NCBI RefSeq assembly: GCF_964213995.1
Contig: NC_135809.1
Coordinates: 109,368,001 to 109,432,000, forward strand
Source of the DNA: Mustelus asterias
Taxonomy: Eukaryota
DNA length: 64,000 nucleotides
Direction: 5' to 3'
Shown: positions 1 through 64,000 of the stretch, piece after piece
Position numbering within the stretch: the stretch's first letter is position 1
Layout of the letters: each line of letters opens with the position of its first letter
Translations under genes and position numbers: made by a program
Notes under the pieces: generated by a model
Databases searched by the model: none
What the model was told of the DNA's origin: nothing
Seen by the model: the letters and a program-made list of their open reading frames with translations, nothing else

Positions 1-204
1 GCAGACAAGGGTCCCACAATAGAAATCTCCATTGACCTCGGGCAGGATCTTCCACTCTCGCCCAAGAGGCCGGAAAATCCCGTCCCAGATTTCCCAGAGT
101 TTCTTGGTGATGAACTTTGGGCAAATGCAGTCTGGATGTCAAGGATGGTCACTCTCACTTTCCCTCAACTTCAATTCTGCTATTCATGCTTGGACCGAGG
201 CTGT

Positions 205-438
205 TGAAATATCTCCTCGGAGGCCGGCGTCTCTTCACCAGATTCCCCTTTACTTACAAACTCTATTTCATTCATAGAGTGCCTCTGGCACACAATCAGA
301 ATCCGGAGTGCCAGAATACCTGACACCCCCGGTTTTATACACACATGAGACTCTCTGATTGGGCAGACAATTCTGACCTCAATCAGGGAGTTCCTACTCC
401 AAAAGGCCAACCTCCTGTGCCTTATTGAAGTAATTATA
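205..438. mobile_element. Small LTR-like insertion within a LINE remnant
   Basis: Interrupts a LINE-like sequence; GCTGT repeated at 200-204 and 439-443; starts TG; TATAAAA on the minus strand. Confidence 0.3.
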
Positions 439-439
439 G

Positions 440-725
440 CTGTAATGCAGTCGGGAGCGGAGTATCCCCAGTAGAACCCAAACTGAGCATCAGTGAGCAA
501 GTTTTTGCGGGTGAAGTGGTGCTTCATAGCACTGACCACAACACTTTCCATTACTTTGCTGATCTTTGAGGGTAGACTGGGGCAGTAATTGACTGGGTTG
601 GATTTGTCCTGTTTTTGTGGATAGAACTTAACTGGGCAATTTATCACATTGACATCCATGCCAGAATTGTTGTTATACTGAGTAGCTTGGCTAGGGACAT
701 GGCAAATTGTGGAGCACCAGTCTTC
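440..725 (-). mobile_element. LINE (CR1/L2-group) RT fragment
   Basis: ORF 180-659 contains SKISKVMESVV...LTDAQFGF, typical RT domain 1-2 motifs. Confidence 0.7.
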
Positions 726-726
726 A

Positions 727-1035
727 GGGAGGTGGTGGCAGTGGTATTGTCACTTGACTAGTAATCTGAACACCCAGGGTCAATGTTCTGGGGACCTGGG
801 TTTGAATCCCACTATAGCTGAGTGGAATTTAAAAATGAAATAAAAGTAACTGGAATTAGAAGTCCAAAAATGACCATAAAAACATTGTCATAAAAACCCA
901 TTTGGTTCACTAATGTCGTTTAGGGAAGGAAACCTGCCATCCTTACCTGGTCTGGCCTACATGTGACTTCAGATCCACAGCAATGTGGTTGACTCTTAAA
1001 TGCCCAGTGAAAAGGCCAAGCAAGCCACTCAGTTG
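727..1035 (+). mobile_element. tRNA-derived SINE (Leu-tRNA-like head; family name uncertain)
   Basis: A/B-box-like GGCAGTGGTATT...GGGTTTGAATCCC; same body recurs at ~28915-29220 (+) and ~63590-63770 (-). Confidence 0.7.
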
Positions 1036-1460
1036 TATTTAACTTCTGCAAATGGAACAGAAGGAACAAAACCGGATGGACCACCCAGTATTGACCTAGG
1101 AACTGGAAATGACAATGGCAAAACCAGCCCTGTTGACTCTGCAAAGTCCTCCTTACTACCATCTGGGGGCTAGTGCCAAAATTGGGAAAGCTGTCTCTCA
1201 GACTCGTAGAGCAACAGCCTGACATGGTCATTCTCAAAGAATCATACCTTACAGCGGTGTCTTAGACACCCCTATCACCAATTCTGGGTATGTCCTATCA
1301 GGACAGGACAGACCCACCAGAGGTGACAACGTGTCTGTATACAGTCGGGAAGGAATTGCCCTGGGAATCCTCAACACAGCCTCCTGACCTCATGTAGTTT
1401 CATGGCATCAGGTCAAACATGGACAAGGAAACCTCCCAACATGACCACCCCCTCCCCATC
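1036..1460 (+). mobile_element. LINE ORF2 APE endonuclease fragment directly following the SINE body
   Basis: Translates to IWGLVPKLGKLSLRLVEQQPDMVILKESYL, an APE domain I/II motif. Confidence 0.65.
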
Positions 1461-1544
1461 TCTGGTGTTGAATCAGCAAAGCCTATTGTCTTCATCTTTA
1501 CAATGACTGTGTGGGGGTCACTCCTACAAATAGTGTCTCTTTTA

Positions 1545-2900
1545 AAATTCATTTATTGGACACGGGCGTCGCTGGCTGGTCAGCATTTATTGCCCATCCC
1601 TAATTGCCCTTGAAGGTGGTGGTGAGCTGCCTTCTTGAATCGCTGCAGTTCATGTGCTGTACATTGACCCACAATGCCATTAGGGAGGGAATTCCAGGAT
1701 TTTGACCCAGTGACTGCAAAGGAACAGCGACATATTTCCAAGTCAGGATGGTGAGTGGCTTGGAGTGGAACTTGCAGGTTCCCATGTATCTGCTGCTCTT
1801 GTCCTTCTGGATGGAAGTGGCCATGGGTTTGGAAGATGCTGTCTAAGGATCTTTGGTGAATTGCTGCAGTGCATCTTGTAGATAGTACACACTGCTACTA
1901 CTGAGCGTCGGTGGTGGAGAGATTCAATGTTTATCGATGTGGTGCCAATTAAGCGGACTGCTTTGTCCTGGATGGTGTCAAGCTTCTTCAGTGTTGTTGG
2001 AGTTGCACCCATCCAAGCAAGTGGGGAGTATTCCATCACACTCCTGACTTGTGCCTTGTAGATGGTGGATAGGCTTAGGGGGGTCAGTAGGGGGGTCAGG
2101 AGGTGAGTTACTCGTCACAGTATTCTTAGCCTCTGACTTGCTCTTGTAGCTACTGTGTTTGTTTATGTGGTGAGTCCAGTTCAGTTACTGGTCAATGGTA
2201 ACCCCAAGAATGTTGACAGTGGGGGAATCAGTAATGATAACACCATTGCATGTCAAAGGACGGTGGTTAGAGTGTCGCTTATTGGTGATGGTCATTGCCT
2301 GGCATTTGTGTGGCACGAATGTTACTTGCCACTTGTCAGCCCAAGCCTGGATATTGTCCAGATCTTGTTGCATTTAACCATGGACTGCTTCAGTATCTGA
2401 GGAGTCGTGAATGATGCTGGACACAATCATCGATGAACATCCCCACTTCTGACCTTATGATGGAGGGAAGGTCAGAGCAGCTGAAGATTGTTGGGCCTAG
2501 GACACTACCCTGACGAGCTCCTGCAGAGATGTCCTGGAGCTGGGGTTACTGACCCTCCACAACCATCTTATGCACCAGGTATGACTCTAACCTGTGGAGT
2601 GTTTGCCCCCTGATACCCATTGATTCCAGTTTGGCTAGGGCATCCTTGATGCCACACTTTGGACAGAGACATCTGTTACAGGTGGATTGGTGAGAGGTCA
2701 AGAAGTTGTTTTCTCCCTCGTTGGTTATCTCATCACCTGCTGCTGACTCAGTCTAGCAGCTATGTCTTTACTGACTGAGCAAGCCAAATGCTGAGTGATG
2801 ATACCGAGCCACTTTTGATGATGGTCATGGAACTCCATCAGCCAGAGTATCATGTGCGCTTCTAGCCTTCAGTGCATCTTTCAGTTGATTTCTTATCAAT
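1545..2900 (-). mobile_element. LINE (CR1/L2-group) 3' part, degenerate
   Basis: ORFs MQQDLDNIQAWADKWQVTFVPHKCQ and MEYSPLAWMGA; 3' tail shared with copies at ~16805 and ~54950. Confidence 0.8.
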
Positions 2901-3091
2901 TCAACAACTTAGGTGGGGACGGGGGTGGTCACGGTGGAAGGTTTGCTCAATCCATTGCCCAGGACTTTGCCTATATAGATAGTCAGGAAGAGGTTCAAGC
3001 AGTGGGCTCAGCTTCAGCCTTGGACTGGGAGTTAGTCAGAGCACTGCCCTGGGTTGGGGGTGAGATGGAATTGAGACAGGGGTTAAGAAAG

Positions 3092-3113
3092 GAGAGAGAG
3101 AGAGAGAGAGAGA
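3092..3113. repeat. (GA)n microsatellite
   Basis: gagagagagagagagagagaga. Confidence 0.9.
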
Positions 3114-3244
3114 CAAACAGAATGGGAAAGGAGACAGAGACAGTGTGCAAAAGGTAAGCAAGCAAAGAGTTGATCTGCGTTTCAGTGGGTGAGACATGGA
3201 AGCTGTGTTACCCAGGGTTTGTTTGGTTGATTTAGTGTTATTTC

Positions 3245-3430
3245 TGGTTTTCTCCCACACTCCAAAAGGTGTGTAGGTTAGCTTGTTTGGCCATGCTAAA
3301 TTGCCCTTTAGTGCCAGGGAGATTAGCAGAGTAAATACGTGGAGTTCTGGGGATAAGACCTGAGTGTGATTGTTGTTGGTACAGGCTCGATAGGCTAAAT
3401 GGCCTCCTTTTGCACTGTAGTGATTCTAAT
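3245..3430 (+). mobile_element. HE1-type SINE, 3' fragment
   Basis: Matches the 3' half of the full copy at 26663-27008. Confidence 0.75.
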
Positions 3431-3458
3431 TTGATTTTGTACAATATTTCTGTTCTAT

Positions 3459-3661
3459 TCAGTGATTTATTTTATTTTTCAAATAATTCCAGCTGGGAAT
3501 GCACAGCACTACACGTATGGTAAAGCTTCTCACCCAGAAAAACCAAACTCCAGCTTGAACATTGTGAGAATCATGGGTTCCCATAGGAATCAAGGTTGTT
3601 TCACAGTCGGAATTTTCAGGAATGCAACCATTAAGTGGGATCTCACGGTATTCATTGTTCT
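3459..3661 (-). CDS. Candidate terminal exon of gene A (B7-H6-like)
   Basis: CAG acceptor at 3664-3662, phase-1 compatible; 67-aa open frame (E)NNEYREIPLNGCIPENSDCETTLIPMG...WNYLKNKINH*; AATAAA twice near the stop. Weak polypyrimidine tract and no recognised homology. Confidence 0.3.
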
Positions 3662-4001
3662 CTGAATCAATTTGAGAATATTGGAAATTAAGTCACCATA
3701 TCTGGGCACAAACAAATTTCACTGTACAGATTATTTGAAGATAACACTGTTTAACTAGTGTTGACAGCAGTTTAATAAAATTCCAACATGTGGTACTATT
3801 AAACGCAGATAAATTTTGTCTGGTTAATTTGAATAATTATTGCATACAATAGTCATTTAATTGTGGAATAATAAAGGATGAATTCCTGATTTAAGTCAGA
3901 TGCAAATTGAAGTAGAAATCCAATGGTAATAAATCGGCTTAAATGTTTGTAAGCTTTAATAAAAACGCACTGAAAAATCTTTTGCAAAGAAAGGAACATA
4001 C

Positions 4002-4331
4002 CTTCCACTGTGAGTGTACTTTCTTGTGAAATGCCATCAGGACGAGCTGACCGGTGAGTCACAAAACATCTGTACACATCTCCATCATCATCCAATGTTG
4101 GTACAATTGTTATTCTGCTGGAAACACTGAAGGTTCCATTATTATTGAGAATTGTGGCTGTGGTCCAGATATCTGTTAGGTTTTTTGGTTCCTTAGATCC
4201 TTTGTTTGGGATCTTTTGCCAGATGAGTCCATGCTGCTTCGGGTAAAATCCTGTAACATCACAATTCAAGGTTCCCTCAGATCCAATCAAAATGTTGATG
4301 TGTTCTTTGGATAAACTGACCACTGGTCGAG
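4002..4331 (-). CDS. NCR3LG1: Gene A IgC1 exon, B7-H6/NCR3LG1-like
   Basis: tttaatgcag| acceptor, |gtatgt donor, phase 1/1; CDVTGFYP...W...NNNGTFSVSS...DGDVYRCFVTH C1-set motifs. Confidence 0.88.
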
Positions 4332-4669
4332 CTGCATTAAAGACAAATGTGGGAATAGGTCAGATAGGTATAAGGCATTCCCAGAAAGATCTAAACCCAG
4401 GTCTAAGTTATTCCATACAACCATGTACCAAAAACAACACTTTGTCTCTCTTCAGCTATTCCATTCATACAGGTTTCTACAAGATGGTGCACAATTATAC
4501 CCAGAGTAAATTAATCTCAAATTTGGATGGAAACATTCCAGATTCATCCGTCACCAACAAGGATGGGGAGAAATTGGAGAAGAGGGATAAAACATCTTTA
4601 CCTAATCTCTAAAAGGAGGAAAAGAAAGTGGAAGAAAAAAATAGATGCAGTCTATAAATCACCTTTTAA

Positions 4670-5050
4670 AAATCAAAGATCATCCCAAAGATTTTTACAA
4701 TCAATTAAGTACTTTTGAAGTGTAACTGTTGTCATGTAGGAATCATGGCAGTCAATTTTCACACAGCCAGCAAACAATGTGATTGACAATGACCAGAAGA
4801 TCAGTTTTCTTAAAGGTAACTCTCCCACTCTTCTCAGGTGGATTTAAAAGATGGGACAACACTATCTCCGAGAGATCGACAGGGCCTTCGTTTAGTATCT
4901 CATCGAGACACCACACCTCTGACAGTACAGAACTCCCTCAGTGATGCACAATGCAGTATCAGCTTTTAATTGTTTGATTTAAGTTCTGGAGTGGGACACG
5001 AAACCACAAGCTTCTGACAAAGATAAAAGTGCTCAAATGAGTCTGAATTA
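4670..5050 (-). mobile_element. Deu-domain SINE (SacSINE1/AmnSINE1-like), old
   Basis: aagtacttttgaagtgt...gggccttcgtttagtatctcatc...ctggagtgggacacgaaaccac resembles the reverse complement of a Deu domain plus tRNA head. Confidence 0.6.
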
Positions 5051-5289
5051 ACACATGTAAGATGCTTTGGTAGGAAATACCAAAAGAAAAGGATTTGGAT
5101 TATTGAAGGAATGCTGGAATTGGGGAGGCCACTGCCAAAGGAATGGTGTATTCTGGATGGGGTTAGTAAAGCCTGGAGGAGGTTACAGGGATATGGAAGG
5201 CCAAGATTACAAAGGGGTTTATTAAACAATTTAAAATTTAGGAACCATAGTTTATAATTATTTGTAGCACAATGCTTTTTTTTGAAATG

Positions 5290-5604
5290 TAAGAGGAGCA
5301 GGAGGAGACGATCCGGCCTGTCGAGCACCCTCCGCCATCTAATATGATCATAGCTGAAGCTCCTTCAACTTAACTGTCTTACCCACGCCTCGTATCTTTG
5401 TTCCCTGAGACACCAAAACTCTGTGCACCTCAACGTATTCAATGATGGAGCATCACAACTCTCTGGGGTAGGGAGTTCCAAAGGTCCACAACCCTTTGAA
5501 TGAAGAAATCTCTCCTCATCTCTGTTCTAAATAATCGCCCTTTTACCCAAGATTGTACCCCCCCCCCCGTTCCCAAATCCCCAACCAGGGGAAAGAAAAC
5601 TGTG
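5290..5604 (-). mobile_element. CR1 LINE 3' end; host element that resumes at ~7812-8960
   Basis: FRTEMRRDFFIQRVVDLWNSLP, the CR1 C-terminal motif. Confidence 0.75.
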
Positions 5605-7811
5605 TCAATTCTGCCAAGCTTAAACAAAGGAGACTACAAAGGGATGAGGGAGGAGTTGGCTAAGGTAGACTGGGAGCAAAAACTTTATGGTGGGACAATT
5701 GAGGAATAGTGGAGGACTTTCAAAGCGATCTTTCACAGTGCTCAGCAAACTTATATACCAGTGATAAGGAAAGACTGTAGAAAAAGAGATGATCAGCCAT
5801 GGATATCTAAGGAAATAAAGGAGGGTATCAAATTTGAAAGAAAATGCATACAAAGTGGCAAAGATTAGTGGCAACCTAGAGGATTGGGAAATCTTTAAAG
5901 GTCAACAGAAAGTCATGAAGAAAGCTATAAAGAAAAGGAAGATGGATTATGAGAGTAAACTAGCTCAGAATATAAAAACAGCAAAGGTTTCTACAAATAT
6001 ATAAAACAAAAAAGAGTGGCGGAAGTAAACATTGGTCCTTTAGAGGATGAGAAGGGGGATGTAATAACTGGAAATGAGAAAATGGCTGAGGTATTGAACA
6101 GGTATTTTGTGTCGGTCTTCACAGTGGAAGACACAAATAACATGCCAAAAATTGATGACAGGAAGGCTATGGCAGGTGAGGACCTAGAAACTATTATCAC
6201 GAAAGAGGAAGTGTTGGGCAAATTAAAGGGGCTAAATGTAGACAAGTCTTCTGGTCCTGATGGAATGCATCACAGGGTACTTAAAGAGATGGCGGGAGAA
6301 ATAGCAAATGCACCAGTGGTAATTTACCAAAATTCGCTGGACTCTGGGGTGGTTCCCATAGATTGGAAAACAGCAAATGTGACGCCACTGTTTTTAAAAA
6401 AAGAGGTAGACAAAAGGCAGGTAACTATACGCCAGTTAGTTTAACTTCTGTAGTAGGGAAAATGCTTGAATCTATCCAGGAAGAAATAGCGAGACATCTG
6501 GATATAAATTGTCCCATTGGTAAGACGCAGCATTGGTTCATGAAGGGAAGGTCACGTTTGACTAATTTGGTGGAATTCTTTAAGAACATTACATGTGCAG
6601 TGGATAATGGGGAACCTGTGGGTGTGTTGTATCTAGATTTTCAGAAGGCATTTGACGAGGTGCCAGACCAAAGACTGCTACATAAGATAAAGGTGCACGG
6701 TGTTACGGGTAATGCATGGATAAAGGATTGGTTAACTAACAAAAAGCAAAGAGTGGGGGTAAATGGATGTTTTTCTGGTTGGCGATCAGTGACTAGTGGT
6801 GTGCCTCAGGGATCAGTGTTGGGATTGCAATTGTTTACGATTTACATAGATGATTTGGAGTTGGGGACCAAGTGTAGTGTGTCAAAATTCGCAGATGACA
6901 CTAAGATGGGTGGCAGAGCAAAGTGTGCAGAGGACGCTGAAAGTCTGCAAAAGAATATAGATAATCTAAGTGAGTGGGCGAGGGTCTGGCAGATGGAGTA
7001 CAATGTTAGTAAATGTGAGGTCATCCATTTTGGTAGGAATAACAGCAAAATGGACTATTATTTGAATGGTAAAAAATTGCAGCATGCTGCTGTGCAGAGG
7101 GACCTGGGTGTCCTTGTGCAAGACTTAAGGAGTTGGTTTGCAGGTGCAGCAGGTAATTAAGAAGGCAAATGGAATTTTGTCCTTTATTGCTTGAGGGATG
7201 GAGTTTAAAAACAGCAAGATTATGTTGCAGCTCTATAAGGTGTTTCTGAGGCCACACCTGGAGTACTGTGTACAGTTTTGGTCTCCTTACTTGAGAAAGG
7301 ATATACTGGCACTGGAGGTGCAGAGGAGATTCACTGAGTTGATTCTGGAGTTGAGGGGGTTGGCTTATGAGGAGAGACTGAGTAGACTGGGGCTATACTC
7401 ATTGGAATTCAGAAGAATGAGGGGAGATCTTATAGAAACATAAAAGATTATGAAGGGAATAGATAAGATAGAAGCAGGGAAGTTGTTTCCATTGGCAGGT
7501 GAAACTAGAACTAGGGGGCATGGCCTCAAAATAAGGGGAAGCAGATTTAGGACTGAGTTGAGAAGGAATCTCTTCACACAAAGGGTTGTGAATCTGTGGA
7601 ATTCTCTGCCCAGTGAAGCAGTTGAGGCTACCTCATTGAACGTTTTTAAGGCAAGGATAGATAAATTTTTGAACAGTAAAGGAATTAAGGGTTACGGTGA
7701 GCGGGTGGGTAAGTGGAGCTGAGTCCACAAAAAGATCAGCCATTATCTTATTGAATGGCGGAGCAGGCACGAGGGGCCAGATGGCCTACTCCTGTTCCTA
7801 GTTCTTATGTC
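5605..7811 (+). mobile_element. CR1 LINE, 5'-truncated and frameshifted, nested in an older minus-strand CR1
   Basis: RT motifs YLDFQKAFD, GVPQGSVLG, KFADDTK, PHLEYCVQFWSP; typical 3' UTR ending cctagttcttatgt. Confidence 0.92.
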
Positions 7812-7951
7812 TTTATTAAGTCCCTTCATAATCTTCAATGTTTCAATATCACCCTCTTGAGTTCTTGTATTTCCAGAGAATACAGACCTAATGTATTTAG
7901 CCTCACATCATAGGCAACCCTCTCATCATAGGGAACAATCAAGTGAACCCT

Positions 7952-8528
7952 TGTTGTTGCGGGCTTTGATGTTCAGCCTTTAAATTGATCACAACTTTGA
8001 TCCTTCAAGTAACCAGATCAAGTCACATAATTCCCTGAAACAGCTGTTTTCATTTCAAGCTATAGCAAGGACCCTGTGAAGTCATAGGTCACAGACTGTA
8101 TGTAGCCAGAATTCAGGAATACACAAGCAGTTATAGTTTTCAAATTCAATTACAAGTAATTAACATATTCCAATCGAGGTATAGGGGTTCTCTCTATCCA
8201 TTCACAGCTATTGATTAAGGTTTCATCACACATTAGATGCAGATATTAAAGCCAATCACAATCATTCATGCCTACTTAATTATAATATTCAATCAGTGTG
8301 AAGACTTGATCAATGTTAGCTGATGTCATTGTTACAAGTTATCATTGATGTCCCAGTTTGTGTCTGTGGATACCATTCCCTCTTCCCATGTCCAGATATC
8401 TGATTTAATTAATTCTCTCAGACTAAAGGCCTTGATGCTTATCTGTGTCGACTTTTATAAAGACTTCTGGTTTTTCTCATAGCAGCTTATGTGATTTTTA
8501 AACTCATGTGATTATTAACCCTTTCACA
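7952..8528 (-). mobile_element. LTR-like insertion in the minus-strand CR1
   Basis: Interrupts collinear CR1 sequence; TGT...ACA termini; TATAAAAG on the minus strand; TSD ambiguous. Confidence 0.4.
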
Positions 8529-8648
8529 TGCTGTCCCACCTCCAATGAAAGAAAATCATTCCTTAAGTACGGAGACCGAAACTGTTCAAAGTATTCCAAA
8601 GTACGATTGTGACAAGACTGTTATTCTTGTACTCCAATCTCCATGAAA

Positions 8649-8710
8649 TATCTTATTGAATGGCGGAGCAGGCACGAGGGGCCAGATGGCCTACTCCTGT
8701 TCCTAGTTCT
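8649..8710 (+). repeat. 62-bp exact copy of the CR1 3' end at 7744-7805, within a 13-bp target duplication
   Basis: Identical sequence; TCTCCATGAAATA at 8638-8650 and 8708-8720. Confidence 0.9.
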
Positions 8711-9339
8711 CCATGAAATAAAGGGCAACATGCTGTTTGCTTTCCTAACTGTTTACTGTATCTGCATGCTAGCTTTGTGTCACCTATACGAGTAAACTCA
8801 AGTCAAGTTTCATGCCTTTTAAAAAGCATGCATTCCAACCTAGCTCTATAAAATCAGCAAAGCTTTATACATTATTCACCATCTCTTTATCTAAGCCATC
8901 AACATAGATTGTAAATAGCTAAGGCCCCAACACTGATCCTTGCAGTTTTCCATAGTGACATTTTCTAAATCCTGGACAAGCAGGAAGTAGACAATATCTT
9001 CATGAAATAGAATTTTGAAAAGAATTGCTGCAGAAATTTGCCTTCAGTGAACACAGATTCTTCAGGGTTATGGAAAGAATGCACACTGAGTGAGTGAGAG
9101 TGGTGGTTAAAAAAACCCCCTCAGATATCCAATAGTATATCTAGCATAATATCAATTTCTTGAGTAACTTTTAAAAATTATGTTTCATAGTAACACTCTT
9201 GGAATTGTGTTCATAACTTACAATTTTTCCCCACTTGATTTATTCAATATTAGCAGTATTCTCATTGTTTGTCTTGGCTGCAGTTCCTTTGTAGCTGTGC
9301 GAGGACATTTCTTGTGCTGTGTATTACTTTTTCTCCTGT

Positions 9340-12300
9340 TAGGCCGCTTGACGGCTCTAGAACTGCAGATGGATTCACTTTGGAGCATCCGCAATGCCGA
9401 GGAAGTTGTGGATAGCACATTCAGTGAGCTGGTCACACCGCAGATAAAATTTACTGAGGGAGATAGGGAATGGGTGACGGCCAGACAGAGGAAGAATGGG
9501 AAGGGACTGCAGGGGTCCCTTGCGGTCATCTCCCTCCAAAAAGATATACCGTTTTAGATACTGAAGGGGGAGATAGCTCACAAGGGGAAGGTGGCAGCAG
9601 CCAGGTTCATGGCACCGTGGCTGCCTCTGCTACACAGGAGGGCAGAACAAAATAGTGGCAGAGCAATAGTGATAGGGGATTCAATTGTAAGGGGAATAGA
9701 CAGGCGTTTCTGTGGACACAAATGAGACTTCAGGATGGTATGTTGCCTCTCTGGTGCAAGGGTCAAAGATGTCTCGGAGCAGCTGCAGGGCATTCTGGAG
9801 GGGGAGGGTGAACAGCCAGCTGTCTTGGTGCATATAGGCACCCACAATATAGGTAAAAAACATGATTAGGTCCTACAAGCTGAATTTAGGAAATTAGGAG
9901 CTAAACTAAAAAGTAGAACCTCAAAAGGTAGTCATCTCAGGATTGCCTAGTGCCACGTGCTAGTCAGAGTAGGAATGTCAGGATAGCCAAGATGAATACG
10001 TGGCGTGAGGGATGGTTCAAGATGGAGGGATTCAAATTCCTGGGACATTGGAATCGGTTCTGGGGGAGGTGGGGCCAGTACAAATCGGATGGTCTGCACC
10101 TGGCAGGACTGGAACCAATGTCCTTGGGGGAGTGCTTGCCAGTGCTGTTGGGAAGGTTTTAAACAGATGTGGCAGGGGGATGGGAACCGATACAGGAAAC
10201 CAGAGGGAAGTAAAGTGGGGACAGAAACAAAAGGCAGTAAGGGGGAAAGTGGAAGGCAGAAAAACCAAAGACAAAAATCAAAAAGGTCCACATTACATCT
10301 TAATTCTAAGAGGGCAATAAATGCCTAAAAAACAAGCTTGAAGGCTCTGTCTCAATGCAAGGACCATTTGTAATAAGATGGATGAACTAACTGCGCAGGA
10401 AGTTATTAATGGATATGATGTAATTGGGATCACGGAGTCCTGGCTCCAGGGTGACCAGGGATGGGAACTCACCATCCAGGGGTATCCAATATTCAGGAAA
10501 GATAGACAGAAATGAAAGAGGGCTGGGGTTGTGTTGCTGGTTAAAGAGGAGATTAATACAATAGTAAGGAAGGACATTAGCCTGGACAATGTAGAATCTG
10601 TATGGGTGGAGCTGCCAAACAACAAAGGACCAAAAAACACCAGTGGGAGTTGTGTACAGACCACAAAGAGCAGTAGTGAGGTTGGGGATGGCATCAGGCA
10701 AGAAATTAGAGATGCGTGCAGTAAGGGTACAGCAGTTATGATGGGTGACTTTAATCTGCATATTGACTGGGCTCACCAAACTGCAATGGAGGAGCATTTC
10801 TTGGAACGTAAAAGGGATGGTTTTCTTGACAAATATGTCGGAGAACCAACTAGAGAGTAGGCCATTCTAGGCTGAGTATTGTGTAACGAGAGAGAATTAA
10901 TTAGCAACCTCGTGATGTGAGATCCTTTGGGGAAGAGTGACCATAATATGGTAGAATTCTCCATTCAGATGGAGAGTGACACAGTTAAGTCTGAGACTAG
11001 GTCCTGAACTTGAGGAAAGCTAACTTTGATGGTATGAGATGTGTATTGGTTAGGATAAGCTGGCAAAGGATACTTAAGGGGTTGACAGTGGATAGGCAAT
11101 GGCAGACATTTAAAGAACACATGAATGAACTTCAACAACTGTGCATCCCTGTCTGGTGTAAGAATAAAATGGGGAAGGCGGCTCATTCATGGCTAACAAG
11201 GGAAAGCAGGGATAGTTTTAAAGCCAAAGAGGAGACATATAAACTGGCCCGAAAAAGCAGAGTACTGAGAGAAATGTAAAATCCAGCACAGGAGTACAAA
11301 GGGTTTAATTCGAAAGGAGAAAATAGAAAATGAGAGTGGGCTTGCAGAAAACATAAAAACTGACTGTAAAAGCTTCTATAGACATGTGAAGACAAATACA
11401 GGTCCCTTACAGTTAGAATCAGGTGAATTCATAATGGGCAATAAAGAGATGGCAGACCAGCTGAACAAATACTTTGGATCTGTCTTCACTAAGGAGGACA
11501 CAAATAACCTTCCAGAAATACTAGGACAGAGGGTTTAGCATGAAGGGGGAACTGAAGGACATTCTTCTTAGTCAGGAAATTATATTGGGAAAATTGCTGG
11601 GATTAAAACCCAATAAGTCCTCAAGGCCTGCTGCTCTGCATCCCAGAGTACTCAAGGAAGTGGTCCTAGAAACAGTGGATGCATTGGTGATCATTTTCCA
11701 GCATTCATTTCCAGTGAATTGGAGGGTGGCTAACATAATCCCACTTTTTAAAAAAGGAGGGAGAGAGAAAATGGGGAAGTATAGGCCGGTTAGCCTGACA
11801 TCGGTGGTGGGGAAAATGCTGAAGTCAATTATTAAGGATGTAATGATTGAGCAGGATCGGCCCAAGTCAGCATGGATTCACTAAAGGGAAATTGTGCTTG
11901 ACAAATTTTCTGGAATTTTTTGACCAGTAGAGTGGACAAGGGTGAACCAGTGGATGTTGGGTATCTTGGACTTTCAGAACGCTTTTGATAAGGTCCCACA
12001 CAAGAGATTAGTGAGCAAAATTAAAGCTCATGGTATTGGGGGTAATGTATTGACATGGATAGAGAACTGGTTGGCAGACAGGAAGCAGAGAATGGGAATA
12101 AATGTGTCTTTTTCAGAGTGACAGGCAGTGACTAGAGGGATAATGCAGAGTTCAGTGCTGGGATCCCAGCTATTCACAATATACATTAATGATTTGGATG
12201 AAGGAACTGAATGCAATATCTCCAAATTTGCAGATGATTCTAAGCTGGGAGGCAGTGTGTGCTGTGAGGAGGATGCTCAGAGGCTGCAGGGTGACTCGGA

Positions 12301-13138
12301 CAGGCTGGCTGAGTGGGCAAGTACTTGGCAAATGCAATATAATGTGAATCAATGTGAGGATATCCACTTTGGTGGCAAAAACAGGAAGGAAGATTATGAT
12401 CTGAATGGTGACAGTTTAGGGAAAGGGGAAGTGCGACATGCCTTGGGTAACATGGTGGAACAGTTGCTGAAGGTTGGCATGCAGGTACAGTAGGTGGTGA
12501 GGAAAGCCTTCATAGCAAGAGGATTTGAGTATAGGAGTAAGGATGTCTTGCTGCAGTTATTCAGGGCCTTGGTGAGGCCACACCTTGAGTTTTATGTGCA
12601 GTTTTGGTCTCCTAGTCTGAGGAAGGACATTCTTGCCATTGAGGGAGTCCAGCGAAGGTTCACTAGACTGATTCCTGGAATGGCAAGGCTGACATCGGAA
12701 GAGAGACTGGATCGACTAGGCTTGTACTCACTGGAATTTAAAAGAATGAGAGGGGATCTCATAGAAACATATAAAATCCTGATGGAACTGGACAGGCAAA
12801 ATGTGGGAAGGATGTTCCCGATGTTGGGGGTGCAGAATTAGGGGTCACAGTCTAAGAATAAGGGGTGAGCCATTCAGGACTGAGATGAGAAAGATCTTCT
12901 TCACTCATAGTTGTGAACCTGTGGAATTCTCTAGCACAGAAAGCTGTTGGGGCCAGTTCGTTAGAGATGTTCAAGAGGGAACTGGACATGGCCCTTGCGG
13001 CTAAAGAGATCAAGGGGTATGGAGAGAAAGCGGGAGTGTGATACTGAAAGTGCATGATCAACCATGATCATATTGAAAGGTGGTGCAGGTTCAAAGGGCC
13101 GAATGGCCTACTCCTGCACCTATTTTCTATGTTTTCTG
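9340..13138 (+). mobile_element. Near full-length degenerate CR1 LINE (ORF1 esterase-like region, ORF2 APE-RT)
   Basis: ORF1 IVIGDSIVRG/DGLHL motifs; MGDFNLHIDW (APE); KFADDSK and QFWSP (RT); CR1 3' tail. Confidence 0.92.
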
Positions 13139-13489
13139 TTCTGAGCTGTTAAATTTGTCAGAGTACTCTGCTTGATGAAACGTTTGGGCATTTTATTGCT
13201 CATCACAGTCGGGCATCAGATGATTTTCCAATTGCTTTAATCTAGTGTCATCAAACAGATGCTGTAGTTTGTGTTGTTACCACATAAAACTCGTCCACTC
13301 CACTAACATTCAACCTCACTTTTCACCTTAAGAGAAATATCGCGACTGCACTATTCTGAGTTTCCATTTTCCCACACTGTCTACTTTGCTGATGTAAGAG
13401 GTGAAATTGTCATTCCACACCAAAAATAAGACTCTTCAAATTAATTCCTCACACACACGCATACACTGCTAGGAGATGGAGCAGAGCAT

Positions 13490-13955
13490 CATTCCACCAG
13501 CGAGGGCTGCATTAAGACTCAGGACGCCATATTACAAAAGAAACATATTACAAAAGTAGTACCAAACGAGCCACCCCCTCCCCCCCCCACAAAACCCTCC
13601 CCCTTGCCCCACCCCTTTGACACTACCCCTGGTGGGCAATGCCAGGGTGCCCGTCAGGCCGTGCCTGGCCATGCCCCAACTACGTGGGTGTTCAGATGGC
13701 CGCGTGATTCCCCCCGGTGAGGCCATGGCATCTGGTCTCTACTGGTGGAGACCAGCTATGATTGTTGCCGGCATGTGGACCAACCGGTGAGGAGGTTAAG
13801 TTTTGGTGAGCTGGGACAATGCTGTGCAGGACTTGTTAATGATTATTAATATTTAAATTGGCAGCACAAACTGGATTTTTCGTCCTGCACACAATCTTAC
13901 TGGCTCACTGCGGCGGTTGATCATTGTGGCGAGACAATAAGATCATGCCCTCAGG
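13490..13955. mobile_element. GC-rich non-autonomous DNA element fragment (Harbinger-associated type)
   Basis: Shares motifs (gggcaatgccaggg, gtggagaccag) with elements at ~29700-30493 and ~50670-51975. Confidence 0.45.
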
Positions 13956-14079
13956 CTTCACAGATGAAAAGGTAATGTATCAATCCAAGGAACCACTGAA
14001 TCCAATTGGAGCCTGCTTATTTTACAGCTCTAGCTTAGCATTTCCCTAACACCAGAGATAGCATTATAAAGGGTCTTAC

Positions 14080-14418
14080 CTGAGACTTCCAATCCCGATT
14101 TCTTTTCTGTCTTTTCAGGCGTGACAAACACAATACAAGTGTACTGCCCTTCTTCAGTAAGCTGTATGTCCGGAAGATGAAGTGAAGCATCTCCTTTCTG
14201 TAAGTTGGCTCTTGACATTTTTGCTCCATTTCTTTTTGGAAAAGCACTTCCTCCATTAAAGACATAGATATCCTGACCGTTGGGCCCAGTCCACTTGACA
14301 GCTACATTGTTTAGGTTGAAGCCTGCTGCATCATAGCCAGTAAACTTACATTCCAGGGAAATATCTTCATTCACTAAGACACTCTTTGGGTTTGCAAATA
14401 TTGTCACTTCCAAAGTTT
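14080..14418 (-). CDS. NCR3LG1: Gene A IgV exon, B7-H6/NCR3LG1-like
   Basis: tttatttag| acceptor, |gtaaga donor, phase 1/1; LEC...W...KGDASLHLPDIQLTEEGQYTCIVFVTPEK closely resembles the human B7-H6 V domain ([28 protein letters not shown], recalled). Confidence 0.9.
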
Positions 14419-14954
14419 CTAAATAAACAGAGCATTAAATATTAGTACAATTGTCAAAGCTAGAAATAAAGGAGATTCAAAATATACGATTGAAAGTGGA
14501 ACAGTAGCACTTCAGATACTCATCTTCAAAACACTGCAATGAAGCAATTATACGCAAATCGTATCTATGATTCCCTAACATGATTTTTAAGAAATACTTT
14601 AATGGGATATGGAAATCCCTGGCAAAGACAACATTAGCTGCCTATACCTAATTTCCCTCAAGAAAGTGGTGGTCAGTCACCTTCTTGAATTGTTGCAGTG
14701 TGTCTGGTGTAGGTACACCCATAATGTTGTGAGAGAAGGATTTACGGATTTTGATCTGGTATAGTTTCGACAGCACGCATTGCTGCTGAAGAGCTTGCAA
14801 CCCCATGGTCACGACTCTTAACCCCTCCAGTTTGGAAAGCCATGCCTTAACTCCACTTGCCTGCCTGACCTCAAAACTTTGATTTCCTTGTCAGTCAAAA
14901 CCATGTATAACTCAGCCTCGAATATATACAATGGCACAGCTCTCTGGGCAGGGA

Positions 14955-15425
14955 ATTCCTGGAAACAGTTTTGGTCCTCTTATCTAAGGAAAGATATGCT
15001 GGCATTGGAGGTAATCCAAAGAAGGTTCACTAGGTTGGTCCCAAGCATGCAGGGATTTTCTTATGTGGAGAGGTTGAGTAATTTGGGCCTGTACTCATTG
15101 GAGTTTAGAAGAATGAGGTGACCTTATTGAGACATACAGGATTCTCAGAAGACTTGAGTGGGTAGAGGAGGAGAGATTGTTTTCCCCCCTGTGGGAGAGT
15201 CTAGGGCCACAGGGCATAATCACAGAAAGAGTGATTCATCTTTTAAGACCGATGAGGAGGAATTTTTTTTTCTCAAGAGGGTAGTGAATCTGTAGACTTA
15301 CTTACCGCAAAGAGTCGTAAGGTCGAAAAGTGGGATTGAGGATTATCACATTAGATCAGTCAATCAATGCCAGAGCAGACTTGATGGACCAAATGGCCTA
15401 CATCTACTCCTACGTCTTATGATCT
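14955..15425 (+). mobile_element. CR1 3' fragment
   Basis: QFWSSYLRKDMLALEVIQRRFTRL and CR1 tail. Confidence 0.8.
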
Positions 15426-15439
15426 GATGCAAATGAGGA

Positions 15440-16000
15440 GCCAGGAGAGGAGTTACCCACTATAGAATTCCCAGCCTCTGACTTCCCTTTGATGTTACAA
15501 TACTTATATGACTAGTTCAGTTTCTGGTCAATGGCAATTCCGGCACGTTGGTAGTGGGGGGATTCAGAGATGGTAATACTGTTTAATGTTAGGGGGACAT
15601 AATTAGACTCTGTCTTGTTGGAGATGGCCATTGCATTGCACACCTGACATAAACATTACTTGCCAAATATCATCCCAAACCGTCATCCAGATCTTGCTGC
15701 ATATGGATGCGGAGGTGTTGCAAATGGTACTGAATACTGCACAATCATTAGCAAGCATCACCAATTCTAACCACCGGGTGGGTGGAAGATCATTGATGTG
15801 GAAACTGAATTCGATACAGCCTAAGACATTACCCTGAGGAATTCCTGTCGCAATGTCCTGAGACTCCAACAACAAAAACAGGATCTTGGTGTTACTCCAA
15901 CCAGTGGAATGTTTTCCCCGATTTTCATTTACTTCAATTTTGCCACAGTTAGTTGAATGTTGATTTGATGTCAAGGGCAATCACACTCATCTCAAGTTTT
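15440..16000 (-). mobile_element. Degenerate LINE RT fragment
   Basis: GIPQGNVLG...INDLP...ANDCAVF. Confidence 0.65.
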
Positions 16001-16364
16001 GGTGGGTGGGCGGGCCGGCGGGGGTGGGGGGGGGAAGGAATGTTCATTTGGAAGCCTAATGGTGAAACAGGAAACCAGATGCCAATCTTTCACTTAATAC
16101 TAGATTTATTTAATAGAATTATTTACAGAATACAATGTAATAAGTTCCTGCCAGTGTTCCAGAGGTCTCTCTATATACTCTTTAAAAATAAATTAGAGAG
16201 TAAAACAAATATATTTCTGATCGACCCCTTATGGGGTAATCTTCATTATTTCAACGCAACCAATTAAGCTTTAACAGAAACTTAGCAACTTAAAATAGCA
16301 CTTTGGGAGTGATGATGCTCTTTAGCCCCTCCAGCACCAACAGTCACGCAAGGCCTCCATCTTT

Positions 16365-16660
16365 TTAAGCTTAAAGTTTATTTATTATTGCCACAAGTAG
16401 ACTTGCATTAACACTGCAATGAAGTTACTGTGAATATTCCCCAGATGCCACACTCTTGACACCTGTTCGGAAGAATTTAGCATGGCCAATGCACTTAACT
16501 AGCATGTTCTTTCGGACTGTGGGAGGAAATCAGAACCCCTGGAGGAAACCCACACAGACACTGGGAGACCGTGCGACTCCGCACAGATAGTGACCCAAGC
16601 CAGGAACCGAACTCAGGTGCTTGGCGTTGTGAGGCAGCAGTGCTAACCACTGTGCCGCCA
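16365..16660 (-). mobile_element. HE1-type tRNA-derived SINE
   Basis: Reverse complement of GGCACAGTGGTTAGCACTGCTGCCTCAC head; tail ...aataaataaactttaa. Confidence 0.85.
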
Positions 16661-16804
16661 GCTTACTGGTGGATAACCTGTGCACCATCTCCAGCGACGA
16701 TTGGGCAAAAATGCAACCACAGAAGAGAGAACATTCAAACAAGGAGCAGGAGTAGGCCATTTGGTTCCTCGAACCTGCTCCGCCTTTTAATAAGATCATG
16801 GCTT

Positions 16805-17430
16805 TTATTTAATTCATTTGTGGGACATGGGCGTCGCTGGCTGGCCAGCATTTATTGTCCATCCCTCGTTGCCCTTGAGAAGGTGGTGGTGAGCTGCTTT
16901 CTTGAATTGCTGCAGTCCATTGTGGGTTGACCCACAATGTCGTTAGGGAGGGAATTCCAGGATTTTGACCCAGTGACTGTGAAGGAACAGCGATATATTT
17001 CCAAGTCAGGAAGGTGAGTGGCTTGGAGGGGAACTTGTAGGTGGTGATGTTCCCACGTATCTACTGCCCTTGCCCTTCTAGATGGAAATGGTCATGGGTT
17101 TGAAAGGTACTATTTAAGAATCTTTGGTGAATTGCTGCAGTGCATCTTGGAGATAGTACGCACTGCTGCTACTGAGCGTCGACGGTAGTGAGATTGAATG
17201 TTGTAGATGTGGTGCCAATTAAGTGGCCTGCTTTGTCCGGGATGGTGTCAAGCTTCTTGAGTGTCATTGGAGTTGCACCCATCCAGGCAAGTGGGGAGTG
17301 CTGACAAAGGGTCATCTGACTCAACGTCAGCTCCTTTCTCTCCTTACAGATGCTGCCAGACCTGCTGAGATTTTCCTGCATTTTATCTTTTGATTCCATC
17401 ACACTTTAGACTTGTGCCTTGTAGATGGTG
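16805..17430 (-). mobile_element. LINE 3' end, same family as 1545-2900
   Basis: High identity to 1545-2070. Confidence 0.8.
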
Positions 17431-17769
17431 GCTGATCTGATAGTAACCTCAAATCTATATCCTGCCTCCCCCTGATAACCTATCATCCCTTGTTTACCAA
17501 GAATCTGTCCACTTCTGCCATTAAAAATATACAAAGACTCTGCTTCTGCCACCTTTTCTGGAAGAGATTTCAAAGACACACAATCCTCAGAAGAAATTTC
17601 ACCTCATCTCCACTTTAAGTGGGCAACTCCTTATTTTTAAAACAGTTGACTCCTAGTTCTGGATTCTCCCACAAGAAGAAACATCGGGCGGAATATTCCC
17701 ATTCCACCCTCCACAGGAATCGTAGCGGCATCCCCCCCCGCCCCCCCCCCATGCTGACACTATAGTTTA

Positions 17770-18326
17770 AAAAGCCCACCAATGTCTCTACTTTCTCAGA
17801 AGACTAAGAAAACTATTGGCATGTCAGCTATGACTCTCTCCCACTTTTACAGATGCACCATAGAAAGCATTCTTTCTGATTCTTTATGGCTCCTGCTCTG
17901 ACCAAGACCGCAAGAAACTACAAAAGGTTGTGAATGTAGCCCAATCCATCACACAAACCAGCCTCCCATCCATTGACTCTGTCTACACTTCCCGCTGCCT
18001 CAGCAAAGCAGCCAGCATAATTAAGAACCCCACGCACACCAGACATTCTCGCTTCCACCTTCTCCCGTCGGGAAAAAGATACAAAAGTCTGAGGTCACGT
18101 ACCAACCAACTCGAGAATAGCTTCTTCCCTGCTGCCATCAGACTTTTGAATGGACCGACCTTGCATTAAGTTGATCTTTCTCTACACCCTAGCTATGACT
18201 GTAGCACTACACTCTGCACTCTCTCATTTCCTTCTCTATGAACGGTATGCTTTGTCTGTATAACGTGCAAGAAACAATACTTTTCAGTGTATACTAATAC
18301 ATGTGACAATAATAAATCAAATCAAA
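17770..18326 (+). mobile_element. Rex-Babar-type LINE 3' end
   Basis: VNVAQSITQTSLPSIDSVY...NSFFPAAIRLLN; tail aataaatcaaatcaaa. Confidence 0.75.
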
Positions 18327-19177
18327 CACTGACCATGAAAATGGCTGTTAACTTCGGGTGGGATTTTCCAGCCTTAGGGCGAGTGCGGCCAAAATATCCC
18401 GCCCTCTTCTCCATTTCTATTCTGTCCAGACCGCTCAGGATCATGTATGTTTCAATCAAGTTGCCTCTTACTCTTCTAAACTCCAATGGATATAGGTCTA
18501 GCCTGTCCAGCCCTTCCTCTTATAAGACAACATGCACATTCCATTAGCCTGCTTTAATAAGGAAATCAAGACCGCACACTGCACTCCAGACGTGGTCTCA
18601 TTGGTGCCCTGTATACATGAAGCATAACCTCCCTACTTTTGTATTCAATTGTCCTCTCAACAAATCAAAACATTCTATTAGCTTTTCTAATTAATTGCTG
18701 AACCTGAATACTAGCCTATTGTGATTTGTGCATTGAGACACCCAGGTCCCTCTGCATTTCAGAGCTCTGCAATCTGTCACCACTTAGATAATACGCCTCT
18801 CTTTTATGTTTCCTGCCAAAATGGACCATTTCACATTTTCCAATGTTACACCACATTTAGATATGTTAAGTCACTCGGCAAACATCTGCTATGTCCATTT
18901 GTAACCTCCTTATGTCATCCTCACAACTTGCTTTTCTACCTATCATTGTATCATCAGCAAATCTGGCAACCATCCAGTCATCCAAATAATTTATTTAAAT
19001 TCTAAATGGTTGAGGTCCCAGCACTGATCCCTGGGGCAAATTCTTTGTTACATCTTGCCAAACTAGCAAGCCAGTCAGAATAAACAGTGCTCTCAACTGC
19101 CCAATACCGAGACCCATTATGGCCACCTTGGTCAGACCCAAGAGCAAACCAATGAGGAAGTCCTCTAAACTGGATGC

Positions 19178-20421
19178 TGAAGAAGGATAATATAAAACTC
19201 TTAGTATAAAAAGCCCACATTTCAAATTTACTTTAAGTAAACTAGGTTAAGGTGAAGATTACAAGGCACCTTATATATAGAATAAGGATTCACCATGTGC
19301 CTAATACAATATATGCAAAGGTATTGTCTGTATAACCACAATTTAGTAAGAAGTCTCACAACACCAGGTTAAAGTCCAACAGGTTTATTTGGTAGCAAAT
19401 ACCATAAGCTTTCGGAGCGCTGCTCCTTCGTCAGATGGAGTGGAAATGTGCTCTCAAACAATGCACAGACACAAAATCAAGTTACAGAACGTAACTTGGT
19501 TTTCTGTAACTTGATTTTGTGTCTGTGCACTGTTTGAGAGCACATTTCCACTCCATCTGACGAAGGAACAGTGCTCCAAAAGCTTCTGGTATTTGCTACC
19601 AAATAAACCTGTTGGACTTTAACCTGGTGTTGTGAGACTTCTTACTGTGTTCAGCCCAGTCCAACGCCGACATCTCCACATCATGGTAACCACAATTTAA
19701 CCAAGTATTAGTAAATTAAACTGTATTATTGTGTTTCCTGTGAATCTTGGCCAACAAGCGAACTAACCGCTCAGCATGATGGCACATAGACAGTATGAGA
19801 CCGACCAAATTCTTTTGGGACAAAGGAGCATAGAGGAGCAATTTTGCTTATCAGCTTGAGCGAGGCAGCTGCAAGCTAATCAGAGCTTGGAATGTATGGA
19901 AGTACATTGGTCCATGGTTGGTGAGGCTGGTGTAGTCTCTGAAGCTGATAAGCGAGGAGGATTTGGGCAAGAGAATGACTCCTCTTACCAATTAAAATTT
20001 GCGGGCGTTAGAAAATATTCTTGAATTTACTGCATTTACGTAGTTAGATTTCGTAGTAACGAGGGAAGAACTTTAAGGTGCAATGGACCAATGATCTCCT
20101 AATCCTGCTGACAGGTAGCGCGTTATTAGATCAGGTAATAGTGTGTAATACTGTAATTGGATCCTCCAATGTGGGTGACAAGCTGGATGGGAAATTCAAA
20201 TGTTCAGAAGAGTATATCAATCTCACACATGTACTGTTATGCCAGAGAGGATAGTCAGCACTCACTGACTATTTTCTCTCCTGATGCATGCATTAGCAAT
20301 AAACGAAACTTCCTTTCATTCCTTGACTACATGTTGTCTCTCATGGTCTCTGCATTGGTTGAGTGAGTTCAGCTGAGTACAAGAGGCCCCCCGGTGGATA
20401 CCCTGGAAAATTCCTCTTGCA
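19178..20421 (+). mobile_element. ERV solo LTR with 5-bp TSD (GATGC)
   Basis: TG...CA termini; GATGC at 19173-19177 and 20422-20426; AATAAA near 20298; homologous to the PPT-preceded LTR at 24855-25729. Confidence 0.85.
19346..19686. mobile_element. Penelope-like inverted-repeat insertion inside the solo LTR
   Basis: ~140-bp inverted arms; 13-bp TSD TAACCACAATTTA (19333-19345 and 19687-19699); empty site in the other LTR. Confidence 0.75.
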
Positions 20422-22387
20422 GATGCCAATGCCCCTCCTTTCCTGTGTGGCCAGGATCTGGAGTATGGGATTGAAGCGCAACCAAAAATTGCGGAGCAGC
20501 CCTTTCAGATAATGAAAAATGGGCTGCATCCTCTGAACTCAACATAAACATGGAACACAGACTCCACAAGGCCACAGAAAATGCAGGCAGACTGGGAGTT
20601 TGCCAACTGATTTTACTTTCCATTGGATGGGGCTGCTGGTTACAACATTCCCCTGATGGTCAAATGGAGCATTCCCTTGTAGAGAGCCATCCGTCATTGT
20701 TCTACCTCCCCTGGACAGCAAGATGGAACACCACAATGTGTCCAGACAGCTGGCAAGTGGAGGTTGCGCAGCGACAGCCAATACAGTAAACCCCTCTGAA
20801 AGATGGCTTAGATTGTGGGGCTACGGACCCCAAGGCCAATGAGAAGTTCTGTCCAAAATGGGGTCAATTCAGACATGAGTGTTTCACATGCCAGAGTCGC
20901 CTCGACACAAGAAGTGCAGTCGGGGCCGAGCACCATGTTTTTAAGGCTCCGGAGGGATTTGGCTGTGAGCTGGACATTGACCGACTCACATCACATGGTA
21001 CTTCTGGTGACATCCAGCCACTCCTCCGCAGTCCAGTATACCCTCACTCTTGTCACCCCAAACCCTCTCTTCTGCTAGTCACATGAAACTATATTGGTGG
21101 AAGTCGCATGAGAGACTCAATTAGTGCTGTCCTGCAGCAGCCTCATCCGCTCACTGTGACTCTCTTCCACTCACCATTTTCTTGCCCAACCCTCTCCCAC
21201 TTGTCACTTCCCTTCCTGACTCTCCCATCCAGAGCCCCTCTTGTCCCCTCCTTCCATCTCACCAACCCTCTCCCGAGTCCTCACTCACAGCAAAGTTTGA
21301 GGAGAGTGAAGTGGCAAGTAGGAGTATAGGTAAGTCTGGGGGAAGCTTGAGAGGGAAGTGGCCTGTGGGATGGAGTCAGTCTGCGTGAGGCAAGTAGAAG
21401 TTAGCCTATTTCTTTTATAATTTATTTGCAAATGTAGGAATTTAGGAATGTACTGTATAGTATTTCAGCTTATAGGGTATACATAGTTTTGACAAGAATA
21501 GTCCTACAGAACCTGACTGCAGTTTTTACACTGGTTGCAATGGGAAAAATCTTCACTCGAAGTTGTTTGACTTAAAGTTGTACTTTTCAGGAAAGCATCT
21601 TACACCATTAAGCGAGAAATTACTGTATAATCCATAATGACACATAACTCATTATTGCTGCATGTGGACCAAATATACATTGTATTAGATATATATTCTG
21701 CTTCTCATGAAGTGATGTGAGAAATTATATACGATGCAGAGTTTGTGTCTAAAGTGTGATATATTTTGGAGCTCTGGGAAGCACAGAACCTAACACAATT
21801 TAATTAAGTATCCATTTCATTTGAGAGAAGGTTTCAAGTTTGTTTTAGTATTCATTCGCAGACTGAGATTGTCACGAACTAGAACAGCATTTACTGCTGA
21901 TCCTAATTACCTTTACTATCTTGGGTGGTGGGTCCAATAACTGAATTAGTAGCTTAGATTATTTCAGATATGACACTTACGGGACTGGAATTTCGACTGG
22001 GACAGGCTTTCCTCATTAAAGGATTCAGTAAATATTCTTAAGACGGCATTCACAGTCACTTTTGACTTAAACCAAGTTTTAAAATAACCTGAATTCATTT
22101 TGATTAAAACTAAACAATTGCCCAACAGGAAGACAATGGGTGGGGCTGGACAAAATATAATTTTCTAACTTTTTCCACACAAGTAGATATACTCTCAAGG
22201 ACAAGAACTGACTGCAACAAATACACACACACACATACACAAGTTTTAAAGTTGTTTAAAATAGTCAGTTCCGGAGAAGAGTTTATAATTCTGCTTTAAT
22301 TGTTAAGCCTCCATTTTGTGGGTCGGCTTTTCTTTTGAAACAAGACAATTTACAGGACAGAGGCCGCACACCAGGTTGTTCCTTTAC

Positions 22388-22499
22388 CTGTCGGAGAGAC
22401 AAGCCACACCGTGAACAGAGCTCCAAACAGGAAGAAGCGACCACCAGTCCCAAACCTCCACTGGACATGGATTTTATCCAGCTGCTTCGGGGCAGCCAT
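22388..22499 (-). CDS. NCR3LG1: Gene A leader (signal peptide) exon, proximal copy
   Basis: ATG at 22499; MAAPKQLDKIHVQWRFGTGGRFFLFGALFTVWLVSPT; CAG|GTAAAG phase-1 donor joins the IgV exon in frame (...T-ETLEV). Confidence 0.72.
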
Positions 22500-22875
22500 T
22501 TCACAAAATAAGGAAGAAAAGTATTGGTTTCAGTTTTGTGCCCTTCCTGTTCACGTACTTCCTCTAGATGAACTGCTGCGCCATTTCAGTCCTTTACTGT
22601 TTGAACATTTCAATCCTGTCGCCACAATAAGCTCTGTCACCGCTTCGCAACAGCAATCTTAACATGTTCTTGGTGGTGAGAGAGAGACACATAGTGAAAT
22701 TAGTTGGTCTGGAGAGCCACAGACCAATGAGGGGAGTTAAGGATTAAAAGAAACTGGCAGCCAGCTTGCTGTGTGTCGCAGAGAGAGAGAGATCAGAAGT
22801 GATAGTGAGCTGAGGAGCCACAAAATGGTGCTGAACAGCTCCGGTTCCGGAGAGGCTGAGTGAGGATCAGACGAC

Positions 22876-22962
22876 TGAAGAAGGGTTATATAAAACTCTT
22901 AGTACAAAAGCCCCTCATTTTAAATTTACTATAATAAGTAGACTAGGTTAAGGTGAAGATTA
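22876..22962 (+). mobile_element. 5' fragment of the same ERV LTR, truncated at a CR1
   Basis: tgaagaagggttatataaaactcttagtacaaaagcccctc matches the start at 24855; upstream flank ACGAC. Confidence 0.8.
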
Positions 22963-22969
22963 CGTCACC

Positions 22970-24514
22970 GTACTAGTACATAAAAGAAGATAGGAAGAGA
23001 TTTTCAATATATAAAAGGTAAGAGAGAAACAAAAATAGACATTGGACCACTGAAAAATGAGGCTAGAGAAGTAACAATAGGAAACAAAGAAATGGCAGAG
23101 GAACTGAATAGTTACTTTGCATCAGTCTTCATGGTGGAAGACACCAGTGGGATGCAACAGCTCCAGAAGAATCAGGGGGCCAGGTGAGTATAGTGGCCAT
23201 CACCAAGGAGAAGGTTCTGGGGAAACTGAAAGGTCTGAAGATGGATAAATGACCTGGACCGGATGGAATACACTCCAGTGTTCTAACAGGAATAACTGAG
23301 GACATTGTGGAGGCATTGGTGGTGATCTTTCAGGAATCACTGGAAACAGGGAGGATCCCAGAGGACTGGAAAGTAAATAATGTAACACCGCTGTTTGAGA
23401 AGAGAGGAAGGCAGTAGATGGGAAATTATAGGCTGGTTAGCCTGACTTTGGTTATTGGCAAGATTTTAGAGTCCATTATTAAAGATGAGATCGCAGAGTA
23501 CTTGGAAGTGCATGATAAAATAGGACTGAGTCAGCACGGCTTCGTCAAAGGGAGGTCATGTTTGATAAATCTGTTGGAGTTCTTTGAGGAGGTAACAAGG
23601 AAGTTAGATAAAGGAGAACCAGTGGACGTGATTTATTTAGATTTCCAGAAGGCCTTTGACAAGGTGCCGCATAGGAGACTGTTCAATAAGTTAAGAGCCC
23701 ATGGTGTTAAGGGTAAGATGCTGTCATGGATAGAGGATAGGCTAACTGGCAGAAGGCAGAGAGTGGGGATAAAGGGGTCTTTTTCAGGATGGCAGCCAGT
23801 GACTAGTGGTGTGCCTCAGGGGTCAGTGTTTCGACCACAACTTTTCACAATATACATTAACGATTTGGAAAACAGAACTGAAGGCACTGTTGCTAAGTTT
23901 GCAGATGATGCAAAGATATGTAGAGGGACAGGTAGTATTGAGGAAGCAGGGGGGCTACAGACATACTTGAACAGGCTAGGAGAGTGGTCAAAAAAATGGC
24001 AGATGGAAAAGTGGAAGGTAATGTACTTTGGAAGGAGGAATGGAGACAGACTATTTTCTCAATGGGGAAATGCTTAAGAAATCAGAAGCACAAAGGGAGT
24101 GTTCTCCCTTTGGGAGTGGGAGTCCTTGTTCAAGATTCTCTTACGGTTAACATGCAGGTTCAGTCGGCAGTTAGGAAGGCAAATGCAATGTTGGCATTCA
24201 TGTCGGAGAGGGCTAGAATACAAAAGCAGTGATGTACTTCTGAGGCTGTATAAAGTTTTGGTCAGACTTCATTTGGAGTATTGTGAGCAGTGTTGGGCCC
24301 CGTATCTAAGGAAGGATGTGCTGGCCTTGGAAAGGGTCCAGAAGAGGTTCACAAGAATGATCCCTGGAATGAAGAGCTTGTCATATGAGGAACAGTGAAA
24401 ACTCTGGGTTTGTACTTATTGGAGTTTAGAGGATCTTATTGAAACGTACAGGATACTGCGAGGACTGAGTAGAGTGGACGTGGAGAGGATATTTCCACTC
24501 GTAGGAAAAACTAG
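22970..24514 (+). mobile_element. CR1 LINE ORF2 fragment
   Basis: 219-aa ORF with YLDFQKAFDKVPH, GVPQGSV, KFADDAK. Confidence 0.92.
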
Positions 24515-24854
24515 TTCAGGAAACATAACTAATCTGGCTGCTCACATCAGAAAAGAGGTGAAGAAAATTAAACAACCACCATTGTCTACCTTGGGTGAAT
24601 GGCTGTGAGGATGGCTGGGTGCTGTGGAAAATCAATCCTACAACTGATTGCAATATTTTTCATGGTGATTTTGGCATTGATGGCACTTGTCAATGTAGTT
24701 AAGTGTGCCTGTGCGATAGCATCAGTGACGGCAGTTAAGTTGAGCAAGAAAGAATACGAAGGAACCAGTTGCCCTCCAGGACGTAGGAACAAGTGTTCGG
24801 ACACCTCTATTTAGTGGCCTTATCTTGGGCTAGCCAAAGGCCAAAAGCAGGGAC
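24515..24854 (+). pseudogene. ERV env TM-subunit C-terminal remnant plus polypurine tract
   Basis: SGNITNLAAHIRKEVKKIKQPPLSTLGEWL*GWLG, frameshift, KSILQLIAIFFMVILALMALVNVVKC: heptad, Trp-rich and TM segments; purine-rich ccaaaagcagggac just before the LTR TG. Confidence 0.72.
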
Positions 24855-25729
24855 TGAAGAAGGGTTATATAAAACTCTTAGTACAAAAGCCCCTCATTTT
24901 AAAATTATAATAAGTAAACTAGGTTGTGAAGATTACAAGGTGCCTTATATATAGAATAAGGATTCACCATGTGCCTAATACAATATATGCAAAGGTATTG
25001 TCTGAATAACCACAATTTAACCAAGTATTATGAAATTAAACTGTATTATTAACGTGTTTCTTGTGAATCTTGGCCAACAAGCACACTAACCGCTCAGCAT
25101 GATGGCACATAGACAGTATGAGACAGACCAAATTCTTTTGGGTCAAAGGAATTTGCTTATCAGCTTGAGTGAGGCAGCTGTAAGCTAATCAGAGCTTGGA
25201 ATGTATGGAAGTACATTGGTCCATGGTTGGTGAGGCTGGTGTAGTCTCTGAAGCTGATAAGCGAGGAGGATTTGGCAAGAGAATGACTCCTCTTACCAAT
25301 TAAAATTTGCAGATGTTAGAAAATATTCTTGAATTTGCTGCATTTACGTAGTTAGGTTTCCTAGTAATGAGGGAAGAACTTTCAGGTGCAATGGACCAAT
25401 GATCTCCTAATCCTGCTGACAGGTAGAGCGTTATTGGCTGAGGTAATAATGTGTAACATTGTAATTGGACCCTCCAGTGTGGGTGACAAGCTGGGTGCGG
25501 CAATCAAGTGTTCAGCAGAGTGTATCAATCTCACACATGTACTGTTACGCCAGAGAGGATAGTCAGCATTCACTGACTATTTTCTCTCCTGATGCATGCA
25601 TTAGCAATAAACGAAACTTCCTTTCATTCCTTGACTACATGTTGTCTCTCATGGTCTCTGCATTGGTTGAGTGAGTTCAGCTGAGTACAAGAGGCCCCCC
25701 GGTGGATACCCTGGAAAATTCCTCTTGCA
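24855..25729 (+). mobile_element. ERV 3' LTR (875 bp)
   Basis: TG...CA; preceded by PPT; AATAAA; followed by GATGC and the same flank as the solo LTR. Confidence 0.85.
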
Positions 25730-26662
25730 GATGCCAATGCCCCTCCTTTCCTGTGTGGCCAGGATCTGGAGTATGGGATTGAAGCGCAACCAAAAATTGC
25801 GGAGCAGCCCTTTCAGATAATGAAAAATGGGCTGCATCCTCTGAACTCAACATAAACATGGAACACAGACTCCACAAGGCCACAGAAAATGCAGGCAGAC
25901 TGGGAGTTTACGAACTGATTTTACTTTCCATTATATGGGGTTGCTGGTTACAACATTCCCCTGATGGTGAAATGGAGGATTCCCTTGTAGAAAGCCATCC
26001 GCTGTGACTCTGCCTCCTCTAGAGGCAGGATGGAACACCACAATGTGTCCAGACAGCTGGTAAGTGCAAGTGGAGGTTGCGCAGCGACAGCCAATACAGT
26101 AAACCCCTCTAAAAGATGGCTTAGACTGTGGGGCTATGGCCGCCAAGGGCAGATTTGGGCCAGGCCAATGAGAAGTTCTGTCCAAAATGGGGTCAATTCA
26201 GACATGTGTTTCACATGCCAGAGTCGCTTCGACACAAGAAGTGCAGTCGGGGCTGAGCACCATGTTTTTAAGACTCCGGAGGGATTTGGCTGTGAGCTGG
26301 ACATTGACCGACTCACATCACATGGCACTTCTGGTGACATCCAGCCACTCCTCCACAGTTTAGTTTTTCCCCCCACTCTGGTCACCTGGGCAGTCCAAGC
26401 CCTCTCTTCTGCCAGTCACATGAACCTGTATTGGTGGAAGTGGCAGGTGAGACCCAATGAGCAGCCTCTCCCGCTCACTGTGACTCTCCTTCCCTCATCC
26501 AGACGCTCCCACTCACCACTTTCTTGCCCAACCCTCTCCCATTTTTCTCCTCCCTTCCTGACTTTCCCATCCAGAGCCCCTCTTGCCCCCTCCTTCCATC
26601 TCACCAACCCTCTCCTGAGTCCTCACTCACAGCAAAGGTTGAGGAGAGTGAAGTGGCAAGTA

Positions 26663-27008
26663 GGGGGCAGCATGGTAGCACAGTGGTTAGCACTGCTGCT
26701 TCACAGCTCCAGGGACCTGGGTTCGATTCCCGGCTTGGGTGACTGTCTGTGTGGAGTTTGCACATTCTCCTCGTGTCTGCGTTGGTTTCCTCCAGGTGCT
26801 CTGGTTTCCTCCCACAGTCCAAAGATGTGCGGGTTAGGTTGATTGGCTATGCTAAAAATTGCCCTTAGTGTCCTGAGATGCGTAGTTAGAGGGATTAATG
26901 GGCAAATATGTAGGGATATGGGGGTAGGGCCTGGGTGGGATTGTGGTCGGTGCAGACTCGATGGGCCGAATGGCCTCTTTCTGTACTGTAGGGTTTCTAT
27001 GATCCTAT
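26663..27008 (+). mobile_element. Full-length HE1-type V-SINE
   Basis: GGCAGCATGGTAGCACAGTGGTTAGCAC...GGTTCGATTCCC head, V-domain body, CR1-like tail; absent from duplication copy 1. Confidence 0.9.
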
Positions 27009-27900
27009 GAGGAGAGATGATGAGTCTAGGGGAAGCTTGAGAAGCCTGTGGGATGGAGTCAGTCTGCGTGAGGCAAGTAGAAGTTAGCCTATTTCTTTTA
27101 TATTTTGAAGGTTATTTTATTTGCAAATTTAGGAATGTACTGTACAGTATTTCAGCTTACAGGGTATAACTTCTTTTTGACACAAATAGTCCTACAGAAC
27201 CTGACTGCAGTTTTTACACTGGTTGCAATGGGAAAAATCTTCACTCGAAGTTGTTTGACTTAAAGTTGCACTTTTCAGGAAAGCATCTTACACCATTAAG
27301 CGAGAAATTACTGTATAATCCATAATGACACATAACTCATTATTACTGCATGTGGACCAAATATACATTGTATTAGATATATATTCTGCTTCTCATGAAG
27401 TGATGTGAGAAATTATACACGATGCACAGTTTGTGTCTAAAGTGAGATATATTTTGGAACTCTGGGAAGCACAGAACCTAACACAATTTAACACATGCAT
27501 TTCATTTGAAAGAGGGTTTCAAGTAATTCGCAGATTGAGATTGTCAGCAGCTAGAACAGCATTTACTGCTGATCCTAATTACTTCACTATCTTTGGTGGC
27601 GGGTCCAATAACTGAATTAGTGCTTTAGATCATTTCAGATATGACACTTACGGTAGGACTGGAACTCCGACTGGGGCAGGCTTTTCTCACTAAAGGATTC
27701 AGCAAATATTCTCATGACGGCATTCACAGTCACTTTTGACTTAAAACAAATTTTAAAAATAACCTGAACTCATTTTGTTTAAACCTAAACAACGGCCCCA
27801 CAAGAAGACAATGGGTGGGGCTGGACAAGATATAATTTCGTAACCTTTTGCACACAAGCAGATCTACTGTCAATGACAAGAGCTGACTCTAACAAATACA

Positions 27901-28162
27901 CAGTAAGAGTTTTAACAACACCAGGTTAAAGTCCAACAGGTTTATTTGGTAGCAAATACCATAAGCTTTTGGAGCACTGCTCCTTCATCAGATGGAGTGG
28001 AAATGTAGTGGAAATGCACATTTCCACTCCATCTGACGAAGGAGCAGCGCTCCGAAAGCTTATGGATTTTGCTACCAAATAAACCTGTTGGACTTTAACC
28101 TGGTGTTGTTAAAACTCTTACTGTGTTCACCCCAGTCCAACGCCGGCATCTCCACATCATGT
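27901..28162. mobile_element. Penelope-like inverted-repeat insertion
   Basis: ~100-bp inverted arms of the same family as 19346; flanked by ctaa(c/t)aaatacac duplication; empty site in copy 1. Confidence 0.7.
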
Positions 28163-28331
28163 CTAATAAATACACACATACACAAGTTTTAAAGTTGTTT
28201 AAAATAGTCAGTTCCGGAGAAGAGTTCATCATTCTGCTTTAATTGTCAAGCCTCCATTGTGTGGGTCGGCTTTTCTTTTTGAAACAAGACAATTTACAGA
28301 ACAGAAACCGCACACCAGGTTGTTCCTTTAC

Positions 28332-28443
28332 CTGTCAGAGAGACAAACCACACCGTGAACAGAGCCCCAAACAGGAAGAAGCGGCCACCAGCCCCAAACC
28401 TCCACTGGACGTGGATTTTATCCAGCAGCTTCGGGGCAGCCAT
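28332..28443 (-). CDS. NCR3LG1: Gene A leader (signal peptide) exon, distal copy
   Basis: ATG at 28443; MAAPKLLDKIHVQWRFGAGGRFFLFGALFTVWFVSLT; CAG|GTAAAG phase-1 donor. Confidence 0.72.
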
Positions 28444-28914
28444 TTCACAAAATAAAGAAGATAACGATTTTAGTTTCGATTTTGTTTCCTCCTTGTTCAC
28501 GTGGTTCCTCCAGCCGTAGTGCTGCGCTATTTCATTCCTTTCCTGTTTGAATATTTCATTCCTGTCGCCACAATTTAAGCTCTGTCACCGTTTCGCAACG
28601 GCGATCTTAACATGTTCTTGGTGGTGAATAGTATTTAGTGCAACAAAGATGTTTCAGGAAGAGATTCTCCAGAACATTGTCTATACTCCAAAACAACCCT
28701 GTGGTCAGAGCCTCAAATGATGTGAAGGACATGTCACTGGATTTCCATTTACCATCATGAAATCAATCCTATTTCTTGTCTGTTAATCATAACCAAGGCC
28801 ATTTTATTTCTGTTGCATTTCAGAGTTTGTTTGCTACCATAAGAACCAGAAATCCTTGAATTGTTGATGAGGGTGAATTGCTGAGTTGTTGCAGGCGGCT
28901 GAAGCAGATATTAT

Positions 28915-29220
28915 GGGGAGGCAGTGGTATTGTCTCGGGGCAACCAATCCAAAAGTACTCAATGGTGATTCTCTGGGGAGCCCCTGGTTCAAATCCAACC
29001 ATGACATGATGAAATTTGAATTCAATAAAAATTAGACAATTAAATGTTACGATTGTCGTAAAAAGCCATGGGGGAAAGAAATCTTCTGTCCTTACCTCTT
29101 TCTTTTAGGGAAATCTTCTGTCCTTACCAGGTCTGTTGATTCACAGCAAAGTGATTAACTCTTAACTGCCCTCAGGGATGGGCAATGAATGTTGGCCCAA
29201 GCCCCCAATGAATTAATTTT
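28915..29220 (+). mobile_element. tRNA-derived SINE, same family as 727-1035
   Basis: ggcagtggtattgtc...ggttcaaatcc head; gggatgggcaatgaatgttggcc tail. Confidence 0.7.
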
Positions 29221-29699
29221 TAAAAACCAAAGTGACAGGAATAAATGCAGCGACTACAGAGGAATCAGTTTACTTCCAAAAGCATTCGCTTGGTAGAGTG
29301 ATGATCCTAAAATGGTACCACATGAAGATCAAGCTGTTTTTGGACCAGCGTGGAATGTCATATACAACAAAAGGCTCAATATTATAACAATGCCATGGAT
29401 TTTAAGCAACATCAACTTGTTTATATAGCTTAGCTTTGCCTTAATAAAATGTCTCAAGACACTTCACAAGAGTATTCTGAAACAAAGCTTGATGCTGAGC
29501 CACAAAAGGAGGCTCAGATACTCACAAGCTTGGTCAAGTGGTCTCAAGGTGTCTCTTCAAGGAAGCTTTAAATGGTGATAAGAGATGCAGTATGTCTTGA
29601 GGATGGTGGCCAATCTGATAGAAAATGTAAAAGCAAAATACCACGTGCTAGAATCTGAAATATTCAGTCATACGGACTCAAAGTATTGGCAGCCAAAAA

Positions 29700-30493
29700 A
29701 TGACTAAGTGTCATGGCGCAGTCCAGACTGCAAGCGTCCCACACACAGTCATTTTTTTGGAGTGGTGAGTTGCGTGCTGGTTCTGGAACGGGCATCAGCA
29801 CGCTGTTGAACAAAGCTGCAAAGCGATCATGCGCCATTTTGGAAGTGCGCCCCAACCTCAGTGTACTGGAAGACCCCCTCCCCCCATCGGCGGCAGCACG
29901 TTTCACCACCCCTTTGCTGACATGGGTTGCCAGCATTGGAGCAGTGGGGTCATCCTAATGGGTTCCGTTTCATGACCTCCGACATGCCACCCCTTCATGC
30001 CCCACCCCTTCATGACACTCCCATCACGACCCTCCCCTTTACAAACCCTCTCGTCATAGCACCTCCCATTATAGCTCCATCCAGGCCCCACCTCCTTGAT
30101 ACTGCCCCTTGCACACTGCCAATGTGTCAGGTGGGCACTGCCCATCCATGTCCCCAACCACTTGAAGGCTCAATGGCCTCTGAGCCCCCTGGTGTGCCCA
30201 TCATGCCTGGTCTCTGCTAGTGGAGACCAGTAGAGATTCTCACCAGGCTCACACTGTGCCCGAGGGTTGGAAGATCCCGGGAGTCGAGAGAATCCGGCTT
30301 CGAATGGGCTGAGCATATTTATAAATACTATTTAAATATGCTAATCGACCTTGAGCCCTTTCGATAGGCGCGATCTGGCTTGCGCCTGTCGAAAGAGACC
30401 AGGACGATTGCAAACCGTTTGGCACCACATGCACTATTTTCCAAGGTCGGCACAATCTGCCGCAGGAGCAGCGGGGCCGGGAAATCTGGCCCA
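29700..30493. mobile_element. GC-rich non-autonomous DNA transposon (Harbinger-like)
   Basis: Ends gggaaatctggccc, a TIR-like end; interrupts a short repeat that resumes at ~30495. Confidence 0.5.
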
Positions 30494-31070
30494 TTAACTC
30501 TGTTTCTCTCTCCACAGATGCTGCCAGATCCTCCGAGCTTTTTGAGCATTTTCTGATATAAAATGTATATGTAACAAAACACTGAATGCTGTCAGCATAG
30601 ATATGATTGTAAAGAAACTTTATGTCAGGTATTCCCCAGCTGTGGTGCAAGTAGCCTATAACTGTTTAGTTTATCTTAAAGATCATACATATTGTAACCA
30701 TGGTGCAACAGTGATGGAGAGGGTGGATATTGAGATCAATGGCAGGGACATTGTTCAAACAAATTGCTCTGACCTGTCTTCTTGTGTATTGTTATCACTG
30801 CAACCAGACAGGCAAATGACGAGAACATCCTTCCTTCCCTCTGCTGAACTTGTCGGTAGTGGAGAGGATTTGAAGGGTGAGGTAAGCAATCAGTGTATTC
30901 AATGTCTGTCTTGTTCTAGCAGTCAGTGTTGATATGATCAGGTCATTTTACTTCCAGTCAGTGTGCTGATGGTGAGGACATAAAACATCAGCAGATGTAG
31001 GACATTCAGCCCCTCTTACCTGCACTGCACATTTTCTTGTAGTTTCTCTTTCTCTGAGTATTCCCTATCT

Positions 31071-31388
31071 CAGTGGTTCCCAAACTTTTTTCACTGGGCC
31101 ACACTTTCGGAATAAAAATTTGCTCGCGCCACACCGAAATTTTTATTGATAAGAAATACTTTCAAAAACAAAAAAAAAACAACTCCTAGCAGTGCTTGAT
31201 TCATAACATAGAACACAACTACTTTATAATATGATCATGGGACATCCAGAAAGTATAAAACAATCACTTTGGAAAAATATCTAATCCATGTTTAAATGTT
31301 TCTTCGATTATCCTTGAATCTTCCCGCCACACTTGCCATCCTCTCTTGCCGCACCAGTGTGGCGCGCCACACCCTTTGGGAACCACTG
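31071..31388. mobile_element. hAT (Charlie-like) MITE
   Basis: 14-bp perfect TIR CAGTGGTTCCCAAA; 8-bp flanks CCCTATCT/CCCTATAA. Confidence 0.85.
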
Positions 31389-31554
31389 CCCTATAATTTC
31401 TACAACTCCCTGATTTGTCCTGTTTTTGCTCTTTCCCTGGTGTACTCACTGAAGTTTTTTCCTATGTCCTGTAGGTTGCTATTATGCCTGACTTAACATC
31501 ATTCACAAAAGGGGAAAATAGTGTGGAGTATTGGAAAGATTTTTAAGGTGGGGG

Positions 31555-31770
31555 GTGTAGATGCAGTCTGGGGGTCCTGAGCCCAGGGATGTGCGGGTGG
31601 GGGTGGGGGGGGTGGAGGGGCTAGGGGCAGTCTGGGGCTCCTGAACCCGGGGGTGGGATGAGGGTTAGGGGCAGTCTGGGGCTCCTGAGCCCGGAGGTGG
31701 GTTGGGGGTTAGGGGCAGTCTGGGGGTGCAGAGCTCGTGGGTGGAGGGGGAGCTGGGCCTGTCTGGGGAA
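31555..31770. repeat. G-rich minisatellite, ~45-bp unit
   Basis: Repeated aggggcagtctggggctcctgag/acccgg unit. Confidence 0.75.
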
Positions 31771-31939
31771 AGAGCTTGGGGTCGTCACTGGCTAGTGTTG
31801 AGCATATTCCCCCTGGCTGCTGAGCGAACCTCCAAGGGCTCGCTCTCTGAGTATAGACACCAACTCCCCCCCCCCGCCCCCCCCCCCCCCCCCCCCACCC
31901 CCCCACCCCCCCCCACCCCCCCACCCCTTCCAACTGTCA

Positions 31940-34900
31940 GCTACACAGGCTCAGTGGCTGACTGCTGTAATTTCATCCTGGTAACCCCACTAACACAAAC
32001 AACAAGCAGATCCCTGAGCTGCTGCTCCAAGCAAGGGAGCTGTGCAAGTGTTAACATGGCTCCTCACATAGCATGGACTCGTCAGTGCTGTCCTCCATGG
32101 GAACCCATCCCATGAGGGTGCCCCTCCACCATCTGTATGAACTGCTAGCCATTCCTGGAAGGCACTGCACCAGACATCCAAGTGGGTGCACTCATGTCAA
32201 TGCTTCAAGGCTTCCCAATGGGTACACTCGCACAGTCAGCAGTATTCCCTCCATGCCCCCCATTGCGAGGGTAAAGTGACACTTGCCATTCCGTCCAGGT
32301 GGAGCATGGCACCGTCCAAGATGTTGGCTTGCCACCATTCACACTCAGTTGAGGCAAGGGTTGCTGGGAGGGAATGAAGGTTCTGGGATGGAGAACCTGT
32401 TGAAATTGATCTCTCTCTCTCTCTCTCTCTCTTCCCCCAACCACCACCCCCCCCCCCCCCCCCCCCCCCACCCCACCGCCACCCCCCCATCTTCCAGAAC
32501 AATGATGGATTTCACCAGGGAGCCCATTGACCTGGTGGTGATTCTTGTGGCTGCTGCTGTGGAAGAGGAGGAGGAGAAGAAGGAGGAAGTATGTGCACTG
32601 CAAGGCCAACCCAGGCCAGAGGATGCCGCAGGAGAGGGAGGTGCTGATCGGGGGCAGAAGTCGGGTACCCATCGGCCTGGGAGGGGGAGGGGAGGTGGGG
32701 AAGGAGGGCACAGAGGAGACAGAGACTCCGGCGGTTCAGGGCATGCATGCCCTTCAATGAGCTAACAACTGACAGTTTGTGTCGCCGTAGACTCCGCCTC
32801 AGCCAGGAGACGATGTGGCACCAGTGCCATGTCCTTGTAGATTTGGTACCTTGAGGGACAGGGGGATACCCGCTCATGGTGAAGGTTACGGCAGCCTTCA
32901 ACTTGTACGTTACCATGTCCTTCTGTGGGATCTCCCAATCACCGAGATGCTAAATATGTCGGGGTTAATCAATTGCATGCATGTCGCCCTGTAGTCTCCA
33001 CAACGCCATGTATCATGGTTTGTGAACAGGAAGGGGTTCACACATGTATGATGTATATTCTCTGGTCACAAATCAGCTGAATGTTTGTGCACAATCCTCA
33101 GGCAGCATCCATGACAGCTTCATCTTGGGGAGCTCTGAGAACCAGTCCAGGCTGTTGATTGTTCCTGGGGGACAAGGGTGACCCGCTAAGTACTTGGTTG
33201 ATGACACCAGTGCGGAGGCCTGAGACCGAGTTGGAGGCCCAATACAATGAGGCACACGCTGCCACCCGGCCTATTATGGAGCGATGCATTGGGCTCCTAA
33301 AGATGCAGTTCTGTTGCTTGGACCACTCTGGTGGGGCCTTTCAGTACTGTCCCCTGACAGTCTCCCGCATCATGGTTCTGCTGCATGCTCCAAAACTTGG
33401 CGCAGCAGCGGGGAGACTTCTTGGAGGAGGAGGGCAACCAGCCCTGGGGAGAAGGCAGCCCAGGGGGATGTGAAGGAGGAGGACGAAAAACAGAAGGCTG
33501 AGGAGGAACCAAAGGAGGACAGGCGGCGAGCGGCAAGGGTCTGGCAGGGCAGGGCGGCAAGGGAGGCGCTCATTGCCACAAGGTTCTCGGACCATGGGGC
33601 GTGGGGTGTTGCAGTTGCAAACCTCACCCCTTCACCTCCAATTGCCTGCAACCTTTCCCCCCACTAACCCTTTTCACTCTCCCATGCATTGCACTGATAG
33701 CACCAGGGTGATGGGCCTCGGTTGGCCATGTTAGTGAGTTACTGGTCCAGGCAGGGGTGTGATGACGACTTGCTATGCGGCACAGTGTGATGCTGCCCTG
33801 GTGCAAAACAAGTCTGACCCCTACCTGATCTCTGCATGCACACTGGCGCCTATGGCGGGGGGGTTGGGGCACAGTGGGAGTTGGGGGGTTGTGGCGTGGT
33901 CCCAGAATCCACAGTGTTCCGGAGATACCATGCTAGTTTGTGCAACCCAGTGGGTGCAGGGCACCCGCAGCTGGTACTGTTCGTCCTGAGTGCTTCGAAT
34001 TCCACAGCAGTCACGCATATACCACAGGCACTTGGATTTGGTGATCGCATTACTGGTGGGCCGAAGGGCCTCCCCCGTGCATAACGATGTTCAGAGCCCC
34101 TCTGGAACAGGTTGGGGTACGGTCATCCCTGTTGGAGGATAATCACAAACATATTAATCACAGCTGTGGGGCGCAATAACATTTATTGGTGAAACTAACA
34201 GTGCAATAACTTGAGGTTCTGATAGTTAACAGTGCTATAAATCAGTTGGAGGTGATCATTGGTAGTGCCTAACTTCCTTAACCTAACTGGCGCCGTCCTT
34301 CACCCATGCCCTCTTGGTGACCCTACAACTTCTTTATCTTACGTGGCCTAGCGCTATGTTGTCTCCCCAGGATTCACATCAGAGGTGGAGGCAGTCAGCT
34401 GGGTTCCACACCCTACTGCCTGTGATGCCTTTGGATAGCGTCCCCTGAAGGGCCAGGACCTGTTGGACCCCGACCGACTTTCTGGTGTCATGGACATATC
34501 CATGCCACCCTTTTCGTCCCATTGCCCTTGAGATGCACCAGTGTCAGAAAGTGGGATTCGTAAGGTCTTGCGATGACCTGAGTCTCCTGGGTGGAAGGCC
34601 CTGGCACAGGCTCCAGCCTTCCTCCTCCCTCTGGGTGCCAATGGCCCCTGGGTCATTCCATGGGATGTCGGAGCAGCTGGACTGAACTCCAGAAGCCCCA
34701 ACGTGCAAGTCCTCGACGATGGCCCTCGGAGTCTGGGCCAGCATCTCGCTGCACACAGTAGGTGTCCCCTGAGATTGGGCAAAGCTCTACAGCCTCTCAG
34801 TATGTTCCGCTGGTGACTGGGCCATGCTCTCGAGGCCTTTGGCCATGGCTGGCTGGGTCTCCAGAATGCTCCTGAGCTCCTCCAGCCATGGACCGCAGTG

Positions 34901-35030
34901 ACTCAGAAGGGTCCTGAGGCTCTCAGCTGTGGCCCGCAGGAAGTCGGCCATGGGCCGCTGTGACTCAGCCATGTCTTGGACCCTGCCGCTGATGGTGACC
35001 ATTTTGTGCCCCAGGCTTTCAACTGCAGAG
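31940..35030 (+). mobile_element. Degenerate autonomous PIF/Harbinger transposon
   Basis: Plus-strand HARBI1-like DDE segment [15 protein letters not shown]...[20 protein letters not shown] (33159-33473); convergent minus-strand heptad-rich second ORF remnant at ~34350-35030. Confidence 0.82.
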
Positions 35031-35262
35031 GAAATTTGGCTCAAAATCGATGAGCTAGAGTCTGAGCATCACGCACTGCAATGCATGAGGGAGGGAGAGA
35101 TTTACCTGGGCACTTTATTCCTACAGGCAGTCAGAACCCTTGTGTTAAGTAAATCCGGTTAAGTCTGCGGTCAGGGATAGGAGGGTGTGACTGGGTGAGG
35201 CAGGATACAGACGGTAGCACCGAAGGAGCCTCAGGCCACTTTTTTAACAGGTTTGAAATTCT

Positions 35263-37420
35263 TTGATTTGATTTGATTTATTATTGTCGCATGTATTGGG
35301 ATACAGTGAAAAGTATTGATTCTTGCGCGCTATACAGAGAAAACATACCGTTCATAGAGTACATAGAGGAGAAGGAGAGGAGAGCGTGAAGAATTTAGTG
35401 TTGCAGTTACAGGTACAATGAAGAGAAAGATCAGCTTAATATATGATAGGACCATTCAGAAGTCCGATGGCAGAGGGAAGAAGCTGTTCTTGAGTCTGTT
35501 GGTACGTGTTTTCAGACTCTTGTATCTTTTTCTCAATGGAAGAAGGTGGAAGAGAGTATGTCCGTGGTGCAAGGGATCCTTGATTATGTTGGCTGCTTTC
35601 CCAAGGCAGTGGGAAGTGTAAATTGAGTCAATGGTTGGGAGACTGGTTTGCGTGATGGAGTGGGCTACGTTTACAACCTTTTGTAGTTTCTTGCGGTCTT
35701 GATCAGAGCAGGAGCCATACCAAGCTGTGATACATCTCGATAGGATGCTTTCTATGGTGCATCTGAAAAATCTGGTGAGAGTCATCGTGGATATGCCAAA
35801 TTTCCTTAACCTCCTGAGAAGTAGAGGCATTGCTGAGCTTTCTTAACAATAACGATGGTATGAGGGACCAGGACAAGTTGTTGGTGATCTGAAAACCTTG
35901 AAACTTGAAGCTTTCGACCAACTCCACTTCATCACTGTTAAAATAGACAGGGCATGTTCTCCTCTATGCTTCCTGAAGTTGGTGACTAGCTCCTTCATTT
36001 TGCTGACATTGAGGGAGAGATTATTGTCATTGTACCATTTCACTAGGTTCTCTATCTCTTTCCTGTACTCTGTCTCATCATTGTTTGAGAACCGACTCAC
36101 TACGGTGGTGTCATCAGCAAACTTGAAAATCGAGTTGGAAGGGAATTTGGCCACACAGTCATAGGTGTACAAGTAGTATGGAAGGGTCTGAGGACACAGC
36201 CTTGTGGGGCACCGATGTTAAGGATAATCATGGAGGAGGTGTTGTTACCTATCTTCATTGATTGCGTTCTATGTGTTAGGAAGTTGAGGATCCAGTCACA
36301 GAGGGAGGAATAGAGCCCGAGGCCACGGAGTTTGCAGATAAGTTTTGTTGGATTAATGGTGTTGAAGGCTGAGTTGTAGTCAATAAACAGGAGTCTGACA
36401 TAAGTGTCCTTGTTAACCAGGTGTTTCAGGGTTGAGTACAGGGCCAGGGAGATGGTGTCTGCTGTGGATCTGTTACAGTGATAGGCAAAATGCGGTGGAT
36501 CCAGGCAATCTGGGAAACCGGAGTTGATGCATTCCGTGACTAACCTTTTGAAGCACTTCATATTGATGGATCGCAGAGCCACTTGGTGGTAGTCAGTAAG
36601 GCACGCTGCCTGGCTTTTCTTTGGTATAGGAATTATGGTCGTTTTCTTGAAGCAGATAGGAACCTCAGATTAGAGTAAAGAAAGGTTAAAGATGTCGGAG
36701 AATACTCCTGTCTGCTGGTCCACGCAGGAGCTAAGTTCTTGTCCGGGGACCCCCATCATGGCCAATCGCTTTTTGTGGGTTAACATCTGATGTCTGTGAT
36801 GGTGACCTTGGATACCGGTTTGACGGAGGCTGTCGGGGCAGGTGACATCCTCTCTCTGGCCTCCTGCTCAAAGTGAGCATAGAATGCATTGAGCTCATCG
36901 GGGAGGGGTGCCTTGTTGTCAGTGATTCTACTCGTCTTCACCTTGTGGCCTGTTATGTCATGTAAACTTTGCCACAATCGATGGGTGTTTGTGTGGCTAG
37001 CCTGGGACTCTAGCTTGCTCCAGTATTGTCTCTTAGCATCTTTGATGGTTCTCTGTAGATCGTATCAGGATTTCTTGTCTCGGTCAGGGTCACCCGACTT
37101 GAATGCTTCAGATGTCCCTGCTAATGTTTTCCAGTTGGGAAACACTCAGATTGGCTTCTTTGGCCGTCTTCAACACACTTACTAATGAAGTCTGTTACTG
37201 TAGTGGCATACACATTTAGGTTGGTCGTTGAGTTCTTGAATATTGACCAGTCCATTAATTGGAAGCAGGCCCATAGGAGATCATCCGTTGCCTCAGACCA
37301 ACATTGCACGACTTTCTTTATCAGATTCTCCTGCTTCACTTTTTGCTTGTAAGCTGGGAGCAGGAGCACAGCTTTGTGGTTTGATTTGCCAAAGTGTTGA
37401 CGGGGGATAGAGCAGCCTGC
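35263..37420 (-). mobile_element. Rex-Babar-type LINE, degenerate
   Basis: [34 protein letters not shown]; tail (tttga)n at 35263. Confidence 0.88.
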
Positions 37421-37749
37421 GTGGATGAGAACAAGGACTGCAGGTAACACAAACAGCTGCCCAAAGCACTGAGGGTTGGCCATTCAAATGGGAGAGTGAA
37501 AACGAATGTAGTAGTTGTTGACTGTACAGTTAGGAAGATAGAGACTCTTCTCTGCAGCTGAGAGAGAATCCTCAAGGTTATGTTGCCTGTTTGGTGCCAG
37601 AGTTAAGGACATCTCATGATTGAAGAGCAACTTAGGGTGGAATTTAATCCCTCAAACATGACAAGCAAAGCAGTAATAATCAAGCTTGAGAGACGCTTTG
37701 TCACACACAGTATCCTACCCAGACCCATGACAGACAATTGTTGGCAATA

Positions 37750-38092
37750 TGGGGCGGCATGGTGGCACAATGGTTAGCACTGCTGCCTCACAGCTCCAGC
37801 GACCTGGGTTTGATTCCCGGCTTGGGTCACCGTATGCGCGGAGTTTGCACGTTCTCCCCGTGTCTACGTGGGTTTCCTCCGGGTGCTCCAGTTTCCTCCC
37901 ACACTCCAAAGATTTGCAGGCTAGGTGCATTGGCCCTGCTAAATTGCCCCATAGTGTCCCGAGGTGCGTAGGTTAGAGGGATTGAGGGGTAAATATGTGG
38001 GGTTTGCGAGGATAAGGCTAGGTGGGATTGTTGTCAATGCAGACTTGATGGGCCAAATGGCCTCCTTCTGCATTGTAGAGTTTTTCTATGAT
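37750..38092 (+). mobile_element. HE1-type SINE
   Basis: Full head, V-domain and tail, homologous to 26663. Confidence 0.88.
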
Positions 38093-38543
38093 TTATAATT
38101 CATCGCTGATGAAGTTTGCAATTTTGCACTCACATGGAACTTTGAACATATCATGAACAGTCTCCTATTCACAGTTAAACCATTTGGTGGAATGGGCAGT
38201 TAGCTCACTAAGCATCTTCTAAAGAAATGTGTACGGGATTTCACAGACTACTACGCTGCACACCACAGCCTGCAAAATCTACCACGACAGGGCCTACTCT
38301 CATCAGCACAACAAACTTTTACAGGCACACCAGGACCATGATTTCTATTGTTAAAGCTCTGCTGCAGTCTAAACTTGAAACCAATGTGAATGATTCCCTC
38401 CTGTAATGCAGATTGAGAAGCCTACAGACTTGGTCCTCTAACACCAGGTCAAAAGGTCAGGATTCAGTCTACATGTGGCCATCACCAGTTGGCAGGGATT
38501 CACAGTAGTGCCCATAACTGAACAGTTGCGAAGTAGTCTCAGA

Positions 38544-38903
38544 TGATGCCCACTATGTATGCAATCGGGGTCAATTCTGCAAGTAGTACAATCAGCACCA
38601 ATGGGTAGCACAGCACTTCAGTCGTCTGGCCTATGGCACCAGCCCCCTGCACCAGTGGTGTGGTGGACCTCAGTTGTGCCTTTGTCCTATTTGGACCACC
38701 GTTGTGTGTGTTTGTCATACCTGGACACATCCCCTTCCGGTTTGGTTCCTCCCCTCGGCACCTAGTATAAAGGTGGCTGTCTCCTCCCCCTTGTTCAGTC
38801 CAGGTCGGTTATTTGTTGGGATCTGCTCCTGATTCTGTTGTGAATAAAAGCCTACACTTGTATTGGCACACCGGTAGTCTTTCGCCTTATTGATAGCGCA
38901 TCA
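38544..38903 (+). mobile_element. Putative solo LTR (Gypsy-like)
   Basis: TGATGC...GCATCA inverted termini; TATAAA ~38767; AATAAA ~38842; no clear TSD. Confidence 0.45.
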
Positions 38904-39794
38904 AGCGGATATGTAGATTCCTGCAGAGGCCAATGCAGTGAATCCTGCACCTGATAAACACACAGATAAAACATCCTGTGTTGCTAACAGTGAGGACGCT
39001 GTTCACAAAAAGACAACAGCACCACCAACTGGTGTAATCACACACTCGGGGAGCCTGAGCAAGCCGAACACAAGATTTCATGACTTTTTTACTGCAGACT
39101 TTTGAATTTCAGTATTTACTTTCAACAGAAAAATGGGAGAGAGGTAGAGATGCGATTGGCTATGCACTAGTTGCTACAGCTTAATCCATGCCTCCAACAT
39201 ATGTAAATAGTCATGCATTGTCAGTTTGTTTAATTGCATGTAATACAATGCTCTGTACGTAATTTCCTATTTCACTATTATATCTCATGCCACCAACTAA
39301 ACAGGAAAGATGTAGACCAAGTGGTCATGTGAAAACGTAATGGCATACAAAAGATTTCATGTGGCAGGAGTGCGGGCAGATCATAAATATTGTAATATAG
39401 CTATTCAGTTCAGGAATTGTTGGAAGTCCTTGTTATGGATGATTTAGCGAATGCACTACTTTCTACACTACCAAAGTGGATAGGCTGACAACTGTTGTGC
39501 CTTTTAATGCTTTTTGAGAATCCATACCTACAACAGGTGCAGCATTTCCTGATTGATTTAGATTGATCTTTTCTATATGGTATTGACCTTCATGAATAGC
39601 TAAACAAATAACAAACTGTTCCCTTCTAAATGTATACCCTATGTGATTTTTAAAGGAAAAGTTATAAAATCAGATAAATCAAATATTGAGGGCAAATATA
39701 TAATAAATTAGAGAGATATTTATGTATTTAATTTTATGAATCAATGAATTAGCTTGGCCTGTGTTTGTTTTTCGTGTACCTTTATCATCCTCAG

Positions 39795-40905
39795 AAAGCC
39801 CACCAATGCCTCCAATTTCTCAGGAAGCTAAGGAAATTTGATATGTCCACTACAACTCTCACCAACTTTTACAGTTACACTATAGAAAGCATCCTTTCTG
39901 GATGTATCGCAGCTTGGTAGGGCTCCTGCTCTGACCAAGACCGCAAAAAACTACAAAAGGTTGTGAACGTAGCCCAGTCCATCAAGCAAACAAGCCTGCC
40001 ATCCATTAACTCTGTCTACAGTTGCCACTGCCTCAGAAAAGCAGCCAGCATAATCAAGGACCCCACGTACCCCAGACATATTTCTTCCCCCTTCTTCCGT
40101 TGGGAAAAAAGATACAAAAGCCTGAGCTCACTTACCACCCGACTCAAGAACAGTTTCTACCCTGCTGCCATCAGACTTTTGAATGGACCCACCATGTATT
40201 AAGTTGATCTTTCTCTGCCCCCTAAAGTTTAAAGTTTATTTATTATTGTCACAAGTAGACTTATATTAACACTGCAATGAAGTTATTGTGAAAATCCACG
40301 AGTCACCACACTCCAGCACCTGTTCGGCTACACTGAGGGAGAATTTAGCTTGGCCAATGCACTTAACCAGCATATCTTTCGGACTGTGGGAGGAAACCCA
40401 GTAAGAAGTTTAACAACACTAGGTTAAAGTCCAACAGGTTTATTTGGTAGCAAAAGCCACACAAGCTTTCGGAGGAAACCCATGCAGACACGAGGAGAAT
40501 GTGCAGACTCCATACAGATGGTGACCCAAGCCAGGAATGGAATCCAGGGCCCTGGCACTGTGATGCAGCAGTATTGACCACTGTGCCACTTTTGAATGGA
40601 CCTATCTCACACTAAGTTGATCTTTCACTACATCTTATGACTGTGACACTATATTCTGCACTCTCTCCTTTCCTTCTCTATGAACGGTGTGCCTTGTCTG
40701 TATGGCATGCAAGAAACAACACTATTCACTGTATCCTAATACATGTGACAATAATAAATCAAATCACTATAACACCAGCACTATTCTGCACCTTCTCCCT
40801 TCCTTCTCCCCTATGTACTCTATGAACGGTATGCTTTGTCTATATAGTGCACAATAAGCAATACTTTTCACTGTATCCCAATACATGTGATAATAATAAA
40901 TCAAA
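39795..40905 (+). mobile_element. Rex-Babar 3' end with duplicated tail and nested HE1 (-) at ~40223-40590
   Basis: Homologous to 17770-18326; HE1 reverse complement with a nested Penelope-like piece at ~40400-40470. Confidence 0.78.
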
Positions 40906-40929
40906 CCACTTGTTTGGGAGAGAAGCATC

Positions 40930-41380
40930 TTTGCTCATTCCGCCCACCCGGAATTGGACAAGTGACAGCAGCGCCCTCCAGTGGCAGAGGCGGCCGGCAT
41001 CCGGGGAAAGTGAAACTTGGGCCTCGCTGAGACGCTTAATGCTTCTGGAACCGAGCGACCGAGAGAGTGAGGGGCAATGGGCCGGACCGGGAACTTGTGG
41101 CCGTTTGTGGTGGCGCTGGTGACTCTGGCACAGCTTTCAGGTGAAGGACGAGACGGGCGGCGGAGGCGGGGAACGGGCGGGAGCGCACATTCCGGCGAAT
41201 TCAGGCCGGGCCTGGCGCGGGGCGATCAGGAACCGCAGCCCGCCCAGGGTGGGGTTTGTACCCGGGCCTCTTGCTGATGATTCCCCGAGGCTGCAGGTTG
41301 AGGACAGCGGCCGACGAGGTTAAAGTGAAAGCCACAAACGTTGAGCTCACCCTGATCGGGGGCCATTCGGCCCATCGTGA
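40930..41380 (+). promoter_or_regulatory. CpG-rich promoter/first-exon region of gene B with GC box, CTCF-like site and ISRE
   Basis: High CpG density in unique sequence; CCGCCC 40940-40945; CAGCGCCCTCCAGTGGC 40969-40985; GAAAGTGAAACT 41006-41017; AAAGTGAAAG 41322-41331. Confidence 0.7.
41077..41140 (+). CDS. NCR3LG1: Gene B leader (signal peptide) exon
   Basis: gcaATGG Kozak context; MGRTGNLWPFVVALVTLAQLS; CAG|GTGAAG phase-1 donor, in frame with the IgV exon (...S-ESKLEL). Confidence 0.78.
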
Positions 41381-42186
41381 CTGGTACAGCCCCTCCAGTT
41401 AGTCCCACTCTACCCATTTAGCCCCTTTTCCCAACAGAGTTCTACTTCCCCCCCCCCCCTCCCCAATTCAACTATTTAGCCAGTTTCCTTTGGACAGTTA
41501 TTATTGGGTCAACTTTAATGTCGTTTGCAGTTTCAAAGTAAGAGGATTCCCAGAGTTTTTTCCCTTTCCAAAAGGGTTGTAAATTTGACCTCCCCACAAA
41601 GCAGTGGAGGTCACTGAATGTAAGATAGACTTTTGATCTATAAGGGTGTTAAAAGGTTATCGGGTGGGTGGTCACCCATTGAGAGGCAACCGTACTGAGA
41701 TATGTTGGATTTTTCCCCATGGAAATCCTGTATGTCTCAGTAAGGTTGCCTCTCTGTCAAAACTACAATGAGTATAGCGCCGACCATTAGAAAATCCTCG
41801 GTATCAACCGAGTGAACCTTCTCTGTATTGCCTCAAATTCCAGTATTTATTTCCTTAGATAAGGGTACTAAAACTGTTCACAGTTTTCCAGGTGTGGCCT
41901 AACTAGTGTCTTGTATAGTGCCTTGCAAGTCTTCCTATTTTTATACTCTGCTCCTTTTGAAATAAAGGCCAACAGTCCACATGCTTTCCCGATGACCTGT
42001 TGAACTTGCGTACTAGCTTTTTGTGATTTATGCATGAGGACCCCCTCTAGCTGGAGCTTTCTGTCGTCTTTTTCCATTTAAATAATATTCAGCTCCTTTA
42101 ATCTTCTACCAAAAGTACGTAACTTCATATTTTCCTACATTATATTCTATCTGCCAAGTGTTTTGCCCACTCACTTAACCTATCTA

Positions 42187-43967
42187 AACACATAAAGGGC
42201 AAAACAGTAACAAGGGAGAGAGTAGGGCCACTTAAGGATCAACAAGGTCATCTATGTACGGATCCACAAGAGATGGGTGAGATCCTAAATGAATATTTCT
42301 CATCAGTATTTACTGTTGAGAAAAGCATGGATGTTAGGGAACTTGGGGAAATAAATAGTGATGTCTTGAGGAGTGTACATATTACAGAGAAGGAGGTGCT
42401 GGAAGTCTTAAAGCGCATCAAGGTAGATAAATCCCCGGGACCTGATGAAATATATCCCAGGACGTTGTGGGAGGCTAGGGAGGAAATTGCGGGTCCCCTA
42501 GCCGAGATATTTGAATCATCGATGGTCACGGGTGAGGTGCCTGAAGATTGGAGAGTGACAAATGTTGTGCCTTTGTTTAAAAAGAACTGCAGGGAAAAGC
42601 CTGGGAACTACAGGCCAGTGAGCCTCACATCTGTGGTGGGTAAATTGTTGGGAGGTATTTTGAGAGACAGAATCCACAGGCAAGGACTGATTAGGGACAG
42701 TCAGCGTGACTTTATGAGTGGAAAATCATGTCTCACAAATTTAATTGAGTTTTTTGAAGGGGTAACCAAGAAGGTAGATGAGGGCAGTGCAGTTGATGTT
42801 GTCTGCATGGATTTTAGCAAGGCCTTTGACAAGGTATCGCAAGGTAGGTTGTTGCATAAAGTTAAATCTCATGGGATCCAGGGTGAGGTATCTAAATGGA
42901 TACAAAATTGGCTTCTTGACAGAAGCCAGAGGGTGGTTGTAGAGAGTTGTTTTTCAAACTGGAGGCCTGTGACCAGCGGTGTGCCTCAGGGATCAGTGCT
43001 GGGCCCACTGTTATTTGTCATTTATATTAATGATTTGGATGAGAATATAGGAGGCATGGTTAGTAAGTTTGCAGATGACACCAAGATTGGTGGCATAGTG
43101 GACAGTGAAGAAAGTTATCTCCAATTGCAACGGGATCTTGATCAGTTGGACCAGTGGGCTGACGATTGGCAGATGGAGTTTAATTTGGACAAATGCAAGG
43201 TGATGCATTTTGGTAGATTGAACCAGGGCAGGATTTACTGAGGTAATGGTGAGAGTTACAGAACAAAGAGATCTCTGGGTACATGTTCATAGCTCCTTGA
43301 AAGTGGAGTCACAGGTGGACAGAGTGGTGAAGAAGGCATTCGGCATGTTTGGTTTCATCGGTCAGAACATTGAATACAGGAGTTGGGACGTCTTGTTGAA
43401 GTTGTACAAGACATTGGTAAGGCCACACTTGGAATACTGTGTGCAATTTTGGTCACCCTATTATAGAAAAGATATTATTAAACTAGAAAGAGTGCAGAAA
43501 AGATTTACTAGGATGCTACCAGGACTTGATGGATTGAGTTATAAGGAGAGGCTGAATAGACTGTGATTTTTTTCTCTGGAGCGTAGGATGCTGAGGGGTG
43601 ACCTTATAGAGGTCTATAAAATAATGAGGGGCATAGACAAGGTAGATAGTCAATATCTTTTCCCAAAGGTGGGGGAGTCTAAAACTAGAGGGCATAGATT
43701 TATGGTGAGAGGGGCGAGATACAAAAGTGTCCAGAGGGGCAATTTTTTCACACACAGGGTGGTGAGTGTCTGAGGTAGTAGTAGAGGTGGGTATAATTTT
43801 ATCTTTCAAAAAGCATTTAGATAGTTACATGGGTACGATGGGTATAGAGGGATATGGGCCAAATGCGGGCAATTGGGATTAGTTTAGGGGTTTTAAAAAA
43901 AAAAGGGCGGCATGGACAAGTTGGGCCGAAGGGCCTGTAAACATCTCTGAACCTCTATGACTCTATC
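42187..43967 (+). mobile_element. Relatively young CR1 LINE, 5'-truncated
   Basis: 322-aa uninterrupted RT ORF 42273-43241; 3' tail ctctatgactctat. Confidence 0.93.
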
Positions 43968-46900
43968 TATATTCCTTTGTAGACTTTTTTTGTCATCCTA
44001 ACCACTTGCCTTCCCATCTAGTTTTGTGTTATTGACAAATTTGGCAATAGTACCTTCACTTCCCTTGTCCAAATCATTGATATATATTGTAAATAATTAT
44101 GGCCTCACACTGATCCCTGTGACACTCCACCAGTTATAGGTTGCCATCCTGAAAATGTCCCTCTTATCCCAACTCTCTGTCTTCTGTCAGCCAACCCACT
44201 ACCTATGCTAATACACTGCCCCCAACGTCATGGGCTTTTACCTTATTAAACAGCCTCTTGTGCAGTATCTTATTGAATGTCTTTGGAAATTCAAGTATAT
44301 TACATCTACTGGTTACCCTTTATTTATCCTGCTTGATACCACCTCAAAGAATTCTAATAGATTTGTCAGGCATGATTTCCCCCTCATGAAGCCATGTTGA
44401 CTCTGCTTGATAATATTACGTATTCCTAAATGCTCTGCTATTACAACCTTTATGATGGACTCTAACATTTTGCCAATGGCAGATGTTAAGCTAACGAGCT
44501 ATAGTTAGCTGTTGTCATCGTCCTACCTTTTTGAATAAGGGTGCTTTCGTTGGCAGTTTTCAAATCCCCTGGGACTTTTCCAGAATTTAAAGATTCTAGT
44601 ACCAGTGCATCCACTATCTCTGTAGCTACTTCCTATGATATCCTAGGATGCAACCCATCAAGTCCAGGGGATTTATTGGCCTTTAGCCCCATTAGTTTCC
44701 TTAGTAATTATCTAGTGATCATTATTTTTTTTTATTTCCACCACCCCTTTTGCTCCTTGACATCTAGTATTTTTGGAATGCTATTAGTGTCTTCTACCGT
44801 GAAGACTGATGCAGAATATATCCTGGTTCCCCATTATTATTTCCCCAATCTAATTCTCTAAGGGGCCAATGATCACTTTGGTCTCTCTCTTCTTTTTAAT
44901 ATATTTAAAGAAGCTCTAACTGTCCATTTTTATATTACTTGTTAGTTTACCCTAATAGTTTATCTTCTCCCTTTTTGTTCTTTTTTTGATCATCTTTTGT
45001 TTGTTTTAAAACTTTCCCAATCCTCTGACTTACCGCTAATCTTTGCCATTTTGCATGCTTTTTCTTTCAGTTTAATGCTATTCTTAACTTTCTTGGTTAA
45101 CTACAGCTGATTTATATCCTTCGTAGAATCCTCCTTCCTTATATTTGTTGCGAGTCACGAACTATTTTCATAAATGTCTGCCATTGCTGATCAGTCTTTT
45201 CTGACAAACTCCTTTCCCAGTCCGCTCCAACTAACTCTGCCCTTATTCCTTTGTTAATTACCCTTATTTAAATTTAGCACAGTTGTTTCACGCCTTCAAA
45301 GCAAGGGGATTTGAATATAGGAGTAAGGATGTCTTGCTGCAGTTATACAGGGCCTTGGTGAGGCCATACCTTGCATATTGTGTGTAATTTTGGTCTCCTA
45401 ATCGGAGGAATTGTTGCTATTGAGGGAGTCCAGCAAAGGTTCACCAGACTGATTCCTGGAATGGCAGGACTGACATATGAAGAAAGACTGGATCGACAAG
45501 GCTTGTACTCACTGGAATTTAGAAGAATGAGAGGGGATCTCATTGAAACATATAAAATCCTGAGGGGACTGGATAGGCTAGATGTGGGAAGAATGTTCCT
45601 GATGTTGTGGAAGTCCAGAACTAGAGGTCACAGTCTAAAAATAAGGGGTAAGCCATTCAGGACGGAGATGAGGAAGAACTTCTTCACTCTGAGAGTTCTG
45701 AACCTGTGGAATTCTCTATCACAGAAATCAGGTGGGGCTAGTTCGTTAGATATGTTCAGGAGGGAACTGGATGTGGCCCTTGCGGCTAAGGGATCAAGGG
45801 GTATGGAGAGAAAGCGGGAATGAGATACTGAGAGTGCATGATCAGCCATGATCATATTGAATGGTGCTACAGGCTCAAAGGACTGAATGGCCTACTCCTG
45901 CATCTACTTTATATGTTTCTATGACCCAAGTTTCTCACATTCAAACTGAATGGTAAATTCTACCATGCTATGGTCACTGTTTCTTAGGAGTTCTTTTACT
46001 CTGATATTGTTTATTAAACCTGTCTCATTACACATCAGATCCAAAATACTCTGATCCCTGTTTGGATCCACAACATATTCTTCAAAACTGTCCCGAATAC
46101 ACTCTATGAATTCTTCCTCATGGCTACCTCTGCCAATTTGATTTTCCCAATCCCCATGAAGATTAAAGTCACTTATGATTAAAGTACTACCCTTTTTGCA
46201 TTATCTTCTGATTTTTCTCAGTCCTACATTATAGCTACTGTCTTCCCCTTGTTATTTCTTGCCTCCACCCACATGGATTCTACATCTTCCGATCCAAGAT
46301 CTGTTTTTTGCTATTGTACTTATTCCATCTCATACTAACAAAGCTTTCCTTCCTGTCTGTCCTCATGAAAAGTCACATACCCTGATTATTTAGTTCCCAG
46401 CTTTGATCTCCTTGTAACCACATATCTGTAATGGATATAAGATCATACCCATTAACCTCAATTTGTGCCATTCATTCATTATTTTGTGATGAATACTATA
46501 TGCATTTAACTAAAGAACCATTAATTTTGCTTTTTTTTACCACCCCACACCCCCCTTACCCTATTTGCTGCTGCTGTTATGTTTGTACGTCCTCTCCCTT
46601 CCTGTCCCACTCTAGGTATCATTACCTAAATAGCAACCTTGCGATGCTGCCATTTCCTTTTGCTTTGTAAGCCTCCCTTATCCAGAACGATTTCCCAGAC
46701 CCCCCACCCCACCGCGCGCACACATTTAGTTTAATGTCCTCTCTACCTTCCTAGTTATGTGGTTTGCAAGAACACTGGTCCCAGCACGGTTCAGATGCAG
46801 GCTGTTCCAATGGTACAGCCCTATTTTCCCCAGTACTGATGCCAGTGCCCCACGAACCGAAACCCACTCCTCCCAGAGGAGTATGGTCAAGCCTTGTGCC
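43968..46900 (-). mobile_element. Older minus-strand CR1 (also ~41700-42186), with nested plus-strand CR1 3' end at ~45291-45923
   Basis: Reverse-complement RT/APE/ORF1 motifs; nested piece encodes FRTEMRKNFFTLRVLNLWNSL. Confidence 0.8.
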
Positions 46901-47719
46901 TTTATTGAATTGCCCAAAAGCTCAGGACAAAAATGCTTCCCTGGTTGCTTTCTGCATGGCAGCATCGACTTGCCCACCAATCAGCACCCTATTCTCTTGT
47001 AGTATAAATTGTGATTATTATTTGAAATGTGCCATTCTTGTGTTTGTCCTGTGAGTGCAAGACAGAAAGCTTCAGCAACATGTCTCTCTCTTTATTGATA
47101 CTCAAGTTCTGTCCTGCCAAACAGCTAGTTGATGTTAGGACAGTTGACCAAAAGCTTGGCTAAAGATGCAGGTTTGTAGGACCATCTAAAGAAGGAAAGA
47201 GAAGAGGTTTAGGAAGGAAGTTCCAGAGCTTAAAGCTTAGCCAGCTGAAAGCATGGCCACCATTGATGGGGTGATTAAAATTGGGGCTGAACAAACGGGC
47301 AGATCTGGCAGGCTGCATCGATCTCAGATGGTTTCAGGGATGGAGAAGATCAGAGAGGTAGGAAGGCCCTGGTGGGATTTGAAAATAATGAGAATACCTC
47401 GCCTTGTTGAACCAGTGTCAGCAAGCACAGGGATCAGGTGAGACAAAGGGTAAACGGGATTGGAAAAGGGCAGTGAAATTTAGAATGAGCTGAAGTTTAT
47501 GGAGGTTGGGAGGTGGGAGAATGACCAGGAGAGAGCATTGGATAAGCAAATGAGGGTGGAAGGAATAGGAGGTTAGATGAAGCAATGTGCGAAGAGGCTG
47601 ATGTAGAGCTGTTAAGCTGGGATGGTCTTTTTACATTCTTTAGTACATTGAAATAAATGTAGACACGGTCTTGTCTGGTAGACACTAACAAAAACAACCT
47701 TCTATTATTAAATCTGCAG

Positions 47720-48073
47720 AAAGCAAGTTGGAATTGAGAGTGAGTCAAAGTCCTGTGGAAGTAAATCATAATGAAAATGGTCTCCTGCTGTGTGAAATCG
47801 CTAAACTCACTGGGGCGACATTGAACTCGACGAACTTGGGCGTATTATGGACAGTCACTCGTGGCACTGAAACATCAACAGCCTTTTCCTACGCTTCTGG
47901 AAATATAAAGGAAGCATGGCCAGAAGCTGAGCTTTTGGAAAGCTCCATTCTAAATGGAAACATGTCACTGTTGCTAAGACATGTCACATTTAAACACACC
48001 GGACAGTATAAATGTGAAGTTGTTATTCCACCAAATGATAAGGCCTTTAAGATAGTGAAGCTTGAGATTTTAG
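47720..48073 (+). CDS. NCR3LG1: Gene B IgV exon, B7-H6/NCR3LG1-like
   Basis: aatctgcag| acceptor, |gtaagc donor, phase 1/1; LLCEI...LNSTNLGVLW...GNMSLLL...GQYKCEVVIPP. Confidence 0.88.
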
Positions 48074-49727
48074 GTAAGCTGAATTATGTGCAGTAACTGT
48101 AATTTTTATAACTTGCAGTGTAACCCAATGCCAGCAGTTTCACATTTAAGTTTGTCTTTATAGCTTTTGGAAACGTAATCTGGTGGAGGGAATGCCCTTA
48201 GTTATAAAAGCAAACTGCTGCAGATGTTGGAAATCCTGAAACGAAAATGCTGTAAATGATCAGCAGGTCAGGTGGAATCTGTGGAGAGAGAAGCAGAGTT
48301 CTTTTCATCAGAATGGTTTAAAAAATAAATAATTTTTACCTAGCGTTTAATGCTTTCTGACCTGATGCGTGTTGATATCAAGCTATGTAATTTAAATATG
48401 TTGTACATCAATTAGTTGAATCAATAGCAAGAGTAAAAGTTAAAATTGGAAGTATTGGCTGTGTAAGACAGCATTTTGAGAAGGAAATAAAGAACAAGTG
48501 TATGTTTGGTTGAGGAAGTGGCACTTGCCTCAAATAAGCACATTGTTGCCGAGGGATAAACACTTAACTACTGTTAAATATGATTAATTATCTGTAAGAG
48601 CCATTGAAGTATTTTTCACAATTGGAACTGAAACAGATTAAAAGCCTGCACATACATAGTAAGGCTTCTCTGAAATTTCAATGTTGCTCTTTATGAAGAA
48701 AGAAGGAGCTTACATTTATATAGTTCCTTTTACTTCTGGAAGATGTCATTCATTCAGTTATGTTGAGTCTGCAACATAACAACAGGCCTTTTGGTCCACC
48801 TGGTCATGAAACCTTTTTGTTATGTTGAAGACAACTATCACCCTTAGCTTCTCGCTTCTAGAGAAAAAAGCCCAACCTGTTAAATCTTTCTTGATAATTT
48901 TGCAGTTCTGGTACCATCCTTATGAATTGTATTGACACCTTCTCTGATGGCTGTATATCCATTTTATAATATGGAAACCAGAACGGTGCACGGTACTCTG
49001 GGTGGGGTATAATCACATTTCTATGGAAGTTTAAGACTGTTTTTCAACTGTATTCTTCTATAAATGAATCCCAGTACTGGATTTGCCTTTTTTAATAGCC
49101 TTATAAGAGTTGCTTCTAGTGATTAATGTATCTGAACCCCATAGATTCCTTCTTCTCTACCTCATTTCCACTTATTATCCAGCCAGTATGTGGCCCCCTT
49201 ATTCTTCTTGCCAAAATGCACCAGCTCCCACTATTGCAGGCAAATTAATTTCAGTGATCTATTTTGTTAATAGTTTATTGATGTCATATATTTTTGTCAC
49301 TTCTTCACTGAGATGTCTGCAGCTTCCACTTTGTTGCCTTCTGCAAGTTTTGGAATTGTACTTTGGTTCCAGAGTCCAAATTGTTAATGTAAATGGTGAA
49401 CAAAGTGGTCCCAGCAGTGACGAGCACCACTTCCCATCTTTTGCCAGTCTGATTAGCTACCCCTAAGCCCTACACAATATGTTCTCTTTGGCCATCCGCT
49501 CGGCCGTGTGTTCAACTCTCTTTTTAAATATAGGAATCACGCCAGTTGTGCTCTATTTCTCTGGCAACATTCCATTTACAAATTATTTTTTTAATATACA
49601 TAGCCAACAGTGCCTCTGCTATTTCTTCACTAATTTATTTTAGCACGCTCATATCCAACCTAATGCATTACTGTTCAAGTGTAGCCACAGTTATTAGTGA
49701 CACTAACTGTATCCTTTATTTTGGCAG

Positions 49728-50054
49728 CACGTCCTACAGTGACTGTGATTTCAGAAAATATCGTGGAAGTTGGCACAGGGGGAGAGATGGCCTTGGGTTG
49801 CCAGTTAAGTGATTATTATCCTTGTGACAGCAGTGCTGAATGGTTTCAGACAACCCCATCACAAGGAGAGCCAAAATTATTAAAGGACATTTGCATTGCC
49901 CCGCCAGTCAAAAACCCTGATGGAACATGTAACATAACCACTGAAGTTAGGTTGGAACCTCGTGTAGAAGACATTGGCAGCACTTTCGAATGCCGTGTCA
50001 CACATAAGACGTTTTCCGAGCCTCTCTCTGTAAAAGCTTCGGTGATTTTGAAAG
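49728..50054 (+). CDS. NCR3LG1: Gene B IgC1 exon (membrane-proximal ectodomain)
   Basis: ttttggcag| acceptor, |gtcagt donor, phase 1/1; GCQLSDYYP...W...KNPDGT...FECRVTH. Confidence 0.88.
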
Positions 50055-50669
50055 GTCAGTTGCAATGACAAATGCAAAGTATAACATTTTTTTTATTGAA
50101 AAACACTTCAGCGTTATCCAATGTACTGCAGTTTTTACTTCTTGGGGAAACAACTAAATCAGAAACTTTTAGGTGGATTTGTTTGATAACGACAGCTAAT
50201 GAATTTTGAAATTTCTTGTGTTTATTAAGATACATTTTTACAAAAATGTTAATATGTAACTCAATCAACTTCTTTCTATTGATGTGATCTAATTAGATTA
50301 CTTATATATTATGAATATTTTGTTACAGTTCTAAGCATTTGGGAGGTTTATCAAATTCATAAATATGTATTTTTTAAAAATAAGATTAGCGTTCCATCTA
50401 ATGAGTTGAACACTTTTTCCATCCAAGCATCTATTTCTGACCGTCAGATATGTCTTGATGACCGCATGATCTAGAGAAAGTTTAATTGATTTCAATTTTC
50501 CCCTTCATTACCTGAACAAATCTTTTTAGTGGAAAATGATCCTGTGACCATTGTTTCCGAGACTTGGCTCCAATCTTACCTAAGATTTTTTACATAAAGT
50601 TGCAAATTATATACAGCACTGAAAGAGGCCATTCAGCCAACTATTCCGTTGGTGTTTATAACCACACTG

Positions 50670-51975
50670 GTTGTAAACTGGAGTAATTCACACTGGTTTT
50701 TTCAGTGGGAGTTCACACTAGAATCTCCCACACTTTGTGCAATGCAGAGGCCACCAGCGTGAATATCATTAGATTTCAGGGCGCGGGGCCTATTCCCGCC
50801 TGAGTGGCTGAAATCAGCGTGCCTCTGCGCATGCGCAGTGGCTCCAAACTGTCAGCCTTCCTGTTGCGAGCCAGCTCAGTCATTGGCCAGCCCTGGGAAC
50901 CCACAGTGCTGCCCCCCCAACCCCCCCCACGGCCCGATCGTGGGCCCTCCGGCAATTCCCAGGCCAGCCTCGAACCCCTTTCCCGTCCTGGATGGCCCCG
51001 ATCTCCAACCCCCCACCCGCAGTGTCAATACCCCCCAGCCCGCCCGATCTCCAGCCCCCCCCCCCCCGCCAAAACAAATTCACCCCCACCTCCCCCCAGC
51101 AGTCCCGACCTGCCCCAGTCAGTCTTGATCGCTGGCCTCCCTCCGGCCCCTATCAATCCCCATGCAGAGTGGCAGCGGAACCCCCCACCAGGGCACACCC
51201 CCCTATAGGCCCTATCCCCTTGGCACTGCCCGATGTCTGGTGGACAGTGTCAAGGTTTCCCATGGGCACTTTGCCCCTTGGGCAGTGCCAGGGAATACAG
51301 GCTGGCATTGCCAGGGTGCCCATACCCAGGGGGCACCACCCCTCACCACCCGACCCCCTGGGGGGGCCCCAGTTGCCCCCCACTTCCCTCCTGCGGGGTT
51401 GGGCCGCCAGTTCCCCGAAAGTGGGGAGCTAGACTGAACCCTGCTGGAGTGAAATACTGGGGTGGTATAGTGATTAGCTGCCCCAGGGACCCGGGTTCGA
51501 TTCCCGGCTTGGGTCACTGTGTAGAGTTTGCATGTTCTCCCCGTGTCTGCATGGGTTTCCTCCGGGTGCTCCGGTTTCCTCCCACAGTCTGAAAGATATG
51601 CTAGTTGGGTGCATTTACCCGAGCAGATGCTGTAATATAGCGACGAGGAGAATTTCACAGTAACTTCATTGCAGTGTTAATGTAAGCCTTACTTGTGACT
51701 AATAAAAAAAACTTTAACTTTAAATACTTCTTGTGGGGTGGGAGATGCTAATGGGCCCTCTAATAGCATAAAAATGACATTAAAATAAGATGTAAAGTAT
51801 TTACCTGGTGTTCCTGCCGGTTTCCAGTGTGAATCAGATGGCGCCAGAAATCCAGCGCTGGGAGATGCGCACGCGGCGGGAATGCATGCGTGAATCCTAC
51901 ACATGTCTTGATGTGAGATTCTCCCACCACGCAGCGCTAGAAAATTAGCATGGCAGGGTGGGAGAATTGCCCCCA
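50670..51975. mobile_element. GC-rich non-autonomous Harbinger-like element with nested HE1 (~51460-51720)
   Basis: Ends gagaattgccccc; motifs shared with 29700-30493; HE1 body and tail. Confidence 0.55.
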
Positions 51976-52871
51976 GTGTCTCCATTTCTACCTTGTCCAA
52001 CTGATCTGTAATTTTGAAGACCTCTATCAGGTCACGTATAAGTCTTCCGGTTTCCAAAGATGATGGCCCCCAAGCTATTCAATATTTCCCCGATAATCTC
52101 TTAGTTCTGTACCATCCTTGTAAACCTTTTTTTCCCCACACTTTCTCCCATAATTGTATGTCTCTTTTACTAGTACATGACCAGAACTGTACACAGTACA
52201 CGGAATGCAACCTGACCAGGTTCCTATACAAGTTTAACAAATTCTGTACCTCTAGAAATAAATCCCAGAGTTTTCCTTACTTTTTAAATGCTTTTTGTTG
52301 CAATGCTGTTTTGAGCGATTTGTTTCCTGAGATCCCCTTGTACTTCTATTCCATTGTGTTTCTATGACTGTAAAGTGCGGATGACGTTTCTGTTTTTTCT
52401 TCGCAAGTGTACCTCATTTATTGAGGCTAAAGTTTATTTTTAACTACCTGGTCTGCAAATATTCCAATATCTTCTCTAATTATGTTGCAGTATTTTTCAG
52501 TGTTAGCTTTGCCCTCTCGATGTTTGGTATCAGTTGCAAGTTTTGATCTTAAGTTATTTGTTCCCAATCCCAAAACATGAATGTAAATTATGAATAACAG
52601 TGATAATAACAGTGGTCTCAGCACTCATCCTTGTGGAGCACTGCATTTATGTTACAAGTAACCAGTTTTCTAAGTAACACAACTGGGGTACAAACAATAC
52701 AAGATGTTTGGGTGTGAAAATAAATGCCAATTAGTTGTGAGCACTGGCTGACCCAGAGCTGTGCTAAGTATTTATCTACTATACTTTATCCTATTCTACA
52801 ATATTACACGGGGTGAGTAGTGGTACAATTGAAACCAGTTGTGTGAGAAATATGAAACTTTTCTTTTACAG

Positions 52872-52988
52872 AAGCAGAAATCCGTCTGTCAACATCATCA
52901 ATAGTTGGAAGCGTGATTGCAAGCATTATTATTTCTGTTGCCGTAATAGCACTCATAATTTTCCTCTTTATGCGGTTCAGATATAAAG
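52872..52988 (+). CDS. NCR3LG1: Gene B transmembrane exon
   Basis: cttttacag| acceptor, |gtaagg donor; 117 nt, phase 1/1; EAEIRLSTSS-IVGSVIASIIISVAVIALIIFLFM-RFRYK, a ~24-aa hydrophobic helix followed by a basic stop-transfer. Confidence 0.88.
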
Positions 52989-53589
52989 GTAAGGCTGCAT
53001 TTTGGGGGTTGTGTGCCACTTTGGACAGTTTAGGGAATAACCTTGAGAGTAAGATGACACCAAAGGAAATTTGGGTTATGGACTGGGGAGGGAAGCTGTG
53101 CGTTGAGAACTTTTACTGCTGGTTGGTTGCTGTTATTGCAACAAATTTGTGCATCTTCTGGTTAACCAATGGTATCTCAAATTTGCTAGGATTTTTTTTT
53201 GCTTCCGCTTGTGGCAGTTCCAGTCAAATTTGTTTGCAGGCACATTGGCTTTGAAATCACTCCGTAGGCTTGGAATACAGATACATAATTGTTTCGCTAT
53301 TGCTACAAAGAAAAGAGAAACTGTTGAAGGTTTTTGTCTTGCACTCATCAAGATAAAATCTCAAGAATGCCAAATTTCAAAGGGAACTATAATTTATCAT
53401 GAAGAAAGAGTGCCGATTGATTGGCAGGTGAATGTTGATTGTTGGATGTGTCGCCATGGAGAATGCACCGATTAACAGTTTGCAAGTTTTCAGTTAAATT
53501 GAAACTAGCCAAGTTGATTCTGCTCACGGCGTTTCCATGAGAATACCCCAGAGAAATGTTGCACCCCTCACCCCCAAGCTTTTCTTTTG

Positions 53590-55720
53590 TTGAAAAAAGT
53601 GCAATGCCTGGACATGTTATTTTTGTTTACAGAGGACATGACCCTCTGTGATTGTGTGAATAGCTGTAGTTTCTGGTAAGCATAAGTGAGCCCCATTGTA
53701 AACTCCACCCCCCCCCCCCCCCAACAGATAACCTTGAAATGGTTGTTATGAATGGTTGAAATAGCACAGTTTGGATTGTTAAATAAGTGCTGCCCGATTC
53801 CGGAATTATATTTAATGTTCGACCCTGTTTTCTGAGTCCTGCAAGCACTGGCTGGTTGAGTGCAGTCCATACTCTGCCTTTTGAGAACAGCCAAAGGTAT
53901 GTGCTGTTTGATATGATCCACCAGATATTGGAATGTAAGGCCTGTATTCCTGGCATTTCACTGGCACAGGAACTCAAGTCACATTACTCATTGATCTTTT
54001 TGGCTTGACGGCAGCATCCTGTTAGTGGTGAATACCACTCGTTGCTACTGCATGGTAGTGGCTTGAAACAGCTAGCTTCACCTGTTGTTCAAATTCTTGC
54101 GATACCTTGTCCTTCCAGGGCACCAGAATTGTTAACCCTGGGGCCTATTCATGAGTTTGTCAGCAAGCAATGACGTGATCAGGGTAGCCAATTTCCTGCA
54201 GGAAAGCTTTGATGTGGCCTTTCTTGGCATCAAGATTTCTTGAGCACATGGCTTGGGACTTATTACTGACGTTGCCAAGAAGACAAATCTTGTAGGGTCC
54301 AGAGCTGTTGTGTATCAACGTGGATATTCACCAGAGAAAGTACGCTTGTAGAAGTAGTAGTAAAAGTAGGTAGTAGACAACTCTTGGCAGATTTCTCAAT
54401 TAGAAAATCGAGGAAAGGAAGCTCATTAGAATGTTCTACTTTAAAGGTGTATTTGAGTGTGGCATGGAGCCCATTAAGATGTTTAAGGAAATTCTTACCT
54501 GCAGCTTCAAATATAGCAAATGTATCATCTACTTCTCAGAAGTATGAATGTGGTAGATAGTTAGGGGTCATTCTCTTAAAGAAGCATTTCTCCTGGAAAC
54601 CAACAAAAATGTTAGCAAGAGCTGGGCCTGGAAGTGATAAAGTTGAACTCAGATGCACAAGTGGCTGGGTTTATAAGTTCAATGAATGTTGTGGGGGTTT
54701 TATTGAATTCATAAATATGTATTTTTAAGTTTGAGATACATTCCATCTAATAAGTTGAATATCTCTGACCTTCAGATATGTCTTGATGACTGCACGATTC
54801 TTGAGAAATTTTTCTATTTTTCGCTTCATTGCATGGACAAATCTTTTTAGTGAAAAATGATCCTGTGACCGTTGTTCCCCATGGTTCACTGCATCCACGT
54901 TTATATAGGTTGCCCAAGATGCACAAAAATCTTGTGCATTTTCTAAAAATTCATTTATAGGAAGTGAGCTTTGGCTAACCCAGTGTTTATTTCCCATCTC
55001 TAATTGTCTTCAAAAAGGTGGTGATGAGTTGCCTTTTTGAACCGCTGCAGTCTCTGATGTAGGTACACCCACAGTGCTGTTAGGGAGAACATTCCAGGAT
55101 TTTGCCCCAGTTACAGTGAAAGAACAGTGATATTTCCAAGTCGGGGTGGGATGTGATTTAGAGGGGAACTTCCAGATGACAATGTTCCCATGTGGCAGCC
55201 ACTCTTGTCCTTATGGATGGTAGCAGTTGTGAGTTTGAAAAGTGCTGCCTAAGGAACCTTGGGTGTGTTCTGCAGTGCATCCTGTAGAAGGTACACACCA
55301 CTGCCACTGTTGGTGGTGGCAGGAATGAATGTTTGTGGAAGGGATCCCAATCATTGTCCTGGATGATGTCCAGCTTCTTCAGTGTTGTTGGAGCTGCACT
55401 TATCAGGCAAGTGGAGATAGTCCATCACACTCCTAACTTGTGTCTTGTAGATGCTGAATAGACTTTAGGGAGTCAGGAGGTGAGTTACTTGCCACAGGAT
55501 TCCTAGCTTCTGACCTGCCCTTGAAGTCACTGTATTTAAATGGCTACTCTAGTTTCTGGTCAATTGCAACCCCCAGAATGTTAGTAGGAGATTTAGAGCT
55601 TTATGCGTTATCTTGACTGGTTCAGCACAACATGAATTGGCCAAATGGTTAAGTGAGTTGCTGCGACCAATCCTGAGTGAATTTTCTGCATACGCGATAA
55701 ATACTTCACCTTCATAAAGA
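53590..55720. mobile_element. Penelope-like retroelement fragments in both orientations, with a LINE 3' end inserted at ~54948-55590
   Basis: Minus: SGIGQHLFNNPNC and GPALANIFVGF; plus: PHGSLHPRLYRLPKMHK...TGSAQHELAKWLSELLRP. Confidence 0.7.
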
Positions 55721-56035
55721 TTAACAAGACCTGATGAGTGCAAGATGAAAAGCCTTTACAACAATGCTCCTGGCCAGCGACCATCATTATTTTTGTTGTT
55801 TCCCATTTGTTCTTTAATGATCTATTATATTTTGAAATTTCCTCTGTGCTCCATTACCAGAGATCTGATCTGCCTGTCTAGCACCCTTTCCTGATGCTCT
55901 TTAAATTTATCCTCCACATCTTGAAGCTTCTGAAATAAAAGCAAAATACTGTGGATGCTGGAAATCTGAAATAAAATGCTGGAAAAACCTTTCTGAATGA
56001 TCCAACTTGAAAATGCTTTATTTCTTTATTCCTAG

Positions 56036-56455
56036 TTGCACCAAACGTGTCACAAATTCAAAGACCTGTGCAAGTTGTACACAAAGAACTTGCAGAGTTT
56101 GCATGCCAAGTGTCTGGATATCGACCCAATGTTATTACTATCAGCTGGTATTTGCAGAGACGCAATGACAGTGAAAAGTTGATCGCTGAATGGCAAGAAG
56201 ACGACATATTCCTTTTCCCTTTCATCACTGACAGGAAACGAGAAAGGACTGGTGAAAGGAATGAAAATGATGTGGAATGGAAAGTCAAGGCAGTCAGTTT
56301 TCAGAAAAATGATGATGGAACATTCAGCATTTCCAGCGTTCTTGAGGTTTATCCTGACATCAATGTGGACAATAATGCACAAATCATATGTAAAGTGATG
56401 CATTCATCTGACAGTGAAGGCATCATTAGAAAGATTGACTTACAAATTAAGGGAG
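56036..56455 (+). CDS. Gene B post-TM IgC1 exon 1 (predicted cytoplasmic)
   Basis: ctttattcctag| acceptor, |gtaagc donor, phase 1/1; FACQVSGYRP...ISWY...KNDDGTFSISSVL...IICKVMH. Confidence 0.86.
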
Positions 56456-58747
56456 GTAAGCTTTTAATCAAAATCCACTATTCCGTTAGGTAGAACATCT
56501 GGGCACTTTCCAGCCTCCGCTGTTTTGTGATCATATTAAATGTTGCAAGCCCAAGACATGTATCCTAGATCTGCCACTTTTGAGTTTTCAAATTAATGAT
56601 TAATGATATTTGCAGCAACCTTTTATGGATGTCCACATGCTTCTTGAGTTGAATGTTGCCATGGTGTTTCAGTGAGTTACCTGAGAGTGGGCCTCTTGAC
56701 AAAGTTTGACCTCCTCATAGAGATGACAGTGTTAAAATTACATGTTGCTGTAAAATTATCCATCTAGAATTCTGTCCGAGTGTTTTTAAGTTATATGATT
56801 ACTAACTTAGGAAATAAAGCTGTGTGAAATTGAAAAGGTAAAATGGAGGGACAGCTGCACTGAAATGTTCAATATAGCATCAATAGACTAGAATATATCT
56901 GGAACCAAGGCTGTGAAAGATTGTGGAGGGAGTGGGGGAGAATTATAGCAATTCAGCAGAGAACAGAATGGGGCCTCAAGAAAAGTCTTTAGTCAACAGT
57001 TAACACAGACATGGTATAAAACAAGTCCCTTTATAGTTCAATGTTTACTCTTCTAACCCTAATGCCAAAACACAGTCCTATAGATTTTTTTCCATTAATA
57101 GCATTATGATTTTTTTAATTAATGACACAAATTAGGAAAGGAGTGTTCTACCTTTAATTATATATTTTTAAAAGGAAATAGTATAGACTTCAATATCATT
57201 TTGTAACCATTTTGCAGCTTTTCTGGCCCTTGCACCCTTTTCACCTGCTCATTTAAAAAATATTTTGATTTTCTATCACACTCTAACTCTAGTTTTGTCA
57301 TACACCTTTTCAGTTTATCTTTTACCTCCACTCCTTCCTTTGTTGCATTGTTTTGAGCCTCATGTAACATTTTGAAAAATCTTCACTGCTGATCTATTTA
57401 CCAACTTAAAATCATACCATCGTATTACCCAGTTATTCTTAATTCTCTGAGATGTTGACATATTTCATCTGCTGGCTTATCTTTACTATTTGGTGGCCTA
57501 CATCAGTACACAGAAGCATTTGTCTTCCTTTCCTTAACTGTATCCATATAGATTTTGTTCTAACCTCAGCCTTTAAAATATCCTTGCATTTTAACAGTGG
57601 GATAGAATGCTTAATGCACACTTGACCTCACTTTGTTCCTTCTGCATCTCTCCTGAAGAAGTTTAACCAGGAATATTAAGTTCCCAGTTTGTCCAAACCT
57701 TAAATTATTTTGATTATAGCTGCTATATCATATCCATAAGCTACCAGTTCATTCAGTTTGTTTTGACCACTTCGTCCATTCGTCTACATACCACTCAATC
57801 TTGAGTCCAATTTTCTCTTGGTTTATTGGCCTTTTTTCTTTTTCCTAGTTATAAGTTTTTGTTATCTTTTTATTCGTTTTGCTTCTCATTACCTCAAAGT
57901 CCCTTTCTCGTCTAACGTTTTATCATTGCATTTTCCCAACTAAGCCTTCTACTTCTACTCCAACAGCTTGTCCCCCTCTAATCTCAAGTTTATTTTTTTT
58001 ACCACTTCCTCAACATACTTGTTATATTCTTCCTGCTGATCTATTTACCCTCTTCACAAGGACGTTGGTGTCACTTTGGATGGGATGAAGGCTCCTTGGC
58101 TTCAATTTGCTCCCTTCTGTGGCTTTGGTGCTCAAGTTGGACACGCTGTCCGTTTTCAAACCTATTGGCTTTGGTTTTTAGCCATAAATAAAAAGCTATT
58201 TTATTGATAGACTAGGAAATAACTGGATTGTTGGGTGTTTTATATAAACGAATATGAGGTTATTTATCTGATTTTAATCTGCTCGAGGTGATTCTCAGCA
58301 AATAATGCAATTGAGTTATTGGAACTGCCCCTTTTTGCCTGCCTCACCCTTCTCTCCTTGTATTCCATCACACTTACAATCTCCTGTTTCTGTCACTGCC
58401 CTGGAGTCAGAGACGAGATTCTGACCAATTCTTTTCCCCATTAGCAAAGGAGTCTAGAATTTTGGAGCAATTTCGGGCTGGGAAAGCTGTTGAGGCTAGG
58501 TCGGTTTGAATATTTCAGAGTTGAGATTGATAGATTTTTGTTGGGCAGGATTATTGAAAGAAAGCATTGTTAAATAATGTCCTTTACAATCTCATGACAT
58601 GCCAAGGCTCTTTACAACCAATGAAGTACAATTGAACTATAGTCTCTGTAGTAGTTATGAGTTATGGAGTCAAGACAAGTGGATGGAGTATATTATGTGA
58701 AAAGTGAAGTTGTTCACTATGACAGAAAGAATGAAAAAACAGAGAGT

Positions 58748-59050
58748 TAAGTTTAAAGTTTATTTATTAAGGTCACACGTAGGCTTACATTAACACTGCA
58801 GTGAAGTTACTGTGAAAATCCCCTAGTCGCCACGCTCCGGCGCCTATTCGAGTACACTGAAGGAAAATTTAGCATGGCCAATGCACCTAACCACGTCTTT
58901 TGGACTGTGGGAGGAAACTGGAGCGCCCGGAGGAAACCCATGCAGACACCGGGAGAATGTGCAGACTCCTCACAGATAGTGACCCAACCAGGAATTGAAC
59001 CCAAGTCCCTGGCGCTGTGAGGCAGCAGTGCTAAGCACTTTGCCACCAAT
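58748..59050 (-). mobile_element. HE1-type SINE
   Basis: Reverse-complement head and tail. Confidence 0.85.
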
Positions 59051-59059
59051 CCACCCCGT

Positions 59060-59730
59060 TCATTACTTAAATGGCTGCAAAATCCTGAGATACAGAGGGA
59101 TCTAGATTTTCTAGCACATAAGTCACAAAACATTAATATGCAGGTACAGCAAGAAATTAAGAATGTTAATGGAATTATATCCTTTATTATAAGAGGAATT
59201 GAACATCAAAATAAGGATTTTATGGTTCAGCTGTAAAGGATATTGATGAGACCTCATCACAACTAATGTGTTCAGAGGAGGTTTACTAGATTGATACCAG
59301 GAATGAGTGGGATGTGCAATTCGGAACGTTTAGACGGACTGGACTTAATTCCCCTGGAATTTAGAAGATTGAGAAGTGAGCTGAAGATTCTAAACAGTTT
59401 TGACAAGGTGTTGGTGTAAAGCATGTTTCCTCTTGTGGTGAGTCTAGAACTAGGGAGCACAGTTTTAAAATTAGGGGTTGCCCTTCTAGGAGTGAGATGA
59501 AGAGAATTTTGTTTCTCTGAGGGTTGTGTGTTTTTGAACTCTGTTTCAGAAGAGTCATTGAGTACCAACTTGAGTACCAAAGCCACAGCTGGGTCATTGA
59601 ATGTCTTTAAGATGGAGGTTGATAGATTTTTGTTAGGTAAGGAAATCAAACCAAAGATTATTGGGCGTAGATGGGAATATGAAATGTGAAACGTAACAGG
59701 CTTAAGGGGCTGAATGGCCAACTTCTCCTA
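59060..59730 (+). mobile_element. Old CR1 3' fragment
   Basis: CR1 C-terminal and 3' UTR motifs. Confidence 0.7.
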
Positions 59731-60116
59731 TATGGAGTTAAGCTGGAGAACGCCGATATCTAATTGGATGGTGGAACAGGCTTACGTTGCTGGTCCCATA
59801 TTTCCAATTCCGTTCTGAGTGACATTATCTTTTTGTTATGCCTGTCCTGAATTTGGAATAGCATTGGTGGCGGGTCGGGGGATTGGTACATGTAAAAACA
59901 AACAAGAGCAGCAGCATGGGTTAGGATGCAGAAGATAGAACAGAGAGCTGATCACTTGTATAACTTACAGAAAACTGAAAACGCTTAAGATAATGGACAC
60001 AACATTGCTTAATACATAAATAGATAATATCCTTTAATTATAAAAAGATGAACCAATAACATTTATCTTGAGAAGTTGTACCATTAAAACTGAATGCTTT
60101 GTGGTTTTTTTTTCAG

Positions 60117-60479
60117 TTCCTCCTAAGTTGGCGAACATAATTAAACCTCCAGTCGTGCACCATAACAATTCTGTGATGCTGACTTGTCCGATAAATTTCT
60201 TCAAGCCACATCCTCTGAAGATCATATGGTATAAAATAATAGATGGAGAGAAAATCCCTTTGCTGAAGCACAATAATGGAGCTGAAGAGAATTTCTATTT
60301 GAACAAATATACCCATTCAATGATTAAATTTGATTATCCTGACTACACTCACAGTGTCTGCAGCATGCTGCTCTTTACTGCAACAATCCAAGAAGATGAA
60401 AACAGTCAGTATTCCTGTGAAGTTGGACACATTGGTTTGAAAGATCCAGTGGAGAAGTTTGTTCAACTGAATGCAAAAG
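60117..60479 (+). CDS. Gene B post-TM IgC1 exon 2 (predicted cytoplasmic)
   Basis: ttttttttcag| acceptor, |gtaaca donor, phase 1/1; LTCPINFFKP...IIWYK...SQYSCEVGH. Confidence 0.86.
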
Positions 60480-62756
60480 GTAACAGAAACGCGGTTCTTG
60501 ATTTGCTGATTCTCTTTTATAATGTATTGGTGCCTTCCTTTCTCTAACATTGCTACGATGAATTTCAGTATGAGGGGATAGAACAAACATCTATTCTGGG
60601 CATCTGTTGTCAGGATTAAGCATTTCCAAATGTTTAATTGAATGGATGTGAGCAACTATTGCAAATTTGACCACTTCTTATGTTAACCTTCTGTGGCCTT
60701 TCTGTGAGAAAGTATTCCTTGGATCCTAGACCATCAGGTGTTGAGCTGACTCCAACTTTGCTTGTGTAGGATGTATAGGGCATTAAAAGGGGGAGATGAT
60801 CATCTGTTTTTTTCTTTGAATGTATTTAAATCCGGAGATGAAAGCATAATGTGCTAAATCATGATACTACCGTATTCTAGACTTTTAGATTGCAGATAAC
60901 CTCCATAAATTTGTATGAATCTAAGTTTATTAAAAAATTTAGTCCAAATTTCATAAAGAATTATCCTTGTAAATACAACATATGGAGTACTTTTGTACAT
61001 CATCGGAAGAAAAGGGCTGATGCTACACTTGGGGTGTGAAGTGTTTACCCTTGACATATGAAGCAAGACTGGATCAACTGAGCTTGTACTCACTGAAATT
61101 TAGAAGAATAAGAGGGGTTCTCACAGAAACATATAACATCCTGATGGGACTGAACAGGCTAGATGCAGTAAGAATGTTCCCGATGTTGGGGAAGTCCAGA
61201 ACGAGGGATCACAGTCTTAAGAATAACGTCTATTGATGTTGCAGTGAATTTTCACAACAGGCGCACCCAGAGTTTTATTTAAAGGATGATGTTGATGAGA
61301 AAAAGTTGGTAAGTGAGAGTTCTGTCCAGGATGAAAGCCAGATTGTTCGTGGTGGAGGTCAGAAGTGGCATTCCAGCATGTGCAGGTCGCTTGTGTGTAT
61401 CCTACGTGCTTCCTTCAGTGCTGATGTCTGTATCAGCAGTGAAATGTCATGGATGTAGATGGACATCCTGGAATTTGGTGGAAGGCATGTCGCTGTATAG
61501 ATGTGAAAAAGGTAGTGCTGCAGAATACTGCTCTGCCTCCTGGCCCTGCAGTTGCTCAAAATTCCAATTCCAGTAAGGCAGCTCTTTTTCAATTTATTGT
61601 AATTTATTCTACTATCTATCACATATTTTTCTATTCAGATTTCCCATTTTTTTAATAATCCAGCTTCATGAAGCTTTTGCTTTCCTTGCACGTGGTGAGG
61701 TTCCACTTTCTGTCTTCACTGTTCCATTAGATACATTAGCCTTGTGCTCCTTTTTTGACGGCTTGTTCTTAGTATTAGTTACTTTCTTTCATTTCGTCAG
61801 ATCTTTATTGCATTGATATTTGTGAGAACTTGCTGTGTACACGGTGATCTTGGACATTTAAGTTCACATTGCTCAGCCTGCCATCCATAAGGAGTTGAAA
61901 AACATCAAAGAATGTTAAAAGTGTGCTGACCTTTCTGGGAAACTGCAGCTAATATCCATGCAACTGTTGTTGTGCAACCCTGAAGGACAGAATTGTGGGC
62001 GCGTGCAACATAAACCCATATATCATCACTGATCCAACAGCAGAGGTCACTGGCTTCGACCTCCAACAAGACAGTGGATGGCACTCAACATTGTGAGTGC
62101 CCAATAAGGGGCAATCTGGGGTGCGATTGTGACCATCAGTTCCTGACAATGGAACGCATTGCAATAACCTTTCCACTAATATCTGTTGCAGGAGGCATCT
62201 CATTTCTTCACTCAGAAGCCACAGAATGGATAGTAAAACCAGACATCTCATTATAAGCTGTCCTCGTCATACAAGAGTAGTAATAGTGAAAAAAATGAAA
62301 AATTGTGATAAGAAAGCTCATTGAGTTGGAACTAATGCCCTTACATAGAGTTGATTCTATACCTTAACTTAGAATGGTTAATGTTGATGGAACACAGTGG
62401 AAAATGGTATTGCAGAATCTACTCCCTTCATCATTAAGAGTCCAAACCTGAAATAATCACATCTCTTCTTTTCACAGCTGCTAGTGGACCTGCTGTTTAT
62501 TCCTAGTGTTTTCTACTTTCAATTCCAATATGCCATCTCTTTTACGTTTTGTTGTAAATTATTCTATCAACATCACTAAAAACATACCATCAAGTCTTTA
62601 TTGCATTGATGTTTGTGAGAACTTGCTGTGCACAAATTGGTTGCCGTATTTCCCAGTTACAATAATCAGTTGGAAAGCATTTTGATGCTTTGAAAAAAAA
62701 TTCCTTTCCCATTCTGAATAATAATTTATCTCCTCCTGCACCCCCCCCCCCCCCAA

Positions 62757-63330
62757 CTGTCTGTGAGTTAGGAAGTCTAGGATCCAGTTGCAGAGGGAGG
62801 AGCTGAGCCCGAGGCCACAGAATTTGGAGATGTGTTTTGTAGGAATAATGATGTTCAAGGTTGAGCTGTAGTCAACAAATAGGAGTCAGACATAAGTGTC
62901 CTTGTTATCCAGGTATACCAGGGTTGAGTGTAGGGCTAGGGAGATGGCGTCTGCTTTGGACCTATTGCAGTGATAGACTAACTGTAGTGGATCCAGTCAA
63001 TTGGGTGGCACGGTGACACATTGGTTAGCACTACTGCCTCTCAGCACCAGGGACCCGGCTTCGATTCCTGGTTTCGGTCACAGTCTGTGTGGAGTTTGCA
63101 CACTCTCCCCGTGTCTGCGGGGATTTTCTCCCGGGTGCTCCGGTTTCCTCCCACAGTCCAAAGACGTGCTGGTTAGGTGCATTGACCCGAACAGGTGCCG
63201 AAGTGTGGCAACTAGGGTAATTTCACAGTACCTTCATTGCAGTGTTAATATAAGCCTTACTTGTGACTAACAAATAAACTTTAACTTTCTGGAAGGCCGG
63301 AGTTGATCCGTGCCATGACTAACCTTTTCT
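62757..63330 (-). mobile_element. Rex-Babar fragment with nested HE1 (+) at ~63003-63288
   Basis: Homologous to ~36270-36545; HE1 head, body and tail. Confidence 0.78.
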
Positions 63331-63589
63331 ACACATGCCCATGGACACTGTTTGACATTTTATACAAATTTACCATTTCCTATTCCAATATCTTCTCGGC
63401 TTGGTTGGTAGTGAATGTTGGAGATTCAGTACAGTAATGAGTACTGCACTACTGGCGCATCTTCTTTTGAATGGACTATTTAAGCGAGGCTTCATTCTTC
63501 TTAAGGTGGATGTTAAAGAGACTATTCTATTTCAAAGTAGAAAGGTAGTGTTCTGGCCATTATTGAAACTGGAGAGCTCTTTTCTTTTT

Positions 63590-63770
63590 TATTCATTCGT
63601 GGGACATGGGCATTGCTGACTGGCAAGCCCATCCCTAGTTACCCAAGGGCAGTTGAGAGTCAACCACATTGCTATGGCTCTGGAGTCACATGTAGGCCAG
63701 GTCACGTAAGGATGGCAGATTTCCTTCCCTAAAGAATGTTAGTAAACCAGATGGGTTTTACCAACCTTCG
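63590..63770 (-). mobile_element. tRNA-derived SINE fragment, family of 727-1035
   Basis: Reverse complement of the shared body and tail. Confidence 0.7.
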
Positions 63771-63857
63771 ACCAATGTTCCATATTGCCAATATTGGAGA
63801 TATATATGTAAATTTATGTGTACCTGTACTAATGATCTACTGATTTATGTTTTGCAG

Positions 63858-64000
63858 CTTTTCCTACTCTTAATGCGATCATCAGTGAGCCAAGGAATCC
63901 TGTGATTGGAAAACAATTGACTTTGACCTGCAAAGTGCATTCATTTTACCCTAAAGATATTACTGTTCGATGGCTGAAAAATGAAGATGTTATTACGGAT
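63858..64000 (+). CDS. Gene B post-TM IgC1 exon 3, truncated by the window end (not in ORF track)
   Basis: gttttgcag| phase-1 acceptor; AFPTLNAIISEPRNPVIGKQLTLTCKVHSFYPKDITVRWLKNEDVITD, a C1-set CxVxxFYPxxIxVxW motif. Confidence 0.86.

Follow-up and report, generated by a model that had tools for sequence, protein, structure and literature searches.

The window analysed here is a 64,000-nucleotide stretch of the Mustelus asterias genome, and its right-hand part carries the first seven exons of a forward-strand gene for a B7-H6-like membrane protein. Exon 1 (41077..41140) begins with an ATG, encodes a 21-residue leader with a hydrophobic core and ends in a phase-1 GT donor; it corresponds to residues 1-21 of the database protein P0001. 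Exon 2 (47720..48073) encodes a B7-H6-like IgV domain (Pfam V-set, 1.1e-7) and exon 3 (49728..50054) an outer C1 domain with both canonical cysteines (Pfam C1-set, 1e-6). The single transmembrane (TM) helix and its basic C-terminal flank lie on exon 4 (52872..52988; 117 nt, phase 1-1), where hydropathy peaks at 3.2 on the Kyte-Doolittle scale and the helix runs into RFRYK. The remaining exons each encode a further C1 domain with both cysteines: D1 (56036..56455; Pfam C1-set 1.3e-9), which is 140 residues long and includes a long variable insert, D2 (60117..60479; 1.2e-5), and D3 (63858..64000; 1.8e-8), which is cut by the window end and has its exon end at 64166. Exon 3 and all three post-TM exons in the window score above the Pfam C1-set cut-off. 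Splice sites and frame were checked within the window, giving AG acceptors (6/6), GT donors (6/6), a cumulative phase of 1 at every junction and 0 stops in 596 residues, so the single open frame of seven phase-1 GT-AG exons proposed in the first-pass annotation is borne out.

The gene is completed by contig sequence beyond the window. Continuing the count past 64000 on the same strand, three more C1 exons encode D4 (65435-65761), in which the F-strand cysteine is replaced by isoleucine, the cysteine-free D5 (68333-68647), and D6 (69729-70036), which has both cysteines and a TAG at its end. The full gene therefore reads leader-V-C1-TM-6xC1, with 967 residues, the TM helix at residues ~259-281, a beta strand at the C-terminus and no tail. 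At least three post-TM C1 domains had been proposed; three are present in the window and the true count is six. The expectation that no stop or short tail exon would follow the TM exon also holds, as D1-D6 intervene before the stop. A second TM segment was rejected, since a scan for TM-like phase-1 exons, covering the stretch between D1 and a point 10 kb beyond the gene end, came back empty. The exon chain is identical to P0001, a 967-residue protein from the same contig, and the same architecture occurs in basking shark, white shark, two catsharks and a sawshark (65-79% identity) as well as in neighbouring paralogs, a recurrence that rejects chance open reading frames. The exons are confirmed as real and in frame, with splice junctions predicted from genomic sequence, and the genes are already in RefSeq as uncharacterised entries.

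The gene sits at the end of a cluster with seven B7-H6-like V exons that occupies 109.00-109.44 Mb of the contig (C9). Birth and death within the cluster are evident from an inverted duplicate and repeated D1 exons. On the reverse strand of the window, a divergent paralog, likely a pseudogene, contributes a leader exon (28332..28443; 97.6% identity with the leader region in an upstream paralog), an IgV exon (14081..14416; Pfam V-set 9.3e-7) and an outer C1 exon (4003..4329; Pfam C1-set 2.9e-10); left of the window it continues with a broken TM exon and, after that, four C1 exons. Genes resembling RPS13, PI3K and nucleobindin, their names inferred from Pfam family matches and one motif, are found at 108.61, 108.71 and 108.86 Mb. 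The cluster is thus linked to RPS13-PIK3C2A-NUCB2, a mark of the B7-H6/NCR3LG1 cluster, and this is the order that we take to surround human B7-H6. The other flank of the B7-H6 neighbourhood appears not to be conserved: in a family search of the contig, the nearest Kir-family match is 11 Mb from the cluster. A myogenic-basic-domain match lies 12 Mb away.

The protein has the hallmarks of the B7 family, namely a V + C ectodomain (by Pfam and by a match to 3pv7), a leader, a single TM segment, one exon per domain and, judged from charge asymmetry in 79/85 homologs, type I orientation. D1-D6 conform to the C1 profile and fold, and Pfam C1-set detects six stretches in the whole protein. The B-F strand cysteine pair is present in D1, D2, D3 and D6 and absent from D4 and D5; the cysteine-free D5 is still modelled as a C1 fold (pLDDT 88) and matches MHC and beta-2-microglobulin C1 domains (Z ~12, rmsd 2.2-2.5, 94-95 residues aligned), with a nectin-like domain in the tied top row. 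Butyrophilins (V-C-TM-B30.2) resemble it in combining a B7-type ectodomain with a folded domain assigned to the cytosol, but theirs is B30.2 and here it is a C1 array; membership was rejected, as there is no PRY or SPRY match and six Ig domains cover residues 288-967. SIRP proteins (V-C1-C1 outside, ITIM tail) were rejected because this protein has one outer C1 and no tail, and tapasin and TAPBPR, which have a TM near the C-terminus and a short tail (KKxx in tapasin), because the TM lies so early in the chain. The titin I-set array is an intracellular tandem Ig rod with optional cysteines, like the one proposed here, whereas the domains of this protein are C1-set and membrane-anchored; in the whole-chain Foldseek search titin I65-I70 ranks first only as a multi-Ig chain (TMq 0.21). 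C1-set domains are also found in SIRP alpha/gamma, tapasin, Ig heavy chains and UrIg2, in tandem in all but tapasin. In these proteins the C1 domains precede the TM and retain their disulfide, as described for UrIg2 (PMC12227049), whereas the array here is post-TM.

The ectodomain is closest to B7-H6. Its V + C stretch finds B7-H6 as the best PDB sequence match (1.4e-19), and the ectodomain model superposes on 3pv7 with a target TM-score of 0.86 and an rmsd of 2.5 Å in Foldseek, which we used for the ectodomain match only, as whole-chain results are dominated by multi-Ig chains. With the V domain alone, CD276 and CEACAMs match slightly better than B7-H6. In an ectodomain tree of 26 rows, with no human B7-H6 among them, turtle and marsupial NCR3LG1 and the other five cluster genes form a clade (96/95) that excludes this gene, which pairs with a caecilian protein (94/82); trees of D1 and D3 show the same split. 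The gene does not group with NCR3LG1-named proteins, as a B7-H6 ortholog proper would, and on tree position it is likely an ancient paralog within the B7-H6 cluster. The earlier description as B7-H6-like is upheld for cluster membership and V-C1 fold, but not as direct orthology.

Human B7-H6 (NCR3LG1), the NKp30 ligand, shares the leader-V-C-TM layout, the ectodomain fold and the RPS13/PI3K/nucleobindin-like neighbourhood. Aligned with the contact residues given in Table II of PMC3135353, the shark protein is identical at 6/11 NKp30-contact positions (T59, G62, G83, V125, P128 and K130); Thr127, one of the two main contacts, is proline, and the FG loop has a one-residue insertion. Neighbouring paralogs in the cluster carry a TP motif. 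The ectodomain probably binds an NKp30-like receptor. After the TM the two proteins differ: the human protein (454 residues) is described as having a Gag-like tail (PMC2715080) with ITIM, SH2 and SH3 motifs, whereas the shark protein has six C1 domains and no tail. Every ITIM-like hexamer in the shark protein falls within a folded domain, and the basking-shark ortholog has none.

The V-C1-TM-(C1)n layout extends well beyond sharks. Besides the basking shark (XP_078405429), it is found in chimaera (XP_007885690), coelacanth (XP_014340773), lungfish (XP_043938021), amphibians such as a caecilian (XP_030056929), reptiles, and marsupials, where Dromiciops NCR3LG1 (XP_043828183) is an example. C domains follow the TM in 125/158 collected proteins, ranging from chimaera to marsupials, and post-TM copy number varies from 2 to 12. 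RefSeq and UniProt names for these relatives are only uncharacterised, Ig-like, SIRP-like or NCR3LG1. A protein search with a marsupial query recovered seven proteins among 1075 candidates, five marsupial (the query included) and two turtle; this search was word-limited and is no proof of absence in placentals, monotremes or birds. The layout is real but not shark-specific, and because it occurs across non-placental jawed vertebrates its novelty belongs to the family rather than to the shark gene. This recurrence bears on whether annotation has fused a short-tailed V-C-TM gene to a separate C1-array gene, which we regard as very improbable. An open frame does continue for ~90 codons past the TM donor, and a loose scan of the TM-D1 intron picks up three leader-like stretches and two AATAAA signals; however, two of the three stretches lie inside repeats and the third belongs to that extended frame. 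Models spanning chimaera to marsupials repeatedly join D1 to the TM, with no more than 15 residues between them in 68/85 proteins. A search across this join (P0001 residues 225-440) for shorter proteins gave no scored match among 241 candidates, and the chimaera record V9K7L7, from an accession series presumably derived from mRNA, carries the full join.

The window alone gave no proof of topology, because D1-D3 all retain both cysteines; the evidence comes from the family. Among scored domains of 85 proteins, the canonical cysteine pair is present in 92/98 pre-TM C1 domains and 200/413 post-TM C1 domains (Fisher p 9e-19, which overstates independence given the kinship of these 85 proteins). 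In 79/85 proteins one or more post-TM domains lack the pair, and the replacements are core-filling residues (L, V, I, W, F, Y). Within this cluster the pair is present in 6/6 outer C1 exons and 10/26 downstream ones. Four proteins with a C array before a C-terminal TM, serving as an extracellular control, keep it in 38/40 domains; a second control of four hand-picked TM-less V-C-C-C proteins of uncertain identity keeps it in only 12/19. Net charge is higher after the TM than before it in 79/85 proteins. In 76/85 proteins sequons are denser before the TM than after it. This test is weak, since the observed/expected ratio is 1.15 after the TM, still more than chance would give (p 0.007), and only 1.30 in the extracellular control. 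Because cysteine pairs are lost mainly after the TM and charge follows the positive-inside rule family-wide, a cytosolic location is supported in line with the first-pass annotation, and we conclude from these sequence features that the protein is very probably of type I, its D1-D6 lying in the cytosol.

A secreted V-C1-(C1)6 protein, made by skipping the TM exon or by some other route that leaves the array luminal or extracellular, is unlikely. The exon is symmetric, so that skipping would preserve the frame, and 28/158 proteins have no TM at the threshold used, including some V-C-C... forms (P0027, P0034) along with fragments and unrelated Igs. Yet a TM is present in 130/158 models, the TM exon is 74-87% identical among shark orthologs, and cysteine loss together with the weak sequon enrichment after the TM speaks against a luminal array.

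The array is ancient, because its domains cluster by position across sharks and tetrapods: position-specific clades of D1, D2, D3 and D5 are supported at 98/94, 97/97, 99/92 and 99/94. Chimaera, coelacanth, lungfish, caecilian and newt all have D1-D4 in the same order, and the marsupial retains D1 and D3. The array is modelled as a continuous tandem without linkers, and at most 30 residues of tail follow it in 66/85 proteins. We lean towards a reading in which this B7-H6-like protein uses its likely cytosolic C1 array to govern display or clustering of the V-C1 part for an NKp30-type receptor. The six domains would form a disulfide-independent protein-binding rod, a scaffold that starts right under the membrane and binds cytosolic partners. 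By analogy with butyrophilins, in which B30.2 couples cell state to surface display, partner binding may do the same here, and we favour this coupling role by a similarly modest degree.

It weighs against the cytosolic reading that roughly one post-TM domain in two still has the cysteine pair (4/6 in this gene). Retention is uneven, with both cysteines at positions 2 and 3 in 67-69% of proteins vs 21% at position 4. Buried cysteine pairs in titin Ig domains oxidise under stress, and a comparable redox or mechanical switch, in which reduced pairs oxidise and stiffen or unfold the rod, would suit this pattern and the linkerless tandem. We nevertheless think such a switch improbable: buried cysteines may persist as mere core residues, and the pair has been lost at every post-TM position, 2 and 3 included.

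Inside-out sensing by the butyrophilins BTN3A1/BTN2A1 is the working model. A corresponding sensor or decoy, with the cytosolic array binding pathogen proteins or stress ligands and so prompting ectodomain display to NK-like cells, is a tentative alternative that we rate well below the scaffold. It would accord with the variable domain number, with the turnover of the cluster, and with D1, whose insert has low model confidence and whose identity among five shark orthologs is 53-74%, the lowest of any domain in three and tied lowest in one. Human B7-H6, whose tail at this position is homologous to Gag, points the same way. Against it, D2-D6 are conserved about as well as the ectodomain (71-86% vs 75-83% among catshark and lamniform orthologs), and the way each position has kept its identity since sharks and bony fish diverged is compatible with a stable host partner. 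We put forward only speculatively the broader proposal that ancestral B7-H6 was two-sided, having gained antigen-receptor-type C1 domains in the cytosol before the shark/bony-fish split, shed their disulfides, served as an inside-out sensor licensing NKp30 recognition and, in the human lineage, exchanged them for a retroviral Gag domain, with architecture and gnathostome-wide history both undescribed.

Judged from titles and the starts of abstracts, we found no paper that describes C1 domains of B7-H6 in the cytosol, and phrases for cytoplasmic or intracellular Ig domains were absent from the best 30 of 510 matching papers listed; comparative work may already mention the layout. C1-set domains, which build antibodies, T cell receptors and MHC molecules, are known as disulfide-bonded and as extracellular or luminal. 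If true, the retention of cytosolic C1 arrays across jawed vertebrates would violate that rule and would show the state of the B7-H6 tail before its Gag-like human form. C1 folds that lack cysteines by nature, as D5 does, are also relevant to intracellular antibody scaffolds, and the array raises a testable question: what binds on the inside of an NK-cell ligand.

The B7-H6-like gene that begins at window position 41077 on the plus strand and runs past the end of the window (G000:C9:109368001-109432000) is real, and the first-pass annotation read it correctly, with a wider spread than was then assumed. The seven exons proposed there have AG/GT ends, phase 1 at every junction and a stop-free join, and Pfam gives the same domain types: a V-set and a C1-set domain, then three C1-set domains after the transmembrane (TM) exon. 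These three are half of the array. Past position 64000 lie three further C1 exons, the last closing in TAG, for a total of six post-TM domains (D1–D6); no second TM-like exon was found between D1 and a point 10 kb beyond the gene. The ten-exon chain is identical to a database protein from the same contig (P0001, 967 aa), whose AlphaFold2 model (67 sequences, mean pLDDT 86.7) shows eight beta domains, with a helix at 272-285. Its nearest named matches come from sharks. The stop closes the D6 exon, and GTATGT follows it (L001:6034-6042, on a downstream genome stretch), which suggests that the 3' UTR has an exon of its own. In a white-shark isoform the D6 end is extended by 14 aa.

A search of 1.84 billion representatives returned 124 proteins at E below 1e-30. 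C domains follow the last TM in 125 of the 158 stored proteins (the 150 best matches and 8 found before), as called with profiles derived from this cluster, by which distant domains may be missed. The TM lies at the end in 5/158 and is absent by the threshold used in 28/158; that the main product is itself secreted through skipping of the TM exon is improbable. Species names, obtained for 20 of the 150 best matches, are sawshark, sawfish, electric ray and chimaera; coelacanth, three lungfish genes, reedfish, gar and two teleosts; and caecilian, newt, three frogs, lizard, turtle and the marsupial Dromiciops, whose homolog is annotated NCR3LG1, the human gene name of B7-H6. The Dromiciops post-TM part also matches proteins of four further marsupials and two turtle proteins named NCR3LG1. 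Given as an alternative, the layout would be an artefact of two genes joined in one model, which we consider hardly credible. Four stored proteins in which the ectodomain is doubled or a second TM segment is present (V-C-V-C-TM..., C-TM-V-C-TM...; P0012, P0048, P0076 and P0096) are probably fused gene models. A shorter V-C-TM-3xC1 type of ~600 aa occurs in a teleost, a frog and a lizard (P0054, P0064 and P0067), the lizard protein with a SIRP-like annotation. RefSeq contains the family genes, most of them listed as uncharacterised. The literature searched gave no account of C1 domains in the cytosol for B7-H6. Flajnik 2012 may speak of Ig domains in the tails of amphibian B7H6, and the odds that the layout has been mentioned before are about even.

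Topology was assessed in 85 of the 158 proteins, those with a single TM preceded by V and C and followed by two or more C domains, with five near-duplicates of the shark orthologs removed. The canonical cysteine pair is retained in 92/98 pre-TM versus 200/413 post-TM domains (10 of 423 were gapped and left unscored). The core Trp survives at similar rates on both sides (88/98 and 370/413). Where a cysteine is gone, a hydrophobic residue that fills the core has mostly taken its place. Being in a tandem array is not enough to account for the loss, since in four proteins with ten C domains ahead of a C-terminal TM the pair is retained in 38/40; a second set, four hand-picked TM-less proteins of unknown identity, gave an ambiguous 12/19. 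Within the cluster of neighbouring genes, it is kept in 6/6 outer versus 10/26 downstream C1 exons. In 79/85 proteins the region after the TM carries a more positive net charge than the region before it. Observed/expected sequons in C1 domains are 1.60 before versus 1.15 after the TM, a weak test because the control ratio is only 1.30. D5 has no cysteine, and its model (pLDDT 88) matches beta-2-microglobulin and MHC C1 domains. The combined pattern is as predicted by a relaxed disulfide need in a reducing compartment, and we infer that the post-TM array is cytosolic. Counting against this, the main gene keeps 4/6 post-TM pairs; that the array works as a redox switch is very unlikely. Histidines H303, H410, H443, H494, H532, H635, H743 and H952 of P0001 are conserved in 70-93% of non-gap rows of a 67-protein alignment. 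They lie in the A-B region of D1/D2, in the middle of D2 and past the F strand, the last being the usual C1 motif.

Post-TM domains cluster by position in an 80-domain tree (12 named proteins contributed 74 domains, Ig-like controls the other 6; 114 columns, so that many forks are weak), with support of 98/94 for D1, 97/97 for D2, 99/92 for D3 and 99/94 for D5, and weaker support for D4 and D6. For D1, D3, D5, D6 and the outer C1, the main gene and its sawshark ortholog group with the caecilian protein and one from lungfish; chimaera, sawfish, coelacanth, newt and, for the domains that it has, Dromiciops lie outside this group. The ectodomain tree, with two long branches and no firm place for lungfish A, is in agreement: it unites NCR3LG1-named proteins and five other tested cluster genes in a 96/95 clade, with the main gene outside. 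From these groupings, two six-domain lineages likely predate the shark/bony-fish split, and the main gene and B7-H6 proper are likely paralogs. The post-TM domains of P0054, P0064 and P0067 cluster away from both lineages. The human B7-H6 tail is described as Gag-homologous in PMC2715080; because marsupials keep D1 and D3, the simplest reading is that this tail would be a later replacement.

A profile search of 814 kb found 7 V and 32 C1 exons at C9:109.00-109.44 Mb, and no V or C1 exon in the 190 kb after the main gene. TM exons, scanned in all but the most upstream gene, were located in four genes and, in broken form, in a fifth. Three neighbours have 4-7 collinear post-TM domains each, one being the broken copy. 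Two upstream genes bear widely spaced tandem D1-like exons (three copies at G000:C9:109016175-109059034, two at G000:C9:109155655-109175024) with both cysteines gone and a B-strand Trp; they may serve as single-domain tails, either alternative or repeated. A V exon at G000:C9:109118136-109118531, with its first cysteine changed to Ser and no following C exon found, is likely a relic. The minus-strand neighbour, a divergent paralog that extends from window 28443 leftward to ~28 kb beyond the window start (G000:C9:109.340-109.396 Mb), duplicates an upstream cluster gene in inverted orientation and is likely a pseudogene: its TM exon is interrupted by a ~0.9 kb insert, its D3 donor is AT, not GT, and it has lost three C1 exons by deletion. 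The insert holds SINE-like sequence and two U2-snRNA-like pieces by Rfam (minus strand, L012:9083-9232 and 9411-9549, on another genome stretch), which may point to a mobile element that targets U2 or derives from it. Broken reverse-transcriptase frames and repeats, which we take to be LINE-like and SINE-like respectively, fill introns and spacers (window 42123-43824, 5959-7719, 23418-24395, 35459-37602 and others); 63% of a 614-kb region is self-repeated. Upstream of the cluster are an intron-bearing RPS13-family exon (108.61 Mb), a PI3K-accessory-domain exon (108.71 Mb) and an EF-hand exon (108.86 Mb) that resembles nucleobindin. This order corresponds to that of human RPS13-PIK3C2A-NUCB2-NCR3LG1; the far flank appears unlike the human one.

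B7-H6 is the best PDB match of the V-C pair, superposing at 2.5 Å; for the V domain alone, CD276 and CEACAMs score slightly above it. Six of the 11 NKp30 contacts listed in Table II of PMC3135353 are identical in the main gene when it is aligned with B7-H6, and Thr127 is replaced by Pro. Binding of the ectodomain to an NKp30-type receptor is likely. No enzyme domain was found in P0001, the main gene lacks a C-terminal tail, there is no conserved ITIM, and D1 begins directly beneath the membrane, which together point to a binding rod. A role for the array as a pathogen or stress sensor is possible and rather unlikely. We lean towards the binding rod, in which the C1 array would recruit cytosolic partners, and these in turn may control the trafficking or clustering of the ligand.

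Follow-up and report, generated by a model that had tools for sequence, protein, structure and literature searches.

The window analyzed here, a stretch of 64,000 nucleotides from Mustelus asterias (host genome, 3.68 Gb), contains a B7-H6-like gene on the plus strand that runs past the window's 3' end. The layout of the gene is leader-V-C1-TM-(C1)6, encoding 967 amino acids (aa), and both a second transmembrane (TM) segment and a tailpiece are absent. Its database protein, P0003, is also 967 aa long and includes the TM segment, and its N-terminus is identical to that encoded by the scanned leader (signal peptide) exon, the coding part of which lies at 41077 to 41140 and ends in a phase-1 donor. 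The ectodomain is encoded by a V-set Ig exon at 47720 to 48073 (354 nt, phase 1/1), with B7-H6 among its PDB matches, and by a membrane-proximal C1-set Ig exon at 49728 to 50054 (327 nt, 1/1). The TM exon at 52872 to 52988 was confirmed as 117 nt and phase 1/1 with canonical splice sites (cttttacag directly before it, AAG and then gtaagg at its donor), and its product is a hydrophobic helix followed by RFRYK, with basic residues on the 3' side. Tandem acceptors (CAG AAG CAG) are found at this exon, at 52869 to 52877, and Pristiophorus isoforms differ there by one residue.

The initial annotation counted three C1 domains after the TM segment. We found six, three further exons lying beyond the window, and the skipped product V-C1-C1-C1-C1 that it gave is incomplete. 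D1 (56036 to 56455; 420 nt, 1/1) carries both canonical cysteines and the sequons NVS and NDS, and D2 (60117 to 60479; 363 nt, 1/1) carries both cysteines and NNS. D3 begins at 63858 and fills the window to 64000, with 166 bases of its 309-nt exon past the 3' end, and also has both cysteines. In window-extended coordinates (locus L010, plus strand), D4 lies at 65435 to 65761 and has the first Cys only, D5 lies at 68333 to 68647 and has neither, and D6, the last coding exon, lies at 69729 to 70036, has the Cys pair, and ends in a TAG stop codon. In the predicted model all eight Ig domains, D4 and D5 included, are beta-sandwiches, and a homodimer prediction on D2 to D4 scored 0.01 and is given no weight here. 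A scan of the 40 kb downstream of D6 found no hydrophobic exon with a donor, and no TM segment or tailpiece follows D6, at which both the reading frame and the full-length orthologue records stop. An AATAAA at window-extended position 70140 was not called as a poly(A) site, as it sits in a repeat. A GT donor lies immediately 3' of the stop codon in the last coding exon. Some 6 kb beyond the window, L-H-V forms the C-terminus of the protein, and most orthologues end in hydrophobic-x-hydrophobic, which we take to resemble a class II PDZ-binding motif; it may instead be merely the end of the last beta-strand. Introns and intergenic sequence of the window contain frame fragments of reverse transcriptase, judged by eye to be of LINE type, at 5959 to 7157, 23418 to 24395, 42123 to 43238, and 45362 to 45820.

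The B7-H6-like gene and its cluster

The gene is the last one found in a cluster that spans C9:109.00-109.44 Mb and whose members have the layout V-C1-TM-(C1)n. Upstream of the cluster lie an RPS13 exon at C9:108.61 Mb and a PI3K exon (PI3Ka) at 108.71 Mb, both on the minus strand, and nucleobindin motifs at 108.85 to 108.87 Mb on the plus strand. The genes expected beside B7-H6/NCR3LG1 (RPS13, PIK3C2A, and NUCB2) are therefore represented, with PI3K and nucleobindin recognized at the family level, and their order presumably agrees with that of human 11p15.1. The sole Kir match on C9 is 11 Mb off.

Several paralogues of the cluster show signs of rearrangement. An inverted duplicate of an upstream paralogue lies on the minus strand, with a V exon at 14418 to 14080 and a C1 exon at 4331 to 4002, and continues into L020 to L022. 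It shares about 81 to 97% DNA identity with that paralogue in aligned blocks, has no D4 to D6, and has AT instead of GT at the D3 donor. Its original TM exon, approximately 10.4 to 11.4 kb before the window start, is broken by other sequence with stops, and a second TM exon copy is located in L020 at about 9562 to 9221 on the minus strand, 438 to 779 bases before the window start. This copy is 342 nt long and in frame, and a GCA/GGA expansion gives it a long Ala/Gly run before the helix. The inverted duplicate may be in decay. The leader exon region of the focal gene (40988 to 41158) has 80% DNA identity to that of an upstream paralogue in L026, some 65 kb ahead of the window, and the five other exons tested gave no blastn match to any paralogue. 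In Cetorhinus both leaders are identical as protein, which suggests gene conversion or exon sharing between paralogues. Two paralogues, at G000:C9:109.00-109.06 Mb (L051 to L057) and at 109.145 to 109.175 Mb (L039 to L042), have the D1 exon in two or three near-identical copies, without either canonical Cys and 16 to 26 kb apart; these are possibly alternative last exons.

The closest named orthologues of the focal gene are catshark proteins (78 to 79% identity). A profile of 22 orthologue records matched human B7-H6 with an E value of 1.5e-28 over profile positions 24 to 255, covering the whole V-C1 unit, and the modelled ectodomain superposed on B7-H6 with an rmsd of 2.0 Å over 224 columns and a TM-score of 0.89. 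Among solved proteins, B7-H6 is nearest to the ectodomain by both sequence and fold. With the V exon alone, CEACAM and CD276 scored slightly above B7-H6, and a fold search with the whole model matched mostly generic multi-Ig proteins. The gene combines IgV, IgC, and a single TM segment in a type I arrangement, and PMC6514059 describes B7-H6 itself as leader, IgV, IgC, and a single TM segment of type I. Homology and a common layout also connect it with records named B7H6 or NCR3LG1 (P0048, P0056, P0061, P0062, and P0063). A tree of 31 selected proteins, with no human member, placed the gene in a clade of chimaera, shark, ray, and caecilian proteins with support of 100/100, and this clade stands apart from the named nurse shark and amphibian records. 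The C-TM-C layout was present in 111 of 140 further representative proteins.

Symmetry and inclusion of the TM exon

Joining 50054 to 56036 by skipping of the TM exon preserves the frame and yields a Val junction codon, as had been proposed. The further statement that every Ig exon is phase 1/1 was correct for acceptors (34/34) but not for all donors (32/34 in the cluster), these counts being automatic best-site picks over the Ig exons found in the first 463 kb; of the two that deviate, one is the terminal exon and the other has a mutated donor. The five further TM exons found intact measured 99, 102, 114, 117, and 342 nt, all multiples of three. Taken as a sign of switching, the symmetry does not carry that meaning, because the flanking Ig exons are phase 1 and the full-length protein must stay in frame, making a 1/1 phase compulsory for any lone exon between phase-1 Ig exons. 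Symmetry allows skipping but is needed just as much without it: a symmetric TM exon that can be removed in frame is necessary for cassette skipping, yet here it is imposed by the exons on either side. The splice sites are ordinary, with 10 of 12 pyrimidines at the TM acceptor compared to a median of 9 and a donor equal to the consensus. By a crude matrix the acceptor scored low (3.6; median, 13.1; range, 0.7 to 19.7).

Contigs from 4 of 18 listed runs were compared over 52700 to 56600, where the sole trace that skipping could leave was a branch, or a loose end, at 56036. None of the listed runs is catalogued as RNA, but the contigs represent processed transcripts, since their joints are spliced. 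In three of the four runs (X11, X1, and X16), the TM exon was joined to D1 at 56036 by a GT..AG intron within a single contig. The X11 contig, 3117 nt long with 0 mismatches, extends 828 nt before the TM exon and 1750 nt after D1; the corresponding coding lengths are 745 and 1622 nt. From its length it appears to be a whole unbranched mRNA that includes the upstream C1, V, and leader exons, and had a skipped form been abundant, a branch in this contig would be expected. The D1 contig of the remaining run, X15, starts 11 letters before the joint at 56036 and was counted for neither inclusion nor skipping. Contigs of this kind lose rare variants.

Two side variants were detected, each as one contig in one run, and both contigs derive from a related organism. 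In an X15 contig of depth 6, the TM donor at 52988 is joined (GT-AG) to an alternative acceptor inside the TM-D1 intron, at 54776 to 54788 on the plus strand, and in the window sequence a stop follows three codons on. In an X16 contig of depth 9.6, the TM exon and D1 are spliced and the D1 donor is then read through (56455 to 56600), with a stop at about 56490. Neither variant was among the matches listed for X11 or X1.

Protein records gave a similar picture for the focal gene. The TM segment is present in each of the 26 orthologue records, which cover 17 species; the coelacanth record among them was assigned on identity alone. Variants of other kinds do appear in these sets, including the Pristiophorus shift by one residue at the TM acceptor and, in Narcine, a partial loss of D5. 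Across the family, 101 records of at least 300 aa (eight shorter ones were excluded) comprised 96 with the TM segment, one C-terminal fragment, and four without it. Exact loss of the TM exon was found in three RefSeq X2 isoforms, P0036, P0039, and P0063; the first two belong to one paralogue of this cluster in the lamnids Carcharodon and Cetorhinus, and the third is the Bombina NCR3LG1. A comparable direct join is seen in P0155 and P0235. Skipping is thus on record in the family, and the X2 isoforms, which would be secreted, are the best support for the idea put forward initially. In the tree the two lamnid records form sister branches, and together they may represent one event. Neither D1 nor D4 of that paralogue has a complete Cys pair, which fits poorly with a secreted product. 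Short TM exons are a frequent omission of gene models, as noted for UrIg2 in PMC12227049, and P0046 is an example here: it is a partial model that lacks other exons too, whereas P0040, from the same gene, has the TM segment, so P0046 was rejected as a TM-less form. Other candidates set aside were P0019, in which the TM segment lies near a truncated N-terminus; P0090, a C-terminal fragment; and the C. plagiosum pair of 972 and 932 aa, in which the 40-aa difference is at the N-terminus and not at the TM segment.

Cysteines, sequons, and charge around the membrane

The post-TM domains had been described as keeping their canonical cysteines. This holds for D1, D2, and D3 but not for D4, which lacks the second, or D5, which lacks both. 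Among 47 family representatives, which leave out the four TM-less records and are related and hence nonindependent, both cysteines were present in every pre-TM C1 domain (46 of 46) versus 129 of 284 post-TM domains, and the focal cluster gave 5 of 5 versus 10 of 23. The Cys pair varied strongly by position, occurring in 13/47 for D1, 46/47 for D2, 44/47 for D3, and 0/46 for D4. A single unpaired Cys is nevertheless retained in D4 in 46 of 46 proteins, and a conserved Cys therefore need not imply a disulfide.

Of the sequons named, NDS lies at aa 331 and NNS at aa 444, but they are no evidence for entry into the secretory pathway, for which the initial annotation had cited them: the post-TM part of this protein has 6 sequons against 5.6 expected from shuffled sequences. 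Over the same 47 representatives, subject to the same exclusions and relatedness, sequons occurred at 1.48 times the expected frequency before the TM segment and 0.95 times after it; within the focal cluster the densities were 1.68 and 0.41 per 100 aa, respectively. NDS is conserved in 6 of 17 species, NNS in D2 in 12 of 17, and NVT in D5 in 12 of 17, and control motifs such as D-x-S/T and K-x-S/T were conserved in equally many columns. In 46 of 47 family proteins, a count on the same related set, the part after the TM segment has a higher net charge than the part preceding it. Marks of the secretory pathway are lacking in the downstream domains, with D2 and D3 as exceptions. To judge from the sequences, the Cys and sequon patterns are likely to favor a cytoplasmic array. 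The Cys pairs that D2 and D3 retain almost without exception count against this reading and are incompletely explained by it.

Proposed function of the C1 array and comparison with known systems

With the exon layout, the inclusion of the TM exon in contigs, and the absence of a second anchor as the observed basis, we consider it probable that the product is a B7-H6-like protein of type I whose TM exon is for the most part constitutively included, with a likely cytoplasmic array, V-C1 as a putative ligand, and the C1 domains as a putative scaffold. The N-terminal leader and one membrane helix would give type I topology, with six C1 domains in the cytoplasm. The V-C1 ectodomain, judging from its likeness to B7-H6, would probably be displayed at the surface as the ligand of an NKp30-type receptor, and the C1 array would probably be a rigid scaffold inside the cell, holding this ligand in place and governing its surface display. 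TM skipping would be compatible with the frame and is likely to occur at a low level in some paralogues.

A different possibility is that TM skipping is regulated in the focal gene and yields a secreted V-C1-(C1)6 protein, acting as a soluble B7-H6-like decoy or multivalent ligand. Such a product would stay in frame and have a leader, D2 and D3 hold Cys pairs, and TM-exon loss is annotated in P0036, P0039, and P0063, with the similar join in P0155 and P0235. Soluble B7-H6 is also known in humans, where it arises by shedding according to PMC6514059. However, none of the 26 orthologue records skips the TM exon, the contigs that include it are unbranched in three of four runs, and there is no excess of sequons. 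Skipping would also bring the unpaired Cys of D4 and the pairless D5 into the endoplasmic reticulum, and the annotated losses are weakened by the perhaps single lamnid event and by the frequent omission of short TM exons from gene models. We regard the secreted form as improbable. The evidence on the focal gene thus tells against the splice switch proposed at the outset, although rare skipping may occur there, and isoforms of paralogues lend the general idea some support. Also doubtful is a broader version, in which a cassette exon in shark and amphibian B7-H6-like genes sets the side of a four- to eight-domain C1 array (a cytoplasmic scaffold when included, a secreted antibody-like NK-receptor ligand when skipped), the D2 and D3 Cys pairs are kept for the secreted form, and the focal gene switches under immune stimulation.

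Alternatively, the choice may fall after the TM exon, between the membrane form with its cytoplasmic array and a minor form with a short or truncated tail. The X15 join to 54776 leaves three residues after the TM exon and hence almost no tail, the X16 contig runs past the D1 donor into the intron, and the number of post-TM domains differs among paralogues and isoforms. Yet these variants, single contigs from single runs of a related organism, may reflect cryptic splicing or unspliced RNA. Tail-less records were not found, but the queries were the post-TM domains themselves and are blind to forms without them. Overall, such a choice seems quite unlikely. Least credible, and very improbable, is an outward position of the post-TM domains, either in the normal protein or in a long-stalk form anchored by a downstream TM segment after skipping. 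Cys pairs in D1, D2, D3, and D6 would suit it, but the search beyond the window for a downstream TM segment or secretory tail found none, and this refutes the suggested long-stalk isoform within the stretch scanned: the 40 kb past D6 held no hydrophobic exon with a donor, and the frame and the full-length orthologue records finish at D6. The N-terminal leader together with the positive-inside charge seen in 46 of 47 proteins argues against it as well.

What is firmly established is a B7-H6-like lineage, conserved from chimaera to caecilians, that carries an array of C1-set domains after its membrane helix. Such domains usually belong to the extracellular parts of antigen receptors and the major histocompatibility complex, and an intracellular array of them is odd for that reason. 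The C-TM-C layout has already been deposited as B7H6 and is widespread; hence, the layout itself is not new. If TM skipping were regulated, a single exon would decide on which side of the membrane a large Ig array lies and would provide a splice-based route to soluble B7-H6, as opposed to the shedding in humans. A 2012 account of B7 family evolution by Flajnik et al. reportedly describes amphibian B7H6 clusters, possibly with cytoplasmic Ig domains. In the literature searched, which left most subscription journals outside its coverage, no title or opening of an abstract described a cytoplasmic C1 array or TM skipping. B7H6 had no match in a text supplement of PMC3964593.

The shark gene is like human B7-H6 (NCR3LG1), the NKp30 ligand, in its leader-V-C-TM order, its fold, and its RPS13, PI3K, and nucleobindin neighbors. 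It differs in having six post-TM C1 domains, a multigene cluster, and only about 25% identity; the cytoplasmic part of human B7-H6 is not known to contain C1 domains. The V-C1-TM-(C1)n layout recurs in the nurse shark "B7H6" (P0048) and the amphibian NCR3LG1 proteins (P0056, P0061, P0062, and P0063), with seven domains after the TM segment; P0063 is the isoform lacking that segment. The focal gene is a paralogue, not an orthologue, of P0048. With the membrane/secreted switch of Ig heavy chains, to which it had been likened, the gene has in common phase-1 C1 exons and the possibility of bound and free forms from one gene. In Ig heavy chain genes, the TM exons follow the C exons on the 3' side, and the choice of poly(A) site decides between them and a tailpiece. 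In contrast, the shark TM exon is internal, no tailpiece is present, the frame ends at D6, and a free form requires cassette skipping, so the exon layouts do not match and the analogy fails. Soluble TM-less splice forms occur in proteins of the B7/CD28 family. The route would be the same, namely, cassette skipping of the TM exon, but the shark case would shift a folded Ig array of about 680 aa from the cytoplasm to the lumen.
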